From positions 32,001-96,000 of IMG/VR virus record IMGVR_UViG_3300030333_008334: a DNA stretch of 64,000 bases. One strand, 5' to 3'. The notes beneath the pieces are model-generated. The model was not told the origin of the DNA, did no database searches, and worked only from the letters and a program-made list of their open reading frames with translations. Shown piece by piece: positions 1-64,000 of this stretch. Position 1 is the stretch's first letter. Every line of letters begins with the position of its first letter. The DNA comes from a virus. The position numbers and the translations under genes are program-made.

Positions 1-1245
1 ACCAGCATGAGCACCTGTAATAAGATCCTCAAGAATCTCACGATCAATTTCAAGAGCAATGTGCTCGGAGAGAATTGAAGTAAGCTCGACCTCAGCGTCC
101 AAGTTATGGTAGGCGTTAAGATCCTGACCAAGCTCTGGGGTCCACTTAGCCTTGAGCTTCTTCGTCACCGCGGTCACAGCAATGCTGTCGACCTTGATGT
201 CGATCTCAGGGATATCTTGGCTAACCTCATTCGCAAACGCAGTAGCCACAGCCTGATCGCCTGAACTCTCAAGCAACCACTCTGAAGCGCCCTTGACAGC
301 GCCGATTGCGTTAGCAGCGTCAAAGTTATCAGCTGTTGCGTAATGCCAAACAGTGCTGGGGTTATTGCCGCCCAATGAACCAGACACAGTAGCCATAGTG
401 GTACCGGCGTCAGGCTCAATAACAAAACGAATAGTGGTTTTGCCCAAGCCCGGGACAAAGTGGGTTAAGCGACGATGCAATGTAGCATTAATATCAGTAG
501 AAACGTTAATTGCGGCCAAGTTGTCCAAATTAAGCTCTTCGCCGCCTGCCTGGAATATACTAGCAGAAACATCAACAATGAGAACGTTTGAGCCGGAAAG
601 GTCCGGATCATACTGAACCATCTTCTCTAGCTGATTGACGCTGGTGAATGCCGCACCTCCGCCGGGGGAGCCGCCGTTGAGGATACCGCCGCCAAGGCTG
701 GGGGTGCTAAGAGAACCGACTGTACCGGATGCATGAACGATAATGCCGTTCGTCGGCGTAACATTCGCTAGCGGGGAAGCATAGCCGTTGCGAAGGTTGT
801 AGAAACCGCCGCCATCATTAGCGGAAAGGTTAACACCACCTGTCACCTGGCTTGCAACCACGTTACCGCCATAGACAGAAACATCAGCCAAGTCGCCTAG
901 GCGAGCATCAGTCTGAGTAAAGTCAAGGAAGAAGATGAGGCCAGAAGGCAAGCTCATCGGTTGCACGGAAACAAGATCGTTAGCGATCAAGGATCCGAAA
1001 ACACGACGAACGATTGGGAACGCAACAGATGCGAAACCTTCAACGTCGCCGCCGGCCATTGTGCTGGCCTCTTTCAAAAGTTGTGAAGCCTGATTCTCAA
1101 GGAGTCGGGCCATTGAATTCTTGGTATAATCGTTACCAAGACCCTCAAGAAGACCAGTGCGTTCCCATTTATCCATTAGGGCAGCACCTTCTCTCTGTAG
1201 GTCGCGGTTAACAATACCTTCAGTTAATTTATCTAATACAGACAT
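1..1245 (-). CDS. gp23: Major capsid protein, T4 gp23-like (3' end truncated by window edge)
   Basis: Not in the ORF track. Manual translation from ATG 1245: MSVLDKLTEGIVNRDLQREGAALMDKWERTGLLEGL...ARLLENQASQLLKEA...AFPIVRRVFGSLIANDLVSVQPMSLPSGLIFFLDF...TKKLKAKWTPELGQDLNAYHNLDAEVELTSILSEHIALEIDREIL. These are hallmark gp23 motifs; SD AGGAGG upstream. Confidence 0.96.
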   Translation of the reverse strand, partial: MSVLDKLTEGIVNRDLQREGAALMDKWERTGLLEGLGNDYTKNSMARLLENQASQLLKEASTMAGGDVEGFASVAFPIVRRVFGSLIANDLVSVQPMSLPSGLIFFLDFTQTDARLGDLADVSVYGGNVVASQVTGGVNLSANDGGGFYNLRNGYASPLANVTPTNGIIVHASGTVGSLSTPSLGGGILNGGSPGGGAAFTSVNQLEKMVQYDPDLSGSNVLIVDVSASIFQAGGEELNLDNLAAINVSTDINATLHRRLTHFVPGLGKTTIRFVIEPDAGTTMATVSGSLGGNNPSTVWHYATADNFDAANAIGAVKGASEWLLESSGDQAVATAFANEVSQDIPEIDIKVDSIAVTAVTKKLKAKWTPELGQDLNAYHNLDAEVELTSILSEHIALEIDREILEDLITGAHAG

Positions 1246-1268
1246 TTTTAAACCTCCTATATATTGTT

Positions 1269-2318
1269 TTATTTTAAGCCTGCAAGGGTTTTCCATCTAG
1301 AAAGTGATGGATCATCCTTCTTTGTTGCACTTTGGTTTCTATTCCTACCATGCAACAACAAACCAGCGGAAGAATTTTTAACGGCTTCACTCAGTGATTG
1401 TGGCTCTCTTTTTGTTGTTGTGCTGCCCACTGCGTTCTGAAGAGTTTCAAAAATAACTTTTGCTTCTTCGACTGTTTCGGCCTCTGAAATAGCTTCGACA
1501 ATTTTATTTTTTTGCCGCTCATTTAAGGAGTCGCTGATTAAGACCTTATTTGTATATAATAGTTTAGCATTGGTTAGAGAAGACTCTGTTAATTTATCTT
1601 TCATAATATAAATTGTTTCTCTTAACTGTTCTTTCTCTTCACCATGCGTTTGATTTTCAACTTTAAGTTTCTCAAGTGCAGATTTTAAAGCTTCATTTTC
1701 TTCTTTAATTTCTGTATCCTCTGCACGAGCTAAAAGTTCTTCTTGTGCCTGCGCCAATTGGCTAGCTGGCATGCCATTATTTCCCCATCCACTGGAAACT
1801 GGCTTGATATCGACTACTAATTCTTCCAAAATAGAAGAAAGAAGGTTCTCGTCTAATTCAATCTCTTCTTCAACATCAAGCTCTTCCTGCAATGGAGCGC
1901 GGAGTTCGTCATCTTCTAAAGCATCGGATCCTAAAATATCTGACGCCAAAGTCTCTTGGCTCTCTGGTTTTTCTGGCATTTCATCATCAGGCATTTTGGT
2001 AAGCTGATCTAGATCAACCTCAAATGTGTCCTCTTCCTCTGGACATGGACAAAGCTTCTCGCCGTCGACGGTGACAATAGGCATGTCCTTAAGTGCGGAG
2101 TCTTCTTCTGGCTCTTCGCCTGGAAGTGGTGCCTCTGCATCTAAATCCATTGCTTCATCACCCATGTCGGGTGCAAGTTCTGGTTGCTCTAAAAGAGTTT
2201 CAACCGCTTCTTTAATCTGATTGGAGTATTTCTCAACAATCATATCTTCTGCATTTTTAAGTGCAGCTTCACGCAGTGCTTCTGCGTCGACTATTGCTTG
2301 TTCTAACATTGATGACAT
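1269..2318 (-). CDS. Prohead core scaffold protein (gp22-like)
   Basis: Very acidic, with a coiled-coil C-terminal half and many L/I-x-E candidate protease sites; immediately upstream of the MCP; ends RWKTLAGLK. Confidence 0.8.
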   Translation of the reverse strand: MSSMLEQAIVDAEALREAALKNAEDMIVEKYSNQIKEAVETLLEQPELAPDMGDEAMDLDAEAPLPGEEPEEDSALKDMPIVTVDGEKLCPCPEEEDTFEVDLDQLTKMPDDEMPEKPESQETLASDILGSDALEDDELRAPLQEELDVEEEIELDENLLSSILEELVVDIKPVSSGWGNNGMPASQLAQAQEELLARAEDTEIKEENEALKSALEKLKVENQTHGEEKEQLRETIYIMKDKLTESSLTNAKLLYTNKVLISDSLNERQKNKIVEAISEAETVEEAKVIFETLQNAVGSTTTKREPQSLSEAVKNSSAGLLLHGRNRNQSATKKDDPSLSRWKTLAGLK

Positions 2319-2353
2319 TTATAATCTCCCGTAAAAAAACGTAAATTATCAAA

Positions 2354-2367
2354 ATAAATAGTATTAT
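2354..2367 (-). promoter_or_regulatory. Candidate late promoter ATAATACTATTTAT upstream of scaffold-MCP
   Basis: Identical 14-mer recurs at 28019-28032 upstream of another structural gene; lies just downstream of a terminator. Confidence 0.55.
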
Positions 2368-2426
2368 ATATGCATAAAAGAAGAAATTTTATACACCCAC
2401 TTGGATGCCTTATAACATACACATAT

Positions 2427-2460
2427 AAAAAAGCCCCTAGAGCATAACTCTAGAGGCTTT
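2427..2460 (-). terminator. Intrinsic terminator after the 762-aa fibre gene
   Basis: Minus strand AAGCCTCTAGAG-TTATG-CTCTAGGGGCTT then TTTT; 12-bp stem with one G-U pair. Confidence 0.85.
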
Positions 2461-2500
2461 ATATTACAACTTATTGTTGCAAATTGTTAAATAATTTAAA

Positions 2501-4789
2501 TTATTTTTGTAATTTAGCAACAATCTCTTTAAGCTGAGCGATCTGATCCTGCTGAGCCTTGATAGCACCTGCAAACAAGGTCGACATTCTTGAGTAATCA
2601 ATACCACGACCTTCGCCGTTAGCATCAAGAGCACAAATTTCAGGAACAACCTTCGCAACATCCTGAGCGATGAAGCCAATTTCGCTTTTACCTGTGGCAA
2701 CTTTGTCATAGGTAGTTGGCTGCAGCTTCATGACCTTCTCAAGGCAGTTATCCATTGTCTGGATGTTTGTCTTGAGAGTACGATCAGAATAAGTAACGAA
2801 TGCATCAGCGCGCATGTTGCCATGGCCAGTCTGGACGTCAATTGCAAACCCAGAGCCTGGTGCTCTGCCAATTCCAACTGCGTTTTCAGACTCATCCCAG
2901 AGGAAATATCTTCCGGAAGTAGCACCGAAGAACTTAACATCGTAGCCAGTATCATCAACACCAACAGTAATTGTACCGTCAGCCTGAACGTTACCGTCAA
3001 TGTCGACTGCATCAAGATTTGCAGTTCCGTCAACGTCAAGATCAGTACCAACATACAATTTCTTGGCAATACCGACACCACCAGCAACTTGCAAAATACC
3101 GGATGTTTTGCTAGATGCATCTGTAGTGCCTTCTAGGAGCACGCTACTAGCAGCCTTGAGTGAGCCGCTGAATTCTGCTGTGCCGTCAACTTCAAATCCA
3201 CCAACGTTTGTGATGTTCTGGCTGCTTGCATTAAGCGCTTGGCCGAGAGTATCAGCATGAAGTGCAACAATGTGAGCCTGAGCAAAACGATCAGATCCGC
3301 CGCCCAAATCATAAGTGTTATCAGCATCTGGTACCAAGTCAGAAGCTAATTTACCATTGAAGTAAATGTTGTCTGCCTGACTGTTAGCATTGGAACCAAG
3401 GTTGATAGTACCTGACATAGCAACGCCGCCGGCTGCAGTAACTTGACCAGTAAGTGTAGAAGTTGAAGCAACGGACAAAGTGCTCTTAAGAGTTGCAGCT
3501 CCAGTAACAGCAATAAGACCATCAAACAATGCTGCGCCGTCGACGCTCAATGATTGACCGACCATCATGTGGCCAGATCCTGAGATGCTACCAACAACAC
3601 CCAAAGCAGAACCGTTCCAAGCAAGGTTTGCGCTTTCCGAGAAGACGCCTGAACCATTGCTGAAAGCAATTGCTCCATTGCTTGTTAGGCCAGTAGCCTG
3701 CAGGGTAGTTGCTTTAACGTTACCGCCAGAGCTGTAAATAACAGCTTTACTGTTGACAACAGTATCAGCAGCAGCGCCATCAAGCAAGTTAAGTTCACCC
3801 GCATCTGAAGTAACTGCTGCACCAGCTAATTGTAAACCACCTGCTTTAGCGACGTTGAAATCAACATCGTTAGCCAGTGCTAAAGACTGATTTGCAAGAG
3901 TCATGATATCGGCATCCGCATCACAACCAATTGTTGAACTATTGTCAACTGCCAAGCTTTTGAGAGCTGTGTCGCCATCAGCGTCAACTGAGAATCCAGT
4001 CATTGTGATAGTAGCAGCTCCCAAGTCAGCAGAAACGTCCAAGTCGCCCGTAACATCCATGCCAGCGGCGTCGACCGAAGCATATGCTGTGCCAGCAATA
4101 TTAAATTCAAGCTTTGCGCCTGTGTGCTCATAAAGAACTGAAGCAACAGCGTCAGTGCCGCTAACGCCACCGATCTGTAAACCACCGCCGTCAGCTGCAG
4201 CAGATGCTGATCCTGAAGCAGCAATGATCAATTTGTCAACCACCTCAAGAACCGTTTCGGTTTTGTTAACAGTGTTGCTGTTAATTTCGTTAACGTCCAA
4301 GACATCAATCTTAGCGTATGAAGCTGTTAGCTGACTAACTCCACTAAGAACTGTGCTTCCGTCACCTGTAATATTACCATTTGCAATAATGTTGTTAGTG
4401 AAAGTTATATGATCTGCGAACGTTCTTGCGCCGGAAATTGAATCTTTAAGATCAATACCAGATGCGCCGAGCTGCAGAGCATCGCTGTCAACTTTAGCAA
4501 TAAGCTTGTTACTGCTAAATTCCATGCCTGGATTTGTTGCCAAATCAATTGCGATTGAAGCATTAGCTGTGCCATCAAAAGTAAAGTCAGCGATACCATT
4601 GCCGTCTGTTAAGCTATACTCGTTTGTTGCAACGAGTCTTTGAGTTTGAGAACCAGCTCTTCTCAAAGCTAGCTTTGCGTCGGTGCCTGAACCAGTTGTA
4701 TAAAGCTGGACTTCGCCCTGATTAGTAGCAGCATGCGAACCAGAAGCCAAAGCCTCTAGAACAATAGATTTTCCATATTGTGTAGCCAA
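2501..4789 (-). CDS. Trimeric fibre/spike protein with C-terminal intramolecular chaperone (peptidase S74) domain
   Basis: G/A/S/T/D-rich beta repeats (DLDVDGTANLDAVDIDG). C-terminal SDRTLKTNI...GFIAQDVAKVVPE...IDYSRM followed by a coiled coil. TTG start with AGGAGG SD. Confidence 0.85.
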   Translation of the reverse strand: MATQYGKSIVLEALASGSHAATNQGEVQLYTTGSGTDAKLALRRAGSQTQRLVATNEYSLTDGNGIADFTFDGTANASIAIDLATNPGMEFSSNKLIAKVDSDALQLGASGIDLKDSISGARTFADHITFTNNIIANGNITGDGSTVLSGVSQLTASYAKIDVLDVNEINSNTVNKTETVLEVVDKLIIAASGSASAAADGGGLQIGGVSGTDAVASVLYEHTGAKLEFNIAGTAYASVDAAGMDVTGDLDVSADLGAATITMTGFSVDADGDTALKSLAVDNSSTIGCDADADIMTLANQSLALANDVDFNVAKAGGLQLAGAAVTSDAGELNLLDGAAADTVVNSKAVIYSSGGNVKATTLQATGLTSNGAIAFSNGSGVFSESANLAWNGSALGVVGSISGSGHMMVGQSLSVDGAALFDGLIAVTGAATLKSTLSVASTSTLTGQVTAAGGVAMSGTINLGSNANSQADNIYFNGKLASDLVPDADNTYDLGGGSDRFAQAHIVALHADTLGQALNASSQNITNVGGFEVDGTAEFSGSLKAASSVLLEGTTDASSKTSGILQVAGGVGIAKKLYVGTDLDVDGTANLDAVDIDGNVQADGTITVGVDDTGYDVKFFGATSGRYFLWDESENAVGIGRAPGSGFAIDVQTGHGNMRADAFVTYSDRTLKTNIQTMDNCLEKVMKLQPTTYDKVATGKSEIGFIAQDVAKVVPEICALDANGEGRGIDYSRMSTLFAGAIKAQQDQIAQLKEIVAKLQK

Positions 4790-4811
4790 AATAAACCCCT
4801 CCTATAAAATA

Positions 4812-4833
4812 CACCACTCCCGTAAGAATGGCG
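4812..4833 (-). promoter_or_regulatory. 5' leader stem-loop with UACG tetraloop
   Basis: CGCCATTCT-TACG-GGAGTGGTG, a 9-bp stem with G-U pairs, between a CTATATA motif (4844-4850) and the SD of the 762-aa gene. Confidence 0.45.
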
Positions 4834-4919
4834 GGTTATGCTTTATATAGCGCTATCAAACTCGAAAATCCAATAAAAAAACGCAACACTGCTTGGCATT
4901 TGACTAATTAAGCATCTAC

Positions 4920-5846
4920 TTATTTCTTAAGCTTTTGATTTAATTCATCAATTTGCTTTTGCTGTTTTTTTACGGCTTCGACCAAAAAAGAGATTATTTT
5001 TAGGTAATCCATACCCTGGGCGTCTTTTTTGTTATCTTCCCAGGAAACAATACCTGGCAAGACTTTTCCGACATCCTCTGCAATAAATCCATAATCTACA
5101 CGTTCAGTATCTTTCCACTTAAATGAAACGCCATTTAGTTTATTTAGCACATCCATTGGGTCGTTTAAAACTTCAATATCTTTTTTATATCTCTGAGAAG
5201 AGTATGAAACAAATGCATTTGCTTTGATTTGTCCCGTTGTGTTATCATTGTTTGGAAGAGTAATTGCGTGAGTTATATCTGAATTTGGAATTCCAACGCC
5301 TAGCTTTTGGTCTACAATAACATGAGATCCGGATAAAACAATTCCCTTCGCAGCAGATCCTGAAATTACCAATATTTCTGCTGAGCCGTCGTTGTAATAT
5401 ATCTTAGCCTCTTTGTTTGGACCAAAATTAAATGCTGCTGATTCTCCTGCAGAGGTAAATTGAACCTCGCCGCCAATTTTAAGGGGGGAGGCTCCCTCTA
5501 ATGTTCCTGCTATCTGAACAGTTGAGCCAGACAAAACAATGCCATTGGTTGAGCCAGAAATTACTAAATAATCCTGACTGCCTGAATGTTTTATCGAACA
5601 CTCATTATTATTACCAAAAAATAAATATTTGTCTGTTGGTAAATTTACACTGCCATCGAAGCTGGTAGAACCAGAAAATATATGAGCATCTAGACTTGAG
5701 TCGCCAACATGCAAACTGCCAGATATCTTAAGATCATCGCCGATTTTAAAGTCGCCGGCTGTAAATGCACCGGTTACGACAACATCTCCGCCGAACTGCG
5801 CAGTGCTACCAGCTGAATTGAACAGTCTTATCGGACGATATGGCAT
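4920..5846 (-). CDS. Short fibre protein with peptidase S74 chaperone domain
   Basis: SSQRYKKDI...GFIAEDVGKVLPGIV...MDYLKI followed by a coiled coil. Internal ~40-aa duplication (LVISGSTNGIVLSGS / LVISGSAAKGIVLSGS). Confidence 0.85.
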   Translation of the reverse strand: MPYRPIRLFNSAGSTAQFGGDVVVTGAFTAGDFKIGDDLKISGSLHVGDSSLDAHIFSGSTSFDGSVNLPTDKYLFFGNNNECSIKHSGSQDYLVISGSTNGIVLSGSTVQIAGTLEGASPLKIGGEVQFTSAGESAAFNFGPNKEAKIYYNDGSAEILVISGSAAKGIVLSGSHVIVDQKLGVGIPNSDITHAITLPNNDNTTGQIKANAFVSYSSQRYKKDIEVLNDPMDVLNKLNGVSFKWKDTERVDYGFIAEDVGKVLPGIVSWEDNKKDAQGMDYLKIISFLVEAVKKQQKQIDELNQKLKK

Positions 5847-5864
5847 GTATTAGTCTCCTAATAC
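5847..5864 (-). promoter_or_regulatory. SD-occluding hairpin spanning the intergenic gap
   Basis: GTATTAG-GAGA-CTAATAC directly before the ATG; perfect 7-bp stem with GNRA loop, containing AGGAG. Confidence 0.55.
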
Positions 5865-8146
5865 TAAGTAGACGCTACTCCAGTTACTAACCATTTCATG
5901 AGAGAATCTGTCGCAGCCACGCAAACAACATCAACATAATCTCCAGGTGCTGCCATTGCGCCGACAAAGGCCACATAATCGTGACCACCGCCGCCTGGAC
6001 CTGTGCCATTAAAAACAACGCCACCGGGAGCAGAATTCGAGGACGCGTCGACAATATATCCAAACATAAAGTCATTAGAAGCGTCGCCTCTGGCTATTTT
6101 GATTCCCCGGTTGCCGGCTGTATCCAGCATAACTCGAAATTGATAACCCATTAATTGCCTAGCGCCGTCCTCAGTTGTCGCTGATGGCAGCGTAATTGTT
6201 GTATTTCCACTGGGACTGTCTTCTTGCGTCTGAATTGCTTTTATAATAGAGCCACAATATCCCATTGCGCCGGTCAAGCTCAGCGTTGATAAATTCAAAT
6301 CTGAGCCGCTAAGTTCATGAATTGGCTTTTTATGACCCCAGCCGCCGTAGCCGCCATTATTAAAAGACATCGCATTGACCGTGCCGGTAGCATTAACAAA
6401 ACGAACAGCGGCATAATCGGAAGTAGAGATTGTCTGAAAATCCACAGAGGGACCTGAACCGGTAGTGACTAAGTTTATAGAAAGAGCGTGTGTGCCTGCT
6501 TTCTTAATTTCAATATTGTCGCCGGCTGCATCAAGAATAATGTCACCATCGGCATCCAAAGTAAGGTGGCCACTAGTTCCCTCACTATCAAATGTGGCAA
6601 GGGTTGTGGATCCACTGCCGGCAACTTTTAAGGTAGCATATGCTTGATGGTTGCTAGCGATACCGCCGGCTGTGCCCGCAGTGGGGTAAGTCCATACCTT
6701 AAAAGATCCTGAAGTTGCTTCAAAATCAAAGGCGGAGACGCCATTATCTGTAATCGTAACAAGACCTGTGTCGGCATCTAGCTCTATATCACCATCAACA
6801 TTTATAATAAGATCTGCATTATCCGCATCATCATCGATTGTTTGTATTTGAGTCGCGCCGTTGGCGGCAACAACTATTCTAAAAAAATCACCTGTGTCAG
6901 TATCATCATATATCGTAAACATTGTGTTATCACAATCGAATGAAAAATGACTTGCACTATCATCTTTGATAGTAACCTGGCCGCCATCGGCATTTAGTAC
7001 AATATCATTTCCGCAATCAATGGTAAAGTTGCCGTCATCTGCAACTGAAATGGTTGTAGTGTCAGCTGCATCATCTCCTTGATCAGCACTCAAAGTAAGC
7101 GTTGCTGCTTGGGCTTCACCGCCAATAATAGCAGCAGATCCACTAACAGACAAGCTTCCTGTTATAGCTACCGAGCCGCTTATATCCAAAGTCGATGTCG
7201 GAGAAGACTTGCCAACGCCAACTTTTCCGGAATTGTCGATTATTACTTTTTGAGAATTGCCGCCGGCGCCAAAGTACAGGTCTGCTTCACTATAAAGTGT
7301 TACATCTTGATCTCCGGTGTCCCATGCAATACCCCCTGATTTGGTTCCGCCGGCTTTGGTAAAGTGGAGATTTCCACCGTTTGTATCGCCGGTGTCGATC
7401 TCCATAGTTCGAGAACTTGGTGTTACTCGAAAAGTTCCATTACTAGTAGTTAACAAGCCGGTCTTATGTGTGGCGCTATAACGCACATAAGACTGTGGTA
7501 AACCAGTTTGACTTTTAACATCAAGCGGAGCATCAGGACTAGCCGTTCCAATGCCGACATTACCGGTGAATTTATGTACATCGTCTGCGCTATTACCGAA
7601 ATCTGTACTGCCGGTTGAACTAATATTAACAACCGACTCATTTACAACATTTACTTTGAACTCATTCGCCACCAAAGTACCAGAGACAAACAATGAGCCA
7701 GTTAAACGTACTATTCCAGCTGTGTAGTCATAAGTAAGATTATTGCTTCCAGAGATTATAGATCCTGAATTAATTAATATTTGAGTGTTTGAGCTGGAAA
7801 CTAGCATATCTGCAGTTATAAGAGTTGTATCAGTCGATCCAACAACTATAGTAGAAATGGTTTCGTTATAATCAACTTTTGTCCAACTTGAACCGGTTGT
7901 ATATACACACCAGTCGTTAACTTGCCAAGCATTTTGTCCATCTAAATTTGTTGAGCCGGCAGTATTAACTTGCCAATATTCTCCGACGCTAGCTGCCGAG
8001 GTGCCAGCAAGAACACCATTTCCATACCCACCGCTTACATGTGAGCCGGTGAATGAAACGCCACCAGACAAAGCAACGTTTGTGCTGGCGTTCCAATAGC
8101 CTCTAAATCTAGAAATTCCTATAAATGATAATTCGCCACTTGGCAT
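5864..8146 (-). CDS. Fibre-like structural protein
   Basis: N-terminal FRGYWNASTN...GEYWQVNTAG...WQVNDW module; GNVGIGTASP and GKVGVGKSSP fibre repeats; three DIxLxAxG-type repeats. Confidence 0.75.
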   Translation of the reverse strand: MPSGELSFIGISRFRGYWNASTNVALSGGVSFTGSHVSGGYGNGVLAGTSAASVGEYWQVNTAGSTNLDGQNAWQVNDWCVYTTGSSWTKVDYNETISTIVVGSTDTTLITADMLVSSSNTQILINSGSIISGSNNLTYDYTAGIVRLTGSLFVSGTLVANEFKVNVVNESVVNISSTGSTDFGNSADDVHKFTGNVGIGTASPDAPLDVKSQTGLPQSYVRYSATHKTGLLTTSNGTFRVTPSSRTMEIDTGDTNGGNLHFTKAGGTKSGGIAWDTGDQDVTLYSEADLYFGAGGNSQKVIIDNSGKVGVGKSSPTSTLDISGSVAITGSLSVSGSAAIIGGEAQAATLTLSADQGDDAADTTTISVADDGNFTIDCGNDIVLNADGGQVTIKDDSASHFSFDCDNTMFTIYDDTDTGDFFRIVVAANGATQIQTIDDDADNADLIINVDGDIELDADTGLVTITDNGVSAFDFEATSGSFKVWTYPTAGTAGGIASNHQAYATLKVAGSGSTTLATFDSEGTSGHLTLDADGDIILDAAGDNIEIKKAGTHALSINLVTTGSGPSVDFQTISTSDYAAVRFVNATGTVNAMSFNNGGYGGWGHKKPIHELSGSDLNLSTLSLTGAMGYCGSIIKAIQTQEDSPSGNTTITLPSATTEDGARQLMGYQFRVMLDTAGNRGIKIARGDASNDFMFGYIVDASSNSAPGGVVFNGTGPGGGGHDYVAFVGAMAAPGDYVDVVCVAATDSLMKWLVTGVAST

Positions 8147-8157
8147 TAGTTCTTCTC

Positions 8158-9279
8158 CTACGCTAACACTGCACTATCAGATTGTATGGGATACCATGCG
8201 GCACCGGTACCCGTTGGGTTGGCCCACAACAGTCTAATATAATCACCAACGGCATTGAAAGTCACCGTACTTCCTGACCATCCATCTGTCGCGACAGTCA
8301 CTATCGCACGACCATTTGAACTTGGATCATTGCCGCCGTATACAAGCATTCTTATTTCTTTTACTTGACCTATCACCTCACCATCAGCCAAACTGTAGTT
8401 TCTGTCGGTCGTATCACTAGTATTGATGAACGATACACCGGTTGTAGCCAATGCTTGTGTGCCCCCATGGGATCCAGCAAAAGCCTCCACAGTACCAACG
8501 GTGATGCCGCTGGCAACAGTAACAATTTTATTACCCGGGATTGTCAAAGCAGTAGCATATGCTTCAGTAGCTGCTGTGCCAGAGCTTCCTCCAGCAGCCG
8601 ATGTTTTAAATATGATTGAGCCACCAGAGGCAGTACCGGTACCTTTTCCACCCCTAATTGTAATATCTCCGCCTGCTCGGTCAGCAGTGCCTGAGCCAGG
8701 CGTAACATCGCTCGCGCCGATAGTAAAATTACGCCCTGTTTCTCCAGCTGTTGCATCAACATGCATAATAGTTGCGCCGCTTGCTGCAGCGGTGCCTAAA
8801 GCAATGTCGCCGCCACTAGTTTCTAAATCGCCATCTATTTGAAGATTACCATCTTGTGTAAGCTTCATTATTTCAGTGCCGGCGTCGTGCTCCCAGCCAA
8901 AATATTGTCCAGATTGATCTTCGTCAACATCAATCTTGAAAAACATTGAAGCATCTGATCTTAGATTAAAATGACCATCGGTACCACCAGTTAAATCTGC
9001 GCCGCCAACTCTTAAATCTCCCGCAATGATAATATTATTTGACGTATCGATTGAGAAAGAATTGTTAGCTAAAGATGACTCAAAGCTTTCGCCTGTATTT
9101 ATAATAAAAGCATCAGCACTATCATCAATACCAATTATTGTTTTTAGAGTATTATGACCAAGCACAATAGTTCTGTCTGTACCATCAGCTGATGCGCCTA
9201 TATCTAGACTGCCGGTTAAATCTAAATCGCCGCTGAGCGTTAATTCATCTAAATCCGAACTTCCTGGCTTAAACCCCAT
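8158..9279 (-). CDS. Fibre-like structural protein
   Basis: G/S/T-rich; GNLQIDGDLE and AGGDITIRGGKGTGTASGGSIIF beta repeats; C-terminal LADGEVIGQVK...TFNAVGD..LLW tip-like module. Confidence 0.7.
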   Translation of the reverse strand: MGFKPGSSDLDELTLSGDLDLTGSLDIGASADGTDRTIVLGHNTLKTIIGIDDSADAFIINTGESFESSLANNSFSIDTSNNIIIAGDLRVGGADLTGGTDGHFNLRSDASMFFKIDVDEDQSGQYFGWEHDAGTEIMKLTQDGNLQIDGDLETSGGDIALGTAAASGATIMHVDATAGETGRNFTIGASDVTPGSGTADRAGGDITIRGGKGTGTASGGSIIFKTSAAGGSSGTAATEAYATALTIPGNKIVTVASGITVGTVEAFAGSHGGTQALATTGVSFINTSDTTDRNYSLADGEVIGQVKEIRMLVYGGNDPSSNGRAIVTVATDGWSGSTVTFNAVGDYIRLLWANPTGTGAAWYPIQSDSAVLA

Positions 9280-9290
9280 CTCTAATCTCC

Positions 9291-9758
9291 TTAATTCGTT
9301 GGTCCATGTGGTTCGGCGCCGAGAGTTGTCAATCCGGATCCTGTCAAAGCATACATTTCTCCTGCAGGAATACCAGTTAGCGTCGCAACAACTCGATATT
9401 CTCTATTGCCCGCTCCATCGTCGGGGGCTGAGATGTAAATCTCCCTACATTTGACGTCTTTGAACTCATATGAATCTTCATCAGAGTCTAGTTCTACAAA
9501 GTGCTTTCCATTGATTACATGACCGCCGCTTTTTGAAGTGTTAAAATGTATATAAACTTTTCCAGAAGCTGATCCGCCATGGCGTATAACTGTAACATGT
9601 TTTGTCACATAAGGAAATTCAATTTTGTGCTCTTCGTCTGCACCTAACGTTGCAGATCCGGTGATCCATGGCATGCCAGAAACTTGGTATGATCCAACAT
9701 TATGAAGACCAACACCGTATTTTTTAAATGGCTTTGGGGAACTTTTGCTATATGACAT
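9291..9758 (-). CDS. Putative small virion/decoration protein
   Basis: 155 aa, beta-rich, GLHNVGSYQVSGMPWITGS N-terminus; strong SD TAGGAG; first gene of the fibre cluster. Confidence 0.5.
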   Translation of the reverse strand: MSYSKSSPKPFKKYGVGLHNVGSYQVSGMPWITGSATLGADEEHKIEFPYVTKHVTVIRHGGSASGKVYIHFNTSKSGGHVINGKHFVELDSDEDSYEFKDVKCREIYISAPDDGAGNREYRVVATLTGIPAGEMYALTGSGLTTLGAEPHGPTN

Positions 9759-9771
9759 CTCTTTTCTCCTA

Positions 9772-9784
9772 ATAAATTAAATAG
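9772..9784 (-). promoter_or_regulatory. Candidate late promoter CTATTTAATTTAT
   Basis: 12/13 identical to 51014-51026 upstream of gp6; shares the CTATTTA core with 2354 and 28019. Confidence 0.5.
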
Positions 9785-9785
9785 C

Positions 9786-10019
9786 TTACGAATTCAATTT
9801 TTTATTTCTTTGTATCTCAGCTTTACGCGCATTTTGTTTTTTGCGAATTTTCTCGCGGCGTCTTTTCGAAGACTTCTTCTCATAAAACATTCTAGATTTG
9901 TATTCTTCTACTATCTTTTGTTTTTTTGTTTTCTTGATAAATTTTTTGATTAGCCTATAAGGATCGCCTTTTACCTCCCTCAAGGTTACAACGACGTTTA
10001 CTGCTCTTTTTTTAGACAT
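9786..10019 (-). CDS. rpsU: Phage-encoded 30S ribosomal protein bS21
   Basis: 77 aa, highly basic; V-x-V...LIKKFIKKTKKQKIVEEYKSRMFYEKKSSKRRREK matches the bS21 pattern (L.RF.+.......E.+.R.FYEKPS.+R+). Confidence 0.85.
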   Translation of the reverse strand: MSKKRAVNVVVTLREVKGDPYRLIKKFIKKTKKQKIVEEYKSRMFYEKKSSKRRREKIRKKQNARKAEIQRNKKLNS

Positions 10020-10029
10020 GATTTTCCTT

Positions 10030-10434
10030 TTAGACTAAATGCTTCCACTTGCCATTGGCAAGATTAAGTATACCATCAATATTTACACCAGCATCATCAG
10101 GAGCCACACCAGCCAAAGGTGATCCAGTACCTGACTCTTGAGGGATTGTTTTTGTATTTTCAAAGATATCAATCTTTGTATTTACTTTTGCAGATTCGTT
10201 CAATCTGCGAATTCTTTCTTGACGTCTTTTCTCGTACTCTTCTTCTTTTCGTTGTCTTTCAGAAGGATCTTGTTTAGAAGTTACAGTTAGGCCCTCGGCA
10301 ACAATTCGCTGGTTTGCCATTCCTTTAGCAACTTCTGATATAATTCCAGAAAGGACGCCCTCTTCAAAGATGCACTCTTTAATGCATTCTTTAATAAGAG
10401 GCTTTAATACTTTTTTTAATTCATTTTTCTTCAA
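10030..10434 (-). CDS. Hypothetical head-module protein (possible prohead core component)
   Basis: TTG start; ELKKVLKPLIKECIKE N-terminus; several I/L-x-E sites; adjacent to the protease. Confidence 0.6.
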   Translation of the reverse strand: MKKNELKKVLKPLIKECIKECIFEEGVLSGIISEVAKGMANQRIVAEGLTVTSKQDPSERQRKEEEYEKRRQERIRRLNESAKVNTKIDIFENTKTIPQESGTGSPLAGVAPDDAGVNIDGILNLANGKWKHLV

Positions 10435-10436
10435 GT

Positions 10437-11075
10437 TTATCCCTTTACAATATCATCAATAATATTGTTAATTTTTTGCTCTTTTGTAAGGCTGCTGTTG
10501 TTTTCGTTTAAGTATACACTAATTTCTGCGTCGACGTTTGATGTTTGCATTCTAAGATATGCGCCCGGAGTTGAAGGCTCTGAAACCATATCAAAACAAA
10601 TAAGCTGAAAATCATCTTCAACAATTGTCTGTCCATTAGATTCTTTTACAGTTCCTAATCCTCTAGAAGAAATTCCAAGTTTAACATTAGCTTTAATAAG
10701 ATCCTTTAAAATTCTTCCAGAAGGCGTATTCAATACCTCAAACTTGGCCATAACATTATCACCGTCCCACCACATTTTCACAGCAAGATGCGAAGTATTC
10801 TTAAGATTGACAACGCTATCATCCGGATGGTCGAGTTCGCCTAAAGCTCTACGTTCGCGAATAGATTTCTGATAGTTTTCAACTTCTCTTTGCAAAGTTT
10901 CTTTGCGATAGATTCTGCCATTGCCATTTTTTACACCAGCTTTTTGGCAGACACCAACCAGATAAACTGCGCCATTATCCATAGCATTTCGTTTTTCTGA
11001 TTCTGTCATGACCTCTAGAGCGCACATTCCATCAGGACAAAGTTCAAAATATTCTTGTAGTAGTTGTTTTGCCAT
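10437..11075 (-). CDS. gp21: Prohead core protein protease, T4 gp21-like (ATG 11075; alternative GTG 11105)
   Basis: KNGNGRIY, ALGELDHP, SH, TPSGRILK, GISSRGLG and FDMVSEPSTPGAY are gp21 (peptidase S77) family motifs. Confidence 0.95.
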   Translation of the reverse strand: MAKQLLQEYFELCPDGMCALEVMTESEKRNAMDNGAVYLVGVCQKAGVKNGNGRIYRKETLQREVENYQKSIRERRALGELDHPDDSVVNLKNTSHLAVKMWWDGDNVMAKFEVLNTPSGRILKDLIKANVKLGISSRGLGTVKESNGQTIVEDDFQLICFDMVSEPSTPGAYLRMQTSNVDAEISVYLNENNSSLTKEQKINNIIDDIVKG

Positions 11076-11086
11076 ATATAATTTTG

Positions 11087-11111
11087 AAAGAAAAGCGAGG
11101 CTCACCCTCGC
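11087..11111 (-). terminator. GC hairpin with U-rich tail between the mini-ORF and the protease
   Basis: GCGAGG-GTGAG-CCTCGC followed by TTTTCTTT. Confidence 0.55.
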
Positions 11112-11167
11112 GCGAATATGCTCCCTTTACAACAGCGACGTACTTCGGGAGTATTTCTTTTTCTCAT
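11102..11167 (-). CDS. 21-aa basic Cys-Cys mini-ORF MRKRNTPEVRRCCKGSIFARG
   Basis: Manual translation. Preceded by GAGGTAGGA SD-like sequence and fills the gap between two genes. Its stop TGA overlaps a GTG in frame with the protease. Confidence 0.5.
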   Translation of the reverse strand: MRKRNTPEVRRCCKGSIFARG

Positions 11168-11171
11168 TTTC

Positions 11172-11474
11172 CTACCTCTTGTTAATTCTTATGTTTAAAC
11201 CATCGTCTTCAATTATTGAGCTTATAAAGTAACTAGTACCAGCTGATAAGCATCCTAAAATAAACGCGTTTGTAATATTATAATCAAAACTAAATAGTTC
11301 TGTTAAGCCATTAATGCTCCACAAAAATATGCCAGTCCAAAAGCCCATACACAGCGGACACTTGAACAATTCTCCTAACTTACCTTTTGTCGGACGAAGA
11401 GTATTAAAGATAGAACCATACAATAAAATGAATGTCAACCCAAAAGAAGACAGGATAAAATATATTAATTCCAC
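11172..11474 (-). CDS. Small membrane protein with CxxC (DUF1360-like)
   Basis: Three hydrophobic segments; GELFKCPLCMGFW motif. Confidence 0.65.
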   Translation of the reverse strand: MELIYFILSSFGLTFILLYGSIFNTLRPTKGKLGELFKCPLCMGFWTGIFLWSINGLTELFSFDYNITNAFILGCLSAGTSYFISSIIEDDGLNIRINKR

Positions 11475-11481
11475 TCTACAC

Positions 11482-12048
11482 CTAAAATCTGTACGCTGAA
11501 GCTAAACCATATGGCTTGACGCCTGGACGAATCGAGCCTTTCTGTTTGCCATGTCGTCGAGGATCAAATTCTGTTGACTCGCTTTCTAGTGGCTGCGACA
11601 GGCGACGCTCAAATTCTATTTCCATTGCGCGCTCGTATTCCATAGAAGGCCTCTCTTCTTCAATAAATTTACCAATCGCAAAAAGCGTTAACTGTGTTGT
11701 GTTATAGTCTTTTGATTCGACAATGTTTCCTTCAATTGAAGAGAATATGTTTCCGCCTTGCACAGAGTCATAAATTATTACTCCCTTTCTCACCAAGTAA
11801 TCAAACATTCTACTTTGTGCATTATAGACATTTTCGCCATATTCTTCTTTTGGGAAAGTAACAACCTTGTTTTTGCTTGGCATTAAAACGATATCGATAT
11901 CATTATGGTCAAAAATCATCACATTGCCATCAGGAGTTTTTCTTGCCTTAAGTTCCATTGTAGCTTGTACAGGTTTCTTTTCTTCTACCTCTCTAGCTAA
12001 ATCTTGCCTGGCCTTTTCTTGCTGATTAAATGTAATTTTTATTGCCAT
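11482..12048 (-). CDS. Hypothetical head-module protein
   Basis: 188-aa ORF coupled (TAATG overlap) to the upstream gene; no recognised motif. Confidence 0.7.
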   Translation of the reverse strand: MAIKITFNQQEKARQDLAREVEEKKPVQATMELKARKTPDGNVMIFDHNDIDIVLMPSKNKVVTFPKEEYGENVYNAQSRMFDYLVRKGVIIYDSVQGGNIFSSIEGNIVESKDYNTTQLTLFAIGKFIEEERPSMEYERAMEIEFERRLSQPLESESTEFDPRRHGKQKGSIRPGVKPYGLASAYRF

Positions 12049-12857
12049 TATATTTCACCCATCAAGTTTTGTATTTTAAGCACCTTTTGTACTAAGTTTG
12101 AATCAATTCTAGAGCCTTTAAAATCATCGATAACATTTAAAACTTCATCAAGTTTTTTGCTCAATTCAGATTCAGGATCATTTTGCACTTTCTGAGCGAT
12201 GTTTTCTCTTAGGCGCCCCACTTCTTCATTTAAGAAAATCTTAAACTGCAATCCATTATCAGAAAAAGAAGTTATATATTTGCTTAAAAGCTCTTTTTGC
12301 TCGCTCAACAATGCTTTAGAGTACGTAGAATTGTATTTTTGCAAGAAAGTTTTAAATGCTAAATTATCAATCTTAGGAAATTTAACTTCATCTTCTGTCT
12401 TGCTTTCAGATAACAACTCAGCCATTTGATTTTCTAAAACTAATCTAGATTTCGCTGAAAGCTCAGAGTCATGAAAAAATTGATATACAGTAGCAGCATC
12501 TTTATAGGAAGGTACAAAATTGACAAAAACATCTTTTGTAATTGTTTTGTTAATTTCGTTTATTAATTTTGTTTGCTGGTTGAATATCTCTTTTAGATCT
12601 AGCTTTAGATAGTCTTTTTTAACTTCTTGTAACAAACGTATAGCTGTGTTTTCATTTAAATTTTTTGATTCTAGCAGTGCTTTATAAAGGTCCAGTTCTT
12701 TTGAGAGAATAGTGCCTTTCTTGAAGTATTCCTGTAAAACTGCAAATATTTTATTTTTTCTTTGACTATCTTGCTTAACAGCAGATTTGGTCATTTCTCT
12801 TATCAATGCTTCGAAAAGAAAAAAAGTATTTCGTTTTTTGTTGTGCCTGAACTTCAT
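12048..12857 (-). CDS. Helical protein downstream of portal, putative prohead core protein (start revised to MKFRHNKKRNT)
   Basis: ATG 12857 follows the portal stop and avoids the overlap of the 12890 start; multiple L-x-E sites (LLES, LNEN, LSES). Confidence 0.65.
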   Translation of the reverse strand: MKFRHNKKRNTFFLFEALIREMTKSAVKQDSQRKNKIFAVLQEYFKKGTILSKELDLYKALLESKNLNENTAIRLLQEVKKDYLKLDLKEIFNQQTKLINEINKTITKDVFVNFVPSYKDAATVYQFFHDSELSAKSRLVLENQMAELLSESKTEDEVKFPKIDNLAFKTFLQKYNSTYSKALLSEQKELLSKYITSFSDNGLQFKIFLNEEVGRLRENIAQKVQNDPESELSKKLDEVLNVIDDFKGSRIDSNLVQKVLKIQNLMGEI

Positions 12858-12861
12858 AATG

Positions 12862-14835
12862 CTATTTTTCCTGCTTTTCCATTTGCTCAATTAACTTTCT
12901 TACTTCATGATTAATTGCAAATATGTTTTCTTCTTCTTGCTTATAAGTAGAGTCTAAACTTTCATAAATTCCAAAACGCGTCTGATCTTGTTCGCCTAGA
13001 GCCGGAAATAGCTTTCCTCTTGTTGATCTCTTGGTTGCTCCCTGCTTATCAGAAGATATAGAAGCTTCTGCTCTCATGTTTAAACGTCTTCGGCCAGATC
13101 TATGATGAGAGCCTCCTGCGCGCTGCTTATAAGCATTTCCTTTTTTAGAGACTGTCATCCCGCCGCCGTCGTCGCGTTTAGCGGGAGGTAGAGGTGATGG
13201 TGCGGCGCCTGGGGGTGTTGCCAGGAGATCTCCTTCTTCTGGCTCGGGAGGCGCGTCTTCTGGAGGCGTCTCTTCTGGCGGAGTTTCAGCTCCTCCAGCG
13301 GGAGGTTCATCTAGGCCGGCGCCTAGGTCCAAGCCTCCGCCTAGTCCAGCGCCCGCATCTCCACCAAGCTCGGCGTCTCCAGCAGCTCCTTCGATTGATC
13401 TTTCAAGAGCAGACTCAAATTTTCTATCGTGGAACATCTCTCTCTGAATTCTAACCATCTCATCTTCTGGTAGATTAAACAAGTTCTCCGAAACCCAGCG
13501 CTTGCTGAAATATCCTTCCGTTGCAGAACTAGCAATGTCGAACTTTGTCTTCCAGTGTTCAAGTTCTTGAAGCTCTGCGAGTCGCGAGGGATTATTCAAA
13601 TGCAACTTAAAGGAAAGCAGATCTGCTCCTCTGTAGCCCAAGGTAAACAAATGAACAATTCCAATCTTTTCTAATTCTGAAATGACTGCGCGCTGTAATC
13701 TCTGAATTGTCCTAGCGAAGCGAATGTCCTTCTGGGATAATGTTGTTTTATCTTCTTGCGCATCTTTGTCTTGTGCCAAATAGGAAGCTGGCACTTTAAG
13801 CGCTGAAAATAACTTATCTCTCAAATATTTAACATCATCAATATCGCCAGTATATGTACCGCCTGGTAAAGTTTCAACCCTAGAGGACTGTCCTCCTCGA
13901 ACCGGAATGTAATAATCTTCTTCTACACTCATAGGATTATAGCGCAAATCAACTCGTCCAGTATCTGGATCGACAATTTGATTTCTCTTCATTTGCGTCA
14001 AAACTTTTTGCATATAGCTCTCAACATCATCTGGGTTAATTGAACCCACATCAATGTAAAAAACTCTACGCTCTGGCGATCTTACGATTCGATAAGCCAT
14101 CATCGCATCTTCAATAAGCGTCAATTGTCTCCAGATTCTTCTAGCTGGCTCTAGAATTGATGTACCATATGGAGCGTACTTATCATTTCCCAAGACTCTA
14201 AAGTGTGCAACCTGCCAATTCTCAAAAGTCATCCCAGCATCATTCCATTGAAATTGAATGTAATTTGGGTTTTTCTTGTCTTCACCCTCAAGTCTTTCAA
14301 TTTGCATTGGAGGAATGCCTGTCACATATTTGACGCCATGAGTATCATCGATATCTAAGTAAAGAAAGAAATCTCCATATTTACACATTGTGCGACACCA
14401 ACCAAAAAGATTGAACTTGATGTTTAATACATTATGATAGAGCGTGTCTAAGACATGCTTAATTTCCTCATTAGGGCATTTAATTGAAAGTAAAGGAGTC
14501 AAATAGGTTGCAGTTGTCATTTCATCAGCGTAAATATCTAATGCCGAGGCAATCTCTGGTGTGTATTCCATTTGGTCAAAATCAATATATCGATCTGCAC
14601 GATTTTGATTTGCCATATATGCAGCCTGCATTGCTTCGTATGGCGTGCGCGTATCTTTTTTAAAGGATTGCCCACTTGCTGATTTGAAGCGAGATGATAC
14701 ACGATCGATTTGGTGTCTTCTTAATTTGCGTGGGGTCTGTCTTCTAAAGTCAACCAGAGGCCCCGAGAGTAGTCTAGTTAACTTCTTAAACAGTTCGCTT
14801 TCTTTATTTTTAGGATTGTGTTCTCTATCCGCCAT
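12862..14835 (-). CDS. gp20: Portal protein, T4 gp20-like
   Basis: PEIASALDIYADE, WRQLTLIEDAMMAYRIVRSPERRVFYIDVG, EEDYYIPVRG, VETLPGG, DDVKYLRDKLFSALKVP, DIRFARTIQRLQ. Confidence 0.96.
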   Translation of the reverse strand: MADREHNPKNKESELFKKLTRLLSGPLVDFRRQTPRKLRRHQIDRVSSRFKSASGQSFKKDTRTPYEAMQAAYMANQNRADRYIDFDQMEYTPEIASALDIYADEMTTATYLTPLLSIKCPNEEIKHVLDTLYHNVLNIKFNLFGWCRTMCKYGDFFLYLDIDDTHGVKYVTGIPPMQIERLEGEDKKNPNYIQFQWNDAGMTFENWQVAHFRVLGNDKYAPYGTSILEPARRIWRQLTLIEDAMMAYRIVRSPERRVFYIDVGSINPDDVESYMQKVLTQMKRNQIVDPDTGRVDLRYNPMSVEEDYYIPVRGGQSSRVETLPGGTYTGDIDDVKYLRDKLFSALKVPASYLAQDKDAQEDKTTLSQKDIRFARTIQRLQRAVISELEKIGIVHLFTLGYRGADLLSFKLHLNNPSRLAELQELEHWKTKFDIASSATEGYFSKRWVSENLFNLPEDEMVRIQREMFHDRKFESALERSIEGAAGDAELGGDAGAGLGGGLDLGAGLDEPPAGGAETPPEETPPEDAPPEPEEGDLLATPPGAAPSPLPPAKRDDGGGMTVSKKGNAYKQRAGGSHHRSGRRRLNMRAEASISSDKQGATKRSTRGKLFPALGEQDQTRFGIYESLDSTYKQEEENIFAINHEVRKLIEQMEKQEK

Positions 14836-14838
14836 ATC

Positions 14839-16413
14839 TTATCCCTTTAATAGCCATATAAAATCTTTACTCAATTTTTTATTTTCATTCTTTTTTATTT
14901 TTTCGTAACCAGACATTCCAGGAATAGTAGTATTTAAAGTAGTTGAACTTTTTGTCATTGAATTTAAAAATGCCTTCTTGTATTCTACTTCTCGCTGGTT
15001 GGCATTAAAAACCGTATCCCTAATCCAACAACCAATAGCGCATGATGTTATCAAATCATCATTGTACTTTCTCATTGCTTGCGGCCGGCCAGAATGCCAA
15101 ACAAAAGTTTTCATCTCATTATACAGTCTTTTTGAATATATTTTAATTAGTTTATTTCTTACTAATTCCTCCATTTTTGCTATGACCAAAGGACGAGTCT
15201 TTGAAGTCATGCTAAACCCAGGAACTGCATTGGATGCATATTCGCCCGTAACAGGATCTACATATTCGTGTGATGTCTTGTATGAATAATATAAATTAGG
15301 ATATCCTGATTCATGCAACTTATCCAACACCGTCCAGCCAACTGAATTGTTTTCTACCGCTAGCATACAATTGCCATATTCTGAGCCGACTTGAGTTAAT
15401 AAATTTGCAAACACATCTAACGTAGGCTTTCCTTGGTACTCAGCAGCAATCTCCATTGTCTCTACATTGAAAACATGAAAAGCTGAAAAGTCTTTGCCAT
15501 CACCACGAGCGACGTCTGCAACTAGTAAATAATTGTGTTCTGGGCTGTGCTCTTGCCAAATCCAAAAGTTTCTATCAAAACCAGTCTTATGTTTTGGCTC
15601 GCACAGCATTTCGTCTATTCTTCTCATATCATCTGGATGAAAAACTGTCTCGCCAGACATGTTGAAGTTACATTCAAGCTCTTGAGCTATTTGGCGACGA
15701 GACATATTTTTTGTCTCATTCTCAAACCATGCTTGATCGCGCTCGGGATGAACATCCCATGGCAGAATAGTTCCAAAAAAATCATTCTTGTTTTCTTCTG
15801 TATCGATATATGTTTGATGAAACCAATTACCAACGCCATTTGGTGTTGACAGCGCAATGCAGCGGCCTCCAGTTGATAGCGTAGGATATAGGCCCGTCCA
15901 AAGCTCATCTAAGCCTTCAACGTGTGCAGCCTCATCAATAACCAATAGTGACAAGGCCTCAGAACGACCAGCATCTGCACTTGTTGACGATGCTTTAATC
16001 TGCGATCCATTAGACAATTCAAATGACGTTCTGTTATCTACACTGATATTTGCTATTCTCACCCACTCTGGGAGATTCTTAATGATTGCCTTAACCTTTT
16101 TGACCAAATTTGATGCTGTGCTAAATTTAGTAGCAATTACAAGGATGTTTTTATCGCGATGAAACATCATCATCCAAACAACGTAAGCTGCTGTAATTGT
16201 TGATATTCCTAGCTGCCTGGCTTTTAAAATAACATTAAAGCGATGATCATTGAAGTTTTGGATTAAATCTTCTTGATAGTCGTACATGTTAAAAGGTATC
16301 AAACCCAACAGTGGGTGAGATATCTTTGCGTAATTATTGATAAAATAAACAGGATCTTTACCAGACTTTACAATTTCTTTTATAATCTGGTCTTTGGAAA
16401 GCTGATAGCTCAT
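14839..16413 (-). CDS. terL: Terminase large subunit, T4 gp17-like
   Basis: Deviant Walker A KARQLGIST, Walker B LLVIDEAAH, STPNG, QELEC, nuclease ADVARGDGKDFS, VENNSVG, NDDLI; no intein. Confidence 0.96.
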   Translation of the reverse strand: MSYQLSKDQIIKEIVKSGKDPVYFINNYAKISHPLLGLIPFNMYDYQEDLIQNFNDHRFNVILKARQLGISTITAAYVVWMMMFHRDKNILVIATKFSTASNLVKKVKAIIKNLPEWVRIANISVDNRTSFELSNGSQIKASSTSADAGRSEALSLLVIDEAAHVEGLDELWTGLYPTLSTGGRCIALSTPNGVGNWFHQTYIDTEENKNDFFGTILPWDVHPERDQAWFENETKNMSRRQIAQELECNFNMSGETVFHPDDMRRIDEMLCEPKHKTGFDRNFWIWQEHSPEHNYLLVADVARGDGKDFSAFHVFNVETMEIAAEYQGKPTLDVFANLLTQVGSEYGNCMLAVENNSVGWTVLDKLHESGYPNLYYSYKTSHEYVDPVTGEYASNAVPGFSMTSKTRPLVIAKMEELVRNKLIKIYSKRLYNEMKTFVWHSGRPQAMRKYNDDLITSCAIGCWIRDTVFNANQREVEYKKAFLNSMTKSSTTLNTTIPGMSGYEKIKKNENKKLSKDFIWLLKG

Positions 16414-16416
16414 TGA

Positions 16417-16950
16417 CTAGCCCCTCTGGTTTTTGTTTGAGGGACGCTGACCCCATCCTCCTAAATTCAAAAACTCTTTGAACTTGCCTTCTAATCTTTC
16501 TTCAGATGGTTTAAGTCTATCTTCTACGTCTTTCATTCCGCCAATCTTGTATACTTTGGCGACGGTAACAAATACTCTGACTCTGGACGTTGATTGAACC
16601 ATGACATCGACATCTTCGCCGGCTGTCAAAGCCAACCCATTACCAGTTACTTTCTTGTATTCTTTCTTTAACCATTTAACAATGTCTGCACATGTTCTAT
16701 TGCACTCATTTTCAAAATTTGTGCTGTAGACATCCTTTAGTTTGATGTCAGACTGGTATGATACAATAAGGTTGTTTCCATCAATTCTGCATTTGAAACC
16801 ATCAACTGTTCTAGAATCTAACACTGGATGGCCTTCCTCTCTCTTGAGACCAATTTTAATTGGCTCGCCTTTGTCGTCTAATGCGCCATCATATGCATTA
16901 GCAGCTGCCTGGGCGATTCCTCTAACAATATCTAAAGTTACTTGTGACAT
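16417..16950 (-). CDS. Hypothetical protein immediately upstream of TerL
   Basis: 177-aa ORF with AGGAG SD; no motif recognised. Confidence 0.7.
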   Translation of the reverse strand: MSQVTLDIVRGIAQAAANAYDGALDDKGEPIKIGLKREEGHPVLDSRTVDGFKCRIDGNNLIVSYQSDIKLKDVYSTNFENECNRTCADIVKWLKKEYKKVTGNGLALTAGEDVDVMVQSTSRVRVFVTVAKVYKIGGMKDVEDRLKPSEERLEGKFKEFLNLGGWGQRPSNKNQRG

Positions 16951-17330
16951 TTATTTTCTCCTGGTCTCCAGCCGTTAAGCCATCTTTTTTCTCTGCCTTC
17001 GATATATTGTATGAAACATTTCTCACAACAATCATATTTTAACATGTAAATATCATCCTGAATTGAAAAAGAATATTTCTCGCAAACTGGACAATTTCTA
17101 TTTGAATCTCTATTAATTAGTTTTTTAGATACTAAAAAACCATCAATTTCAACCTTTTGTGTTTCTTCTTCATTTGAGCGTTTGGCTAAGTCAATTTTCT
17201 TTAACTGTTCTAGATACTCTTTTTCTTTCTCTTCGTCCCAGTTTGATTTAGGATTTAAAATTGCTTCTTCACCATATTTTTGTTTAATGGCTTTTTCCAA
17301 CTTAGCGATATATTCTAAGTCTTTCTTCAT
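16938..17330 (-). CDS. Zn-finger protein (CPVC...CCEKC); start revised to MKKDLEY
   Basis: ATG 17330 overlaps the upstream TGA (ATGA); C-terminal CxxC-x16-CxxC; ends RWLNGWRP. Confidence 0.7.
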   Translation of the reverse strand: MKKDLEYIAKLEKAIKQKYGEEAILNPKSNWDEEKEKEYLEQLKKIDLAKRSNEEETQKVEIDGFLVSKKLINRDSNRNCPVCEKYSFSIQDDIYMLKYDCCEKCFIQYIEGREKRWLNGWRPGENKCHK

Positions 17331-17803
17331 TTCTGAACCTCTACTGCCGCGTAGAAGACGCCTAAAGACAATAAAACGCCAGAGATTATCCCTAAAGAAA
17401 CCCATAAAGCAGTATAATCATTTGAGTTTTCTGAAGCTATTTCTTGCAAGCGTTCAATTTCCTGGCTCTTAAGCATTAATATAGAATCAGTGCTTTCTTT
17501 TAAAGAATCATATTTTGCCTGTAATGTCGACAACTCTAAGCTATGTTCTGCGTTAAGCTTCTTGGTTTCATAATCTAGTTTAAGCTGACTTTCCATTAAG
17601 GAATATTTTTTGTCTGTATTAATTTTTGCTGCGGCGACTGGATCAAGCAAAATACCAGCATACGGTGCTTTTTGATTAATTGAAAGCGCTGTAATTTTTC
17701 CTTCCAAAGCGTCGGCTTCTTGTGCCTTTGCTTTAACCGGAGCGATTATAATACTAAGACTTATTAAAAGGCTCAATATGCATTTGAACATTTTAGACTC
17801 CAA
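17327..17803 (-). CDS. Secreted coiled-coil protein with C-terminal membrane anchor (spanin-like)
   Basis: Signal peptide ending AKA|Q, APYAGILL motif, long coiled coil, C-terminal hydrophobic helix; no lipobox. Confidence 0.5.
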   Translation of the reverse strand: MESKMFKCILSLLISLSIIIAPVKAKAQEADALEGKITALSINQKAPYAGILLDPVAAAKINTDKKYSLMESQLKLDYETKKLNAEHSLELSTLQAKYDSLKESTDSILMLKSQEIERLQEIASENSNDYTALWVSLGIISGVLLSLGVFYAAVEVQK

Positions 17804-18170
17804 ATAGTTTTTTCATTTCTTCTGCTATGGCATCCGGATTTTCATTGTGGTTTTTAACCAAATTTTCAATCTCTCTGCGTTTCTTTTTTGAAAGTTCGCT
17901 TACTTTAATGTTATGTTCTTTTTCAAGATTTTTTAAAGTTTCTTGGTAGATCATTACTATTTCTTCTCTTTTTGCTAACTCTTTTTCATGCGCTAGCTTT
18001 ACTGTTTCTAATTCTTTTCTGTAACTTTCTTTTGCTATATCAAGTACTTTCAAAGCATTCGCATTTGATTTTCGAAACACTAGCCATAGGACAATAGTAT
18101 AAACCAACACTGCTGGTATATACCAATAGTGCTTTATCCAAGTCCAAATTTTTTTGATATTAAAAATCAT
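17793..18170 (-). CDS. N-terminally anchored coiled-coil membrane protein (i-spanin-like)
   Basis: Single TM helix (WYIPAVLVYTIVLWLVF) then ~90 aa of coiled coil; overlaps the next gene. Confidence 0.5.
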   Translation of the reverse strand: MIFNIKKIWTWIKHYWYIPAVLVYTIVLWLVFRKSNANALKVLDIAKESYRKELETVKLAHEKELAKREEIVMIYQETLKNLEKEHNIKVSELSKKKRREIENLVKNHNENPDAIAEEMKKLFGV

Positions 18171-18550
18171 TGTTTAATATAATTGATCCAATTCCACATC
18201 TTTCTCGTGTTTAAGTAATCTGATTTTTGATCGTTATCATATGCTTCTTTCTCAAAAGGATTGAGATAATATGCTTTCTTTGCATCGCGATGTTTAATCA
18301 ACCCAATCAACCAAAATATTCCATACATAAGCCACTGACCAATAAAAAGCATTTCTAATTGCTGGTGGTAATGTATCGTTTCATGTCTTCGCGTTGTATC
18401 ATTCAACTTGCCCCTGCAAAATACAAAGCAAGCAAAACTTAAAGCATAAATTTCTATTGGATTGATCTTCGATAACCAAACAGGAATTTTACTATCTTCA
18501 AAAACTATTGGTCTTTTAGAAGAAATACATTTTCTAATTTTTTCAACCAT
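18167..18550 (-). CDS. Small zincin-like metalloprotein (HExxH)
   Basis: RRHETIHYHQQLE, a hydrophobic segment, then YYLNPFEKEAY (third-ligand motif). Confidence 0.7.
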   Translation of the reverse strand: MVEKIRKCISSKRPIVFEDSKIPVWLSKINPIEIYALSFACFVFCRGKLNDTTRRHETIHYHQQLEMLFIGQWLMYGIFWLIGLIKHRDAKKAYYLNPFEKEAYDNDQKSDYLNTRKMWNWINYIKQ

Positions 18551-18725
18551 GCTTCCAAGTCTTAGCTAAATCAACGGCCGCTTGAGAGCCAATGTATACT
18601 AAAGTTACAGCTACCCAATCTTCGCTATGCAAAGCACCTTGTAATGCCAAAGCTGTTGCAGTACCCCAAGCCAGAAGCTTTCTGCTCATTATTTTTCCAA
18701 GTAATCCATCAACAAGTTCTTTCAT
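18543..18725 (-). CDS. Small two-TM holin-like protein
   Basis: 60 aa; SRKLL then two hydrophobic helices and a charged C-terminus; SD AGGAG; heads a cluster of membrane proteins. Confidence 0.5.
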   Translation of the reverse strand: MKELVDGLLGKIMSRKLLAWGTATALALQGALHSEDWVAVTLVYIGSQAAVDLAKTWKHG

Positions 18726-18746
18726 GATTTTTCTCCTGTGTTTTGT

Positions 18747-21700
18747 TTAGTGATTTACGTTTGCAAATCCTTCTTTCTTATCTATAATTATCTGAGTGTC
18801 AACAATATCTTTCAAACTATCTAGATGTGAAATAAGTAGTACTGTCTTGAACTGATTTTTAATCATATCTAATATTCGAATAAATCCTTCCATATTTTCT
18901 TCATCCAAAGCTGTTCCAGGCTCATCTAAGATAAATACGTCTCCCTTTGGCAAAGTAGAAATATTCAACAAAGCCAAGCGTATAGCCATTGATGCTATCG
19001 TCTTCTCTGCGCCTGAACCCATTTCAATGGGCCTAGGATCATAACCTGGATGTTTAATTAGGATATCAAGTTTTGTATCTTCATTTAAGAACATAATCTC
19101 AAAATCAACAATATTCGTAAGAATTTTTGATACTTCTGAATTGATTAAAGGAAGACGTTTTTTGATAATGTCAAACGCAATTCCATTTGCATGCATGCAA
19201 CGCATAAATAAATCATAAGCAGAATATTGTTCCTGCATATCTTTATACTCTTCATGCTCTTGTTCTATTTTATGAAGCTGCTGTTCACACGAGCCGTTGA
19301 TTTTATACAGATCTAATATGTCTTTTTGACACATCTCATATGACTCTTTCTTGAGTGCGATCATTTCTTCTAGCTCTTTCTTTCTTTCAAGAAGGCTTTC
19401 TAGATTTTCAATCGCCTCTTTGTTCTCGTCATATTCTTTCTTTTTACTCTCTAAGTTATTAATAACATTATTGCATTTAAGCATTTTTGTTTTGTTTTTC
19501 TCAATGTTTAACTCCAAAGCACTAATTTCATTTTGCGTTGCTGACTTCTTTTCGACAACTTGTTCATATTTTAAAATATAATCATTTGTCTTGTTCGGTT
19601 CCATAGAAGTAATGGAAGTCTGCTTTTCTTTCTTTGAAGCAGATAGCTTTTCAACAGTCACAAGAGTGCCAGTAATTTTTTCTTTTGCTAAATATGCATC
19701 TTTAATAAACTTACAATGTGAATACTCTGATCCACATGGTACTTCATTTAAGAGTTGTATTTTCTTCTTTTGTCTTTCTAGTTGTCCTTCGTGCTTGTTT
19801 ATTTCTTTTTCGATCTTATCGAGTTTGTCATAATTTTCCTCAATAAGTCTCTGTTTTTCTTCGAGCGAAGACACATCAAAAGTTTCCAAGAAGTTCGCAA
19901 GCTTGCTAAGCATTGTTTTGCTTTCGTGCAAATCTTTGTTTGATGACTCATTTTGTTTTTTAAATGTTGCCAACATCTCCCTTTGATCAATAAGTTCTTT
20001 CTTTACCTCGTGAATATTGATTATCTCTGTCGGCAAAGAACGAACTTTGGCATCAATGCCAGAAAATTCACTTAACATGTCTTGCGTGTTTTTCTGAATG
20101 TTTTGACATTCTCTTTGTTTAATTAATATCGAAGTGTCATTTCTGGCAAATTCTGTTCTAGCTTTTTTTATTTCATTTTCAAATTCTCTATCTTCTGACC
20201 TTCGTAAAACGCCACGCATATCAGTTGCGTCTTCTTTAGCTTTGCGAAATTTATTTTCAAATATTTCCAAATCAAGAAACTTTGCAAGAATCTCTTTTCT
20301 CTTAGTAGAGCCTTCGTTGATATAGCTTAGAGATCCCAACTGAGAGGCCATAGATGTCATCAAGAAATCATCAATAGTGCCAAATATTTTACGAATGTTT
20401 TTATCAGTATCTAGCCGACTGAGACCATTCAGTTCTTTCTCCTCGCCTGTTGCGTTGTCCAAAACTCTAAAATCGACATCTGTCTTGGCTTCTGTAGTTA
20501 CTTTTCCTTTTAGCTTTTTTTGATATTTCTTACTTGTTCTTTCAATCATGTAAGTTCTAGTACCCACATCAATTTCTACATAGCCTCTGCAATCTTCTTT
20601 GTTCTGATTGATAATGTTGAGATTTTTACGATTATGCTTTGATGTGGTGTTGTACATTGTATACAGCAAACTGTCAATAATACTAGACTTTCCAGAAAAG
20701 TTTTTACCTAAGATGCCAACAATACCGTTCATGTTGGCAAAATTTATACTATTATTCTCCGCATAGTTAAATAAATTATCCCACTCTAAATGTTTAATTC
20801 TCCAATTGACATTGCGACTTACTTCTTCTTGCTCTTCAGCGATCGCTTTATACTTTCTATTAAGCTCATAAACTTTTTCTAGAGACGCACTGGATGCTTG
20901 AAAGTCTTTCAAGTACTCTTCAATTAATTCTTCTTGTATTCCAAGATCTCTTAAATCTTCCTGAACCAATCCATTTGTTAAATCCTCAACGTTTCCGCGC
21001 TCACCAGCAGATCTGTTGACATAAGTAATCGCCTCTGGTTTAAATCTTACCTTGCTAGCTTCCACAGCTTTTCGCACAACGCCTAAAGGAAGATTGTTTT
21101 CAGAAACCAATCGTAACCTTGCGCCTTTTTGCACAGCCGCGTTTTTTGGAATTCTGCCGGCAGGTGTAAGAACAATTGTCACAAACGGCTTGGGATTTTT
21201 AATTGCATAATGCTTGACAGTAAAGTTATCCTTGTCTTTGATATCCCAAAGCAAATAACCTTTATCGTTTGTTTCTCCATGATTCTGTTGAATTGTCGAA
21301 CCAGGATATCGAACCTTTCCTAATTTATCTAGCGCTTGGTTGGTTTTGTGAATATCACCAAGAAAGCCATAGTCAAAATCATTAAAGATGCTAAGATCAT
21401 TTTCCCCCCTCTCCATTGTCCAGCCGGCGTCAGTTTGGCAATTTGAAATAGATCCATGGTAGAGTGCGATACTTACACAATCTTTGTTGGAGGGCGGCTG
21501 CCAATTGTCCTCATCAAATACAGACAGCACATTCAAGGAGAAATTGTCCCTTAAAGGCACTTCGCCCGAATCACGTAGTAGGTATAGGTTTTCGTGCCCA
21601 AGTGCGTTTACGATAGGTGTAAGCGCATCTTGGCGGCTTGAATTACGCAAGTTGCCATCGTGGTTGCCCAAGATGACATAAGTTGGCGCAATATCTGCCA

Positions 21701-21899
21701 AATTACGAAAGAAATCAGAACACATTTGCACAAACTCAGGACTAATTTGAGTCTTGGTATGTGCAATGTCTCCGCAATGAATTATATAGTCTGGCTTTTG
21801 CTTAGCCAATTTTTTATAGAGCCGCTCAAACACTACTCGATACTCTTTATGATATTTGAGATTTCGAATATGCGTATCGGCTAAATGTGCAAATCGCAT
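18747..21899 (-). CDS. Single-chain Mre11(SbcD/gp47)-Rad50(SbcC/gp46) fusion nuclease-ATPase
   Basis: N-terminal phosphoesterase motifs ADTH, GDIAH, GNHD, YHG, GDIH. Then Walker A GKNFSGKSS, coiled coil with central CGSEYSHC, signature GSGAEK, Walker B/D-loop FILDEPGTALD, ISH. Confidence 0.95.
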   Translation of the reverse strand: MRFAHLADTHIRNLKYHKEYRVVFERLYKKLAKQKPDYIIHCGDIAHTKTQISPEFVQMCSDFFRNLADIAPTYVILGNHDGNLRNSSRQDALTPIVNALGHENLYLLRDSGEVPLRDNFSLNVLSVFDEDNWQPPSNKDCVSIALYHGSISNCQTDAGWTMERGENDLSIFNDFDYGFLGDIHKTNQALDKLGKVRYPGSTIQQNHGETNDKGYLLWDIKDKDNFTVKHYAIKNPKPFVTIVLTPAGRIPKNAAVQKGARLRLVSENNLPLGVVRKAVEASKVRFKPEAITYVNRSAGERGNVEDLTNGLVQEDLRDLGIQEELIEEYLKDFQASSASLEKVYELNRKYKAIAEEQEEVSRNVNWRIKHLEWDNLFNYAENNSINFANMNGIVGILGKNFSGKSSIIDSLLYTMYNTTSKHNRKNLNIINQNKEDCRGYVEIDVGTRTYMIERTSKKYQKKLKGKVTTEAKTDVDFRVLDNATGEEKELNGLSRLDTDKNIRKIFGTIDDFLMTSMASQLGSLSYINEGSTKRKEILAKFLDLEIFENKFRKAKEDATDMRGVLRRSEDREFENEIKKARTEFARNDTSILIKQRECQNIQKNTQDMLSEFSGIDAKVRSLPTEIINIHEVKKELIDQREMLATFKKQNESSNKDLHESKTMLSKLANFLETFDVSSLEEKQRLIEENYDKLDKIEKEINKHEGQLERQKKKIQLLNEVPCGSEYSHCKFIKDAYLAKEKITGTLVTVEKLSASKKEKQTSITSMEPNKTNDYILKYEQVVEKKSATQNEISALELNIEKNKTKMLKCNNVINNLESKKKEYDENKEAIENLESLLERKKELEEMIALKKESYEMCQKDILDLYKINGSCEQQLHKIEQEHEEYKDMQEQYSAYDLFMRCMHANGIAFDIIKKRLPLINSEVSKILTNIVDFEIMFLNEDTKLDILIKHPGYDPRPIEMGSGAEKTIASMAIRLALLNISTLPKGDVFILDEPGTALDEENMEGFIRILDMIKNQFKTVLLISHLDSLKDIVDTQIIIDKKEGFANVNH

Positions 21900-21921
21900 T
21901 TAGATCCTATTGTGTAGTATT

Positions 21922-21949
21922 ATTATAACTTCCGCAACTTAAAAGTCAA
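21922..21949 (-). promoter_or_regulatory. sigma70-type promoter TTGACT-N16-TATAAT
   Basis: -35 at 21949-21944 and -10 at 21927-21922, in the gap upstream of the Mre11-Rad50 ATG. Confidence 0.75.
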
Positions 21950-21951
21950 GT

Positions 21952-22467
21952 TTAAAATTTCTTTTGACGCGCTTTTTTAGTTGCTGGGCCATCTTTCTCT
22001 TCGTAGTAAACTCTTGTTTTCATTAGTCTATCAACCCAATCGGTTGTGACTCCCCAATTAGCGTCTTGAGTTTTTCCCATGTGGTGATCATAGTGCCATC
22101 TTAAAAAGATCTTTCCCCATATCGGCTGTAAATGTGCATATTTGTGAATTCTGTAATACCTGATTGCGCAAAAAATCAAAGTAAGGAAAAACAAAGGAGC
22201 ATAGTAAGCTAGCGGAAAATGAGCAGCCACTAATAAAAATAAGCCAAGCTTTTCTCTAAGAGGCGGGCCTTGCATTCCATCTAAATAATCGTCATCTCTA
22301 TTCTTATTTTTTCGGCAGCTTTTGTGGTGGGCATGCCAATGAAAAGACCAAAAGCTTCCTTTCTTCTTGCCCAAACCATGCAAAATATATTTATGAATAG
22401 CCCACTCTGATATCTGAGAATATATAATCGCTAGAGGTATAGACAATATATGAAGCAGGTAGATCAT
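21952..22467 (-). CDS. Fatty-acid hydroxylase / sterol desaturase superfamily membrane protein
   Basis: His boxes EWAIHKYILH, HWHAHH, HKYAH, HYDHH, then NWGVT..WVDRLMKT; TM segments. Confidence 0.85.
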   Translation of the reverse strand: MIYLLHILSIPLAIIYSQISEWAIHKYILHGLGKKKGSFWSFHWHAHHKSCRKNKNRDDDYLDGMQGPPLREKLGLFLLVAAHFPLAYYAPLFFLTLIFCAIRYYRIHKYAHLQPIWGKIFLRWHYDHHMGKTQDANWGVTTDWVDRLMKTRVYYEEKDGPATKKARQKKF

Positions 22468-23036
22468 TTTAACTCTTCTGGCACCTCTATAGGATCTATG
22501 TCGCTAAGTCGATAGCCAACTGACATGCTGCCCCAACGTGCAGCTGCAACTTCTTGTACAAACTGGGCTAATCTCATGACTTTATCATAAACTTCTGGTG
22601 CATATATTTCTGCACTTTCTGGCATTCTATTCAAAATATATTTGGCCAAGCTCATAACATCTTCCCACAAACCCTCTGCGTATCGATACTCGACTTCTGT
22701 TAATTCTAGTTTAGGATGTTCTTCAATTTTACTAGCCAAGCTTCTAATCATAGCAAAGAAACCTCTATCTTGCTGATATCTTTTTGAAGAATTATGCAAG
22801 GTGCTCAACTCTTCAAAGATGATGTTCAAAGCTTTGTTGACCGCTGGCCAATGAGGAATATTGTCACCTTCTGTAGAAGTTTTTGAAGAAGCTATTCCTT
22901 TGCCAAAGCGAAGATCTTGAGGTTGCGATAACGCTGTGCTATAATCAACAGCCTTTGATAGATAGCCATCAGCTTCTAAAATTGATTGAGCCTCTTCGTG
23001 TATGATCTGTCTTAGTTGTAATTCTGTAATTTTCAT
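22464..23036 (-). CDS. Putative capsid-internal protein with MKITELQLRQIIHEE N-terminus
   Basis: 190-aa ORF; amphipathic N-terminus ending in I-x-E sites; remainder unrecognised. Confidence 0.55.
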   Translation of the reverse strand: MKITELQLRQIIHEEAQSILEADGYLSKAVDYSTALSQPQDLRFGKGIASSKTSTEGDNIPHWPAVNKALNIIFEELSTLHNSSKRYQQDRGFFAMIRSLASKIEEHPKLELTEVEYRYAEGLWEDVMSLAKYILNRMPESAEIYAPEVYDKVMRLAQFVQEVAAARWGSMSVGYRLSDIDPIEVPEELK

Positions 23037-23050
23037 GTATAGACGGAATG

Positions 23051-23074
23051 AAAAACGCCGACCTCGATCGACGC
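23051..23074 (-). terminator. Hairpin plus U-tract downstream of primase
   Basis: GCGTCGAT-CGAG-GTCGGCGT followed by TTTT; pairs well only on the minus strand (G-U pairs). Confidence 0.5.
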
Positions 23075-23115
23075 AAAAAAATCATCACCCCCTTTGTTTT
23101 TTATTAGGCAAGAGA

Positions 23116-24054
23116 CTAAATTTTCATAATCTCTTTCAATAAATAGTTGTCTTTGTTCATAAATTCTGCTTTCTTTTTTCTTTTCGTATATTCATCTTTA
23201 GACATCTCACCAACGTCTTCGAAAGGATATATATCGACTTTGTAGACTTCTATTCCGTAATCTAATAATTTGTTGATCAAACGCATCGCTTTTTTTTCTG
23301 CGTCAGGATCAAGAGCGATATAGACAGGGGTATCGTTGTTGACAATCTCCTGAAATAATTTAGAGTCCTCTCGAAGGGTTGAGCCTAAGAGAGGGACTGC
23401 ATTTGGGCCTGCAACAATTGCATCAAAAGTACCTTCTACAATTGACAGATCCTCATCAAAATTTAAAAATAGATGATTGAAAATAATATCTCTACTTATA
23501 GGAGGGTTAGAATACTTTCTCCAATCATCTGTGTATGTTCTGGCTGTGAAAAAATTACAATATCCAGCCAAGTTAAAAGAGGGAATTATAATTCTTCCTG
23601 CATAAACCCCTGTCTTGCAGTAGCCTATCTTCCATCTTATTATATCTTGTTTTGTTATCCCTCTAGACTTTAGGTAATTTCTAGCATAAAGAGAATCGTA
23701 TGTTAAATTATTATTTGCCAAAGACGCATATTCATTTGGCAAATCAATTCTTTGCTCTTGTTTGACAAGCTCTCTGAAAAATAAAGCTTCTTCAAATGAA
23801 GCTATGTCGACATGCTCAGTTAATTTATCCCAAGAGGATCTTTGCTTAAAGTCGCCTTTGTTTCTGACGAGTCGCCTTAATGACCTGCCGGTATAATCGC
23901 ACACCCAGCATTTGAATACATCCTTCTCAATATTAACAGAAAGCTTTTTTTTATGATGTTCACATTTTGGACAAAAAAACAAATATTCTTGTTTTACCTT
24001 ATAACAAGAACCTAAAATTTCTTTTAGTATTGAGAGTTTTTTTGCTTCAGACAT
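23116..24054 (-). CDS. dnaG: DNA primase (DnaG/gp61-like)
   Basis: Zn-binding CPKCEHH...FKCWVC; YLKSRGI, RIIIP, KYSNP; TOPRIM IVEGTFDAI and LDPDA. Confidence 0.93.
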   Translation of the reverse strand: MSEAKKLSILKEILGSCYKVKQEYLFFCPKCEHHKKKLSVNIEKDVFKCWVCDYTGRSLRRLVRNKGDFKQRSSWDKLTEHVDIASFEEALFFRELVKQEQRIDLPNEYASLANNNLTYDSLYARNYLKSRGITKQDIIRWKIGYCKTGVYAGRIIIPSFNLAGYCNFFTARTYTDDWRKYSNPPISRDIIFNHLFLNFDEDLSIVEGTFDAIVAGPNAVPLLGSTLREDSKLFQEIVNNDTPVYIALDPDAEKKAMRLINKLLDYGIEVYKVDIYPFEDVGEMSKDEYTKRKKKAEFMNKDNYLLKEIMKI

Positions 24055-24563
24055 TCACACCCTGCTTTTGCAATAACCCAACTGTCAGCTTTATCATAAC
24101 ATCCGGGTTTTGGATTACCTTGCTTAGTATAATCAATAAGAACGCCTGGCACATTGTCAATAATATATTTTATAACTACTTGTTTTGCTTTGGTTCCTTT
24201 AGGCACAACAATTCCACATTTCTTTCTTGCAGAAGTTGCTGCGATATATTCTGGTTCTAATTCAAATATTGAATAACATAGCCACGAAACAATACCATTA
24301 AAGCGCGAAAGTGTAGAAAGTGTCTTCGCTGATGAGAAACCACTTCGAAAACTCTGCAGTGATTGTTCTATAAAAACTGCTTCCAGATGAAACATATCGT
24401 CTAATTCTAGTATCTTATCTTTGACGAATTTTGCTTTATCAAAAATAGAAGGAAACTTATTTTTATTTCTTAAATCCCATGCTTCGTTGTAAATGATATT
24501 TTCATGCTTATCTAAAACAGTTGCGCCAGTTATGCTGGTGCTAATATCTAAACCTAAAATCAT
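24024..24563 (-). CDS. ruvC: RuvC-like Holliday junction resolvase
   Basis: MILGLDISTSITG, VFIEQ, ARKK.G...K, YDKADSWVIA (D...E...DxxD catalytic set). Confidence 0.88.
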   Translation of the reverse strand: MILGLDISTSITGATVLDKHENIIYNEAWDLRNKNKFPSIFDKAKFVKDKILELDDMFHLEAVFIEQSLQSFRSGFSSAKTLSTLSRFNGIVSWLCYSIFELEPEYIAATSARKKCGIVVPKGTKAKQVVIKYIIDNVPGVLIDYTKQGNPKPGCYDKADSWVIAKAGCECLKQKNSQY

Positions 24564-24661
24564 AGAGAAATCAAATAAATTCCAACAACCAACAAGACCG
24601 GAATGCCTATCGTTATCCCAGCATGTGCCATAAAAAGCAATATTTCTTCTTTGCTCTTCAT
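24560..24661 (-). CDS. 33-aa single-pass membrane peptide MKSKEEILLFMAHAGITIGIPVLLVVGIYLISL
   Basis: Manual translation; SD GGAGGT; stop overlaps the RuvC start (ATGA). Confidence 0.7.
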   Translation of the reverse strand: MKSKEEILLFMAHAGITIGIPVLLVVGIYLISL

Positions 24662-24684
24662 CTTTAACCTCCAGAAAAACTATA

Positions 24685-25866
24685 TCATATATCTAGCTTA
24701 AGTTTAAAGGTAAATTCATCAGCTTCGCGCTTTCTAACAGGCGTTGCAAGCTTTGCGATCGCGATTAAATTCTTATTATCATCGTATATGCCAATTCTAG
24801 AAATGTAGGTTTGCTTTTCAAAACTAGCCGAATGGTTGTCATAATTATTCTTTACTGTATTTTTAATCTGCAAGTCTTTGTTTTCGATGTAAGTGTCAGT
24901 TGGATCTTCGCCCCATGAATAAGCCAGCGTTGCTGAGCCGCTATAGCTGTTTTGTATTTGCTGATTGTGTTTAATAAAAGTAGGATTGTTTGAATGATTC
25001 AGTTCTCCTTTTCTAGCATGTGTCAGCATTGTGATTGTCGGAGTATAAGTTGTTCCTTCAAACATCATATCAAAACTAGAAGAAATAAGATGATTGTTTT
25101 GTGAGCCAGTTGAAAAATAATGCAACCAACTAGCGGCCATGGCCGAGCTGTCGCCTTCATAAAAATCAGTGGATCCGTTTCCTATATCTCCGCTAGATGT
25201 TAGAATCATGAAACCCTCATCGTACAAAGCAATACCGGCTACTTTTCCTAATTGTGCAGAATTATAAGTTTCTACTAGTTCTCCATTCTTTCTAGAATCT
25301 TCAAGTCTCGCTACCAAAGTACCGGTAATATAATAGTTTAATTGTATACTTCCTTTGCGTATGCTAGATCCATAAAATATAGAAGGTATGCTTATTAGAT
25401 TCAACTCAGCGCTAGAGAAATTACGTTTTAACAGCGATGAAGAAAATGCACAGTGAGGGCTGTATCTTCTGTGAAAATCGATTGTAGACTTAAGAGCTTT
25501 GACTCTACGACGAGGTGAGTCGGCAGTTTCATACTTCCTGTGTATAGAAGCGCTAAGTGGATATGATCCAGACAGCACATCGCCATAATTAAAATCTGTA
25601 TTAACGCTAGTAGCTGATACTGTTTTAAAGCTAGTGAGACTTCCCTCTTTTGTGATGAAAGGATACACCAAGCCATGTGCATTGGCATCACGATTTACGT
25701 TCATCTCATAAAGATTTATGTGCCCATTTGGCGTATTAGAATTCTGCTTGTTTTGATGAATGTCGTTATAGTATACGTTATGATTAAAAAGGGTAAACTT
25801 TACTTTAGGATAAGCCTTAAGCTGGTTGTAGAAAATATCATTTTTTCCAAATTTGTAATACGGCAT
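24685..25866 (-). CDS. Baseplate/tail-collar-type structural protein
   Basis: C-terminal YISRIGIYDDNKNLIAIAKLATPVRK...KLKLDI; paralogue of 25882-26994. Confidence 0.7.
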   Translation of the reverse strand: MPYYKFGKNDIFYNQLKAYPKVKFTLFNHNVYYNDIHQNKQNSNTPNGHINLYEMNVNRDANAHGLVYPFITKEGSLTSFKTVSATSVNTDFNYGDVLSGSYPLSASIHRKYETADSPRRRVKALKSTIDFHRRYSPHCAFSSSLLKRNFSSAELNLISIPSIFYGSSIRKGSIQLNYYITGTLVARLEDSRKNGELVETYNSAQLGKVAGIALYDEGFMILTSSGDIGNGSTDFYEGDSSAMAASWLHYFSTGSQNNHLISSSFDMMFEGTTYTPTITMLTHARKGELNHSNNPTFIKHNQQIQNSYSGSATLAYSWGEDPTDTYIENKDLQIKNTVKNNYDNHSASFEKQTYISRIGIYDDNKNLIAIAKLATPVRKREADEFTFKLKLDI

Positions 25867-25881
25867 GACATTATCTTTTTC

Positions 25882-26994
25882 CTAGTAATCTAAACGTACT
25901 CGCAAGGTAAACTCTGTTGTGGGATCTTTTTTGAGTGGCTCAGATAGTTTTGCAACAGCCAACAATTCATTGTCTGCTGAATATAATCCAACTGTTGTAA
26001 TATAAGAAACTGGAGTGTCTGTAGAAATATTCTTAACAACCAATTTACTATCAGAAATATAACTTGGATTAGAACTATAATTGTATTCGTTATGATGCGC
26101 TCTGCAGTAATAAATCGTGGAATTCAACTCAGTAGTATTATTAAACTGAATGTTCGATACTCTTCTTCTTACTGAATTGGCAATATTTTGAATAGTAGAT
26201 CCAGTAACATAACGATATACATATGAGGATTTTGATCCGACATTGGTAATGCCGAATGAAGCTGTAGCAAGTCCTGGGCCCGGGCCATCGGCTTGAGAGC
26301 CAACAACCCTCTTGTGGCCGAACACAGAAGCTGTTACAACTGCGACGCCGGCTTGATAATAGACATGACCCAATGCTGTTTCTGGATGCGCGTTAGCGCC
26401 AGTTAAAAGTAGTCCATATTCGCCGGCAGGAGAATTAACAAAGTAGCTATTTTGTGCGCCATGATCTGATATGCTTAGCACACCGGCAACATCAGATTTT
26501 GAAATACCAATTTCACCTACTTCAGATCCAGTAATAAAGGACATTGTAAAGGATCCTTTCTTGATTTCGTCTTTAGTTAAAAGTCTAGAGAAGCTAAAAA
26601 AGAAAGCTTGATGAAATTTTCTGTTTGCTTGAGCATTACCACCTGTTGAAAAATTACCATCTTGATCGAATTTTCTAATTCCGCCAGTTACATCATGACC
26701 AACTAAAACCTGCGCCATTTGATTGTAGATATTTGATTTCTTGGTGTTTTGAGAAAAGCTGCTATTTTGCACCACTGAGGAATGACCAAATGTAATATCA
26801 AACAAGTGATTAGCCGAGGAGCTTAAGTAAGGATAATCATAAACACTTTGGAACATTCCATGAGAAAAGTCTTTAATATTATGATCATTATAAGTACCTG
26901 AAACTAAAGCACCAGTCATCGGAATAGCTTCGTGCAAAAGTGTTCTTGTCGACGTAACGTCGTTATTCGTTAAAGATTTAAATGATGATGCCAT
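25882..26994 (-). CDS. Baseplate/tail-collar-type structural protein
   Basis: IKKGSF, GHVYYQAG, EYNYSSNPSY, YITTVGLYSADNELLAVAKLSEPLKK...RVRLDY. Confidence 0.7.
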   Translation of the reverse strand: MASSFKSLTNNDVTSTRTLLHEAIPMTGALVSGTYNDHNIKDFSHGMFQSVYDYPYLSSSANHLFDITFGHSSVVQNSSFSQNTKKSNIYNQMAQVLVGHDVTGGIRKFDQDGNFSTGGNAQANRKFHQAFFFSFSRLLTKDEIKKGSFTMSFITGSEVGEIGISKSDVAGVLSISDHGAQNSYFVNSPAGEYGLLLTGANAHPETALGHVYYQAGVAVVTASVFGHKRVVGSQADGPGPGLATASFGITNVGSKSSYVYRYVTGSTIQNIANSVRRRVSNIQFNNTTELNSTIYYCRAHHNEYNYSSNPSYISDSKLVVKNISTDTPVSYITTVGLYSADNELLAVAKLSEPLKKDPTTEFTLRVRLDY

Positions 26995-27019
26995 TTGTTA
27001 TTTCCTGTTTTTTTTTATT

Positions 27020-27997
27020 TTATGATGAAGGCAGTTTAACATATCTAATAGGAATGTCTATTCTATAGCCTGTCGTAACACCTGTAACGCGAACGTTGGT
27101 ATCAATGTATTTTGTTGTGGCGCCTAGGCCCATGACGTTGTTTGAATCGATAGCGCCAAACTTTGTAAATAAATGTGTTGATGTTTGCAGCTCTAATTTT
27201 GCGCGTAGGCCAAACTGCAAGAAGCTTCCTCTCGGACCTCTAATAACTTCTGCTGGAGCAGTGCCGCCGGTGTCAGCTGGATTGGCGCCAATGACTCCCG
27301 TATTGCTGTTGTTTTTTACAAAATCAGAATTTGCGTCTGAGACATAATAACTAGCAATGCTGTCGTCATCTAGAAAAGAATATGTCATGACATTGCCACC
27401 TTCCATATTTTCTCCGCCTGTTGCCAGCTGTCCAAGTCTATCATCCATCTCAACCATATATTGAGTTTCGTAAAGGTCTTGATCAATTTGCATTCCAGGT
27501 GAAATTTCTGTGGTGTCTAGCCCTTGATCGATACGAATGTAACCACCAACATAATTTTCTGTTTGCGTTGTTCCATTCAACACTCCATTTTTTAGAGTAC
27601 CGCCGGTGTTCTTGGCAGCTTCTAGTGTTGTAGTGTCAACTGCAACTAAAAATGTATTAGCCAACTTTCCAAAATCAGCGCGTTTTGTGGAAGCAGTGTT
27701 TAATTTTAAAATAGGCAAATATAAAAGGTTTGTCCTAGAGATAGTAATTAGCTTTGACTTCATTGTTGAAGTATTGTTTGTAAATGCCTCTAGTACTGGC
27801 GTTTGCAAAATGTTTAGATCAAAATAAGCAGATCCGGAAGTGTGGGTCTTATCATAAAGACCATAGTTAATCTCGTCATCGCCTAAAGCAAACTTAGTAA
27901 TCTTAAAACTTCCGTCGCCTCGGGCAAGTCTGAATCGGCCGGTATCTGTCAATACGGCATCTAAAATAATATCTCCAGAGTTGTCTAGAAAAGCCAT
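27020..27997 (-). CDS. Baseplate structural protein
   Basis: N-terminal ILDAVLTDTGRFRLARGDGSFKITKFALGDDEINY module; SD TAGGAG. Confidence 0.7.
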   Translation of the reverse strand: MAFLDNSGDIILDAVLTDTGRFRLARGDGSFKITKFALGDDEINYGLYDKTHTSGSAYFDLNILQTPVLEAFTNNTSTMKSKLITISRTNLLYLPILKLNTASTKRADFGKLANTFLVAVDTTTLEAAKNTGGTLKNGVLNGTTQTENYVGGYIRIDQGLDTTEISPGMQIDQDLYETQYMVEMDDRLGQLATGGENMEGGNVMTYSFLDDDSIASYYVSDANSDFVKNNSNTGVIGANPADTGGTAPAEVIRGPRGSFLQFGLRAKLELQTSTHLFTKFGAIDSNNVMGLGATTKYIDTNVRVTGVTTGYRIDIPIRYVKLPSS

Positions 27998-28018
27998 TTA
28001 TTTTCTCCTATTTTCTTT

Positions 28019-28032
28019 ATAAATAGTATTAT
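28019..28032 (-). promoter_or_regulatory. Candidate late promoter ATAATACTATTTAT
   Basis: Exact copy of 2354-2367. Confidence 0.55.
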
Positions 28033-28085
28033 GCATTATAATCTACTTTTTAAAATTATTTAAAATAATTACTCTTTTTTTATTT

Positions 28086-31000
28086 TTAGTATGAAAGAAG
28101 AGGTTTTTTGTGTTTATGTTTGAATTCAAAATTAAAATCAATTTTTCTTCCTGTTGTCTTGGATGTTAATCTCAACTTGAATTTTTTGCCAGTCATTGCT
28201 GAGCCGCTTAAATCTTGACGCGCAAACAAAGACTGTTCTGTAGCCCCCAGCACGGGATCAATTTTATCCAAATTTAAAGTTGGATTTTCTTCCGAGCCTG
28301 GTAGTTTAGATACTTTGTCGTTTATTGTCGATTGCTCACGGGTTGGTCTTATAAGAATATATTTTCTTACACTGCGTTCAAAATTATCTTTTGTTGGTTT
28401 CGGAAAATCATATATCTTAATTTTTGGTAGCACCGCAACACGATATGCCTCAGAGCCATCTTCCAAAGTTGTTAGTTCTATTTCATAAACTGGAGATGGA
28501 TTAGAAATATTACCTCTTGAATCTATACTTCTAAACATGTAATAATATTTCTTGTTAGGATTGATTTTATCTGTATAACTTGTTTTTGAAGTCGTGAATA
28601 TCTTTCTACCTTTGAAATCTTGATATGATAAAGGCGGGTTTACAGTTCTAAAAACTTCAAATGAAACCAAAGGATTATCAGAGTTAAAAGTTATCTCCTC
28701 TCCTTCTCCAACAGATTGAGCTAATCTTTGAATATCAAAATATTCTTGATCGCCTTCCTCGATTACTGTTGGCAAAACGTTTTCTTTACCAACTGAGCCG
28801 TCAAATAAAAACATGATTTTGTCTTTTACAGCCCTAAAAGGTATTGGCACAATTTGAGGAGGAAGCGGAGGCGCGTCTAACACCATTGAAAAACCGCCAG
28901 GGTCTACATTGAAATATGGCAATTCTATCAATTTCAATGTTGGCTTAACCATCACATTGAACCTCAAAGCCATCTCGGCGTCGGGATAAGGCATTTCTGT
29001 TTCCTGATCGTCGAGAGGAGGAGGAAGCATTTCTACGTCAGATTGCTGCACAACTCCTGTACCACCTTGACCGGTCATTCCTGATCCAACACTAGTGCCT
29101 CCATAATCAGTGCCAGTTTGATAAGGAGCAGTACCAACGCCAACCGGCCCAGGAGTAACAGGAGAGGTGCCATCAGGAGCAGCTACGGCCTGTTCATAGG
29201 TATCATCTCCAGAAGGCGATGTTGGTGGACTACATGTATTTTCTAAGGCACCGAAGCTGCTATACAAAATATTTCCGTTTGAATCGTAACCACTTATAAC
29301 TATTGAAGAATCATCTTCGCATAATTCTGGTGTTGCAACAGGGACTTCAACATTTTCTGTTGGAGAATGTATCATAGGCAAATTAGCGCCGCCGGCAAAA
29401 ACATCCCAGTAGCTGTATTCAGAGCCCACAACTGCGTGATAAGCATAAACTCGATATCTATATACAATTCCATATTTAACTTGTGTATCCAAAATATTTG
29501 CAATATCAATCTTGTTTGAATTAGGAACATACATGTTTTGACAAACTTCATACATTTGTGTTGTTGGATTAAGTTTGCTTTTTTCTATTCGATACAACAC
29601 AATCTCTGAATCTGCATGTTCTCCTGCCATTATCTCTTCGTAAGTTCGAGCGCGCTGGCCAATATATTCTTTCATTTTACTTTTGAACACAGCTAGCAAA
29701 ATTGTCTTAACAATAGAAGAAGAAGGATCTGAAAAGTCTAATTCTTTTGTGCTAAAAAATACTGTATGAAGGTCTGATTTTTCATTTATATAATCTTCGC
29801 CCATTGTACGATAGCCGTTCATTATTTTTTCTAGATCCCACACATTTCTAATTGTCTCTTCGAACTTTTGATTTTTTACCAACTTAGAATCTTGTGCTGG
29901 GCTTTCATCAATGGTATATCGATCAGCCATTTCGACAAATTGTTTAGACCTTATACCCAGCATTGTATTATCTTTGTCTGAATCTGGCATATTGACATCT
30001 GTTATCTCAACAACTTTTTCAATAATTGCTGGCATCAAGAAAGATTCATTAAGGAGATTTGTCAAATCAACATCTCTGTCAGTTCTAAAAGTGATCTCAG
30101 TTGACATAGGAAAAGAAGATTTAAATTCAGAAAATTCACGCAACATATCCGCAGTCGATTCCGTAAAGACTACATTTTCATATGCAGAAGAATCATCCAT
30201 AACTGATTGTGCTGCGCCGTCGCCGGCGGCTGCGTTTGCCAAGACTTTCGACAATACGTATGAGTATATGTTATAATACCTTTCTTTATCCATTGTGTGA
30301 AGAGCATCTCTCAAATCAATTTCTGGAAATAGTTTTTCTCCTTTATGATTTACTGCAATTTGCAACTGATTGGATAAAGTAATATTTGAAGTTATATGTC
30401 CTACCTTATTTGTAAACGTTGAAACTTCGTCTTCTTTTTCAGATAAAATCAAAAATGAATATAGGTTTGGTAAGGTATACTCATTGACCTCGGACGAAGC
30501 AATTGTGTCAATATAATTATCAAAATTAAAATTTGGAGAGTAATAAGTTTTTATATCCGCAGCTGTTGCGCCTGGTCCGGAATTCATTTTTTCCAGCTCT
30601 AAATTAGAAAAAGGTGCTACTGCGATAAAAGAATTGCTATCAAATACTTTAATGTTACTAACAGTAGATTCATGAATTATAGGAGGATTATCGCCTGTTC
30701 CGTAGACATAGCCTCTCCACTCATCGATCGCGCTATAAATTTCATCAAATCTTGTATTGCCGACATTTAAAGTAACAGAGACAGAATAAAGTTTTGCCCC
30801 TACCTGTTTTGCTAAATTATAAGATTCCGGGTATGCAGCTGCTTTGCTTTCTGGCACCTCGCCAAGATGCTCAATATTAATTGGCAATTGTCCTTGAATT
30901 GCTTTTGCCACTGATATTCCTTTATCTCCGGATTCACCAATGACGCCGTTGCCAAAGATATTATATTTTAATCTATGCGCATACCAAAATCTTGTCCACA

Positions 31001-31316
31001 AACCTATGGGATATCCATAAATTAATTTTCCAGGAGCTTCAGGTTTTGCAGGATCAATTGGCACACCGGCAGATTCACCAGGCTTAATTAAATCCCAGTA
31101 GTTGCCCATTTCTATTCTAAATCTATCTCTAGAGTTATATTCTGGACCCCATATGCGAAAATCAACACCGTAAAAAGAAGATCCGTTAGGCGTTGGATTT
31201 TCTGAATTTAAATCACCATATATATCTTTATCGATAACCAGTGTATTTTTACCTACACCGGAGGCATGATTCTTTGGAATATAAATAGATGAATTTTTCT
31301 TATCTTCTTTTGACAT
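28086..31316 (-). CDS. Large structural protein with two fibronectin-III-like domains
   Basis: DTQVKYGIVYRYRVYAY and YTDKINPNKKYYYMFRSIDSRGNISNPS, separated by a P/G/T-rich linker. Confidence 0.65.
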   Translation of the reverse strand: MSKEDKKNSSIYIPKNHASGVGKNTLVIDKDIYGDLNSENPTPNGSSFYGVDFRIWGPEYNSRDRFRIEMGNYWDLIKPGESAGVPIDPAKPEAPGKLIYGYPIGLWTRFWYAHRLKYNIFGNGVIGESGDKGISVAKAIQGQLPINIEHLGEVPESKAAAYPESYNLAKQVGAKLYSVSVTLNVGNTRFDEIYSAIDEWRGYVYGTGDNPPIIHESTVSNIKVFDSNSFIAVAPFSNLELEKMNSGPGATAADIKTYYSPNFNFDNYIDTIASSEVNEYTLPNLYSFLILSEKEDEVSTFTNKVGHITSNITLSNQLQIAVNHKGEKLFPEIDLRDALHTMDKERYYNIYSYVLSKVLANAAAGDGAAQSVMDDSSAYENVVFTESTADMLREFSEFKSSFPMSTEITFRTDRDVDLTNLLNESFLMPAIIEKVVEITDVNMPDSDKDNTMLGIRSKQFVEMADRYTIDESPAQDSKLVKNQKFEETIRNVWDLEKIMNGYRTMGEDYINEKSDLHTVFFSTKELDFSDPSSSIVKTILLAVFKSKMKEYIGQRARTYEEIMAGEHADSEIVLYRIEKSKLNPTTQMYEVCQNMYVPNSNKIDIANILDTQVKYGIVYRYRVYAYHAVVGSEYSYWDVFAGGANLPMIHSPTENVEVPVATPELCEDDSSIVISGYDSNGNILYSSFGALENTCSPPTSPSGDDTYEQAVAAPDGTSPVTPGPVGVGTAPYQTGTDYGGTSVGSGMTGQGGTGVVQQSDVEMLPPPLDDQETEMPYPDAEMALRFNVMVKPTLKLIELPYFNVDPGGFSMVLDAPPLPPQIVPIPFRAVKDKIMFLFDGSVGKENVLPTVIEEGDQEYFDIQRLAQSVGEGEEITFNSDNPLVSFEVFRTVNPPLSYQDFKGRKIFTTSKTSYTDKINPNKKYYYMFRSIDSRGNISNPSPVYEIELTTLEDGSEAYRVAVLPKIKIYDFPKPTKDNFERSVRKYILIRPTREQSTINDKVSKLPGSEENPTLNLDKIDPVLGATEQSLFARQDLSGSAMTGKKFKLRLTSKTTGRKIDFNFEFKHKHKKPLLSY

Positions 31317-31326
31317 AATCTTATCC

Positions 31327-34300
31327 TTAGTAGCCTCCGCCGCCTCCGCCGTAACCAGAGCCGGCTACTGGTGTTGTTGTTTTCATCGTAGCGTCTGCTA
31401 AATTTATAGTGAAATACTGGTTCATAATTGGAACATCAGTCGTTAATTTTGTTTCACTGACATTAAAGTCGTCGTTATAGTATCTTCTTAGGCGACATAC
31501 TATTTCGCCTGCGCCGTTGGCTAATAAAGATTCCATTAATTGATTTGTCAGCGGCGCCCAGTTTGGTGCGGCCATATGCTTTATTTGCATTTTCTTTTTT
31601 TGACCTAGATGATCTACGTATCTTTCGTCTGTCTTGAAGCCAATTAAAGCCTCGACTGCAACTATGTTCTTATATATCATCCAACTATAAGGAAAACTTG
31701 AGCCTTGCAAATCTTCAATTCCGAGCATGCCGCGGCGAAGAGCAGAATTCGATCCATACTGTGTTGGCTGCTGCTCCAATAGCATTGTCCAAAGCGGCAA
31801 AGGAAGATTGTTGACATATTGCTTGCCTTCAGGCTTATCAACCAAGATCTTTGTCATCCTTGCCTCTTGTGAGGCTAAATTATAATCTAGTTTATTATCT
31901 AGATGATTTGGAAATATATTTGCCATCATGATACCAACAGATGACATGATACCCGGTATTTTATCTTCTTTTGTACCCATGATATAATCATATTTTCTGC
32001 CAGTAGATGATTTTATATTTGATTGACGTTGTTTGTGAGCAGCATTGCCTGCCGGTGTTCCTTCTAAGAGTGGGTTTAATATCTCATTACCATCTTCATC
32101 GAGAATATAAATTCCCGTCTGAGATTCATATGATACATACAAGAAATTATTCTCAGACGGTTTGTCCTGCAAGACATAGTTTCGGTGTTCATCGGTATCT
32201 TTAGGTACAATATGGCAATTATATTTTTCTAACACACTTAAATAAGTGTCTAATTTTCTTTCAACTGCAGTGCCATATAGTATTGATACTCGTTGATTAA
32301 AAGTTTTGTTATCAATAAATCTCGTGCTATAAGAACCAGCAACAACATGTTGCACTAGAGATATAACTGCTTCGGTAGACAGAGCTTTGACGTTAGTCTC
32401 TGACTGATAAAATCCAGTATACTGGCCCTCCAGCAGATCTGCAATCCCGCCAGTAAATCTAACTCCTGTAGGTGTCAAATATCGTGTGGCAATATCATAA
32501 GCATTTACAAAGTCACTATAAAAACGTTGTTTTGGAGCACCTGCCGTAGAAGGAACAGTAGGGTCGTGATATATAACAGCCATCTCAAGATTATCTTTTG
32601 AGGTGTTTTGTGTTACATTCGGCAATATGTACTTTTCTATTTCTTTAGACACCCTTACGTCATATTCTGCACGACTCATTTGTTTAATTCCAGGCTTGGT
32701 TTGCCACGTATTTAATAAATTTGCCACGCCCTGCATCGATGAGCCAAGAAATTCATATCCACTAAAACTATTCATGAAATTAACTTCTAATATGTCTGAA
32801 AAAGTATACTCGTGCTCAAATATGCGTCGGCTAGAGGTGCCTTTGTTTTCCACGCTTACAGTATTTTGATTAAAACCTAAGCCATCTTTATCCAGTGATG
32901 GAACGCTTCCTAGTACATCTGTCAACGTTACAATAAATTCTTCTATTAATCTTATAACAGTATCGATGCCTTTTGGACTACCAGTTCTTGGTGCGCACAT
33001 GTTTTTTAAATTCTTTCTTGTGCCCTCGACTGAAAATAAATCGCCTGAATTATCATAAACCAATTGTGCGCAGTCTAAATAAGCATCGATTGCATTTTCC
33101 CAAGTTGATTCTCTGCCAGCCATTGAGCCAATGAATTGTTTTGTAAATCTTTTGTATATGTTATCCCATGAGCCAGCGCCTTTGTTGTCTGCGCCCTTTG
33201 AAGCCATGGCTCTGTAACTTCGAAGCGGCCTTAAATGACTGCGCAACGTAGAAATCTTATTCATTAAATATGAATGCACACCATTTCTAATTCTTAGTTT
33301 AATTGTGTATTGATATGTACCGCCAGATAAATTCGAAACACTTCCGTCAGTTAGAGTAAAAAAACGAGCACCATCGCCAGTGCTTTCTAATAAATTAGTA
33401 TTAGTTATTTCTCGAATACTACCAACAGATACTTCTGAATGTTTTTCTAAATTTCCATGCTTTGTGCTGTCTGTACCGTATGAAATTCTTTTTGTCTGCA
33501 GTTTTGAAATCAATTTTTTATTGGAAGAATCTGACGTCGACACAATCAACTCTGGTGGTATATTTTCGTCAACATCCAAAATGGTTTCTAGCGCTTCTGA
33601 TTTATTTACTAATTTTTCTCTATAAACTTCAAGCAATAATATTTCACTATAAGAAAGAATGTCTTCTATTCTTTTTCTATCTTTTAGCTTTTGTGGAAAA
33701 TCTAATAACGATGGGAAAAGAGAATTATTCTTTATCATCTTTCGATAATCCATGACAAAAAACATGTTGTTTATTGTTCCATTTCGCGTTGATACAGCTG
33801 GAGTCATATAAAGTTCTGACATATAAGATAGTTGTTTTCCAGCGTAAAGGGGTTTCTCAGAGGTCATTTTCAATCGATTATTGAATTGTGACATTAAATT
33901 CTCAATCGAAGTAAAATCTAAAACCCTAGGATTAGTAAGTCTCTCTATTCTTCTAAAATCAGTTATCTTATTGTTTTGTATTCTTTTTTTAGATAAATCT
34001 ACTGATGTTGCACTCATTTTATGGCCAGTCATATATTTGCCGGCTTGATCTGTATTCTCCGGAGGATGATAGTGGATCGGGCCGGCCCAGGGCATGCCAT
34101 CAGGCGTAACAAAATAATCTGTTGTTGATGCGACACCGGTCGAGGAGAGAACACGCTCTATCAAAGGAGCACTGTAAATAACATCAAAATTTGTTGGATT
34201 TATTCCAAACTCATCAACTAAAGGATTGCCTTCGCCACTATTGTTTAAATCGACACTTATAAAAGAAACTAACATTAAATTTGATTGTGTGTCTGGGATT

Positions 34301-34887
34301 TCAAACGTAACAGTATAAGGCACATAATAAACATTTTTTCTAGTGTTAGGATCATATTTTGCGTAGGAAGAGCCAGTCGCTCTTCGACGTGGGCCTGTAG
34401 ACGAATCATTTGCTCCTGACTCTACTTCAACTTCATTTAAATTAATTTTAAAGTGTCTTACCTTATTTGTTTCTAGATCGGTGAAGGATTCGCCTCTAAT
34501 TGTTTTTTCTATGTGCTTGGCTAAAAAATCATCTAGTGTTTTTGTATCTTTTACAGCGACAATATTAATTGCTAGAAACTTCTTAATCATATCACTATCA
34601 ATCCACATTGGAAGATCGCTCTTTCCAGTCAATTGATCTTGCACAAGAACTGTTACTGTTACTTTAGTATTTCCGTCAGTTGAAACAATATTATGTATTT
34701 CCGCTTTTGGCTGCGAATTACCCAAAGCATATTTAATAAGCTTTCCGCTGATCGGGTCGTTTACCACCATATATTGTGTTTCCTCATTTATATGAGGGTT
34801 ATCTTTCAATTTTTTATTATATCCAGCAGTGCCAGACTCTAAAACAATCTTATCAACAGACATGGAAGGCAATATATTCATTAGCAA
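31327..34887 (-). CDS. Large hypothetical structural protein (1186 aa)
   Basis: Intact ORF in the baseplate cluster; WAGPIHYH...YMTGH His motif; C-terminal GSGYGGGGGGY. Confidence 0.65.
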   Translation of the reverse strand: MLMNILPSMSVDKIVLESGTAGYNKKLKDNPHINEETQYMVVNDPISGKLIKYALGNSQPKAEIHNIVSTDGNTKVTVTVLVQDQLTGKSDLPMWIDSDMIKKFLAINIVAVKDTKTLDDFLAKHIEKTIRGESFTDLETNKVRHFKINLNEVEVESGANDSSTGPRRRATGSSYAKYDPNTRKNVYYVPYTVTFEIPDTQSNLMLVSFISVDLNNSGEGNPLVDEFGINPTNFDVIYSAPLIERVLSSTGVASTTDYFVTPDGMPWAGPIHYHPPENTDQAGKYMTGHKMSATSVDLSKKRIQNNKITDFRRIERLTNPRVLDFTSIENLMSQFNNRLKMTSEKPLYAGKQLSYMSELYMTPAVSTRNGTINNMFFVMDYRKMIKNNSLFPSLLDFPQKLKDRKRIEDILSYSEILLLEVYREKLVNKSEALETILDVDENIPPELIVSTSDSSNKKLISKLQTKRISYGTDSTKHGNLEKHSEVSVGSIREITNTNLLESTGDGARFFTLTDGSVSNLSGGTYQYTIKLRIRNGVHSYLMNKISTLRSHLRPLRSYRAMASKGADNKGAGSWDNIYKRFTKQFIGSMAGRESTWENAIDAYLDCAQLVYDNSGDLFSVEGTRKNLKNMCAPRTGSPKGIDTVIRLIEEFIVTLTDVLGSVPSLDKDGLGFNQNTVSVENKGTSSRRIFEHEYTFSDILEVNFMNSFSGYEFLGSSMQGVANLLNTWQTKPGIKQMSRAEYDVRVSKEIEKYILPNVTQNTSKDNLEMAVIYHDPTVPSTAGAPKQRFYSDFVNAYDIATRYLTPTGVRFTGGIADLLEGQYTGFYQSETNVKALSTEAVISLVQHVVAGSYSTRFIDNKTFNQRVSILYGTAVERKLDTYLSVLEKYNCHIVPKDTDEHRNYVLQDKPSENNFLYVSYESQTGIYILDEDGNEILNPLLEGTPAGNAAHKQRQSNIKSSTGRKYDYIMGTKEDKIPGIMSSVGIMMANIFPNHLDNKLDYNLASQEARMTKILVDKPEGKQYVNNLPLPLWTMLLEQQPTQYGSNSALRRGMLGIEDLQGSSFPYSWMIYKNIVAVEALIGFKTDERYVDHLGQKKKMQIKHMAAPNWAPLTNQLMESLLANGAGEIVCRLRRYYNDDFNVSETKLTTDVPIMNQYFTINLADATMKTTTPVAGSGYGGGGGGY

Positions 34888-35978
34888 ATTTCTCCTGAAG
34901 CCTCAGCGTCTTCTTTATCGGTTTCATAAATATCTTCTGAGTATTCATGAGACTGATCTAAATCTGCACAATCAATAAATTCGTCACCAAATATACCCTT
35001 TGACCGGTCAGTTATATGCTGACATAAGACTTCTGGTGAGATCTCGTCATCTACAAAAATATCAAAATAATATTCTACATCTCGCGGTGTGACATCTGGA
35101 GTTAATAATTCTAATTCTTGTTCATCAAGTATGGCGCCATTGTCTAGATTAGAAAAATCATTATTTCTATTATCATAACCTTGATTAATTAAAAAATTCA
35201 AAGGTATGAGATTTTCATCGCCTGTTTTAATATTGGCTGTGTTGACAACATCTTTTATCTCTTCTATTTCAAAAAGTTCTATATCAAAATTTTTGAGCAA
35301 ATATTGAGTATTTTTTTCTTCAATATTGATCAACAAGAAATCTTCTTCTACTGTTATTAGTCCTGAGCCGGCTTGGCCAGGTACGTTTAAATCTATATCA
35401 TCTGGCGTCAACATACCGGCAGCTAAAGCATGTGTGTCTATTGTCTCTAAATTAATTGATGTTTCATAGACGGCTTGGCAATCAATTTGTGGATAATTTA
35501 TTACCCTGTCCATATTAGTTTTGTTGCTGTTGCCGGTGATATGTGTATAATTTTTCGACTGGATTAATTCACCTTTATAAAACTTTACAAACCAAGCAGC
35601 TGCTTTATCAATATTTAAATCTGTCGTACCTAAAGGGCTGACTAACGCGTGATGCTTATCGTTTGAAGGCTGAATACTTTCTGCACCTAAATCAACCCTT
35701 TCAGAAGTTAATTTAGATCTTACCATTTCATTTATTCTCTTAACTTCTGTTTCTATGCCACTATAGACATATTGTGTTTTTAATCGAGGAGTTTCTGAAC
35801 GTATTCTGTCTTCTGAAGTGTTTTGCTCTTCTGTAACTCCAGCGTAGTTAGTATCATATAAGATATCGTCATCATAAAAAGCATAATACGCCGGTTTCAT
35901 TCTACCTTTTGAAAGTAAATATTTTCCATATTGCGTTAATTCTAGGTCGATGACATCTTCTTTTCGATCAAAAAACAT
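34881..35978 (-). CDS. Baseplate structural protein
   Basis: N-terminal VIDLELTQYGKYLLSKG....YYAFYDDDILYD resembles the N-terminus of 27020-27997; acidic. Confidence 0.65.
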   Translation of the reverse strand: MFFDRKEDVIDLELTQYGKYLLSKGRMKPAYYAFYDDDILYDTNYAGVTEEQNTSEDRIRSETPRLKTQYVYSGIETEVKRINEMVRSKLTSERVDLGAESIQPSNDKHHALVSPLGTTDLNIDKAAAWFVKFYKGELIQSKNYTHITGNSNKTNMDRVINYPQIDCQAVYETSINLETIDTHALAAGMLTPDDIDLNVPGQAGSGLITVEEDFLLINIEEKNTQYLLKNFDIELFEIEEIKDVVNTANIKTGDENLIPLNFLINQGYDNRNNDFSNLDNGAILDEQELELLTPDVTPRDVEYYFDIFVDDEISPEVLCQHITDRSKGIFGDEFIDCADLDQSHEYSEDIYETDKEDAEASGEIC

Positions 35979-36022
35979 TTACTTGTTCCTCTTTGTAATA
36001 ATTAGAAAACAATATGATTTTA

Positions 36023-39000
36023 TTATAATTCATATTCAACGCTTAATTTCGCAGTCTCAACCAAACTAAAGAAATCATAAGGCCAGTTATAATTATAACG
36101 CGATTGCAGCCTGACATCTTCGGAGACTGATGAGCCTCCAGCAAGATTACCAACGTTATCAACTTGAAATAGTGAAGAAACTTCATTTTTATTTTTCAGC
36201 TGTCTCATTGACATATTAGCGCGTTTTTTAACTTTAAAGATCAACCATTTAACGCCACCGTATTGTTGTGTTGGCCCAAATATTTTTTTAAGCGTTTTGG
36301 AATTTTCGTTGATGTTTTCTTGACGATGATTGCCCGACCATTGACCTTCGGCTATTTTTGTATTTAAATGGTCTAATCTTCCCCAGAATTCATAATTTGA
36401 TCTGTCACCACTCATGGCATGGCTTAATACCGAAGCTTCTTTCTTCGCTCTCATTCCCGCATCAGGCAAAAGATTTTGCCATATATCTCCTAAGTCTTTG
36501 TTGTCTAATTGCCTAGAGAATTCATGTATATACATGATAAATGGATCAATTCCATCTTCTTGATTATTCATAAATCTTTGACGCGTCAGAAGATATTTTT
36601 TGCCCGAAGGTAAATCTTTCGATCCTATTCCTCTATGATAAAAGTCTAATTCTGGTGGTATAACATATTGATCCATCATGTTTATCATTCTAGAAATACT
36701 AGTTTCTCCAATATCTTCGGCCGGGAACGTCAAATCCATTTTTGAATGCGCGTTTTTCGAACCCAAGACCTGGGAAGCCAAATCAACATGCACGGCCGGC
36801 TTTCCACTCGTAAAATTTTCGTATTGAGCGTAATACTCATCTGGGTGAATTTTAATAAAGTGAATATTGACTCCATATTTTGTGAAAGGCGAGTATGTAA
36901 CCCCGGGAAGTTCATTTTCTAAAAATGGAATTGCAACAATAGCTTCTGTGACTGTCTTAGAGTTTGCAATTTGTCCAATATATTTAGATAACTCTTGCTC
37001 TTCGTCGGCGTTTGGACCATTTCTAAAGCCAGCCACATTTAACAATGATTCTTCTGGATTATTTGTAGCATCTGAAAGGGTAATTTTAACTCCTCTACGC
37101 GGGAATGAAACAACTGTTCCGTCGCTTAAAGTAGTAGTTTCATTTCCAAATCCATCAACATTATCAGTATTGGAATATCCCATCCAAATTGATCTTCCTG
37201 TTCTGTCGCTGAAGTATCCTTTATTAGCATTGTCTTTTTGCTGTTCGTGTGTTAAATCAGGTCTATGACGACCGGTGCCAACATAACTGCTTTCAGCTAA
37301 ATTAATCACAGGGCATTCAAATTTAGTACTAATCTCCCATACCTTTTCTTTCTTCGTGCTACCGTCCGGGGCTTGAAAAAGCACTTCTTTAATCTTAAAC
37401 AAATCTAGAGAAGACGAAACCTTCATTCTATGTTTGTAGGCAGTATGTCCTCTGGATCCAGTAGATGGACTACTAGAATCTAAAGTAAGAGCCACATCTT
37501 TAGCTAATACAGGAGTGCCGTCGTCGCGATAATATACCGGCCTGTCAAACAAATTATATTCTTCACTTACAGAATTTGTTTGAATATTGGTTATAATTTC
37601 TTCCAGTGTTGGAATAGCGGCTTGCATCGGAGCAGCTCCAAGAGCACCATCTACTTCAGCCACGAGGTTGCCTAATTGGCTACCGGCATCCGGTTGGTGG
37701 GTATAAGCCATCTTGTAAACTGCTTTTCCATAATAATACGGGGGAGTGTAAGGTGCATAACAAGGATCTGTTTCGTGACTTGTTAGATTATATAATTCGC
37801 CGCTTGTGCCATATGATGTGCCTTCTACATCTGGTTGAGCACTGTCTGTAGCGATCAAAGTTGTAATTGATCCAGTGGCAGTTGGGCCGCCGGTCCAACT
37901 CTTGCCGTTAGATGCATCAGCTTTGTCACTCCATTTAAGCAATGCTGGTCCGAATATTGAGCCGCGGCGGGGCAGAGGTTGATATTGTGTCTGTCTGTCT
38001 GTAATTGGCACTAGTGGCTTTCTTGGCCCCTCTGCCATGACAAATTCGCTGCCGGCTTGGGGACTTTCTGGGCTTGGACCTCCGGGGCGATATTGATCAA
38101 ATATTTCGATAGATACATTCATTAAGTATGTGCGGTCTCTAACCATTGGCTTGATTTGTGAAGATCTTGCTGAAGTGAAGCTGGTTAGGCCAGAATTCTT
38201 CAAAAAGAAATTAGGAATTTCAGACAAGAAATTATTTGCGGCTTTTTCATAAAGTGGGCCGCGTTCGCCAGTCCAAGCAGCATAAAAAGAGCCAGCCATT
38301 TCTTTGCCTAACTTCGCATTTCCTTGGTCATCAGTACCGCACATGTGCCATGTCGGTTCGGTATAATAAATTTTTGGTACCTCTCCGAGCCCTTCGGGCG
38401 GGGCGCTTGGAATATTACTTAAGTCATATAATGTCTCAAAAGGTAATCTATAATTTGGAGCGTCAATTAATATTGCGCCATCTGTGTGATCTTTAAGTTT
38501 TATACCGTCACCAATTTCTGTAACAAAATTTGTAACGGCCGGCTCTCTCTGATTGATATAGATTGGGTAATCAACTGCAACTCCTGATTTGATTGTGTTA
38601 AACATAATACCAGGGGCAAAGGTTGGCTGTAACATAGACTGCATTTTTCCGGCTTGATGTACGTCAATTAATGCCTGTTTCCATCCCTTGGCGCCTTCGT
38701 GTCCAGCAGCAGCTAAATCAAAAAGTCGAGTTGAGAAATGAACGCCATCTTTGAGGCCGTAGTTTAAACCGCGGTGAGGGTATGATGTTGTGCCTTTGCT
38801 ACCCATTAGTTCATATGTAGGATGCGCACTAGCAGTAATAAATTCTGCGCCTCTTTCTACATATGTTCCAGCAGGAGTATAAGCTATGCCACCAGACACT
38901 GCGTCGCCGTGTTCCCATACCTCTTTACTATGGTGGTAACCTAGATAAGTTTTCTTATTAACTGAAAGATTGTCTAAACTGCAGCTTAAGAACGGACCGA

Positions 39001-42000
39001 TTGACTGCGAGAATAAAGTTGCTAACTGCATGGTTCTAGTAACAGGATAGAAACCATAATATGGCATTAATTTCGTAATCGCATCAAATCTTAAAGTGAT
39101 GGCTCTTGGTCGGGCGCCGCCTCCGAGCGAAATATCTTCACCAACTTTGTTATGCATATAGTCCATAGAATCTGATATGCAATAGCGCCTTAAGAATTGT
39201 TCTCTCATTACACCAGTATTTTTGTATTGCTCTGTTAAAATTGAAGTGCCTGGGGGGAAATACAAGCTAGATGACATAGACCCTTGACCTCTTAAAGTAA
39301 ACAGGCCCGGGTTTGGCTTTGTATAGTCAAAATTATATTGGGCGTATTCATCCATATTTTCTGACATATTAAACTCAGCTAAAACTCCATAATCTTTTCC
39401 AAACACCCTAACATCTTCTATATAATCTTCGTAAGAATCATACCATGGATTTTTATTAGCAATCTTATTTGCACGATAATAAGGAGCGGTCTTGACATAG
39501 CCCAAGGCGCCTGAGAAATCTAATGTATTTGCAATATATTCTCCATTGCCGTTTGTGAAAGTATAGTGTTCGCCTATGATATTTGACTGAGAACTAACAA
39601 TGGCGTGACCTAGCCTTCCTGCTTTATGAATTGTCTCTGCACTGCCACTTTCTTTACCTGCGGGCGCGCCAGAAAAAGAAGAAGAAAGGCCGGCGACATT
39701 AAAATTATTGTAAGGATCTCTGAACAAGCACGGAGAAGCATAAGGCCTACGATAGCCGCCTCTGAACATTGTATCAAAAGTTGGAGGCGGCATGTTTCTA
39801 TATCCCTTCTGGCTCCATTCCGAGCCGCTATGAATTGTCATATATGCAGTATTGTCACTTATACCGCCCATAGCCGCATAATTATGCCTGGCGCCGAAAC
39901 TGTTGTTTGTATTTGTTTTCCAATTGTAAGCTCTAGAATTTATACTCGTTATTCTTCCTACAGTAGCAACACCGGGCTTGATTGTTCCTGTGCCAAAATT
40001 ATCTACTCCAGCTGCTTTTCCAACATATGGATCCATAAACGAAGCAGTGCCGCATGCCCAGTTTGCCGAGGCCCATGAAGTAAGAAAGTTCATCGATGGA
40101 TCTTCCGCTAATTCTCCTTTCATTCCAAACGTGCCTGACGTAAAATGATTGCCAAAAGTTGAACCAGAAATAAGATTATAGCTGCCGCGGAAAGTATGAG
40201 CTTTGAAGTATTGCCCCGTGGGACTAACGGCGGAGCTGCTAGTATCGACATGATGTCTCAGCACACCTTCATTGTCTCCTTCTTGCGCAGGGGGCAATCC
40301 AGAGCCGGCAGGTCGTGGCAAAACGCTTGATCGATTTAGAGAATCTAGTTCAGCACTTGAAGAAAATATTACAAGCCAATCCTGTTTATAAGTTGGGCCG
40401 TAATAACCTCCCTGTGGGATTAGTGGGGTATCGCCATGAAAACGATTATTTGTTTCTAATATGCCGCCGTATTTGCCATCATCCAAAGGCCAGGCTGATA
40501 AAGGCATGTCCATAAACGTAGATCCAATACTGGGATTACAGAACGGCAAAACAGTACCGCCAAAATCCATATTTTCACTTGCTGAAACCACATGATTGGT
40601 TAGTCGACCTTGAGCGACTGAAACTGCATCACAGAAAGGCATTGGCTTGCTTGGGTGGTAATCCATGAAATATGTACCATCAGACATTTTTGGGCCGCCA
40701 AAACGGCTAATACGCCAGCCCATTGAATTCGAAGCTGAACCTTCAGTTCTTAATCGATCTGGACTGTCTATTGTATGGCGATTTTTCCAGAAAGTATTAT
40801 GTGAAATTCTATCATAGCCTTTTTTACTGTGGCCTTCTATTTCTGAATATTCTGTTCTTACTCTTGTTTTATTTAAATACGTATGTTGTGCGCGGGGCCA
40901 AACAGTTTCTGTGTATCGATGTTTAAATACACTAGTATCATTTGCCATAACTTCGTATATTTTGTTTTCTGTTGACTCGTGATAATCATCGATTTCATCT
41001 AGTTGCAGTCTGGTATTTAATGCTTTATTGTCAAATTTAACAAGATTATTAGCATATGAATAGACATATGTAAATCCGGATTTTTCCGCAACCATAGGCT
41101 TAAATTTAGAAGAAACTGGAGGTTCCGTATACTTGTGTATTTTTAATCCGTCTGATTTAATCTTGCGATGCAAAAGAGATATCTCAGCCGCCAATGAGCC
41201 AAACTCTCTAGCTTTGTGCCAATCATAAGGCCTGGTATCGCCAATAACCCCTTCTTCTGTGGTCAGAGTAATAATATTACTTCTGCGTTGATGTCTAACG
41301 ATTGGATGTTCCCCAGTTCTAATTTGTTTCCAAGAAGGATAATGGTAAGGGCCATTTCTATGGTGAAGCAAGCTATTCAAAATGCTTCCCGGCATTTGAC
41401 TGCTTACGACCGCATCATTAGATGCTTTCCCTACGTAACCTAGGTGAAAAGCTGTAGGGTATGGGTTTTTTAGGCTGCCGGCGGAGGTGCGCAAACTCGG
41501 GTCGACAAAGTGGCCCAAAGTATTGGCGCTGGAAGTTATTGGCTCGTGAATGTTAATATTTAAACCTATAAAATCATTAACAAAAAATCTAGCATTCAAA
41601 GGAGTCCCATCGGCTGTTACTCCTAGAACAGGATTAGTAACATGCGTCGTGACGTATGATCCAATTTCGCTTGCAGATAAAAATGTAAATTGATGAGATG
41701 CAGTTGCATGGCCCCATGGAGCAGTTGGCTTGTTGCTGTTTGCGCTTGAGGCCAGTGCGTATACATGATTATAAGGCTGTTTTTGTTTTTGACTTAGAGA
41801 TCTCCATATCCAATTATATTGAGTATCGCTTCTTGGAATTGTATGTTGCACAAGCCAGTTATCATTTTGTGTCTTATAGGAAGTTGCTTCTTGGCCATCA
41901 TAATTGTACTCATAATCGGCTTGTGGATTATAAGGCCTTAAGTAACCACTTCCTGAAGTGTAAAGTCTATAGCCAGGATTTCTATTTATTTTGTGGTAAG

Positions 42001-45000
42001 AAGCAGTTAAGAAATATCCTGTGTCTCCGTAGCGAGAAACTGGATTTTCAGCACCTGGGGCGGTATGAGTTGCGCCATCTCGCAGTCCAAATTTCTCACT
42101 GTGACGTACTAGAAGGCTAGCGGAACCATAGTTTGCTAAGAATCTTCTAGTTGCCCAGTTTCTCCACGGCAAAGCGTTGTATACAGAAAAAGTCTCAGAA
42201 GCCCTATCTAGATATCCCCTAGACAAAGTTGCGGGATCGCCTGGAGCGGAGAATCTTTCAGCAATGACTGTTTTGTTTCTGCTGCCATCTTTTAATTTTC
42301 CTCGATCGACTAATTGATAATCTTGGATGCCTAAGACTGCATCTAATTTGGATAATTCATCAGTAACACCGCCTTCTCCGTCGACACCTTCACGAATCCA
42401 TAGGTTGTTGACATTTCTACCTGAAGTTTGTACAACTTGGTAGTTATGTTCATAATTACCTATAATTGTTGGTAGCTTTTGATGACCTTTTTGTTCCTCA
42501 ACCACAACCTCGCCATTGTTTTTCGCAACAGCACCCGGCAATTCGGTCGCGGCCTGATGCTTGATATTTCTAATATTAACCGGTCGTTTCGCGTATTCAT
42601 CTCGATACATTGTTGCGCGGGGGCGATCTAAGTTTATAACCAGTCCAGAATTAGCATCGTATCTAAGCATTTTTTTATAGTTAATGTCGTATAATGACAT
42701 TTCTGCGTTTTCAGTTACAAAGGCAGTTAAATTGATATTATCAATCGCAACATAGCCCAAATATCCATAAGCAGGATGTCCAAAATTAACAAATCTTATG
42801 TGAAAACTGGTACCTATGTAAGAGGTCAAATCAACAGTCGCTTGACGCCATGCAGAGCCTTGGGCACCTAATAAAGAAGTTGCGCTGACGCCATTCCAAC
42901 TAGTTGTCAAGGTTGTATAAGTAGATTTATCTGCTGTGTGCTGTAGTAAGAGTTCACCAGGATTTGGCCCTATCATTAAATAGAAAAATGTCAACTTTGG
43001 CCCGGGTGTTTTAGCGGGATCAACATTCGTTAAATCAATCTTCGGCGTTGTAAACTGAAACTCTCTTACGTTACTATAGTTTGTTGTTTGCTCAATGGTA
43101 GTTGCCGGTGGAATAATCGTTGTGCCATGGCCAGCATTGCCGACAATAACCGCAGTGGTATAATTTTCTGGAGTTACTAGCATTCGATAGCCATTTTGAG
43201 ACGAATAGCTCGTTCCGCCGTGAATAAAGTTATTTTTTAAATTAAAACCAAAGGAAGGAATTCCTGCTCCGGGGCCTCCATAATCTATATACTTTTCAGA
43301 TGAATTTGTTTTTGGACGATTATCAAAACCGCTGTCAGCGTTAAATTCAGTCACTGAACTATAGCCATCAAAATCTTCTTTCAAAAGATTGACAAGTGTT
43401 GTGTTGTTATATGGCTTTCTAAGATACCAGCCCTCTGGGCGTGTGGCTTCGGTATCAATACCGCGAATAGAAGAACTGTAATTTATATCAATATGTCGAT
43501 ATTGTAAACCACCGACATATTTTTCAGTAAATGGGCCTTGCATTGGCGCCTCATTTCCAATAGTATATTTATCTTCATGAATATTCGTTATATCTATCCT
43601 AGAGGCAGTAACAAATGAAGCATAGCCTCCTTCTCCCAAAGAAGAAGAATATACAGCGAATGGAACAATTAAATTAGCTTTTGATTTACCATAAGAATCT
43701 TGTGTATTTGTATCTGTAGAAACTCCTTTGCTAAAGACTTCGGCAGTTCCTTTTATCTTTACCTTATTGTTTAAAGTCTTATCATCTTTACATACTGGAT
43801 ATTGTGATGAATCTTTCTTAATTGTAATAAAGGATGTTCCGTCTTTAAATTTAATTGCTTGTCGATGATATCCAAAAAGATTATTTGAGTCTTTATTAGA
43901 CCCACCATCTAAATGCTTAGAAGTGTCAATAGCGAACTTATAAGGCTTAGACAATCTTCGAAGAGCATATGTTGACCCTTTATATGTTACGCCGGCGGCG
44001 TCTTTTCTGCGAGGACCTGAAGCACTGTTTTCTGTTGTTACAACATCTTTTATAGTATTTCGTTGGCTGTCGACTGTTGTGTTGCCAGAAGTTAATGCAG
44101 CTGAATCTCTTTCGGCGCGCTCTGAAAACCACAGACAGCCTTTGTCTTGACCCAAGGAAGAGGTAGCATGACCAAATTTCCAATTATAGGTAAGTTCATT
44201 AATACCAAAAATCTTACCCTCGGGTGGGTCTTGGTTCATCTCTAGAGTTGGAAACTTATTCCAGTATTTGTTTCTTTCCAGAACATGACTTTCGATCATG
44301 TTTCTTAAACTATCACTCACGTTAGCAGATGCCGGCAGCAAATCGTGGATCATGCTTATAATTGCTGAATCAAACCACTTGTAATAATTTAAATATTTCT
44401 CTATATCTGGAGTGTTTTGAACTTTTTCAAAGAAAAGCTGGCGAAGCTTGGCCATCTCTTTGTAGTCTTGTCGGTATCTATTGACAGGATCGCCAATCAC
44501 ATTGTTGAAATACTCTACAGTATCAAAGAAGTTTATCATCTCTTGAGAGATCGTTTGATACATACTTTTCTCTAGAGCAACATAATATTGAATTGGTCGA
44601 CTTTCTCTTGTGAATACATCATCATCTTGAGAGACAATGTTAATCATATCATCAGAATTGATTAATTCCGGCAATTGTTTTTTTGCAGCTGGAATATAAA
44701 ATTTATCAACAATCTTATTGCTGCTGGTTACAAAGAACTGTCCTTTGGCGTCATGTTGCTTATCAACAATATTGGCAAACAAAGTTGGATATCTAGATCT
44801 ATAATTATTTGAACCTGAAGAATAGTCAACCACATGAAACGTTCCGTCAGCAGCCGAAGAAGTTACGTTTTCAAAATCCCAATTTAATATTAAAGTCTCT
44901 ATTGGTCGAATTCTAGATCCAGACATCTGTGTCTGGCTAAAAAGAGAATTTCCATAATCGTGAGGACGTCCAAAGTTTGCGGGATCTAGAGCATGCGCCT

Positions 45001-47677
45001 TCACAGACCCTGTTGTAAGATGGTCTAGCCAGGCACGTACATGGCCTATTTTCACGTCGGAAGAGATTAGGGTACTTCCGGTAAAGTCTAAGCGTTGGGC
45101 GCCGGCATACATCCTTTTCGGGGCCGATACGAACTTTCTACCAGATTGATAATCCAAGCTCTTTGTAAGGTGGAATTCGTTGATAATATGTCCCAATTCT
45201 CTGTTGACGCCATAAAATTCTAATTTATAGCCAGTAGTTGCGTCAATAGATCCAGAGGAGCCAGATACCAAGTCGATATATTTCTTTTCAGGGCTAACTG
45301 AGACTGCAAAATTCCATTTTGAGTTATCGTAGACTTCATTAAAATAACCAGAGGATAGTGTCACAGATCCACTTAGATCAACAGCGAAACGTGCATCAAA
45401 AGGATTAGTCTGACTCTTTACAGAGTAAACTTTAAACTGCGCGTGATCATTTGCCGAAGTGGCTCCGTCCATCCACTTGATAGTAGTTGCACTATTATTA
45501 TCGACCTGTCGAGCACCAAAAATAGAACTTGTGCCTAGAATTGGCACTTCTCCAAAAATTTTATTATTTGTAACTTTTTTTGGAAAAATAGCTTCGGCTT
45601 CCGCAGAGAAAGAAAAACCATGTAAATATTCATCATTGAAAATATTTGTACCACTAATAAAGTTAACAGAATTAGGATTGGATGCATCAGTGCTTTGGTA
45701 AACTGTTGCGTCAAAAGCAGTTTGATTTAATGGTGCTTTAAAAATAAAGTCATTAAAGTCAACATATTTGTTGTCAACTGAAAGTTCTCTATAATTGTCC
45801 TCAAACAGATAAGTTGTATTATCCCCATATAGATTTATTTTAATCAACTCATCGTCGATCCCAAAACATCTTAAAACATTACGTAAGGATCTTTCTGTTC
45901 CTTTTGATTTATAAATTGGCGTTAGATTATTATATATATTTTGATATATAAAGTTCTTAAGCTCTTCTAGCTTCATTCCGAAAGATGCACTTTCATTACG
46001 ATCGTAAAACCTTTCCAAGGCTGTTACGTCTGTAAAAATTTGTGAAGTATCAAAACCGTAGGAATGCAAAAGTTTTTCAGTAAAAGGTTTTGGCTTATCA
46101 GTAAAAGTAGCTCCTAGGCTGCTGCTAGGATATCCTAGATTTTTTAATTTAGGCACTTCATCGATTTGAAGCTGAACAGTGTCAAAATGACTGGCCAATA
46201 TTTGTGTTAACTTTTTCAGTACTTCTGAGCCACCTATTGTAGGATCGGTATCGCCTTCTATAATCCAGGAAGGCAAAGTATTGAAAATAGCAGAATTATT
46301 TTCTTGATCCCACTCTTTACCTTCTTGCACTTTTCTTGCATAGTAAGAACTAACACTTGGATGACTTGAATATATAATAGGATCTTTATATTCAGAAGTA
46401 ACATGTCCAGATTCTACCATCGCAGATTCTGTGTGTCGTGAACCTGCTTGATATCCAACCCAATTTCCGTTTGATATTCTACCAGAATAATCTAATACAA
46501 CAGAGTCTTTAGTTGAATTTCCAACAACACCTTCATTAAATTTAAAGTATACGCCCAGATTCACATTAGAAGTGTCTGTGTTGGTGCCGCCTCCAACTTG
46601 AAATTTCCAAAACCGTCTAATTTCTTTTGGAGTCCTGGCTGTCTTCCAAAAGCGAAATTCATCCAAGGAAGCAGAAAGTGTATTCCATCCTAAATCGCCA
46701 ATCGCTCCACTAACTGCGGCTTGAGCACCAATCGTAGCAAAGTTTCCATTGAATTGTCCAAAAGTTTTGCTGCTTTTTATTTCAGACTTTTGTACACCAT
46801 CAGTAAAAAGTCTAACACGTGTTTGATTACTTTCTTCATCAAAAACAAAAGCATAATGATGCCAAGTTGAATCTTTGAAATCAGCCAACCCAGAAGCAAT
46901 TGGTAATTCAAAATTATCATGTGCGGGGCCTGAACCAGAGTGACACATAATATAGAAATTAGCATCGGCCGACGACAGACTAATTCGCAAACGACCATTA
47001 TCCCACGCTGGATTTCCGTCAATAGAGCTACTAGTCCATAAGTCGAATATTGTCTCTTTAAGAACTCCTGGGGATGAAGAATGGTCAGCAGCCCAGCCAG
47101 TCTTTTTCATCCAAAATTCAATTGTGTTTCCACGAGTTGCAAAATCTACTTTTAGATTACTATCACGATTTGATCCAGTGTGCCAAATATTTGCTTTACT
47201 TAACTTAATATCATCTTTATAAGTGTAAGCACCTTGAGGACCATGAGGGCCGCCTTTAACTAAAATATATTCTGGATTGTTATTTTGCCAGTTTTGCGAT
47301 GAAATGCTTGATGCATTAATAGAGAAATTTTTACCAATCTCAACATATCCATTTGTTCTTGGGTATTCTTTTTCAAAAATAAATCTCTGTAAAAAAGACC
47401 CAGTGTTGTGCCAAGATATTTTTTCTTTTAATGAGCCGTCATATGGAAAAGTTTTATAAATATTGCTAATAGTATCGGCATAGTACATTTCTGCCGAGCC
47501 ATATCTTGCAAATGCTTGTGGCTTGGTAAAATCTACATTAGGAAAAAATCTTTCAGTATCTTTTTTATATTCCGCAACAAAGCTGGCAGATTCCATGCCA
47601 TCATCTAGAAGGTTATCTAGTGTTTTGGAAGAAATGATTTTTCCACCATTTTTATTAAAATAATCTTTAACGCTCAT
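36023..47677 (-). CDS. Giant (3884 aa) baseplate wedge-like protein with LamG and MAM-like domains
   Basis: LamG-type TIEFWMK...WHHYAFVF...LDEFRFWKTART; IYKSKGTERSLRNVLRCFG (gp7/P2 gpI-type motif); second LamG-like unit; MAM-like LTFFYLMIG...WRQATVDL...VAIDNINL. Confidence 0.75.
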   Translation of the reverse strand: MSVKDYFNKNGGKIISSKTLDNLLDDGMESASFVAEYKKDTERFFPNVDFTKPQAFARYGSAEMYYADTISNIYKTFPYDGSLKEKISWHNTGSFLQRFIFEKEYPRTNGYVEIGKNFSINASSISSQNWQNNNPEYILVKGGPHGPQGAYTYKDDIKLSKANIWHTGSNRDSNLKVDFATRGNTIEFWMKKTGWAADHSSSPGVLKETIFDLWTSSSIDGNPAWDNGRLRISLSSADANFYIMCHSGSGPAHDNFELPIASGLADFKDSTWHHYAFVFDEESNQTRVRLFTDGVQKSEIKSSKTFGQFNGNFATIGAQAAVSGAIGDLGWNTLSASLDEFRFWKTARTPKEIRRFWKFQVGGGTNTDTSNVNLGVYFKFNEGVVGNSTKDSVVLDYSGRISNGNWVGYQAGSRHTESAMVESGHVTSEYKDPIIYSSHPSVSSYYARKVQEGKEWDQENNSAIFNTLPSWIIEGDTDPTIGGSEVLKKLTQILASHFDTVQLQIDEVPKLKNLGYPSSSLGATFTDKPKPFTEKLLHSYGFDTSQIFTDVTALERFYDRNESASFGMKLEELKNFIYQNIYNNLTPIYKSKGTERSLRNVLRCFGIDDELIKINLYGDNTTYLFEDNYRELSVDNKYVDFNDFIFKAPLNQTAFDATVYQSTDASNPNSVNFISGTNIFNDEYLHGFSFSAEAEAIFPKKVTNNKIFGEVPILGTSSIFGARQVDNNSATTIKWMDGATSANDHAQFKVYSVKSQTNPFDARFAVDLSGSVTLSSGYFNEVYDNSKWNFAVSVSPEKKYIDLVSGSSGSIDATTGYKLEFYGVNRELGHIINEFHLTKSLDYQSGRKFVSAPKRMYAGAQRLDFTGSTLISSDVKIGHVRAWLDHLTTGSVKAHALDPANFGRPHDYGNSLFSQTQMSGSRIRPIETLILNWDFENVTSSAADGTFHVVDYSSGSNNYRSRYPTLFANIVDKQHDAKGQFFVTSSNKIVDKFYIPAAKKQLPELINSDDMINIVSQDDDVFTRESRPIQYYVALEKSMYQTISQEMINFFDTVEYFNNVIGDPVNRYRQDYKEMAKLRQLFFEKVQNTPDIEKYLNYYKWFDSAIISMIHDLLPASANVSDSLRNMIESHVLERNKYWNKFPTLEMNQDPPEGKIFGINELTYNWKFGHATSSLGQDKGCLWFSERAERDSAALTSGNTTVDSQRNTIKDVVTTENSASGPRRKDAAGVTYKGSTYALRRLSKPYKFAIDTSKHLDGGSNKDSNNLFGYHRQAIKFKDGTSFITIKKDSSQYPVCKDDKTLNNKVKIKGTAEVFSKGVSTDTNTQDSYGKSKANLIVPFAVYSSSLGEGGYASFVTASRIDITNIHEDKYTIGNEAPMQGPFTEKYVGGLQYRHIDINYSSSIRGIDTEATRPEGWYLRKPYNNTTLVNLLKEDFDGYSSVTEFNADSGFDNRPKTNSSEKYIDYGGPGAGIPSFGFNLKNNFIHGGTSYSSQNGYRMLVTPENYTTAVIVGNAGHGTTIIPPATTIEQTTNYSNVREFQFTTPKIDLTNVDPAKTPGPKLTFFYLMIGPNPGELLLQHTADKSTYTTLTTSWNGVSATSLLGAQGSAWRQATVDLTSYIGTSFHIRFVNFGHPAYGYLGYVAIDNINLTAFVTENAEMSLYDINYKKMLRYDANSGLVINLDRPRATMYRDEYAKRPVNIRNIKHQAATELPGAVAKNNGEVVVEEQKGHQKLPTIIGNYEHNYQVVQTSGRNVNNLWIREGVDGEGGVTDELSKLDAVLGIQDYQLVDRGKLKDGSRNKTVIAERFSAPGDPATLSRGYLDRASETFSVYNALPWRNWATRRFLANYGSASLLVRHSEKFGLRDGATHTAPGAENPVSRYGDTGYFLTASYHKINRNPGYRLYTSGSGYLRPYNPQADYEYNYDGQEATSYKTQNDNWLVQHTIPRSDTQYNWIWRSLSQKQKQPYNHVYALASSANSNKPTAPWGHATASHQFTFLSASEIGSYVTTHVTNPVLGVTADGTPLNARFFVNDFIGLNINIHEPITSSANTLGHFVDPSLRTSAGSLKNPYPTAFHLGYVGKASNDAVVSSQMPGSILNSLLHHRNGPYHYPSWKQIRTGEHPIVRHQRRSNIITLTTEEGVIGDTRPYDWHKAREFGSLAAEISLLHRKIKSDGLKIHKYTEPPVSSKFKPMVAEKSGFTYVYSYANNLVKFDNKALNTRLQLDEIDDYHESTENKIYEVMANDTSVFKHRYTETVWPRAQHTYLNKTRVRTEYSEIEGHSKKGYDRISHNTFWKNRHTIDSPDRLRTEGSASNSMGWRISRFGGPKMSDGTYFMDYHPSKPMPFCDAVSVAQGRLTNHVVSASENMDFGGTVLPFCNPSIGSTFMDMPLSAWPLDDGKYGGILETNNRFHGDTPLIPQGGYYGPTYKQDWLVIFSSSAELDSLNRSSVLPRPAGSGLPPAQEGDNEGVLRHHVDTSSSAVSPTGQYFKAHTFRGSYNLISGSTFGNHFTSGTFGMKGELAEDPSMNFLTSWASANWACGTASFMDPYVGKAAGVDNFGTGTIKPGVATVGRITSINSRAYNWKTNTNNSFGARHNYAAMGGISDNTAYMTIHSGSEWSQKGYRNMPPPTFDTMFRGGYRRPYASPCLFRDPYNNFNVAGLSSSFSGAPAGKESGSAETIHKAGRLGHAIVSSQSNIIGEHYTFTNGNGEYIANTLDFSGALGYVKTAPYYRANKIANKNPWYDSYEDYIEDVRVFGKDYGVLAEFNMSENMDEYAQYNFDYTKPNPGLFTLRGQGSMSSSLYFPPGTSILTEQYKNTGVMREQFLRRYCISDSMDYMHNKVGEDISLGGGARPRAITLRFDAITKLMPYYGFYPVTRTMQLATLFSQSIGPFLSCSLDNLSVNKKTYLGYHHSKEVWEHGDAVSGGIAYTPAGTYVERGAEFITASAHPTYELMGSKGTTSYPHRGLNYGLKDGVHFSTRLFDLAAAGHEGAKGWKQALIDVHQAGKMQSMLQPTFAPGIMFNTIKSGVAVDYPIYINQREPAVTNFVTEIGDGIKLKDHTDGAILIDAPNYRLPFETLYDLSNIPSAPPEGLGEVPKIYYTEPTWHMCGTDDQGNAKLGKEMAGSFYAAWTGERGPLYEKAANNFLSEIPNFFLKNSGLTSFTSARSSQIKPMVRDRTYLMNVSIEIFDQYRPGGPSPESPQAGSEFVMAEGPRKPLVPITDRQTQYQPLPRRGSIFGPALLKWSDKADASNGKSWTGGPTATGSITTLIATDSAQPDVEGTSYGTSGELYNLTSHETDPCYAPYTPPYYYGKAVYKMAYTHQPDAGSQLGNLVAEVDGALGAAPMQAAIPTLEEIITNIQTNSVSEEYNLFDRPVYYRDDGTPVLAKDVALTLDSSSPSTGSRGHTAYKHRMKVSSSLDLFKIKEVLFQAPDGSTKKEKVWEISTKFECPVINLAESSYVGTGRHRPDLTHEQQKDNANKGYFSDRTGRSIWMGYSNTDNVDGFGNETTTLSDGTVVSFPRRGVKITLSDATNNPEESLLNVAGFRNGPNADEEQELSKYIGQIANSKTVTEAIVAIPFLENELPGVTYSPFTKYGVNIHFIKIHPDEYYAQYENFTSGKPAVHVDLASQVLGSKNAHSKMDLTFPAEDIGETSISRMINMMDQYVIPPELDFYHRGIGSKDLPSGKKYLLTRQRFMNNQEDGIDPFIMYIHEFSRQLDNKDLGDIWQNLLPDAGMRAKKEASVLSHAMSGDRSNYEFWGRLDHLNTKIAEGQWSGNHRQENINENSKTLKKIFGPTQQYGGVKWLIFKVKKRANMSMRQLKNKNEVSSLFQVDNVGNLAGGSSVSEDVRLQSRYNYNWPYDFFSLVETAKLSVEYEL

Positions 47678-49205
47678 CTTTCTCTATTCTAAACCTAAAT
47701 TTTTCGTTTTGCTCGTGATATTGGCCATTTGAATAATATGAAAATTTTATTTCATACATATAATCTGATTCTAGCAAGCTCATATCTAAATCAAAATAGT
47801 TACCTGAAACATCTATAGAAAGTCTAGTGTTGTACATTTGATTAGAGCCTGTACCATACGGAATAACTTCTAAATCATCCGCCACTCTTATAACTTTATA
47901 GAAAGCATCTTCAACCGGCTCTGCTGTTGCTTTTGCTGACGCTTTAGTATATATTGTCGGACACCAGTTTTTAGCCCTAGTAAATAATCTTAATCTAGGT
48001 ATTTCATCTCTATTGTAAGCCGGCTTAAGATTTCTAATATTTGTCACGTAACTATCTGATGGGTCATTATAACTGTTGGCAGAATAATTTTTAATCTTTA
48101 AAGTTCCTGTGAAGTATTGATTACTTCCACTGAACCAGACATCATGCAAAATAGACGCAGTAGTATTGACTGCGATGCTGGCAGAATATATGCCAGTCTT
48201 ATTGTTGCATATGCCGCCAGTAACAGGTGTAGTTGGCAATATGGTTAGAGGGTCGCCAACAGGAGATCCATTTGAATCAGCATAAAGATTCACATATATG
48301 TTTTGTGAATTATTGCCTAGAGGAATATTTTTAAGCTGCCCTCTGACGTAATTATAAAGATAAATTTTATTTAGATTATCTGCTGGGGATACTAAAGAAC
48401 TGCTAGCATAAAAATCTGATCTTCTATCTTTTATTGAAGAATCCCATTGTGCTTCAATGCATGGTTTTTTATAAAAGAACTGCGTTCCCCTAGCAAAAAA
48501 CTTTTTAGTGTAGTATGATCTGCGAGGATTGTAACTGGCGCTTTCATAAGCGCCAGACAGTCTAATCAGCAGACCATCGTATTTCTGGTGGTTAGAACCG
48601 CTTGGACAGTTTCGTAACCAGGCCTCGACCCAATTTGTCATATCAACATTTAAATCTTCATTGCCTTTTTCAAAGTATGCGCTAGCAGTCAGCACAATTC
48701 CAGAAGAATCTAGCCTGTGATAATCTAAATCTCCCGAAGCGCCCAAGGCATTCCATTGCTGATCAGTTCTAGCATTTTCCCAGTTAGAAGACCCAGAATT
48801 CGTATAGCCTTCCATGTCCAAGCCATAACCCTCTGTCCAGCCTTCATTCTGCTGAGGATCGACGCTTTCCGGCCAGTGCTGTGTATTGATTGGTAAAATA
48901 TGTAAATAATATTTTTCTGGTAGTGTTTGTGAATGTTTGGCATTAAACATTTTAAGATAGAACTTAACGTCGCCTAAAGCAGGAATATCTTTTCTATTAC
49001 GAGAAGCAGAAATTTCTGCAATGGGAAAGCTTATTAAAATTCTAGATTGCTCTAAAGATTGACTGCTGGCTTGACCATAAATTGAAAAAACTTCTAGAAT
49101 ATCAGACGCACCCATATTTGCCTGACTACCAGAATCAATTAAGTTTGATTTATAGGCATTAGTTATTGTATTGTCTTTATCAGCGTAAAACCTTTTGATT
49201 CCCAT
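47667..49205 (-). CDS. Structural protein with DNRLRE-like beta domain
   Basis: ADKDNTI...NMGASDILEV...SRILISF...FYLKMFN...WTEGYG; follows gp6. Confidence 0.55.
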   Translation of the reverse strand: MGIKRFYADKDNTITNAYKSNLIDSGSQANMGASDILEVFSIYGQASSQSLEQSRILISFPIAEISASRNRKDIPALGDVKFYLKMFNAKHSQTLPEKYYLHILPINTQHWPESVDPQQNEGWTEGYGLDMEGYTNSGSSNWENARTDQQWNALGASGDLDYHRLDSSGIVLTASAYFEKGNEDLNVDMTNWVEAWLRNCPSGSNHQKYDGLLIRLSGAYESASYNPRRSYYTKKFFARGTQFFYKKPCIEAQWDSSIKDRRSDFYASSSLVSPADNLNKIYLYNYVRGQLKNIPLGNNSQNIYVNLYADSNGSPVGDPLTILPTTPVTGGICNNKTGIYSASIAVNTTASILHDVWFSGSNQYFTGTLKIKNYSANSYNDPSDSYVTNIRNLKPAYNRDEIPRLRLFTRAKNWCPTIYTKASAKATAEPVEDAFYKVIRVADDLEVIPYGTGSNQMYNTRLSIDVSGNYFDLDMSLLESDYMYEIKFSYYSNGQYHEQNEKFRFRIEKDER

Positions 49206-49206
49206 T

Positions 49207-51000
49207 TTATCTGACCGTCCCTCTTATATCTTTCAAAGGAAATTTGAGTTCCATAATTGTATCTTCTGGTACATCAATAAATCTTCCATCTGGTGAAATA
49301 TGATGATCCATGTTAAAAACTACATTAGAGTATGGATTTCCACTTAAATTTCTTATCTTCACTGTCACTACGTCGACTACGCCTAGTGTATCATTTATTA
49401 CATCATAAATTCTAGTTATTGCTAGCGGTTCCCCCATGTCATAGGGATTCTGCATAAATTCTCTTAAACTACTGATTATATTATTAAATACATCGTACTT
49501 GTTAGTACCAGTTTCCGAAACGGCAACAAAATCAATTCCAAAATTAACAATCTTTCCATCCATTATATCAATGGTGTCGTTAATCATTTTATATTGACCT
49601 AGCCAAGTTTTTAAGTTATTTTTAATAGTGGGATTAGCGTTAGTTAAATTTCCGTCAGTATTTTCTGACAAGATATATAAATTTAAATTTCTCTTAAACG
49701 AATCATTATCGTGAGTTATATTGCAGCGCTTAATTGCTCCAAATCTAGGTGGCATTGCATAAATTAAACTAGTATAATCATTTCTTGTTACAGCTCTATT
49801 TTGAGCAGCAAAAAAATCTTTTGCGCGTCGCTTCAATTCTTCGCTATTAGGAATAGAGACGTCTCCAATTATTGGCAATTCGTTTACAACTTCCAATGAC
49901 GACCTTACTAGAGATTTTTTTATTCCCGAAGATGCATCTTGATGAAATCTATAAATTGCCTCAGAGACGCTTGTAACAGTGCCGACTCCTGAATTAACTG
50001 TATTAAGTGAGTTTCTTCGTGTCAATACCGTTAAAGAGGTATTTGTTGGTACTACTCCAAACTTGTCTGTAGAAAGAATTTTTGAAGGATCTAGATAATT
50101 TAATGTTTCGTAGGAGCGACCATGTCTTTTCATAACCAAATTGCTAGGATGTACTATTGGATTGCTTCTAATTTCTGAATCTGATCCATACCCAAACCTC
50201 ATATAAGTTGCGCCGGCTGAGTCTCTCTCAATCACGTATCTTCTAGGCACGCTCAATGCTTTTAAAATATTTGGAGCTAAGAATCTATCATCTCCAGTTG
50301 TAGGAATCGATCGATAAACTATATTTTGCGTCAAGTAATCAACTTCGTAATATGGATGACCTTCCTCATCAAATACAGAAATAACTTCTGTTACATTATC
50401 AATTGGAATTTCAAGTCTTAAGAACTTTTCAAATTCTCCTACTTCAAGAACAACCTGCTCTAATTCTCCTGACATTACTTGACCGTAAGTTTTTATTGCA
50501 TATCTACTAGGCGTTCCATCAACGCTTTCTGCTACAACAACTTGATTATCTGGGCTGGCAAAATCTACATCATCGATAAGCACATATGTGGCGCCCGAAT
50601 CAGAAGTAAATCTTGAGCCGCGGCGCAAAACTGGACAATATGTAGCGTCTGGACCGGCGCCATTGCTAGCAGCAGGAGCTAAAATATAAAGAGCAATCTC
50701 ACCAAAGGCGGCGCCGGGGCCTGGAATTTTATATCCCAGTTGCTCTGCGTGCTTTATAATATTATTATATTCAATGGCAGTTGTCATGAAAGATTCATTG
50801 ACATTGTAATCTAAATAAAACGATAATATATCGCCAACGTATGAAACAGTGTCTAGCATCAAGGATGCGAAGCCGGCATCAGAAAAATCCTTAACCGTAT
50901 CCGGATAATATATTTTTGCGTATTCTTCTAGATCTTTTCTGATCGAAGAAAAGTCTCTACTAGTGTAGTCAATAGGGATTAACTTCTTCTCTTTGGCCAT
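49207..51000 (-). CDS. gp6: Baseplate wedge subunit, T4 gp6 / baseplate J-like
   Basis: YTSRDFSSIR, SYVGDILSFYLD, AEQLGY, MRFGYG, EELKRRA...AQNRAVTRNDY. Confidence 0.9.
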   Translation of the reverse strand: MAKEKKLIPIDYTSRDFSSIRKDLEEYAKIYYPDTVKDFSDAGFASLMLDTVSYVGDILSFYLDYNVNESFMTTAIEYNNIIKHAEQLGYKIPGPGAAFGEIALYILAPAASNGAGPDATYCPVLRRGSRFTSDSGATYVLIDDVDFASPDNQVVVAESVDGTPSRYAIKTYGQVMSGELEQVVLEVGEFEKFLRLEIPIDNVTEVISVFDEEGHPYYEVDYLTQNIVYRSIPTTGDDRFLAPNILKALSVPRRYVIERDSAGATYMRFGYGSDSEIRSNPIVHPSNLVMKRHGRSYETLNYLDPSKILSTDKFGVVPTNTSLTVLTRRNSLNTVNSGVGTVTSVSEAIYRFHQDASSGIKKSLVRSSLEVVNELPIIGDVSIPNSEELKRRAKDFFAAQNRAVTRNDYTSLIYAMPPRFGAIKRCNITHDNDSFKRNLNLYILSENTDGNLTNANPTIKNNLKTWLGQYKMINDTIDIMDGKIVNFGIDFVAVSETGTNKYDVFNNIISSLREFMQNPYDMGEPLAITRIYDVINDTLGVVDVVTVKIRNLSGNPYSNVVFNMDHHISPDGRFIDVPEDTIMELKFPLKDIRGTVR

Positions 51001-51013
51001 CTTATTTCCTCAT

Positions 51014-51026
51014 ATAAATTAAGTAG
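51014..51026 (-). promoter_or_regulatory. Candidate late promoter CTACTTAATTTAT
   Basis: Near-identical to 9772-9784; directly upstream of the gp6 SD. Confidence 0.45.
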
Positions 51027-51028
51027 TT

Positions 51029-51421
51029 CTATCTTTCAATTATCATATCCAATACATCAACAGATGAAAGTGGTACAACTTCGTAAATTACTCTCACATT
51101 TAAAATTTCTTCTGCATATAATTCTTCAGTTTCTGTACCAGGATATTCTACGTCAATTAAATTTACGTAAGGTAAATATTGCTCTGTTTGTTGGTGTATT
51201 CTGCCTTTTAAAGAAGTTTTAGCATCTTCTCTCATTTCAAATAAAAATCTTTTTATGCCTACGCCAAAATCAATATTCATCATTCTCTCACCAGGATTTG
51301 TAAGTAAAAGATTTTTAAAGTTTTGCTTTACCGTTTTTTTGTAAGTTTTTATAGATGCAAATTTCCCATCTCGTGGATTTATTGCTAAAGGTAACAATGG
51401 CGTTATTCCATAAATTGGCAT
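51029..51421 (-). CDS. gp25: Baseplate sheath-initiator, T4 gp25-like
   Basis: VKQNFKNLLLTNPGERMMNIDFGVGIKRFLFE...YLPYVNL. Confidence 0.93.
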   Translation of the reverse strand: MPIYGITPLLPLAINPRDGKFASIKTYKKTVKQNFKNLLLTNPGERMMNIDFGVGIKRFLFEMREDAKTSLKGRIHQQTEQYLPYVNLIDVEYPGTETEELYAEEILNVRVIYEVVPLSSVDVLDMIIER

Positions 51422-51438
51422 ATTTTTACTCCTTTATT

Positions 51439-54400
51439 TTAGAATGGTGATACTGTGCAGGCGTCTTGTGGTGAGCCATCCTTATATTCTTCTATTATAC
51501 TCTGTTTCTTGCCGTCCAGATCATCAATAACTCCTTCAATAATAAGTAGTAAACAATAAATAAAACCAAAGCTTGTCATCGGAGGACCAACACCTGGTCC
51601 GAATGGAGGTGGCGGGAATAAGAAACCAAATGGAATCATCGATGGCATCTGTGCGAAAGAGATACCAGGAACTATATATGGAGATAAAGCTTCGACAACA
51701 CCTTTGATTGTGTTAATAATATCACTCACTTCTTGTTCAAATACGTTTAACGTGTCCCTAGCTTCACCAAGAGCATTTTCTGCAGTCGCTATTGTTTCGT
51801 TAACAGTATTTACTGCTTTCTCAGCCTCTTCAAAATCTTGCCTCAATTGATCTATAAACACTTCATCTCTAGGTTGTGCTGCTTCAGCTGTTGCTACAGC
51901 TAATTCTGCAATTTCTACTGCAGAGTTGGCTAGTTCTAATTCTTGTTTCAGAATGTCTATCTGGCCTTCTAGTTCGCTAATAACAACATTCATGCTAGCA
52001 ACCGAACCATCACGTACCTGTTCTGCAACTGTAATTGATGTCTGTACAACTGTCATGACTAAATCATTAATTGCTATCGCTGTACTGACGCACGGATCCG
52101 TCAAAGTAACAACCCCCTTCAATATGAGGCGCGGTGCTGTATATAGCATCCTCAAAGCTATATCTGTCCACGCAGTATCCGGGGCACTTGTACTAGTACC
52201 GCTATGTCCAGCCTTATAGTTAGAAACACTTCCATACTTTTGCATAGAAAACGGCAATTCTTGCTGATCAATCATAGACATAATAAAATCTAGTATAGTT
52301 TCGCGTGTAGCTTTGAACCGATTTTCCATTCGAACATCTTGGTTGCTTAAGCCTGTATGCATGCAAGTAAGTGACAATAATCTTTCGTATGGGAAAATAT
52401 GATCAAACAATAGAGTATATTCTGGCGTGCTTCTTAATTTTTGCAAAAGTATAGGCAATGCGTCATAGTAGCCAGACATTAAAGTGCCGCGGCCTCCGGC
52501 TTCTTGTGGCTTAAAAGAAGAAAACTCTAACGGGCCTGCAGTGCAATATATGTATTCGACATTTACACGCACATCTGCCATTGGAATCGGATGCAGTCGC
52601 CAACTTTGTTTTGAATAAGAATCAACATCTAGATTAGTATCAGCTTTTTGATTTGGCATGTACTCTGTGATATCAAAAGCTTTTGAAGCTAAATAAGCAT
52701 TTGACAAATCTTTCAATCCGGTATTTGCCTTTCCTTCTAAATTATTCTGTTCTATTCTAGAAATTAAATTATCAAACGCTTCATCGACTTTTGATATAAT
52801 CTTTGTATTTTCTTCTATATTGGTTGTATCAGGCCACATACCATATGGCTTTGATGGAGGAACGTAGAGCAATCGAAGCCCATACTTCATACAATCAAAA
52901 TAGTCAGCAAAATATTGTAGAGTAATAGCATCTACAGACTCTTTTGCAGGATAAGTAACTGTTTCATACTGGCCTGTCCAGAAAGTCAACCTTGCACCTC
53001 TAGATTGATCAATATCCGGATCTGCCCATAGAGGGTCGCCGGCTAGCTCTCGTTCTTTACTTACGATAGCATTCCAATTCACAGTGCCGGTCTCATAGCC
53101 AGCAGTAGATGTCTCAGTATTTTGCCCGTATTCTAAATATAATCTTGGAAACGCTCTTCCCAAGGCCAAGGGGCCTTCTTGTTCATTAACGCCATATAGC
53201 CAAGCTCCACCGCCCGTCACTGAATTTCTATATTCATCATTAGTGACCATGATCCATTGAGCCCAATCGATAACATCTTGCCAAGTTATAACTTGAGTAT
53301 TTGAAGTTGGTATTCTTATATCACCTAGAAAAAATGGAGTAGTTGCTGAAGATGGTCTTATAATAACTTGATCATGGACGCCGCGGTCAGCAAACTCATT
53401 GCTTAAATTTGTAGTTTCTGGTGCAGAATCTATAGTTTTTTGTACCATGAAATCCATACCGAAATCATCTTCTTTTCCTTCAGCCTTTTGTTTTTCTAAA
53501 GCTGCTGGATTTTTCTTAATGTTATTGAAAGTAAAGGCCAGAAAAGCTACGTGATCAAATGCGGCGCCGAGCGCTCGGTGTTCAGCTCTACTAATTTTTT
53601 GACTATAACTATCTTTTTGAACCTGGGAGTAGCCGCCAGTCATTGGGTCAATTGGATTGAACAGTCCCTCGGCGCTGACCAAAGTTTCGTCAGTGGTTAT
53701 TCCGTCTAATACAAAGCCCGGAGTTATACCGACGTTAACAGCGCCATAAGTTATTCCTTCTTCTTTGTAAAATTGTATTCTATATGCTTTAAGAGCCCTA
53801 AGATATTGTTTATAGATGCTTTGAAAAGTAATTGTTCCAGTATAGTTTGGATTTTGCACAGGAAAATGACCTAAATCATGCGCCTGCACGTTTCCAGTGC
53901 CATCTTCATTTAAATAAATTTCATCAATTGTGCCATCTTCATTTAAACCAAGCTCAAAAGCTATATTTGGAGCGCCCATATCTTTAATATACGAATTATA
54001 TGTTTCATGAGCGTTTTTACCGCTGGGAGAGGCGAAAGGAAAACTTACGTCGCGCCAGCCGGTTAGATTATCTAATCCGGCAGATTCTAAAGTTTCTTGT
54101 GTAGCAAAAGGCAATCCACTAATATCAAATTCCAAATCATGTGTGGCAGCATAGTGTCTTGAGCATGGCACACCAACTTTGATAAACGCTTGACACTCTC
54201 CTGCATACATCGAAGCACGTGATTCAGATTTCATAATCTCTTCCAACATTGTAGTGTTGTATGAGTTTGGAGCTGTAGGGTCTACTATTCCACTCCATGT
54301 ATTTTGATACCACATGTCATGATTTGTTTTTCCGGCATTGCTTAATTGGTCTATATTTTCTGTGTTAGTGTCAGAATGATAACTAAAATGTCCTTGACAT

Positions 54401-57400
54401 GGACGCATGCTATCAAACATATATATTGTACTGAACCATCCATTAATTTTTGGTACAACGTTGTTCCAAAAAGCTGGATTTTCTTTCGGATGTAAGCCCA
54501 CGTTGTTCCACATCAGTGACGTGTCGAAATTCCAACCTAAAGGTCTTCTGGTGCCTAAAGGTGTTTCGGCTTTGGCTGTGTATAAATAATCAAAAGACCC
54601 TCCAATCAATTGAAGTATATCGTCCCAAAATTTTATACTACTAACACCATATTCATTGAGCTTCTCTTTTGGACGTCCTTGATCCTGAAAATACTGTACA
54701 AATGGATCTGAATTTACCAGCTGGTCGTAATCAAAGCTATAAAAATCACCACTGCTTGGATCAGGTTGTGGATATTCTACGGGAGTTCCGTCTGCCTTAA
54801 CTCTGTTGAAAGCTACATCATATATTTTTGTATTTTGACCTGGTTCATGTTTTCTGCCCAACTTGTCTTTATGTTGCACATAAATGTATGGCTGCAAAAC
54901 AAAACCACCCTCTGAAAACAGTTCTTTTTCACTCTCGAATGTATAAAAAGATTTTCCATATATATGAGAGCCGTCAGACATTAGCGCTCCGCCGACTTTA
55001 CGATCACCTTGATTCAACACGCCACCTTCTGTGTATGTTATCAACTTATTATCCGGATCATTCATATTAATAAACAACTGACCAGATTCTTTATCATTGC
55101 CGGCTGGGTTGATTTCTTCTCCTTCTTCAAAGTATGAAGGTTGAAAAGTATCATATAATTGATAGGGATTTAGACCAGTGGTAAATCGCATTGAAGTTAA
55201 TTTCTCTGCATATTCCTCTTGTGTTTTAATTCTGTAGTTAGCATAACCTAATTCATCCATCAGATTATTGATCGTTGTAACAATTAGAGTATATTGCCTA
55301 TCAAAAATTACTTCTAATGCTAGCTCTGGCTCATACCTACGATGCTTGCTTTCTAATAAGTGTTTGTGGCTATAATTTTTTTCTAAATCTTCGTTGTACC
55401 ATGCAGTGTGAACCAGGTAATTCTTGATTCTGTGTCGATGGGGCCGGCCATATCCTTTCGGATCCGCCCCGGGTTCAATTATTTCTACAGCCCAGCCATC
55501 TCCATTTTCATCAATTTCGTATGTATGTTTATGATAAGATTTGTCTGGATGATTAGTTATGCCGGATCCGCCTTCTAATTCATCCAATATCACAGCGCTG
55601 CAGCGTGATGCTATCAATTCGTAATACTCTTCAGACTCTTGCATCAGCTGGTTTCTTACTCTTTCAAAAGCTGTTTTTCTAAAAAATTCTCTGGATAGTA
55701 CAAATGTGGTATCAAATACAGAAGCTGTTGGCATATACTCAAACATTATTTGCAGCGCGGAGACTCGAAGTCTTAACTGCACTAAGCCGTCTAATACAGC
55801 TTCTTCGATTGGTTCCAAGCCCAAAGCCTCGTCTCTACTATCTTCAACTAGTTTTTTATAATTTGCTCTTTCTTTAGCTATTTTCTCATCTTCAGTTGAA
55901 ATCTCAAACGGTTGACGGCATAACACTTCTCTCAATCTTTCATCAACTTGTTCTCTGAGTGGTCCTATTCCTAATAGTTTTTCAGAAACTGTACCGCCTG
56001 TAAATTCACAAATATCGGACCATGAATTCAAAAACAACTTTTGCAAAAACTTGTCAACAAACTTAAGATCAAAGAATGGAGACAATAAGGTTCTTTCTCT
56101 AAATTCATTTAAAATTCTATTTGTTTCTTTGGGGTGAATATACCTTGCAAACACTTCTTTTATCTCTTCCTCTGATTCTCTTGGAAAAGTAAAGTCGCGA
56201 GGGGAGGTTAGAGATCTTGGAGATGCACCTGGTATCTTATTTTTAATTTTGCTTACGACCAGCATACCAAATAGTTCTGCAATTGTTTTTGGATATTCGC
56301 CTTCTGGCATTCCAAGAACTTCCAGTAACGACGTGAAGTATTCTGGATATGCATTTCTTTCGAGCTGTTTTGCTAATGTTAGACCGCCGTTTTTAACCTT
56401 AACCATGCATACATCATCATGTACATGAGTATTTGGCAGTAATTCCGACTCGATTAATTCGTATTCAATACTAAGTTCAGAATTAGCCAGACGATCCATT
56501 ATTTTTGTGACAGATTTTTCCTGTTGTTCTGTGTAATCAGATGTTGGATCTGGCTTGCCAGTAACTGCCATTGATACGACGCCGCGAAGGGCTTTGGCGG
56601 CTTTTGGATCAGCCTGACCAAGAGAATTAAGAACATCGGCGCCAATTGCATTGTTTTGACGATTATTGTCGCCAGTCTTATCAGGAGAAAAACTGCTATT
56701 TCCTAATACATCTAAAGTATGTTGACTGGCTAACTTTTTCGGTATCTTGAAGATATGCTTAGTAGTCATCTTTTCAGCATTAATTTCATACCTAGGCGGT
56801 ATCCATTCTCCCGGTTTTTTATATGAACCTTCCACCCATACAGGCTCGCTGTTTGGATCCGGCTGCTGCCAATATCCCTCAGTCCAAACTTCTTCCTCGC
56901 CATCTATAGGCATATATTTACCAGGTACTAAATTCCTAGTATAACTTTCTTGTGTACCTAGATATGATGGATTTGATAGAGTATCTCTCAATCTTTGAAA
57001 GGGAAAAATACGCGGACGACTATCCATTAAGCTAGCAAAATCTTGCGTCGGCATAGAAAAGACTAAACCATGATCGCGTAAATCTTGTAACGGAATTAGA
57101 AGAGAGCTATCCTGAAGGACCATTTTACTATATTTATCATGATTCGGCTGGCCATCAGGGTCGACGCCGCCCTGGCCAAAGGGATTTTTACCGTCTTGTT
57201 GGTATCTGAAATATTCAATTTCTTGGCCCTCGGTTGCTCTTCGCGGGTACATTACAATATCATAAACATATTTTTTGAAACTCTGTACAATCCTTTGATG
57301 ATTGATTGGAAATGTACCGAATCCTTCCGGAAACTCTAGACCAGCAAATGTTTCTTCTTGAAAAGTTTCCCACATTTTATAGTTTTCGCTTCCAAATTGA

Positions 57401-60400
57401 ACGTTAGCCGGCAAAGGATACCAGCCTTTTCCATACTGAATGAAAAAATCAAATAAAGCACGTATATTATCTTCATACGCGAAATCAACAATAGCTTTAT
57501 AATTTTTTGCGACATGTCTATTCTGTCCTACTTCTCCCAACCATTCACATTGATTATTTAATATAACGGCAACATTATTATTATATCGATGTCGATTTCC
57601 ATTTCGACCACGTGGCCAGTTTTGCATCCATCGATTCCACCACTCATCTTCGTGTAATAATACTGCTGGTGTTCTTAATTTTAATGTTGGGCCATCATAA
57701 TAATTTTTATCTGGCTCATTATACATGTCTGCATAGACACCTTCTATATCTTTCATATCCGGACCATCTTCGTCAGCATGTTCTTCGATAACCGCATTTT
57801 GTCCATTCCATGGAAGACCTTTTAGCACCATACATTTTCCGTCAGGCTCTGACATGTGTGTGACTAGTCGACCTCGGCCTGGCATGATTGTAGAGCCGTC
57901 TTGCTCGCCGGTCGTGTGATCAATTGTTGATCTCAAAGTACCATCATATTGACGGGGGTATCTCTCGACGTCATATGCGCTAGCAACATACTCGTCCATT
58001 TCTCCCATGATTTCAGCCATTTCTGCTGCAGCTGAAGCTTCACGAGCGGGGTCAGGACTAATAATTGCCTTGAAAGAACCGGCTTCTTTTTCAAATATCG
58101 TTTTAATACCATCAAAGATTGTATCCAAGACAATTTTGTTGCTTCTGGCAACTGACGGTAAAATACCTCCCGGTACCAAATCTTCACATTTAAAAGAAGG
58201 CATTTTATCTTTTAGCATGCTTGAAGGATCTTGTCTCATTAATGCCATTAAGTCTTTAATTTTATTCAAGTTTTCGTTTAATTCGTTTCGCAATTGTGCT
58301 TGAATTTCTTCTTCAGAAAAACCATGTTTTTCAAGCGCTTTTCTTTTGCCGGCCATTGAGTCAAAATCTTCACACAGATCGTCAACATAAGGAATATATT
58401 GTTCAAATTCATCACACACTTTTAAATCGATAAAAGCACCAACATGAGTAAAGAACATGCGTATATCTGGCAAAGTGCTCAAGGCAGGTAGATATTCTTG
58501 AAAATCTTTTTCGATCAAACCTCTAATCAAAATTAAAATACTCTGCGGGCTTATTCCGTTGAAAAGATTACACATTTCTCTACCAGTCAGCATCTTAGCA
58601 ACTGCTTTCATAAATTTAGCAGAATTATCAACCGGCAAATTATAATTATCGAAAGCCTGAGTTAAAGCTGGACTTGGGGCAATAGCGTTTGCAAATGCAG
58701 GAACTTGATTTTCAAAAGCACCATACTCGCCTTCTCCGACATTTGGACCGGGGCCTTCTTCCGTCAGACATGCATTCATTAATTCTGACATCGCGCCGTC
58801 CATCAGTCCAGAAATAATACCAGCAGTCACTTTCCAAAGCGCATCCTCGTAAACATCCATTAAGTCGCCGTTCTCGCTAGTTACTTTTCCTAATTCCGGA
58901 AATACAAACTTAGGAGGAGTTGGCAAATCAGGTACAAAATCTTCTAAGAATTCCCAATCAAAACTTCCGTCTGGCGTTGTGAAGTCATGTAGAACAGCTC
59001 CGGGGTCATCAAAAAAGTCGCCTGGAAGGTCTAAAACAAATTGTGTAATATCAGCACATACTTTTTTAAAATCCAAGAACTGCTTTAGTTCTTCTATAAA
59101 TGTGTCTATCTCGTTGCTAGCTATAGAAACATCAGACATAAATTGAGCGACGTCGCCTGTGGCACTAGCAACTTGGCCGGTCTGATCTTTGCTTCCGCCG
59201 GCCGCATATTCTTCATATCCTAAATTAGCAATTGCTCCAGTAGAATCAGCTGCTAATTCATGCTCAGCAAGAGCACCTTGAGCAGCTAGTTTTCCAGCTG
59301 CAGCTGCAGAAATATCATCCATTCTTTGCAAGCCCTGTTGTATAACACTAGGACCAGAAGCGGTTTCTCCTAAGAATATTTCTTCCGGAGTGCCTCCGAA
59401 GGCTGATGTTGTAATTCCGTCAACCATACCCATTGCCATGGCTCCAGAAACACCAAGCATTTTTCTCATCTCGCCGATGCCAATTGCTTTAAGAATTTCT
59501 CTAAACAGGTATTCACACAATGCTTCTCCGGTTAAGGGGATACCGGCCAAGTTTGACAAGCATTTCATAATCTGCGCCCAGACATTCTTCATGTCAACTT
59601 GATTAAGAAGCTTTAGATAGATTTCTTCAAAGTCTCTCCACTCTTGAGATTCTAGAAAAGATTTTTCAAAAATAGGATCATCATCTGAATCCATAATTCT
59701 CAAGCGCTCTGCTAACAATGCTGCTCGATCACGTATGGCCCATGGCCTATTGAGAAGTTCTAACTGTCTGTCTCTTTCTTGCCTGGTTAACACACTTTTT
59801 TTGTTTAACTCCATCAACTCGGCTTTTTCAGCTTGATCATCTGATGGTGCTTCTTTTCCAGAGGGATATATTTTAATAGCGGGATATATTACAGCTGATA
59901 TAAACTCTTGCCATTTGTCAGTATTCTTACTCCTTGCATCAAAAGAAATAATGTCCTTATAAAGAAAAGCCAAGTGCATGGTTGTAGGAGATATGTTGTC
60001 TCTTAGGCATTCGATTCCGACACTACATATGTTTAACGCAGCTGTATCTTGTCCAAATGCAATATGCATTAATTGCATATTATCTCCTCTAGCCATCAAT
60101 TCAAGCATGCTGTTTTCTGTGGATAATCCATCAGGAAATCCTTCTGGATTATAGCCTTGGCCTGGATATTTTAAGAAGTCGTCTAACTGTCTAGGCAATC
60201 TTTCTAACTGCTTAGCTTCATGCTCTAAATCTACATGATCGATTGATCCGCCAGATGATTTAAAATTATCAACTCTCTTCTTGTATTTTCTTAGTATATT
60301 TGCAACTTTTTTCATCGCACTGTCGAACGACATCGCATTTAAATCATAAAACGCCTCAAAACAACCGCCATGTTGTTCACATTCGTTTTCATAATCAATT

Positions 60401-61878
60401 AATTTTGCCTTACTTATATCTCCATCAAAAGGTACACTATCTAAAAATTTTCTAGGGCACGCTACTAAAATATAATGTTTTCCGTCGCGGGGCGATCGAT
60501 AAATACCATAAGGGCCAGGCTTTTGTGATGGCGGCAAAATGCCACTAATAAGCTGTACATCAGAATTAGGAATATGAGCAACTATATTTGTAACAGGCGC
60601 ATATACCTCATTCCCGGGAACACCATCAGGAGAATATGGATCTTGCTCTGATATTTTTGCTTCTAATTTTTTTGTGTCTCCTAGATCAACAGCCGATAAA
60701 TCTTTCTTAAAAAATTTAAATATTTTCTGTATACCTTCTGTGCGCGCCATTAAATGTCCAGCAGCGCTGCCTACAACCTTGGTACACCAAAATTCTTCTC
60801 CCTGAAGACTGGGATCAGGCACTTCTAAATCAGGATCTTGCGACAAATAATCCCATTGCCAAGTTCTCAGCTGCAGCATTCTTAAGCGCCAGCCACTTAG
60901 GCCCCACTGTGGCTTTGTTGGCAACGGCGCGCTCGTTAATCCTTCGGGTAGAAGAATATTTGGATTAGCTAATACCTTTTCGTAGCCATGATAATTTAAT
61001 TGATATTCGCGAGTTTGAATTGCATCTAAGTTTTGTTGAGGGGTCGGAAGCGCTATTTGATCTAATTTTGGCCCCCAGCGTTCGCCTTTAATATAAGGAC
61101 CATGCTTGTCTTTTGGCAAGCCAGGATAATATGTAGCGAATGTCGGCAATCTAGTTAATATTGGAGTGCATAAATCCATTTCCTTGGCCCAGTTATAGCC
61201 ACTCATTTTATCTAGAGAATTTGCTATAGGCTGTCCAGAGGGTAATAAATTCTGTGGCTCTGCACTTGGAACCGGGCGGGGATGCCATGGCGTATTTTGC
61301 GTCGGGGTCGGAGCATCTTCAGCTATTTCTTCTGCTTGAATAGAAGCTGCTAATAAATTTGAAATTGCATTTCCAAAATTAGTTTGATCTAAAATAATTT
61401 CAGCATCATATGTAAAATTGTTACCAGAACCGGCGCCGCTAATCGCACTAAATGTAGTTCCACTCCAATTTGATTTCCAGCTAACAACAAAATCTGGGCT
61501 GCCTGACCATCCAGAATCAAAATTAGGCCAATCTTGTGCGACTGTATCATCTAAATTAAGAACAAATAAGTCAGATAATGTCTCTGAATAGTTTATAGCG
61601 TCTGGTGCGGAAATATTATGATTTCCATTTGGACCTTCTGGAATTCCAACCGCTGCTCTTTGTATTTTTCTTTCATCACTAATTTGTGTAAAGAAATCAA
61701 AAAACGCGTTTGATATTGCCTGTCTGGCGCCTTTGATAATTTCTCCCTTCGCCAGGTCGGACATTTCACTATTCCAGGCGCCGTTAACCTGTTGATATTC
61801 TTTCCAAAAAGCGCTGTGGTCTTGAATCTGACCGGCAAACACTGTGGCGGCGGCATTTATTTTTATTGTGTAACCCAT
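51439..61878 (-). CDS. Giant (3479 aa) acidic, largely helical protein between gp5-like and gp25
   Basis: Intact ORF; HxH cluster, WxxGxW-like repeats, C-terminal coiled coil followed by a Pro-rich hydrophobic segment; function unknown. Confidence 0.7.
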   Translation of the reverse strand: MGYTIKINAAATVFAGQIQDHSAFWKEYQQVNGAWNSEMSDLAKGEIIKGARQAISNAFFDFFTQISDERKIQRAAVGIPEGPNGNHNISAPDAINYSETLSDLFVLNLDDTVAQDWPNFDSGWSGSPDFVVSWKSNWSGTTFSAISGAGSGNNFTYDAEIILDQTNFGNAISNLLAASIQAEEIAEDAPTPTQNTPWHPRPVPSAEPQNLLPSGQPIANSLDKMSGYNWAKEMDLCTPILTRLPTFATYYPGLPKDKHGPYIKGERWGPKLDQIALPTPQQNLDAIQTREYQLNYHGYEKVLANPNILLPEGLTSAPLPTKPQWGLSGWRLRMLQLRTWQWDYLSQDPDLEVPDPSLQGEEFWCTKVVGSAAGHLMARTEGIQKIFKFFKKDLSAVDLGDTKKLEAKISEQDPYSPDGVPGNEVYAPVTNIVAHIPNSDVQLISGILPPSQKPGPYGIYRSPRDGKHYILVACPRKFLDSVPFDGDISKAKLIDYENECEQHGGCFEAFYDLNAMSFDSAMKKVANILRKYKKRVDNFKSSGGSIDHVDLEHEAKQLERLPRQLDDFLKYPGQGYNPEGFPDGLSTENSMLELMARGDNMQLMHIAFGQDTAALNICSVGIECLRDNISPTTMHLAFLYKDIISFDARSKNTDKWQEFISAVIYPAIKIYPSGKEAPSDDQAEKAELMELNKKSVLTRQERDRQLELLNRPWAIRDRAALLAERLRIMDSDDDPIFEKSFLESQEWRDFEEIYLKLLNQVDMKNVWAQIMKCLSNLAGIPLTGEALCEYLFREILKAIGIGEMRKMLGVSGAMAMGMVDGITTSAFGGTPEEIFLGETASGPSVIQQGLQRMDDISAAAAGKLAAQGALAEHELAADSTGAIANLGYEEYAAGGSKDQTGQVASATGDVAQFMSDVSIASNEIDTFIEELKQFLDFKKVCADITQFVLDLPGDFFDDPGAVLHDFTTPDGSFDWEFLEDFVPDLPTPPKFVFPELGKVTSENGDLMDVYEDALWKVTAGIISGLMDGAMSELMNACLTEEGPGPNVGEGEYGAFENQVPAFANAIAPSPALTQAFDNYNLPVDNSAKFMKAVAKMLTGREMCNLFNGISPQSILILIRGLIEKDFQEYLPALSTLPDIRMFFTHVGAFIDLKVCDEFEQYIPYVDDLCEDFDSMAGKRKALEKHGFSEEEIQAQLRNELNENLNKIKDLMALMRQDPSSMLKDKMPSFKCEDLVPGGILPSVARSNKIVLDTIFDGIKTIFEKEAGSFKAIISPDPAREASAAAEMAEIMGEMDEYVASAYDVERYPRQYDGTLRSTIDHTTGEQDGSTIMPGRGRLVTHMSEPDGKCMVLKGLPWNGQNAVIEEHADEDGPDMKDIEGVYADMYNEPDKNYYDGPTLKLRTPAVLLHEDEWWNRWMQNWPRGRNGNRHRYNNNVAVILNNQCEWLGEVGQNRHVAKNYKAIVDFAYEDNIRALFDFFIQYGKGWYPLPANVQFGSENYKMWETFQEETFAGLEFPEGFGTFPINHQRIVQSFKKYVYDIVMYPRRATEGQEIEYFRYQQDGKNPFGQGGVDPDGQPNHDKYSKMVLQDSSLLIPLQDLRDHGLVFSMPTQDFASLMDSRPRIFPFQRLRDTLSNPSYLGTQESYTRNLVPGKYMPIDGEEEVWTEGYWQQPDPNSEPVWVEGSYKKPGEWIPPRYEINAEKMTTKHIFKIPKKLASQHTLDVLGNSSFSPDKTGDNNRQNNAIGADVLNSLGQADPKAAKALRGVVSMAVTGKPDPTSDYTEQQEKSVTKIMDRLANSELSIEYELIESELLPNTHVHDDVCMVKVKNGGLTLAKQLERNAYPEYFTSLLEVLGMPEGEYPKTIAELFGMLVVSKIKNKIPGASPRSLTSPRDFTFPRESEEEIKEVFARYIHPKETNRILNEFRERTLLSPFFDLKFVDKFLQKLFLNSWSDICEFTGGTVSEKLLGIGPLREQVDERLREVLCRQPFEISTEDEKIAKERANYKKLVEDSRDEALGLEPIEEAVLDGLVQLRLRVSALQIMFEYMPTASVFDTTFVLSREFFRKTAFERVRNQLMQESEEYYELIASRCSAVILDELEGGSGITNHPDKSYHKHTYEIDENGDGWAVEIIEPGADPKGYGRPHRHRIKNYLVHTAWYNEDLEKNYSHKHLLESKHRRYEPELALEVIFDRQYTLIVTTINNLMDELGYANYRIKTQEEYAEKLTSMRFTTGLNPYQLYDTFQPSYFEEGEEINPAGNDKESGQLFINMNDPDNKLITYTEGGVLNQGDRKVGGALMSDGSHIYGKSFYTFESEKELFSEGGFVLQPYIYVQHKDKLGRKHEPGQNTKIYDVAFNRVKADGTPVEYPQPDPSSGDFYSFDYDQLVNSDPFVQYFQDQGRPKEKLNEYGVSSIKFWDDILQLIGGSFDYLYTAKAETPLGTRRPLGWNFDTSLMWNNVGLHPKENPAFWNNVVPKINGWFSTIYMFDSMRPCQGHFSYHSDTNTENIDQLSNAGKTNHDMWYQNTWSGIVDPTAPNSYNTTMLEEIMKSESRASMYAGECQAFIKVGVPCSRHYAATHDLEFDISGLPFATQETLESAGLDNLTGWRDVSFPFASPSGKNAHETYNSYIKDMGAPNIAFELGLNEDGTIDEIYLNEDGTGNVQAHDLGHFPVQNPNYTGTITFQSIYKQYLRALKAYRIQFYKEEGITYGAVNVGITPGFVLDGITTDETLVSAEGLFNPIDPMTGGYSQVQKDSYSQKISRAEHRALGAAFDHVAFLAFTFNNIKKNPAALEKQKAEGKEDDFGMDFMVQKTIDSAPETTNLSNEFADRGVHDQVIIRPSSATTPFFLGDIRIPTSNTQVITWQDVIDWAQWIMVTNDEYRNSVTGGGAWLYGVNEQEGPLALGRAFPRLYLEYGQNTETSTAGYETGTVNWNAIVSKERELAGDPLWADPDIDQSRGARLTFWTGQYETVTYPAKESVDAITLQYFADYFDCMKYGLRLLYVPPSKPYGMWPDTTNIEENTKIISKVDEAFDNLISRIEQNNLEGKANTGLKDLSNAYLASKAFDITEYMPNQKADTNLDVDSYSKQSWRLHPIPMADVRVNVEYIYCTAGPLEFSSFKPQEAGGRGTLMSGYYDALPILLQKLRSTPEYTLLFDHIFPYERLLSLTCMHTGLSNQDVRMENRFKATRETILDFIMSMIDQQELPFSMQKYGSVSNYKAGHSGTSTSAPDTAWTDIALRMLYTAPRLILKGVVTLTDPCVSTAIAINDLVMTVVQTSITVAEQVRDGSVASMNVVISELEGQIDILKQELELANSAVEIAELAVATAEAAQPRDEVFIDQLRQDFEEAEKAVNTVNETIATAENALGEARDTLNVFEQEVSDIINTIKGVVEALSPYIVPGISFAQMPSMIPFGFLFPPPPFGPGVGPPMTSFGFIYCLLLIIEGVIDDLDGKKQSIIEEYKDGSPQDACTVSPF

Positions 61879-61888
61879 ATTCTACTCT

Positions 61889-62896
61889 TTAATTTGTTAA
61901 ATTATACCGGCTCAAGTGCGGCCACAGACCTTCATTTAAAATTTTGTTATATTCTGATATTGGCAAAGGCTTGCTACCTAAACCCCAGTTTACTTTTAGA
62001 TTTTTGAGTCTCTGCTGGTATTTGGACAATTCAGCTTTTTGTTGTTTTACTAATTGTAACTGAAGATTGGGTATTGTTTTAAGCAGTTCTTTAGAAATAG
62101 TAGTGTCTGTAAAATAAAACCCATAATGTTCATGTTCAACTATATACTTCCACGACTGTATCAACCGGCTTAATGAGGCATCGAGTAATTCTGAAAGTTC
62201 TAACATATAATCAATTATCTTTTCCAATAAGACATTTAAGTTGAAGCCCTTAACTAATGGCTGTACAGCTCCAAGAATATATTTATCTGTTGCTGTTGAC
62301 GTTTGATTTCCGGCTATTAAGTGAATTCCTCCAACTGATTTTATTTTTCCATTCTTCGGACCTCTAGAATCATAAGGATCTGTATACGTAACTAGTTTAA
62401 TTGTACGGCGGCCAACGACTCTAACATCGTCGGCTTTAATTCCAATTCCCGAAAGTGCTTTGGAATGAGGACCTTGTTTAATATTCAAATAATCATCTAT
62501 GTCAGTCTTTTGGCTAATATAAATTCTTGCTGCATCATTTCGAAAATTAACATTTGTAAACATTTCTTCGCCATTTTTATAAGCTTCTGTTGATCGACCA
62601 ACTACAATATCAATTGCGCCGCACTGTGTGTCGCCTAGGCCGCTGTATCCGCTAGCAACAGAACTTCTTCGATCGCGTCCTAAAACCACATAGCAATTGT
62701 TGACTTTACTCGATCCCGGCACTGTTTCTTCGCATGCAGCTTTAATATAAGTAGCAGAATTATCAATAGTTATATCACCTTGTATGCCACTTATTTTAGC
62801 AGCTGCAAGATCGATCGGAGACGCATTGTTGTGTACTCTTTGCTGCTCTGGACTTAAATTTTCATCTCTTTTGATAGCGGGTTTTTTTTCTGACAT
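61889..62896 (-). CDS. Baseplate central spike-like protein (gp5/gp138-type)
   Basis: Beta-repeat segments (VVLGRD, AIDIVVGR, ARIYISQKTDID, IGIKADDVRVVGRRTIKL), QPLVKG and an HEH motif; positioned upstream of gp25/gp6. Confidence 0.6.
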   Translation of the reverse strand: MSEKKPAIKRDENLSPEQQRVHNNASPIDLAAAKISGIQGDITIDNSATYIKAACEETVPGSSKVNNCYVVLGRDRRSSVASGYSGLGDTQCGAIDIVVGRSTEAYKNGEEMFTNVNFRNDAARIYISQKTDIDDYLNIKQGPHSKALSGIGIKADDVRVVGRRTIKLVTYTDPYDSRGPKNGKIKSVGGIHLIAGNQTSTATDKYILGAVQPLVKGFNLNVLLEKIIDYMLELSELLDASLSRLIQSWKYIVEHEHYGFYFTDTTISKELLKTIPNLQLQLVKQQKAELSKYQQRLKNLKVNWGLGSKPLPISEYNKILNEGLWPHLSRYNLTN

Positions 62897-62905
62897 TTAT
62901 ATACC

Positions 62906-64000
62906 TTACTTTCTCAGTTCTTTTATCATATCAATAATTGAAGTATTGACATGATTTCCATTAGATAACATTTGTGCTGCAGAAGGAACTCCATTGAATA
63001 GACATAGCCAATCAGCTGCATGAGTGCTTTGTGTTTGTATCATGGCTTCAAAATTACCCCAAACTTGCCTGGTCTTCGGATCTTGTCTTCCTGTGCCTAA
63101 CACCGGAGCAAACGCAACGCCTGCTCGGTTTGCTAATTCCCAATTAGTTTTCCATTTCTTTGTCTGTGTATTTGCTCCGCCGGTTTCGCCTGACGAATAT
63201 TGCATTGGAGAAAAAATATCAAACATTTTATTAATTTGTGTTTGCACTGGCTTTAATGCCGGCTGGGCTCGATATGTCATACAACAGTTAGCCAATGGTA
63301 TACCCGGAGCCACAGCTCTAAAGGCTTTAAGAAACTCAGCTAAACGACCAGCGGGATCTTCATAGAAGGGCTGACCTTCAACTCCACACCAGTGTTTTTC
63401 TGCATTAACCCAGTGACATTTAGATCCGAGCGCTTTGGCTGCTTTTCCTGCCACAGTACCTTCAACCTTTGCTCTCTCATAATCAGTCGCATAAACCCAT
63501 GACCATGTATGAAAAGAAATACCAGCTGACTCGCACAGGCGTTTTTGTTGCTTCGATTGTTCTAAGAATTTAGAACTATTTCTTCCGTCAGCGCATTTAG
63601 CCGCCATAAACGACAAATGCTTTAGATTTTCTATTTCCAATACCGGGCCTTTAAGCCCGCTGACTGTGTTCATAAGCCCAACTGCAGGGCCGTTTTCTTT
63701 TCTTTCTACGGCTGCGGCTACTTTTCCAGCTAATGGTCTGTGGCTGTAAACTCGACATGGACGACATTCTGGGGGCTTTGGCCACTTTTCAAGTTTGTTT
63801 TGCAAATCTTCTATTAGCTTTTCTGTTGCAGCTAATTCATCTTTTAGGCTTTGCGGAACATCTGTGCCGGCAGCTTTTATTTTGTCCTGTATTTCTTTTC
63901 TCTGTTTTTGTAATCGGTTTAAATCATTGACAACAGCGCTTCTAGAGGAGCTGTTGATTTTCTGACCCATTTTTTTGTACGCTTCTTTCATTCCGTCAAT
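62906..64000 (-). CDS. Protein with C-terminal glycoside-hydrolase-like TIM barrel (possibly 5'-truncated)
   Basis: Coiled coil, then AAKCADG...GISFHTWSWVY...HWVNAE...DIFSPMQY, reminiscent of GH25/DUF1906-type muramidases; frame is open to the window edge. Confidence 0.5.
   Translation of the reverse strand: MDGMKEAYKKMGQKINSSSRSAVVNDLNRLQKQRKEIQDKIKAAGTDVPQSLKDELAATEKLIEDLQNKLEKWPKPPECRPCRVYSHRPLAGKVAAAVERKENGPAVGLMNTVSGLKGPVLEIENLKHLSFMAAKCADGRNSSKFLEQSKQQKRLCESAGISFHTWSWVYATDYERAKVEGTVAGKAAKALGSKCHWVNAEKHWCGVEGQPFYEDPAGRLAEFLKAFRAVAPGIPLANCCMTYRAQPALKPVQTQINKMFDIFSPMQYSSGETGGANTQTKKWKTNWELANRAGVAFAPVLGTGRQDPKTRQVWGNFEAMIQTQSTHAADWLCLFNGVPSAAQMLSNGNHVNTSIIDMIKELRK

Follow-up and report, generated by a model that had tools for sequence, protein, structure and literature searches.

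Chloroviruses and giant viruses glycosylate their particles with self-encoded soluble glycosyltransferases and rare-sugar pathways, without the host machinery, and in PBCV-1, a eukaryotic virus, the glycans are N-linked at atypical sequons. In a 2023 Cell Host Microbe paper, Freeman et al. reportedly described the glycosylation of mycobacteriophage virions by phage-encoded glycosyltransferases. Another account states that mycobacteriophages attach O-linked glycans to their own structural proteins with glycosyltransferases that they encode, and that the sugars are proposed to form a surface shield (PMC12619734). In Gram-positive bacteria, the soluble glycosyltransferases GtfA/GtfB O-glycosylate Ser/Thr in the S-x-S motifs of serine-rich-repeat adhesins, and this conserved priming pair is followed by variable extra glycosyltransferases that diversify the glycan (PMC6973325). 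Finally, Maf and FlmG mediate the cytoplasmic O-glycosylation of flagellin with pseudaminic or legionaminic acid, at Ser/Thr in exposed domains of a structure that assembles itself, and the sites follow no consensus (PMC7591256).

We analysed a stretch of 64,000 nucleotides (the window) from an uncultured aquatic T4-like phage, the remainder of its 112.7-kb contig (92 ORFs counted) and relatives within a broad capsid lineage that infects Bacteroidota as well as Cyanobacteria; its capsid or GT4-B patterns are matched by at least 575-595 contigs of IMG/VR. An initial annotation had proposed that Ser/Thr-Gly-Ser, recurrent in the virion proteins of the window, is a sequon for O-linked modification. 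This proposal is partly supported by the enrichment of the motif, its location in outward domains and the enzymes encoded nearby, whereas the co-occurrence of motif and enzymes is confounded. We give an even chance to the reading that the tripeptide, in its lineage-pooled form hydrophobic-[S/T]-[G>A]-S-hydrophobic, serves as an acceptor tag at which cytoplasmic glycosyltransferases encoded by the phage O-glycosylate the outside of the virion. The proteins concerned, with labels verified via Pfam/PHROGs, are the following:

1..1296, minus strand: major capsid protein (MCP), Gp23-type, N-terminal 432 of 614 aa in the window (Pfam Gp23 9e-36)
2501..4789, minus strand: tail fibre of 762 aa whose C-terminus carries an S74 intramolecular-chaperone domain (Pfam Peptidase_S74 2e-14, PHROG tail fibre families); [ST]GS 5 vs 1.5 expected
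4920..5846, minus strand: 308-aa tail fibre with an S74 chaperone domain (Pfam, PHROG); SGS 7 vs 0.5 expected
5864..8146, minus strand: 760-aa fibre-like protein without a family match (Pfam, PHROG); [ST]GS 13 vs 2.4 expected
8158..9279, minus strand: 373-aa Gly/Thr-rich structural-block protein (motif count); 2 sites vs 1.1 expected, not significant
9291..9758, minus strand: 155-aa protein (motif count); TGS 2 vs 0.3 expected, 4 sites in the ortholog of the relative G001
12862..16413, minus strand: portal (657 aa) and large terminase (524 aa; Pfam Portal_T4 2e-79, Terminase_6N 8e-13); 0 sites
18747..21899, minus strand: fused Mre11-Rad50, 1050 aa (Pfam Metallophos and AAA_23/SMC_N); 0 sites
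24685..25866, minus strand: 393-aa baseplate-block protein (motif count); 3 sites vs 0.5 expected, 6 in the G001 ortholog
25882..26994, minus strand: 370-aa baseplate-block protein (motif count); 2 sites, its paralog family holding many sites in the two immuto copies, the five Mel-JY01 copies and G001
36023..47677, minus strand: giant protein of 3884 aa associated with the baseplate/wedge, bearing ConA-like lectin and MAM domains; 16 sites vs 4.9 expected, 14 vs 4.0 in the G001 ortholog
47667..49205, minus strand: 512-aa baseplate-block protein (motif count); 5 sites vs 0.5 expected
49207..51000, minus strand: gp6-like baseplate wedge subunit, 597 aa (PHROG baseplate wedge 2e-19); 0 sites
51439..61878, minus strand: 3479-aa giant protein; 1 site vs 1.9 expected

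Every motif count of the initial annotation (308-, 760-, 3884-, 512-, 393- and 370-aa proteins, MCP) was reproduced exactly, as were the absence of the motif from Mre11-Rad50, the large terminase, the portal and the gp6-like wedge and its single occurrence in the 3479-aa giant. The tail tube also had no [ST]GS site. The two SGS sites of the MCP, at residues 234 and 305, both fall within the variable insertion, at the nucleotide positions where they had been placed.

Across the ORFs of the contig, SGS ranked first among 8,000 tripeptides (49 observed vs 15.7 expected) and TGS 13th (29 vs 13.3), with no enrichment of SGT or TGT. The wider recurrence of SAS, TAS and SSS that had been noted stood for SAS (26 vs 14.6) and TAS (21 vs 12.2), both modestly enriched, but not for SSS. 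The [ST]GS excess did not vanish, as it might have, in composition-preserving shuffles within windows of 8, 15 or 30 residues (z 7.4-8.0, and about 7.5 with 8 residues); therefore Ser/Gly content does not explain it, and these shuffles rule out a Ser/Gly-rich composition or low complexity. Since the 78 sites are encoded by 52 distinct 9-mers, with every Ser and Gly codon in use, a DNA repeat or codon artefact is likewise excluded, as the varied codons had first suggested. Moreover, flanks are weakly constrained and many non-homologous columns are occupied, which excludes one repeated homologous domain as the carrier.

Pooling five lineage genomes gave 423 sites vs 175 expected. Position 1 favours S (2.5x) and T (2.3x), with D at 1.5x; position 2 favours G (2.4x), A coming next at 1.5-1.95x; position 3 accepts S only (T 1.3-1.55x), and NGS stands at 0.86x. 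The residues flanking lineage sites are hydrophobic, with charged ones depleted, whereas the flanks of SGS in control phages are Gly/Ser-rich and these phages display just the usual DGS/NGS/SGT/SGN preferences. Such specificity resembles that of a recognition motif, unlike that of a generic turn.

The sites concentrate on proteins that face outward. Those of the head, the sheath, the baseplate and the fibres contain Ser/Thr-Gly-Ser 3-5 times as often as expected, and exterior virion proteins as defined by annotation carry 50 sites vs 11.8 expected (P = 1e-16), compared with 3 vs 3.8 in enzymes and interior parts; non-virion proteins do not avoid the motif. All 23 lineage sites of the sheath (23/23) fall in its N-terminal two-thirds, which vary, leaving the conserved core free of them. 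Across 76 MCP orthologs, 187 sites were counted in the insertion where 36.6 would be expected, 5.1x over local composition, against 26 vs 24.8 (1.05x) in the core, and four control MCPs had no site at all. The sites in sheath, fibres, baseplate and MCP insertion are internal, isolated words in otherwise ordinary sequence. The surface position anticipated by the initial annotation fits at domain level, the sites lying in domains expected to be outward (MCP insertion, sheath variable two-thirds, fibres).

Furthermore, sites are kept about twice as often as matched control tripeptides: retention was 69% vs 29-42% in a relative of 73% identity, and 28% vs 13-14% in relatives at ~45%. The MCP sites are spread over 44 columns, their density being maintained despite turnover. 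For the 512-aa protein, 27 orthologs all retain the TGS at residue 452, the other sites turn over, and each ortholog has 3-10 sites. We take these patterns, together with the joint retention of the three positions given below, as signs of selection on the tripeptide as a unit.

The alternative that survives best, which we regard as unlikely though far from negligible, is that the word is an unmodified structural element, namely a lineage-specific beta-hairpin or beta-arc turn in beta-rich exterior proteins and beta-helical fibres, while the glycosyltransferase (GT) cluster described below targets something else, for instance polysaccharide of the host envelope, LPS or glycolipids. Several SGS of the 308-aa fibre sit within a 9-10-residue repeat (LVI-SGS-T, IVL-SGS-T), a period typical of beta-solenoids, and both flanks of the motif are hydrophobic and poor in charge; yet turn propensity is set by physics and should match across lineages, and eleven other phages have generic preferences only. 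The AlphaFold2 (AF2) model of the 512-aa protein (19 orthologs) is poor (pLDDT 52), and its sole interpretable position, residues 359-361, is predicted to form a tight hairpin. Against a turn, the lineage prefers S/T at position 1 and S rather than T at position 3 and disfavours NGS; the motif Gly is less conserved than the average Gly (46% vs 53.5%), and the three positions are kept or lost jointly (joint retention 2.8x the product of the marginals). Sites also turn over among non-homologous positions at constant density, and their excess is limited to outward domains within single proteins, as in the MCP. On the other hand, GT4 enzymes often make glycolipids or polysaccharides, and both the enrichment and the GT pair may simply have been inherited within one lineage.

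Several observations count against a tag as such: the motif of the 308-aa fibre belongs to a structural repeat; the hydrophobic flanks and the hairpin, albeit from a poor model, are compatible with an ordinary beta-turn, possibly buried in part; most characterised GT4 enzymes use sugars or lipids, not proteins, as acceptors; non-virion proteins do not shun the motif; and its excess is weaker in G001, as given below.

The acceptor-tag reading calls for enzymes, which the initial annotation had expected outside the window. A candidate glycosylation-type cluster of NeuB, CMP-synthetase, sialyltransferase-like and GT4 genes does begin ~3 kb past its edge (contig 99.6-111.1 kb, L003:4808-16280, minus strand):

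62906..64000, minus strand: C-terminal part, within the window, of a protein of 821 aa that matches GDSL/SGNH weakly; last gene before the cluster
L003:5653-6342, minus strand: cytidylyltransferase (CTP_transf_3 8.8e-14, PseF-like NCBIfam match)
L003:6352-6840, minus strand: PLD-like protein
L003:8179-9219 and 9203-10105, minus strand: two sialyltransferase-like proteins
L003:10068-10820, minus strand: methyltransferase
L003:10822-11649, minus strand: NeuB (PF03102)
L003:11646-13709, minus strand: fusion of GT4 and sialyltransferase-like domains
L003:13714-15045, minus strand: GT4-B, 443 aa
L003:15024-16280, minus strand: GT4-A, 418 aa

Three GT4 domains score above the Pfam cut-off, in addition to three sialyltransferase-like domains. 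The GT4 domains match BshA, MshA and glycolipid synthases in NCBIfam. NeuB is well recognised (PF03102, 253 bits with a cut-off of 22, 2.4e-75); it also matches NeuB_NnaB (1e-77) and PseI (8e-57), both under the equivalog cut-offs, and at only 275 aa its match stops at position 274 of the 329-position model. The sialyltransferase-like family had no PDB relative by sequence profile and fold comparison alone gave matches: the AF2 model of the 346-aa member (pLDDT 89, pTM 0.90) retrieved CstII, Cst-I, a Pasteurella sialyltransferase and human ST8SiaIII/ST6Gal1 with Foldseek (GT42/GT29-like; E 1e-5 to 1e-3, probability 0.98-1.0, TM-scores 0.29-0.53), a predicted fold of the sialyltransferase/MptE-like type. 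The three domains scored 21.3, 16.3 and 22.3 bits for PF01973, below the cut-off of 34.6, and this family appeared in ~10/54 homologs of the sialyltransferase-like protein.

Among the contigs of five relatives, NeuB was found in one and the sialyltransferase-like protein in none. The nonulosonic cassette is thus not lineage-wide and cannot be the enzyme reading the motif, being missing from relatives that retain the tag; as the lineage does not conserve NeuB or the sialyltransferase-like genes, these more likely encode capping enzymes than tag readers.

The only part of the cluster conserved lineage-wide is the tandem GT4-A/GT4-B pair. It is present in G001-G005, G006, G007, Flavobacterium phage immuto, Microcystis phage Mel-JY01 and Rhodothermus phage RM378, as adjacent 1:1 orthologs in G001 and the three cultured phages, and GT4 genes of this kind occur in every examined lineage genome that is complete or CheckV-rated complete. 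The EX7E motif (EGFGLxxxE) is kept in both GT4-A and GT4-B in 4-5/5 lineage members, being degenerate solely in RM378 GT4-B. Sugar-synthesis cassettes adjoin the pair in all members but RM378, and they differ: that of G001 comprises a GDP-mannose dehydratase, an aminotransferase and a formyltransferase, that of immuto an aminotransferase, a GT2 and a methyltransferase.

As for the motif in relatives, SGS and TGS, which rank 1 and 12 in this phage in the same comparison, rank 1 and 4 in immuto, 6 and 10 in RM378, and 7 and 11 in Mel-JY01, and 80 further lineage loci hold 1,054 sites vs 337 expected. In G001 the pair is present but the excess is weaker (SGS rank 76) and the fibres are not enriched. 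A combined SGS+TGS excess is absent from T4, KVP40, S-PM2, P-HM1, T5, SPO1, TJE1, S-CBS4, S-EIVl, Samisti12 and Wakanda, all eleven of which also lack the pair; the first six exclude a generic trait of tail fibres or T4-like phages. The last five, including the Streptomyces phages Samisti12 and Wakanda, have distant GT4-like genes with neither pair nor excess, and these genes are uninformative as a positive test. The glycosyltransferases sought by the initial annotation alongside the motif excess in relatives are found, as the GT4-A/GT4-B pair, in every examined member of one lineage that has this excess. This co-occurrence is confounded by shared ancestry, because the positives all belong to one broad capsid lineage and the controls are unrelated; we looked for a second lineage with a true GT4 pair and for a lineage member without it, and found neither.

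The motif might also be read by another factor, through phosphorylation, acylation, a phospho-sugar, docking of an assembly chaperone or an adhesive ligand-contact loop, the GT4 link being coincidental. We find this improbable. The sequon-like specificity and the unit-wise conservation show that something reads the word and not what the reader is, and the lineage shares many further genes without known function; nevertheless, a Pfam scan of ORFs of at least 190 aa returned no kinase, acyltransferase or similar enzyme, and the two GT4s are the only lineage-conserved modifying enzymes identified, beside sugar cassettes (except in RM378). That the cluster modifies phage DNA, as in T-even glucosylation, with the peptide motif unrelated, is very hard to credit even though the pair adjoins replication genes (a PD-(D/E)XK nuclease; in RM378 polymerase and RNR): in this contig and in G001, Mel-JY01 and RM378, three genomes complete or so rated, we found no ThyA-family hydroxymethylase, which would create the hydroxymethyl-pyrimidine acceptor and whose lack makes DNA an unlikely target, three sialyltransferase-fold domains and three GT4s imply an oligosaccharide with nonulosonic acid, for which we know of no precedent on DNA, and the motif would be left unexplained. 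DNA glycosylation by phage glycosyltransferases is in itself well known, as cited in PMC12619734.

Returning to the acceptor tag, the exterior excess of the motif and the GT pair in every such relative suggest that the tripeptide is probably the attachment point of a phage-made sugar coat. Late in infection, the adjacent GT4-A and GT4-B, with EX7E intact, would add the first sugar(s) to the Ser/Thr hydroxyl of tags located in exposed loops or turns, which belong to the outer domains of the sheath, the periphery of the baseplate, the fibres and the capsid insertion domain. The swappable cassette beside the pair would elaborate the glycan, in this phage by a putative nonulosonic-acid (sialic-acid-type) route involving NeuB, a CMP-sugar cytidylyltransferase, three sialyltransferase-fold domains, the extra GT4 and a methyltransferase. 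The outcome would be a variable sugar coat wherever the particle comes into contact with its surroundings or with the surface of the host. These steps are proposed; what the analysis itself shows is the statistics and location of the motif, its unit-wise conservation, the genes present, the fold of one transferase and the co-occurrence across the lineage. We place slightly below even the broader claim that this large, globally abundant lineage has a lineage-wide O-glycan coat at a simple, predictable sequon, read by a soluble GT4 pair and varied by the cassettes.

If true, no O-glycosylation sequon would have been defined earlier for a bacterial virus, and the system would be a portable one for cytoplasmic, sequon-directed glycosylation of proteins; two soluble enzymes reading a three-residue tag in the cytoplasm would make a glyco-engineering tool. 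A very abundant group of aquatic phages would as a rule have virions coated in sugar, with a bearing on adsorption, stability or stickiness in water, grazing, decay and evasion of host surface defences. Sites would be predictable from sequence, and the variable cassettes would serve as markers of phage surface diversity. Since three lineage members (immuto, Mel-JY01, RM378) are cultured, the claim is directly testable; in the literature searched we found no work on their glycosylation, nor virion MS or glycan staining for any lineage member. The initial annotation called the system undescribed, which agrees with the literature searched, but phage virion glycosylation itself is known from mycobacteriophages.

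Compared with the chloroviruses, the locus likewise has virus-encoded glycosyltransferases and rare-sugar genes, and the best PDB match of GT4-A, at distant similarity (E = 6e-8), is 3OY2, the glycosyltransferase B736L, which we take to be chlorovirus-encoded. With Maf and FlmG it shares the linkage of a NeuB-family synthase to CMP activation, and its sialyltransferase-like transferases may be of the PF01973 (Maf) type, weakly so by sequence and more clearly by fold. Here, however, the candidate sites have a clear tripeptide, the best fold matches are CstII/Cst-I, which act on glycans, and the sialyltransferase-like genes are absent from relatives that retain the motif.

GtfA/GtfB offers a precedent for this architecture, a conserved GT pair beside variable GT and sugar genes. 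GtfB acts as a chaperone without catalysis, and DUF1975 mediates the contact within the pair, whereas both partners here keep EX7E and Pfam detects no DUF1975; the retention of EX7E in both excludes a GtfA/GtfB-like pair of enzyme and chaperone. Moreover, GtfA/GtfB acceptors are long tandem repeats and not isolated tripeptides in folded proteins, and accessory Sec export is not involved here.

Finally, as in mycobacteriophages, the genome encodes glycosyltransferases of its own (GT4, sialyltransferase-like). The mycobacteriophage glycans lie on the C-terminal ends of the capsid and tail-tube subunits in siphoviruses of Actinobacteria (PMC12619734). In these T4-like myoviruses, by contrast, genes and sequence point to a candidate internal tripeptide on sheath, baseplate, fibres and capsid insertion, accompanied by a conserved GT4 pair with swappable rare-sugar cassettes.

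We found that none of the other 8,000 possible tripeptides is as over-represented on the parent contig as SGS (49 observed, 15.7 expected), with TGS ranking 13th (29 against 13.3 expected), when 92 ORFs comprising 36,770 residues are compared with an expectation from per-protein composition. SGT and TGT were not enriched among the same 92 ORFs. The per-protein tripeptide counts of the initial annotation were all reproduced exactly, and the excess of [S/T]GS sites (SGS plus TGS) that it had noted persisted in composition-preserving shuffles within windows of 8, 15 or 30 residues (z 7.4-8.0). Therefore, local Ser/Gly richness is not the cause. The 78 sites are encoded by 52 different 9-mers, with all codons in use. 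Their glycine codon is GGA in 42% of cases, compared with 29% genome-wide, and since GGA followed by TCN creates GATC, some sites coincide with Dam-type sites.

The window, bases 32001-96000 of a linear IMG/VR viral contig of 112,740 bp (CheckV completeness 62%), comes from a distant T4-like myovirus. Among cultured phages, the nearest capsids (34-48% identity) belong to Flavobacterium phage immuto, Microcystis phage Mel-JY01 and Rhodothermus phage RM378, and the capsid type is matched by at least 595 IMG/VR contigs. Genes lie on the minus strand throughout the contig, which encodes:

contig, minus; Gp23-type major capsid protein (MCP)
contig, minus; T4-type portal, large terminase and prohead protease
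immediately left of the window, minus; sheath, tube and T4 baseplate protein
contig, minus; gp6-like wedge
contig, minus; two fibres with S74 chaperone domains
window 18747-21899, minus; Mre11 (metallophosphoesterase) and Rad50 (AAA_23/SMC_N) fused as one 1050-aa protein
window 36023-47677, minus; 3884-aa giant baseplate-block protein with a ConA-like lectin / Laminin_G_3 domain (residues 178-353) and a MAM domain (residues 1562-1651)
window 62906-64000 and on (L003:107-2572), minus; 821-aa protein at the right edge with a weak GDSL/SGNH esterase match (7.7e-5, under cut-off)

The lectin and MAM domains of the 3884-aa giant suggest putative carbohydrate-binding or adhesive modules.

The sites are concentrated in the exterior virion proteins, a class set beforehand from annotation (MCP, sheath, three fibres, giant wedge, gp6-like wedge and T4 baseplate protein), which carry 50 sites against 11.8 expected (P = 1e-16); 24 enzymes and interior parts carry 3 against 3.8. 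In a descriptive split made after seeing the counts, each lineage genome shows the excess in 9-17 proteins, the others being near or below expectation. Those site-rich proteins with an annotation or a match in this phage turned out to be the sheath (of this phage, immuto, Mel-JY01 and the IMG/VR relative G001), members of the 370/393-aa baseplate paralog family, the giant wedge protein, and fibres or tail spikes; the annotated tail spike gp101 of immuto has 26 sites. The site-rich proteins of RM378 had no BLAST match in this phage.

All 23 sheath sites found across the lineage fall in the variable N-terminal two-thirds, and none in the conserved C-terminal core aligning with T4 gp18. In 76 capsid orthologs there are 2.8 sites per protein (0.74 expected), which occupy 44 columns of the alignment, with 187 in the variable insertion (36.6 expected from its own composition) and 26 in the conserved core (24.8 expected); no site occurs in the capsids of T4, KVP40, S-PM2 and P-HM1. 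In T4-like particles, the insertion of gp23-type capsid proteins and the outer domains of the sheath are known to point outward. The one site-rich protein modelled, the 512-aa baseplate protein, which has no counterpart among cultured phages, gave a poor model from 19 orthologs (pLDDT 52), in which all five sites lie outside regular secondary structure, one as a tight hairpin joining two long strands and four in low-confidence loops.

Pooling this contig, G001, immuto, Mel-JY01 and RM378, we observed the following preferences: position 1 favours S (2.5x) or T (2.3x), D being the runner-up (1.5x); position 2 favours G (2.4x) and then A (1.5-1.95x); and position 3 favours S, T reaching merely 1.3-1.55x. 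NGS, at 0.86x, ranks near the bottom of the X-G-S words. Six unrelated phages, when pooled, show generic turn preferences only (DGS, NGS, SGT and SGN at 1.3-1.6x). The residue preceding the motif is hydrophobic in 50% of cases against a background of 33% (F, I, V and L at 1.5-1.9x), F is favoured directly after it (1.9x), and K, N and D are depleted around it to 0.2-0.5x; this hydrophobic context is absent at SGS sites of the control phages. Such flanks, together with the repeat that carries the motif in the 308-aa fibre, speak for the main rival of an O-glycosylation tag, namely an unmodified turn specific to the lineage, a reading that we consider possible but less likely.

Orthologs preserve the [ST]GS word at the sites of this phage at roughly double the rate seen for matched control tripeptides. 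A 73%-identity relative keeps 11 of 16 (controls 29-42%), and twelve relatives at about 45% identity keep 49 of 175 (controls 13-14%). The central glycine is conserved in 46%, compared with 53.5% for the average glycine of the same proteins. With this glycine present, S/T occupies position 1 in 69% and S occupies position 3 in 60%; with the glycine lost, the shares are 37% and 27%. The three positions are thus coupled, and the word is kept or lost as a unit. The coupling will partly reflect regional differences in conservation; control tripeptides show it more weakly. In each ortholog of the 512-aa protein there are 3-10 sites, of which one is invariant, and the word is replenished at new positions.

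The initial annotation had expected modifying enzymes to be encoded outside the window, and a candidate sugar cluster indeed lies about 3 kb past its right edge, at 99.6-111.1 kb of the contig (locus L003):

L003, minus; NeuB-family synthase (2.4e-75)
L003, minus; cytidylyltransferase (weak PseF-like NCBIfam match)
L003, minus; methyltransferase
L003, minus; three GT4 domains above the Pfam cut-off
L003, minus; three weak PF01973 (MptE-like) matches, one fused to a GT4
L003:6352-6840 (contig 101151-101639), minus; 162-aa PLD-like protein (PLDc_2, 2e-25) between the cytidylyltransferase and sialyltransferase-like genes

A 100-aa ORF near the PLD-like gene has a faint HAD-phosphatase match only. 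Small proteins here (L003:17458-17907, minus) and in G001 (L045:16362-17033) match the zinc-metallopeptidase family PF07737 weakly (E ~3e-4, under cut-off), probably through a merely shared HExxH-type peptidase motif. Sequence profiles of one PF01973-like protein reached no solved structure. Its AlphaFold model, built from a 24-sequence alignment, is confident (pLDDT 89, pTM 0.90), and Foldseek grouped it with the CMP-sialic-acid-dependent sialyltransferases CstII and Cst-I and GT29 enzymes (probability 1.0, with modest TM-scores of 0.3-0.5).

GT4 genes occur in all five relatives examined, in G006 (rated 100% complete) and in G007, and adjacent one-to-one orthologs of the neighbouring GT4-A (418 aa) and GT4-B (443 aa) in G001, immuto, Mel-JY01 and RM378, with the EX7E signature intact in both enzymes and degenerate only in the GT4-B of RM378. 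NeuB was found in the contigs of one of the five relatives and the sialyltransferase-like protein in none, including the 191-kb G001 (rated 100% complete). The recurring gene order is a PD-(D/E)XK nuclease, GT4-A, GT4-B and variable sugar genes: a nonulosonic acid cassette in this phage; a WecE-type aminotransferase, a GT2 and a methyltransferase in immuto; and in G001 (L046:2648-6640, L045:17721-18824) a GDP-mannose 4,6-dehydratase (8e-122), a DegT aminotransferase and a formyltransferase, which would be consistent with an N-formyl-perosamine-type pathway. A glutamine-synthetase-like protein lies just upstream of the G001 sugar genes. That these enzymes glycosylate DNA instead is argued against by the lack of a ThyA-family hydroxymethylase in this contig, G001, Mel-JY01 and RM378, as known DNA glycosylation needs this enzyme for its hydroxymethyl-pyrimidine acceptors.

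Pair and motif occur together in every lineage genome compared.

GT4-A/B pair and motif in lineage genomes (SGS observed / expected; ranks among tripeptides)
Genome; pair; SGS; SGS rank; TGS rank
This contig; yes; 47 / 15.1; 1; 12
immuto; yes; 65 / 24.5; 1; 4
RM378; yes; 29 / 10.8; 6; 10
Mel-JY01; yes; 63 / 22.3; 7; 11
G001; yes; 38 / 22.9; 76; 35

In G001, TAS is the third most enriched tripeptide (42 against 17.5); its fibres show no [ST]GS enrichment. The excess recurs in all 12 loci around the 512-aa gene (2-6x) and in 80 further capsid-centred loci (1,054 sites against 337 expected); of the 40 such loci with a length of 12 kb or more, 37 exceed 1.5x. In T4, T5, SPO1, KVP40, S-PM2 and P-HM1, none of which has any GT4, the SGS ratios range over 0.7-1.6 and the TGS ratios over 0.4-1.6; in TJE1, S-CBS4, S-EIVl, Samisti12 and Wakanda, with a single distant GT4-like gene each, they stay at or below 2.0 and 1.4, respectively. 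A weakness of this comparison is that the positives all come from one broad lineage; among the genomes examined, no lineage member lacking the pair and no unrelated lineage carrying it turned up. SGT is over-represented in cyanophages of this negative control set, namely P-HM1 (NC_015280; rank 3, 70 against 32.7), S-PM2 (NC_006820; rank 6, 57 against 29.8) and S-EIVl (KJ410740; rank 13), and P-HM1 has a high GSG count too; possibly, this is a comparable phenomenon built on another word.

Considering the specificity of the motif, its confinement to outward-facing domains and its conservation as a unit with turnover, together with its association throughout the lineage with two intact soluble glycosyltransferases next to rare-sugar cassettes, we favour the [S/T]GS motif as a putative O-glycosylation tag, a reading to which the sequence data would give roughly an even chance. 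Neither such a sequon nor glycosylation in this lineage is described in the literature we searched. Two known systems offer parallels; the present one departs from both and is probably a member of neither. In serine-rich-repeat adhesin glycosylation, a conserved priming pair works with variable glycosyltransferases and alternating serines are the acceptors (PMC6973325); the likeness lies in the architecture of a conserved glycosyltransferase pair with variable genes. Flagellin glycosylation, whose sites have no known consensus, resembles our system in its exposed-domain logic (PMC7591256).
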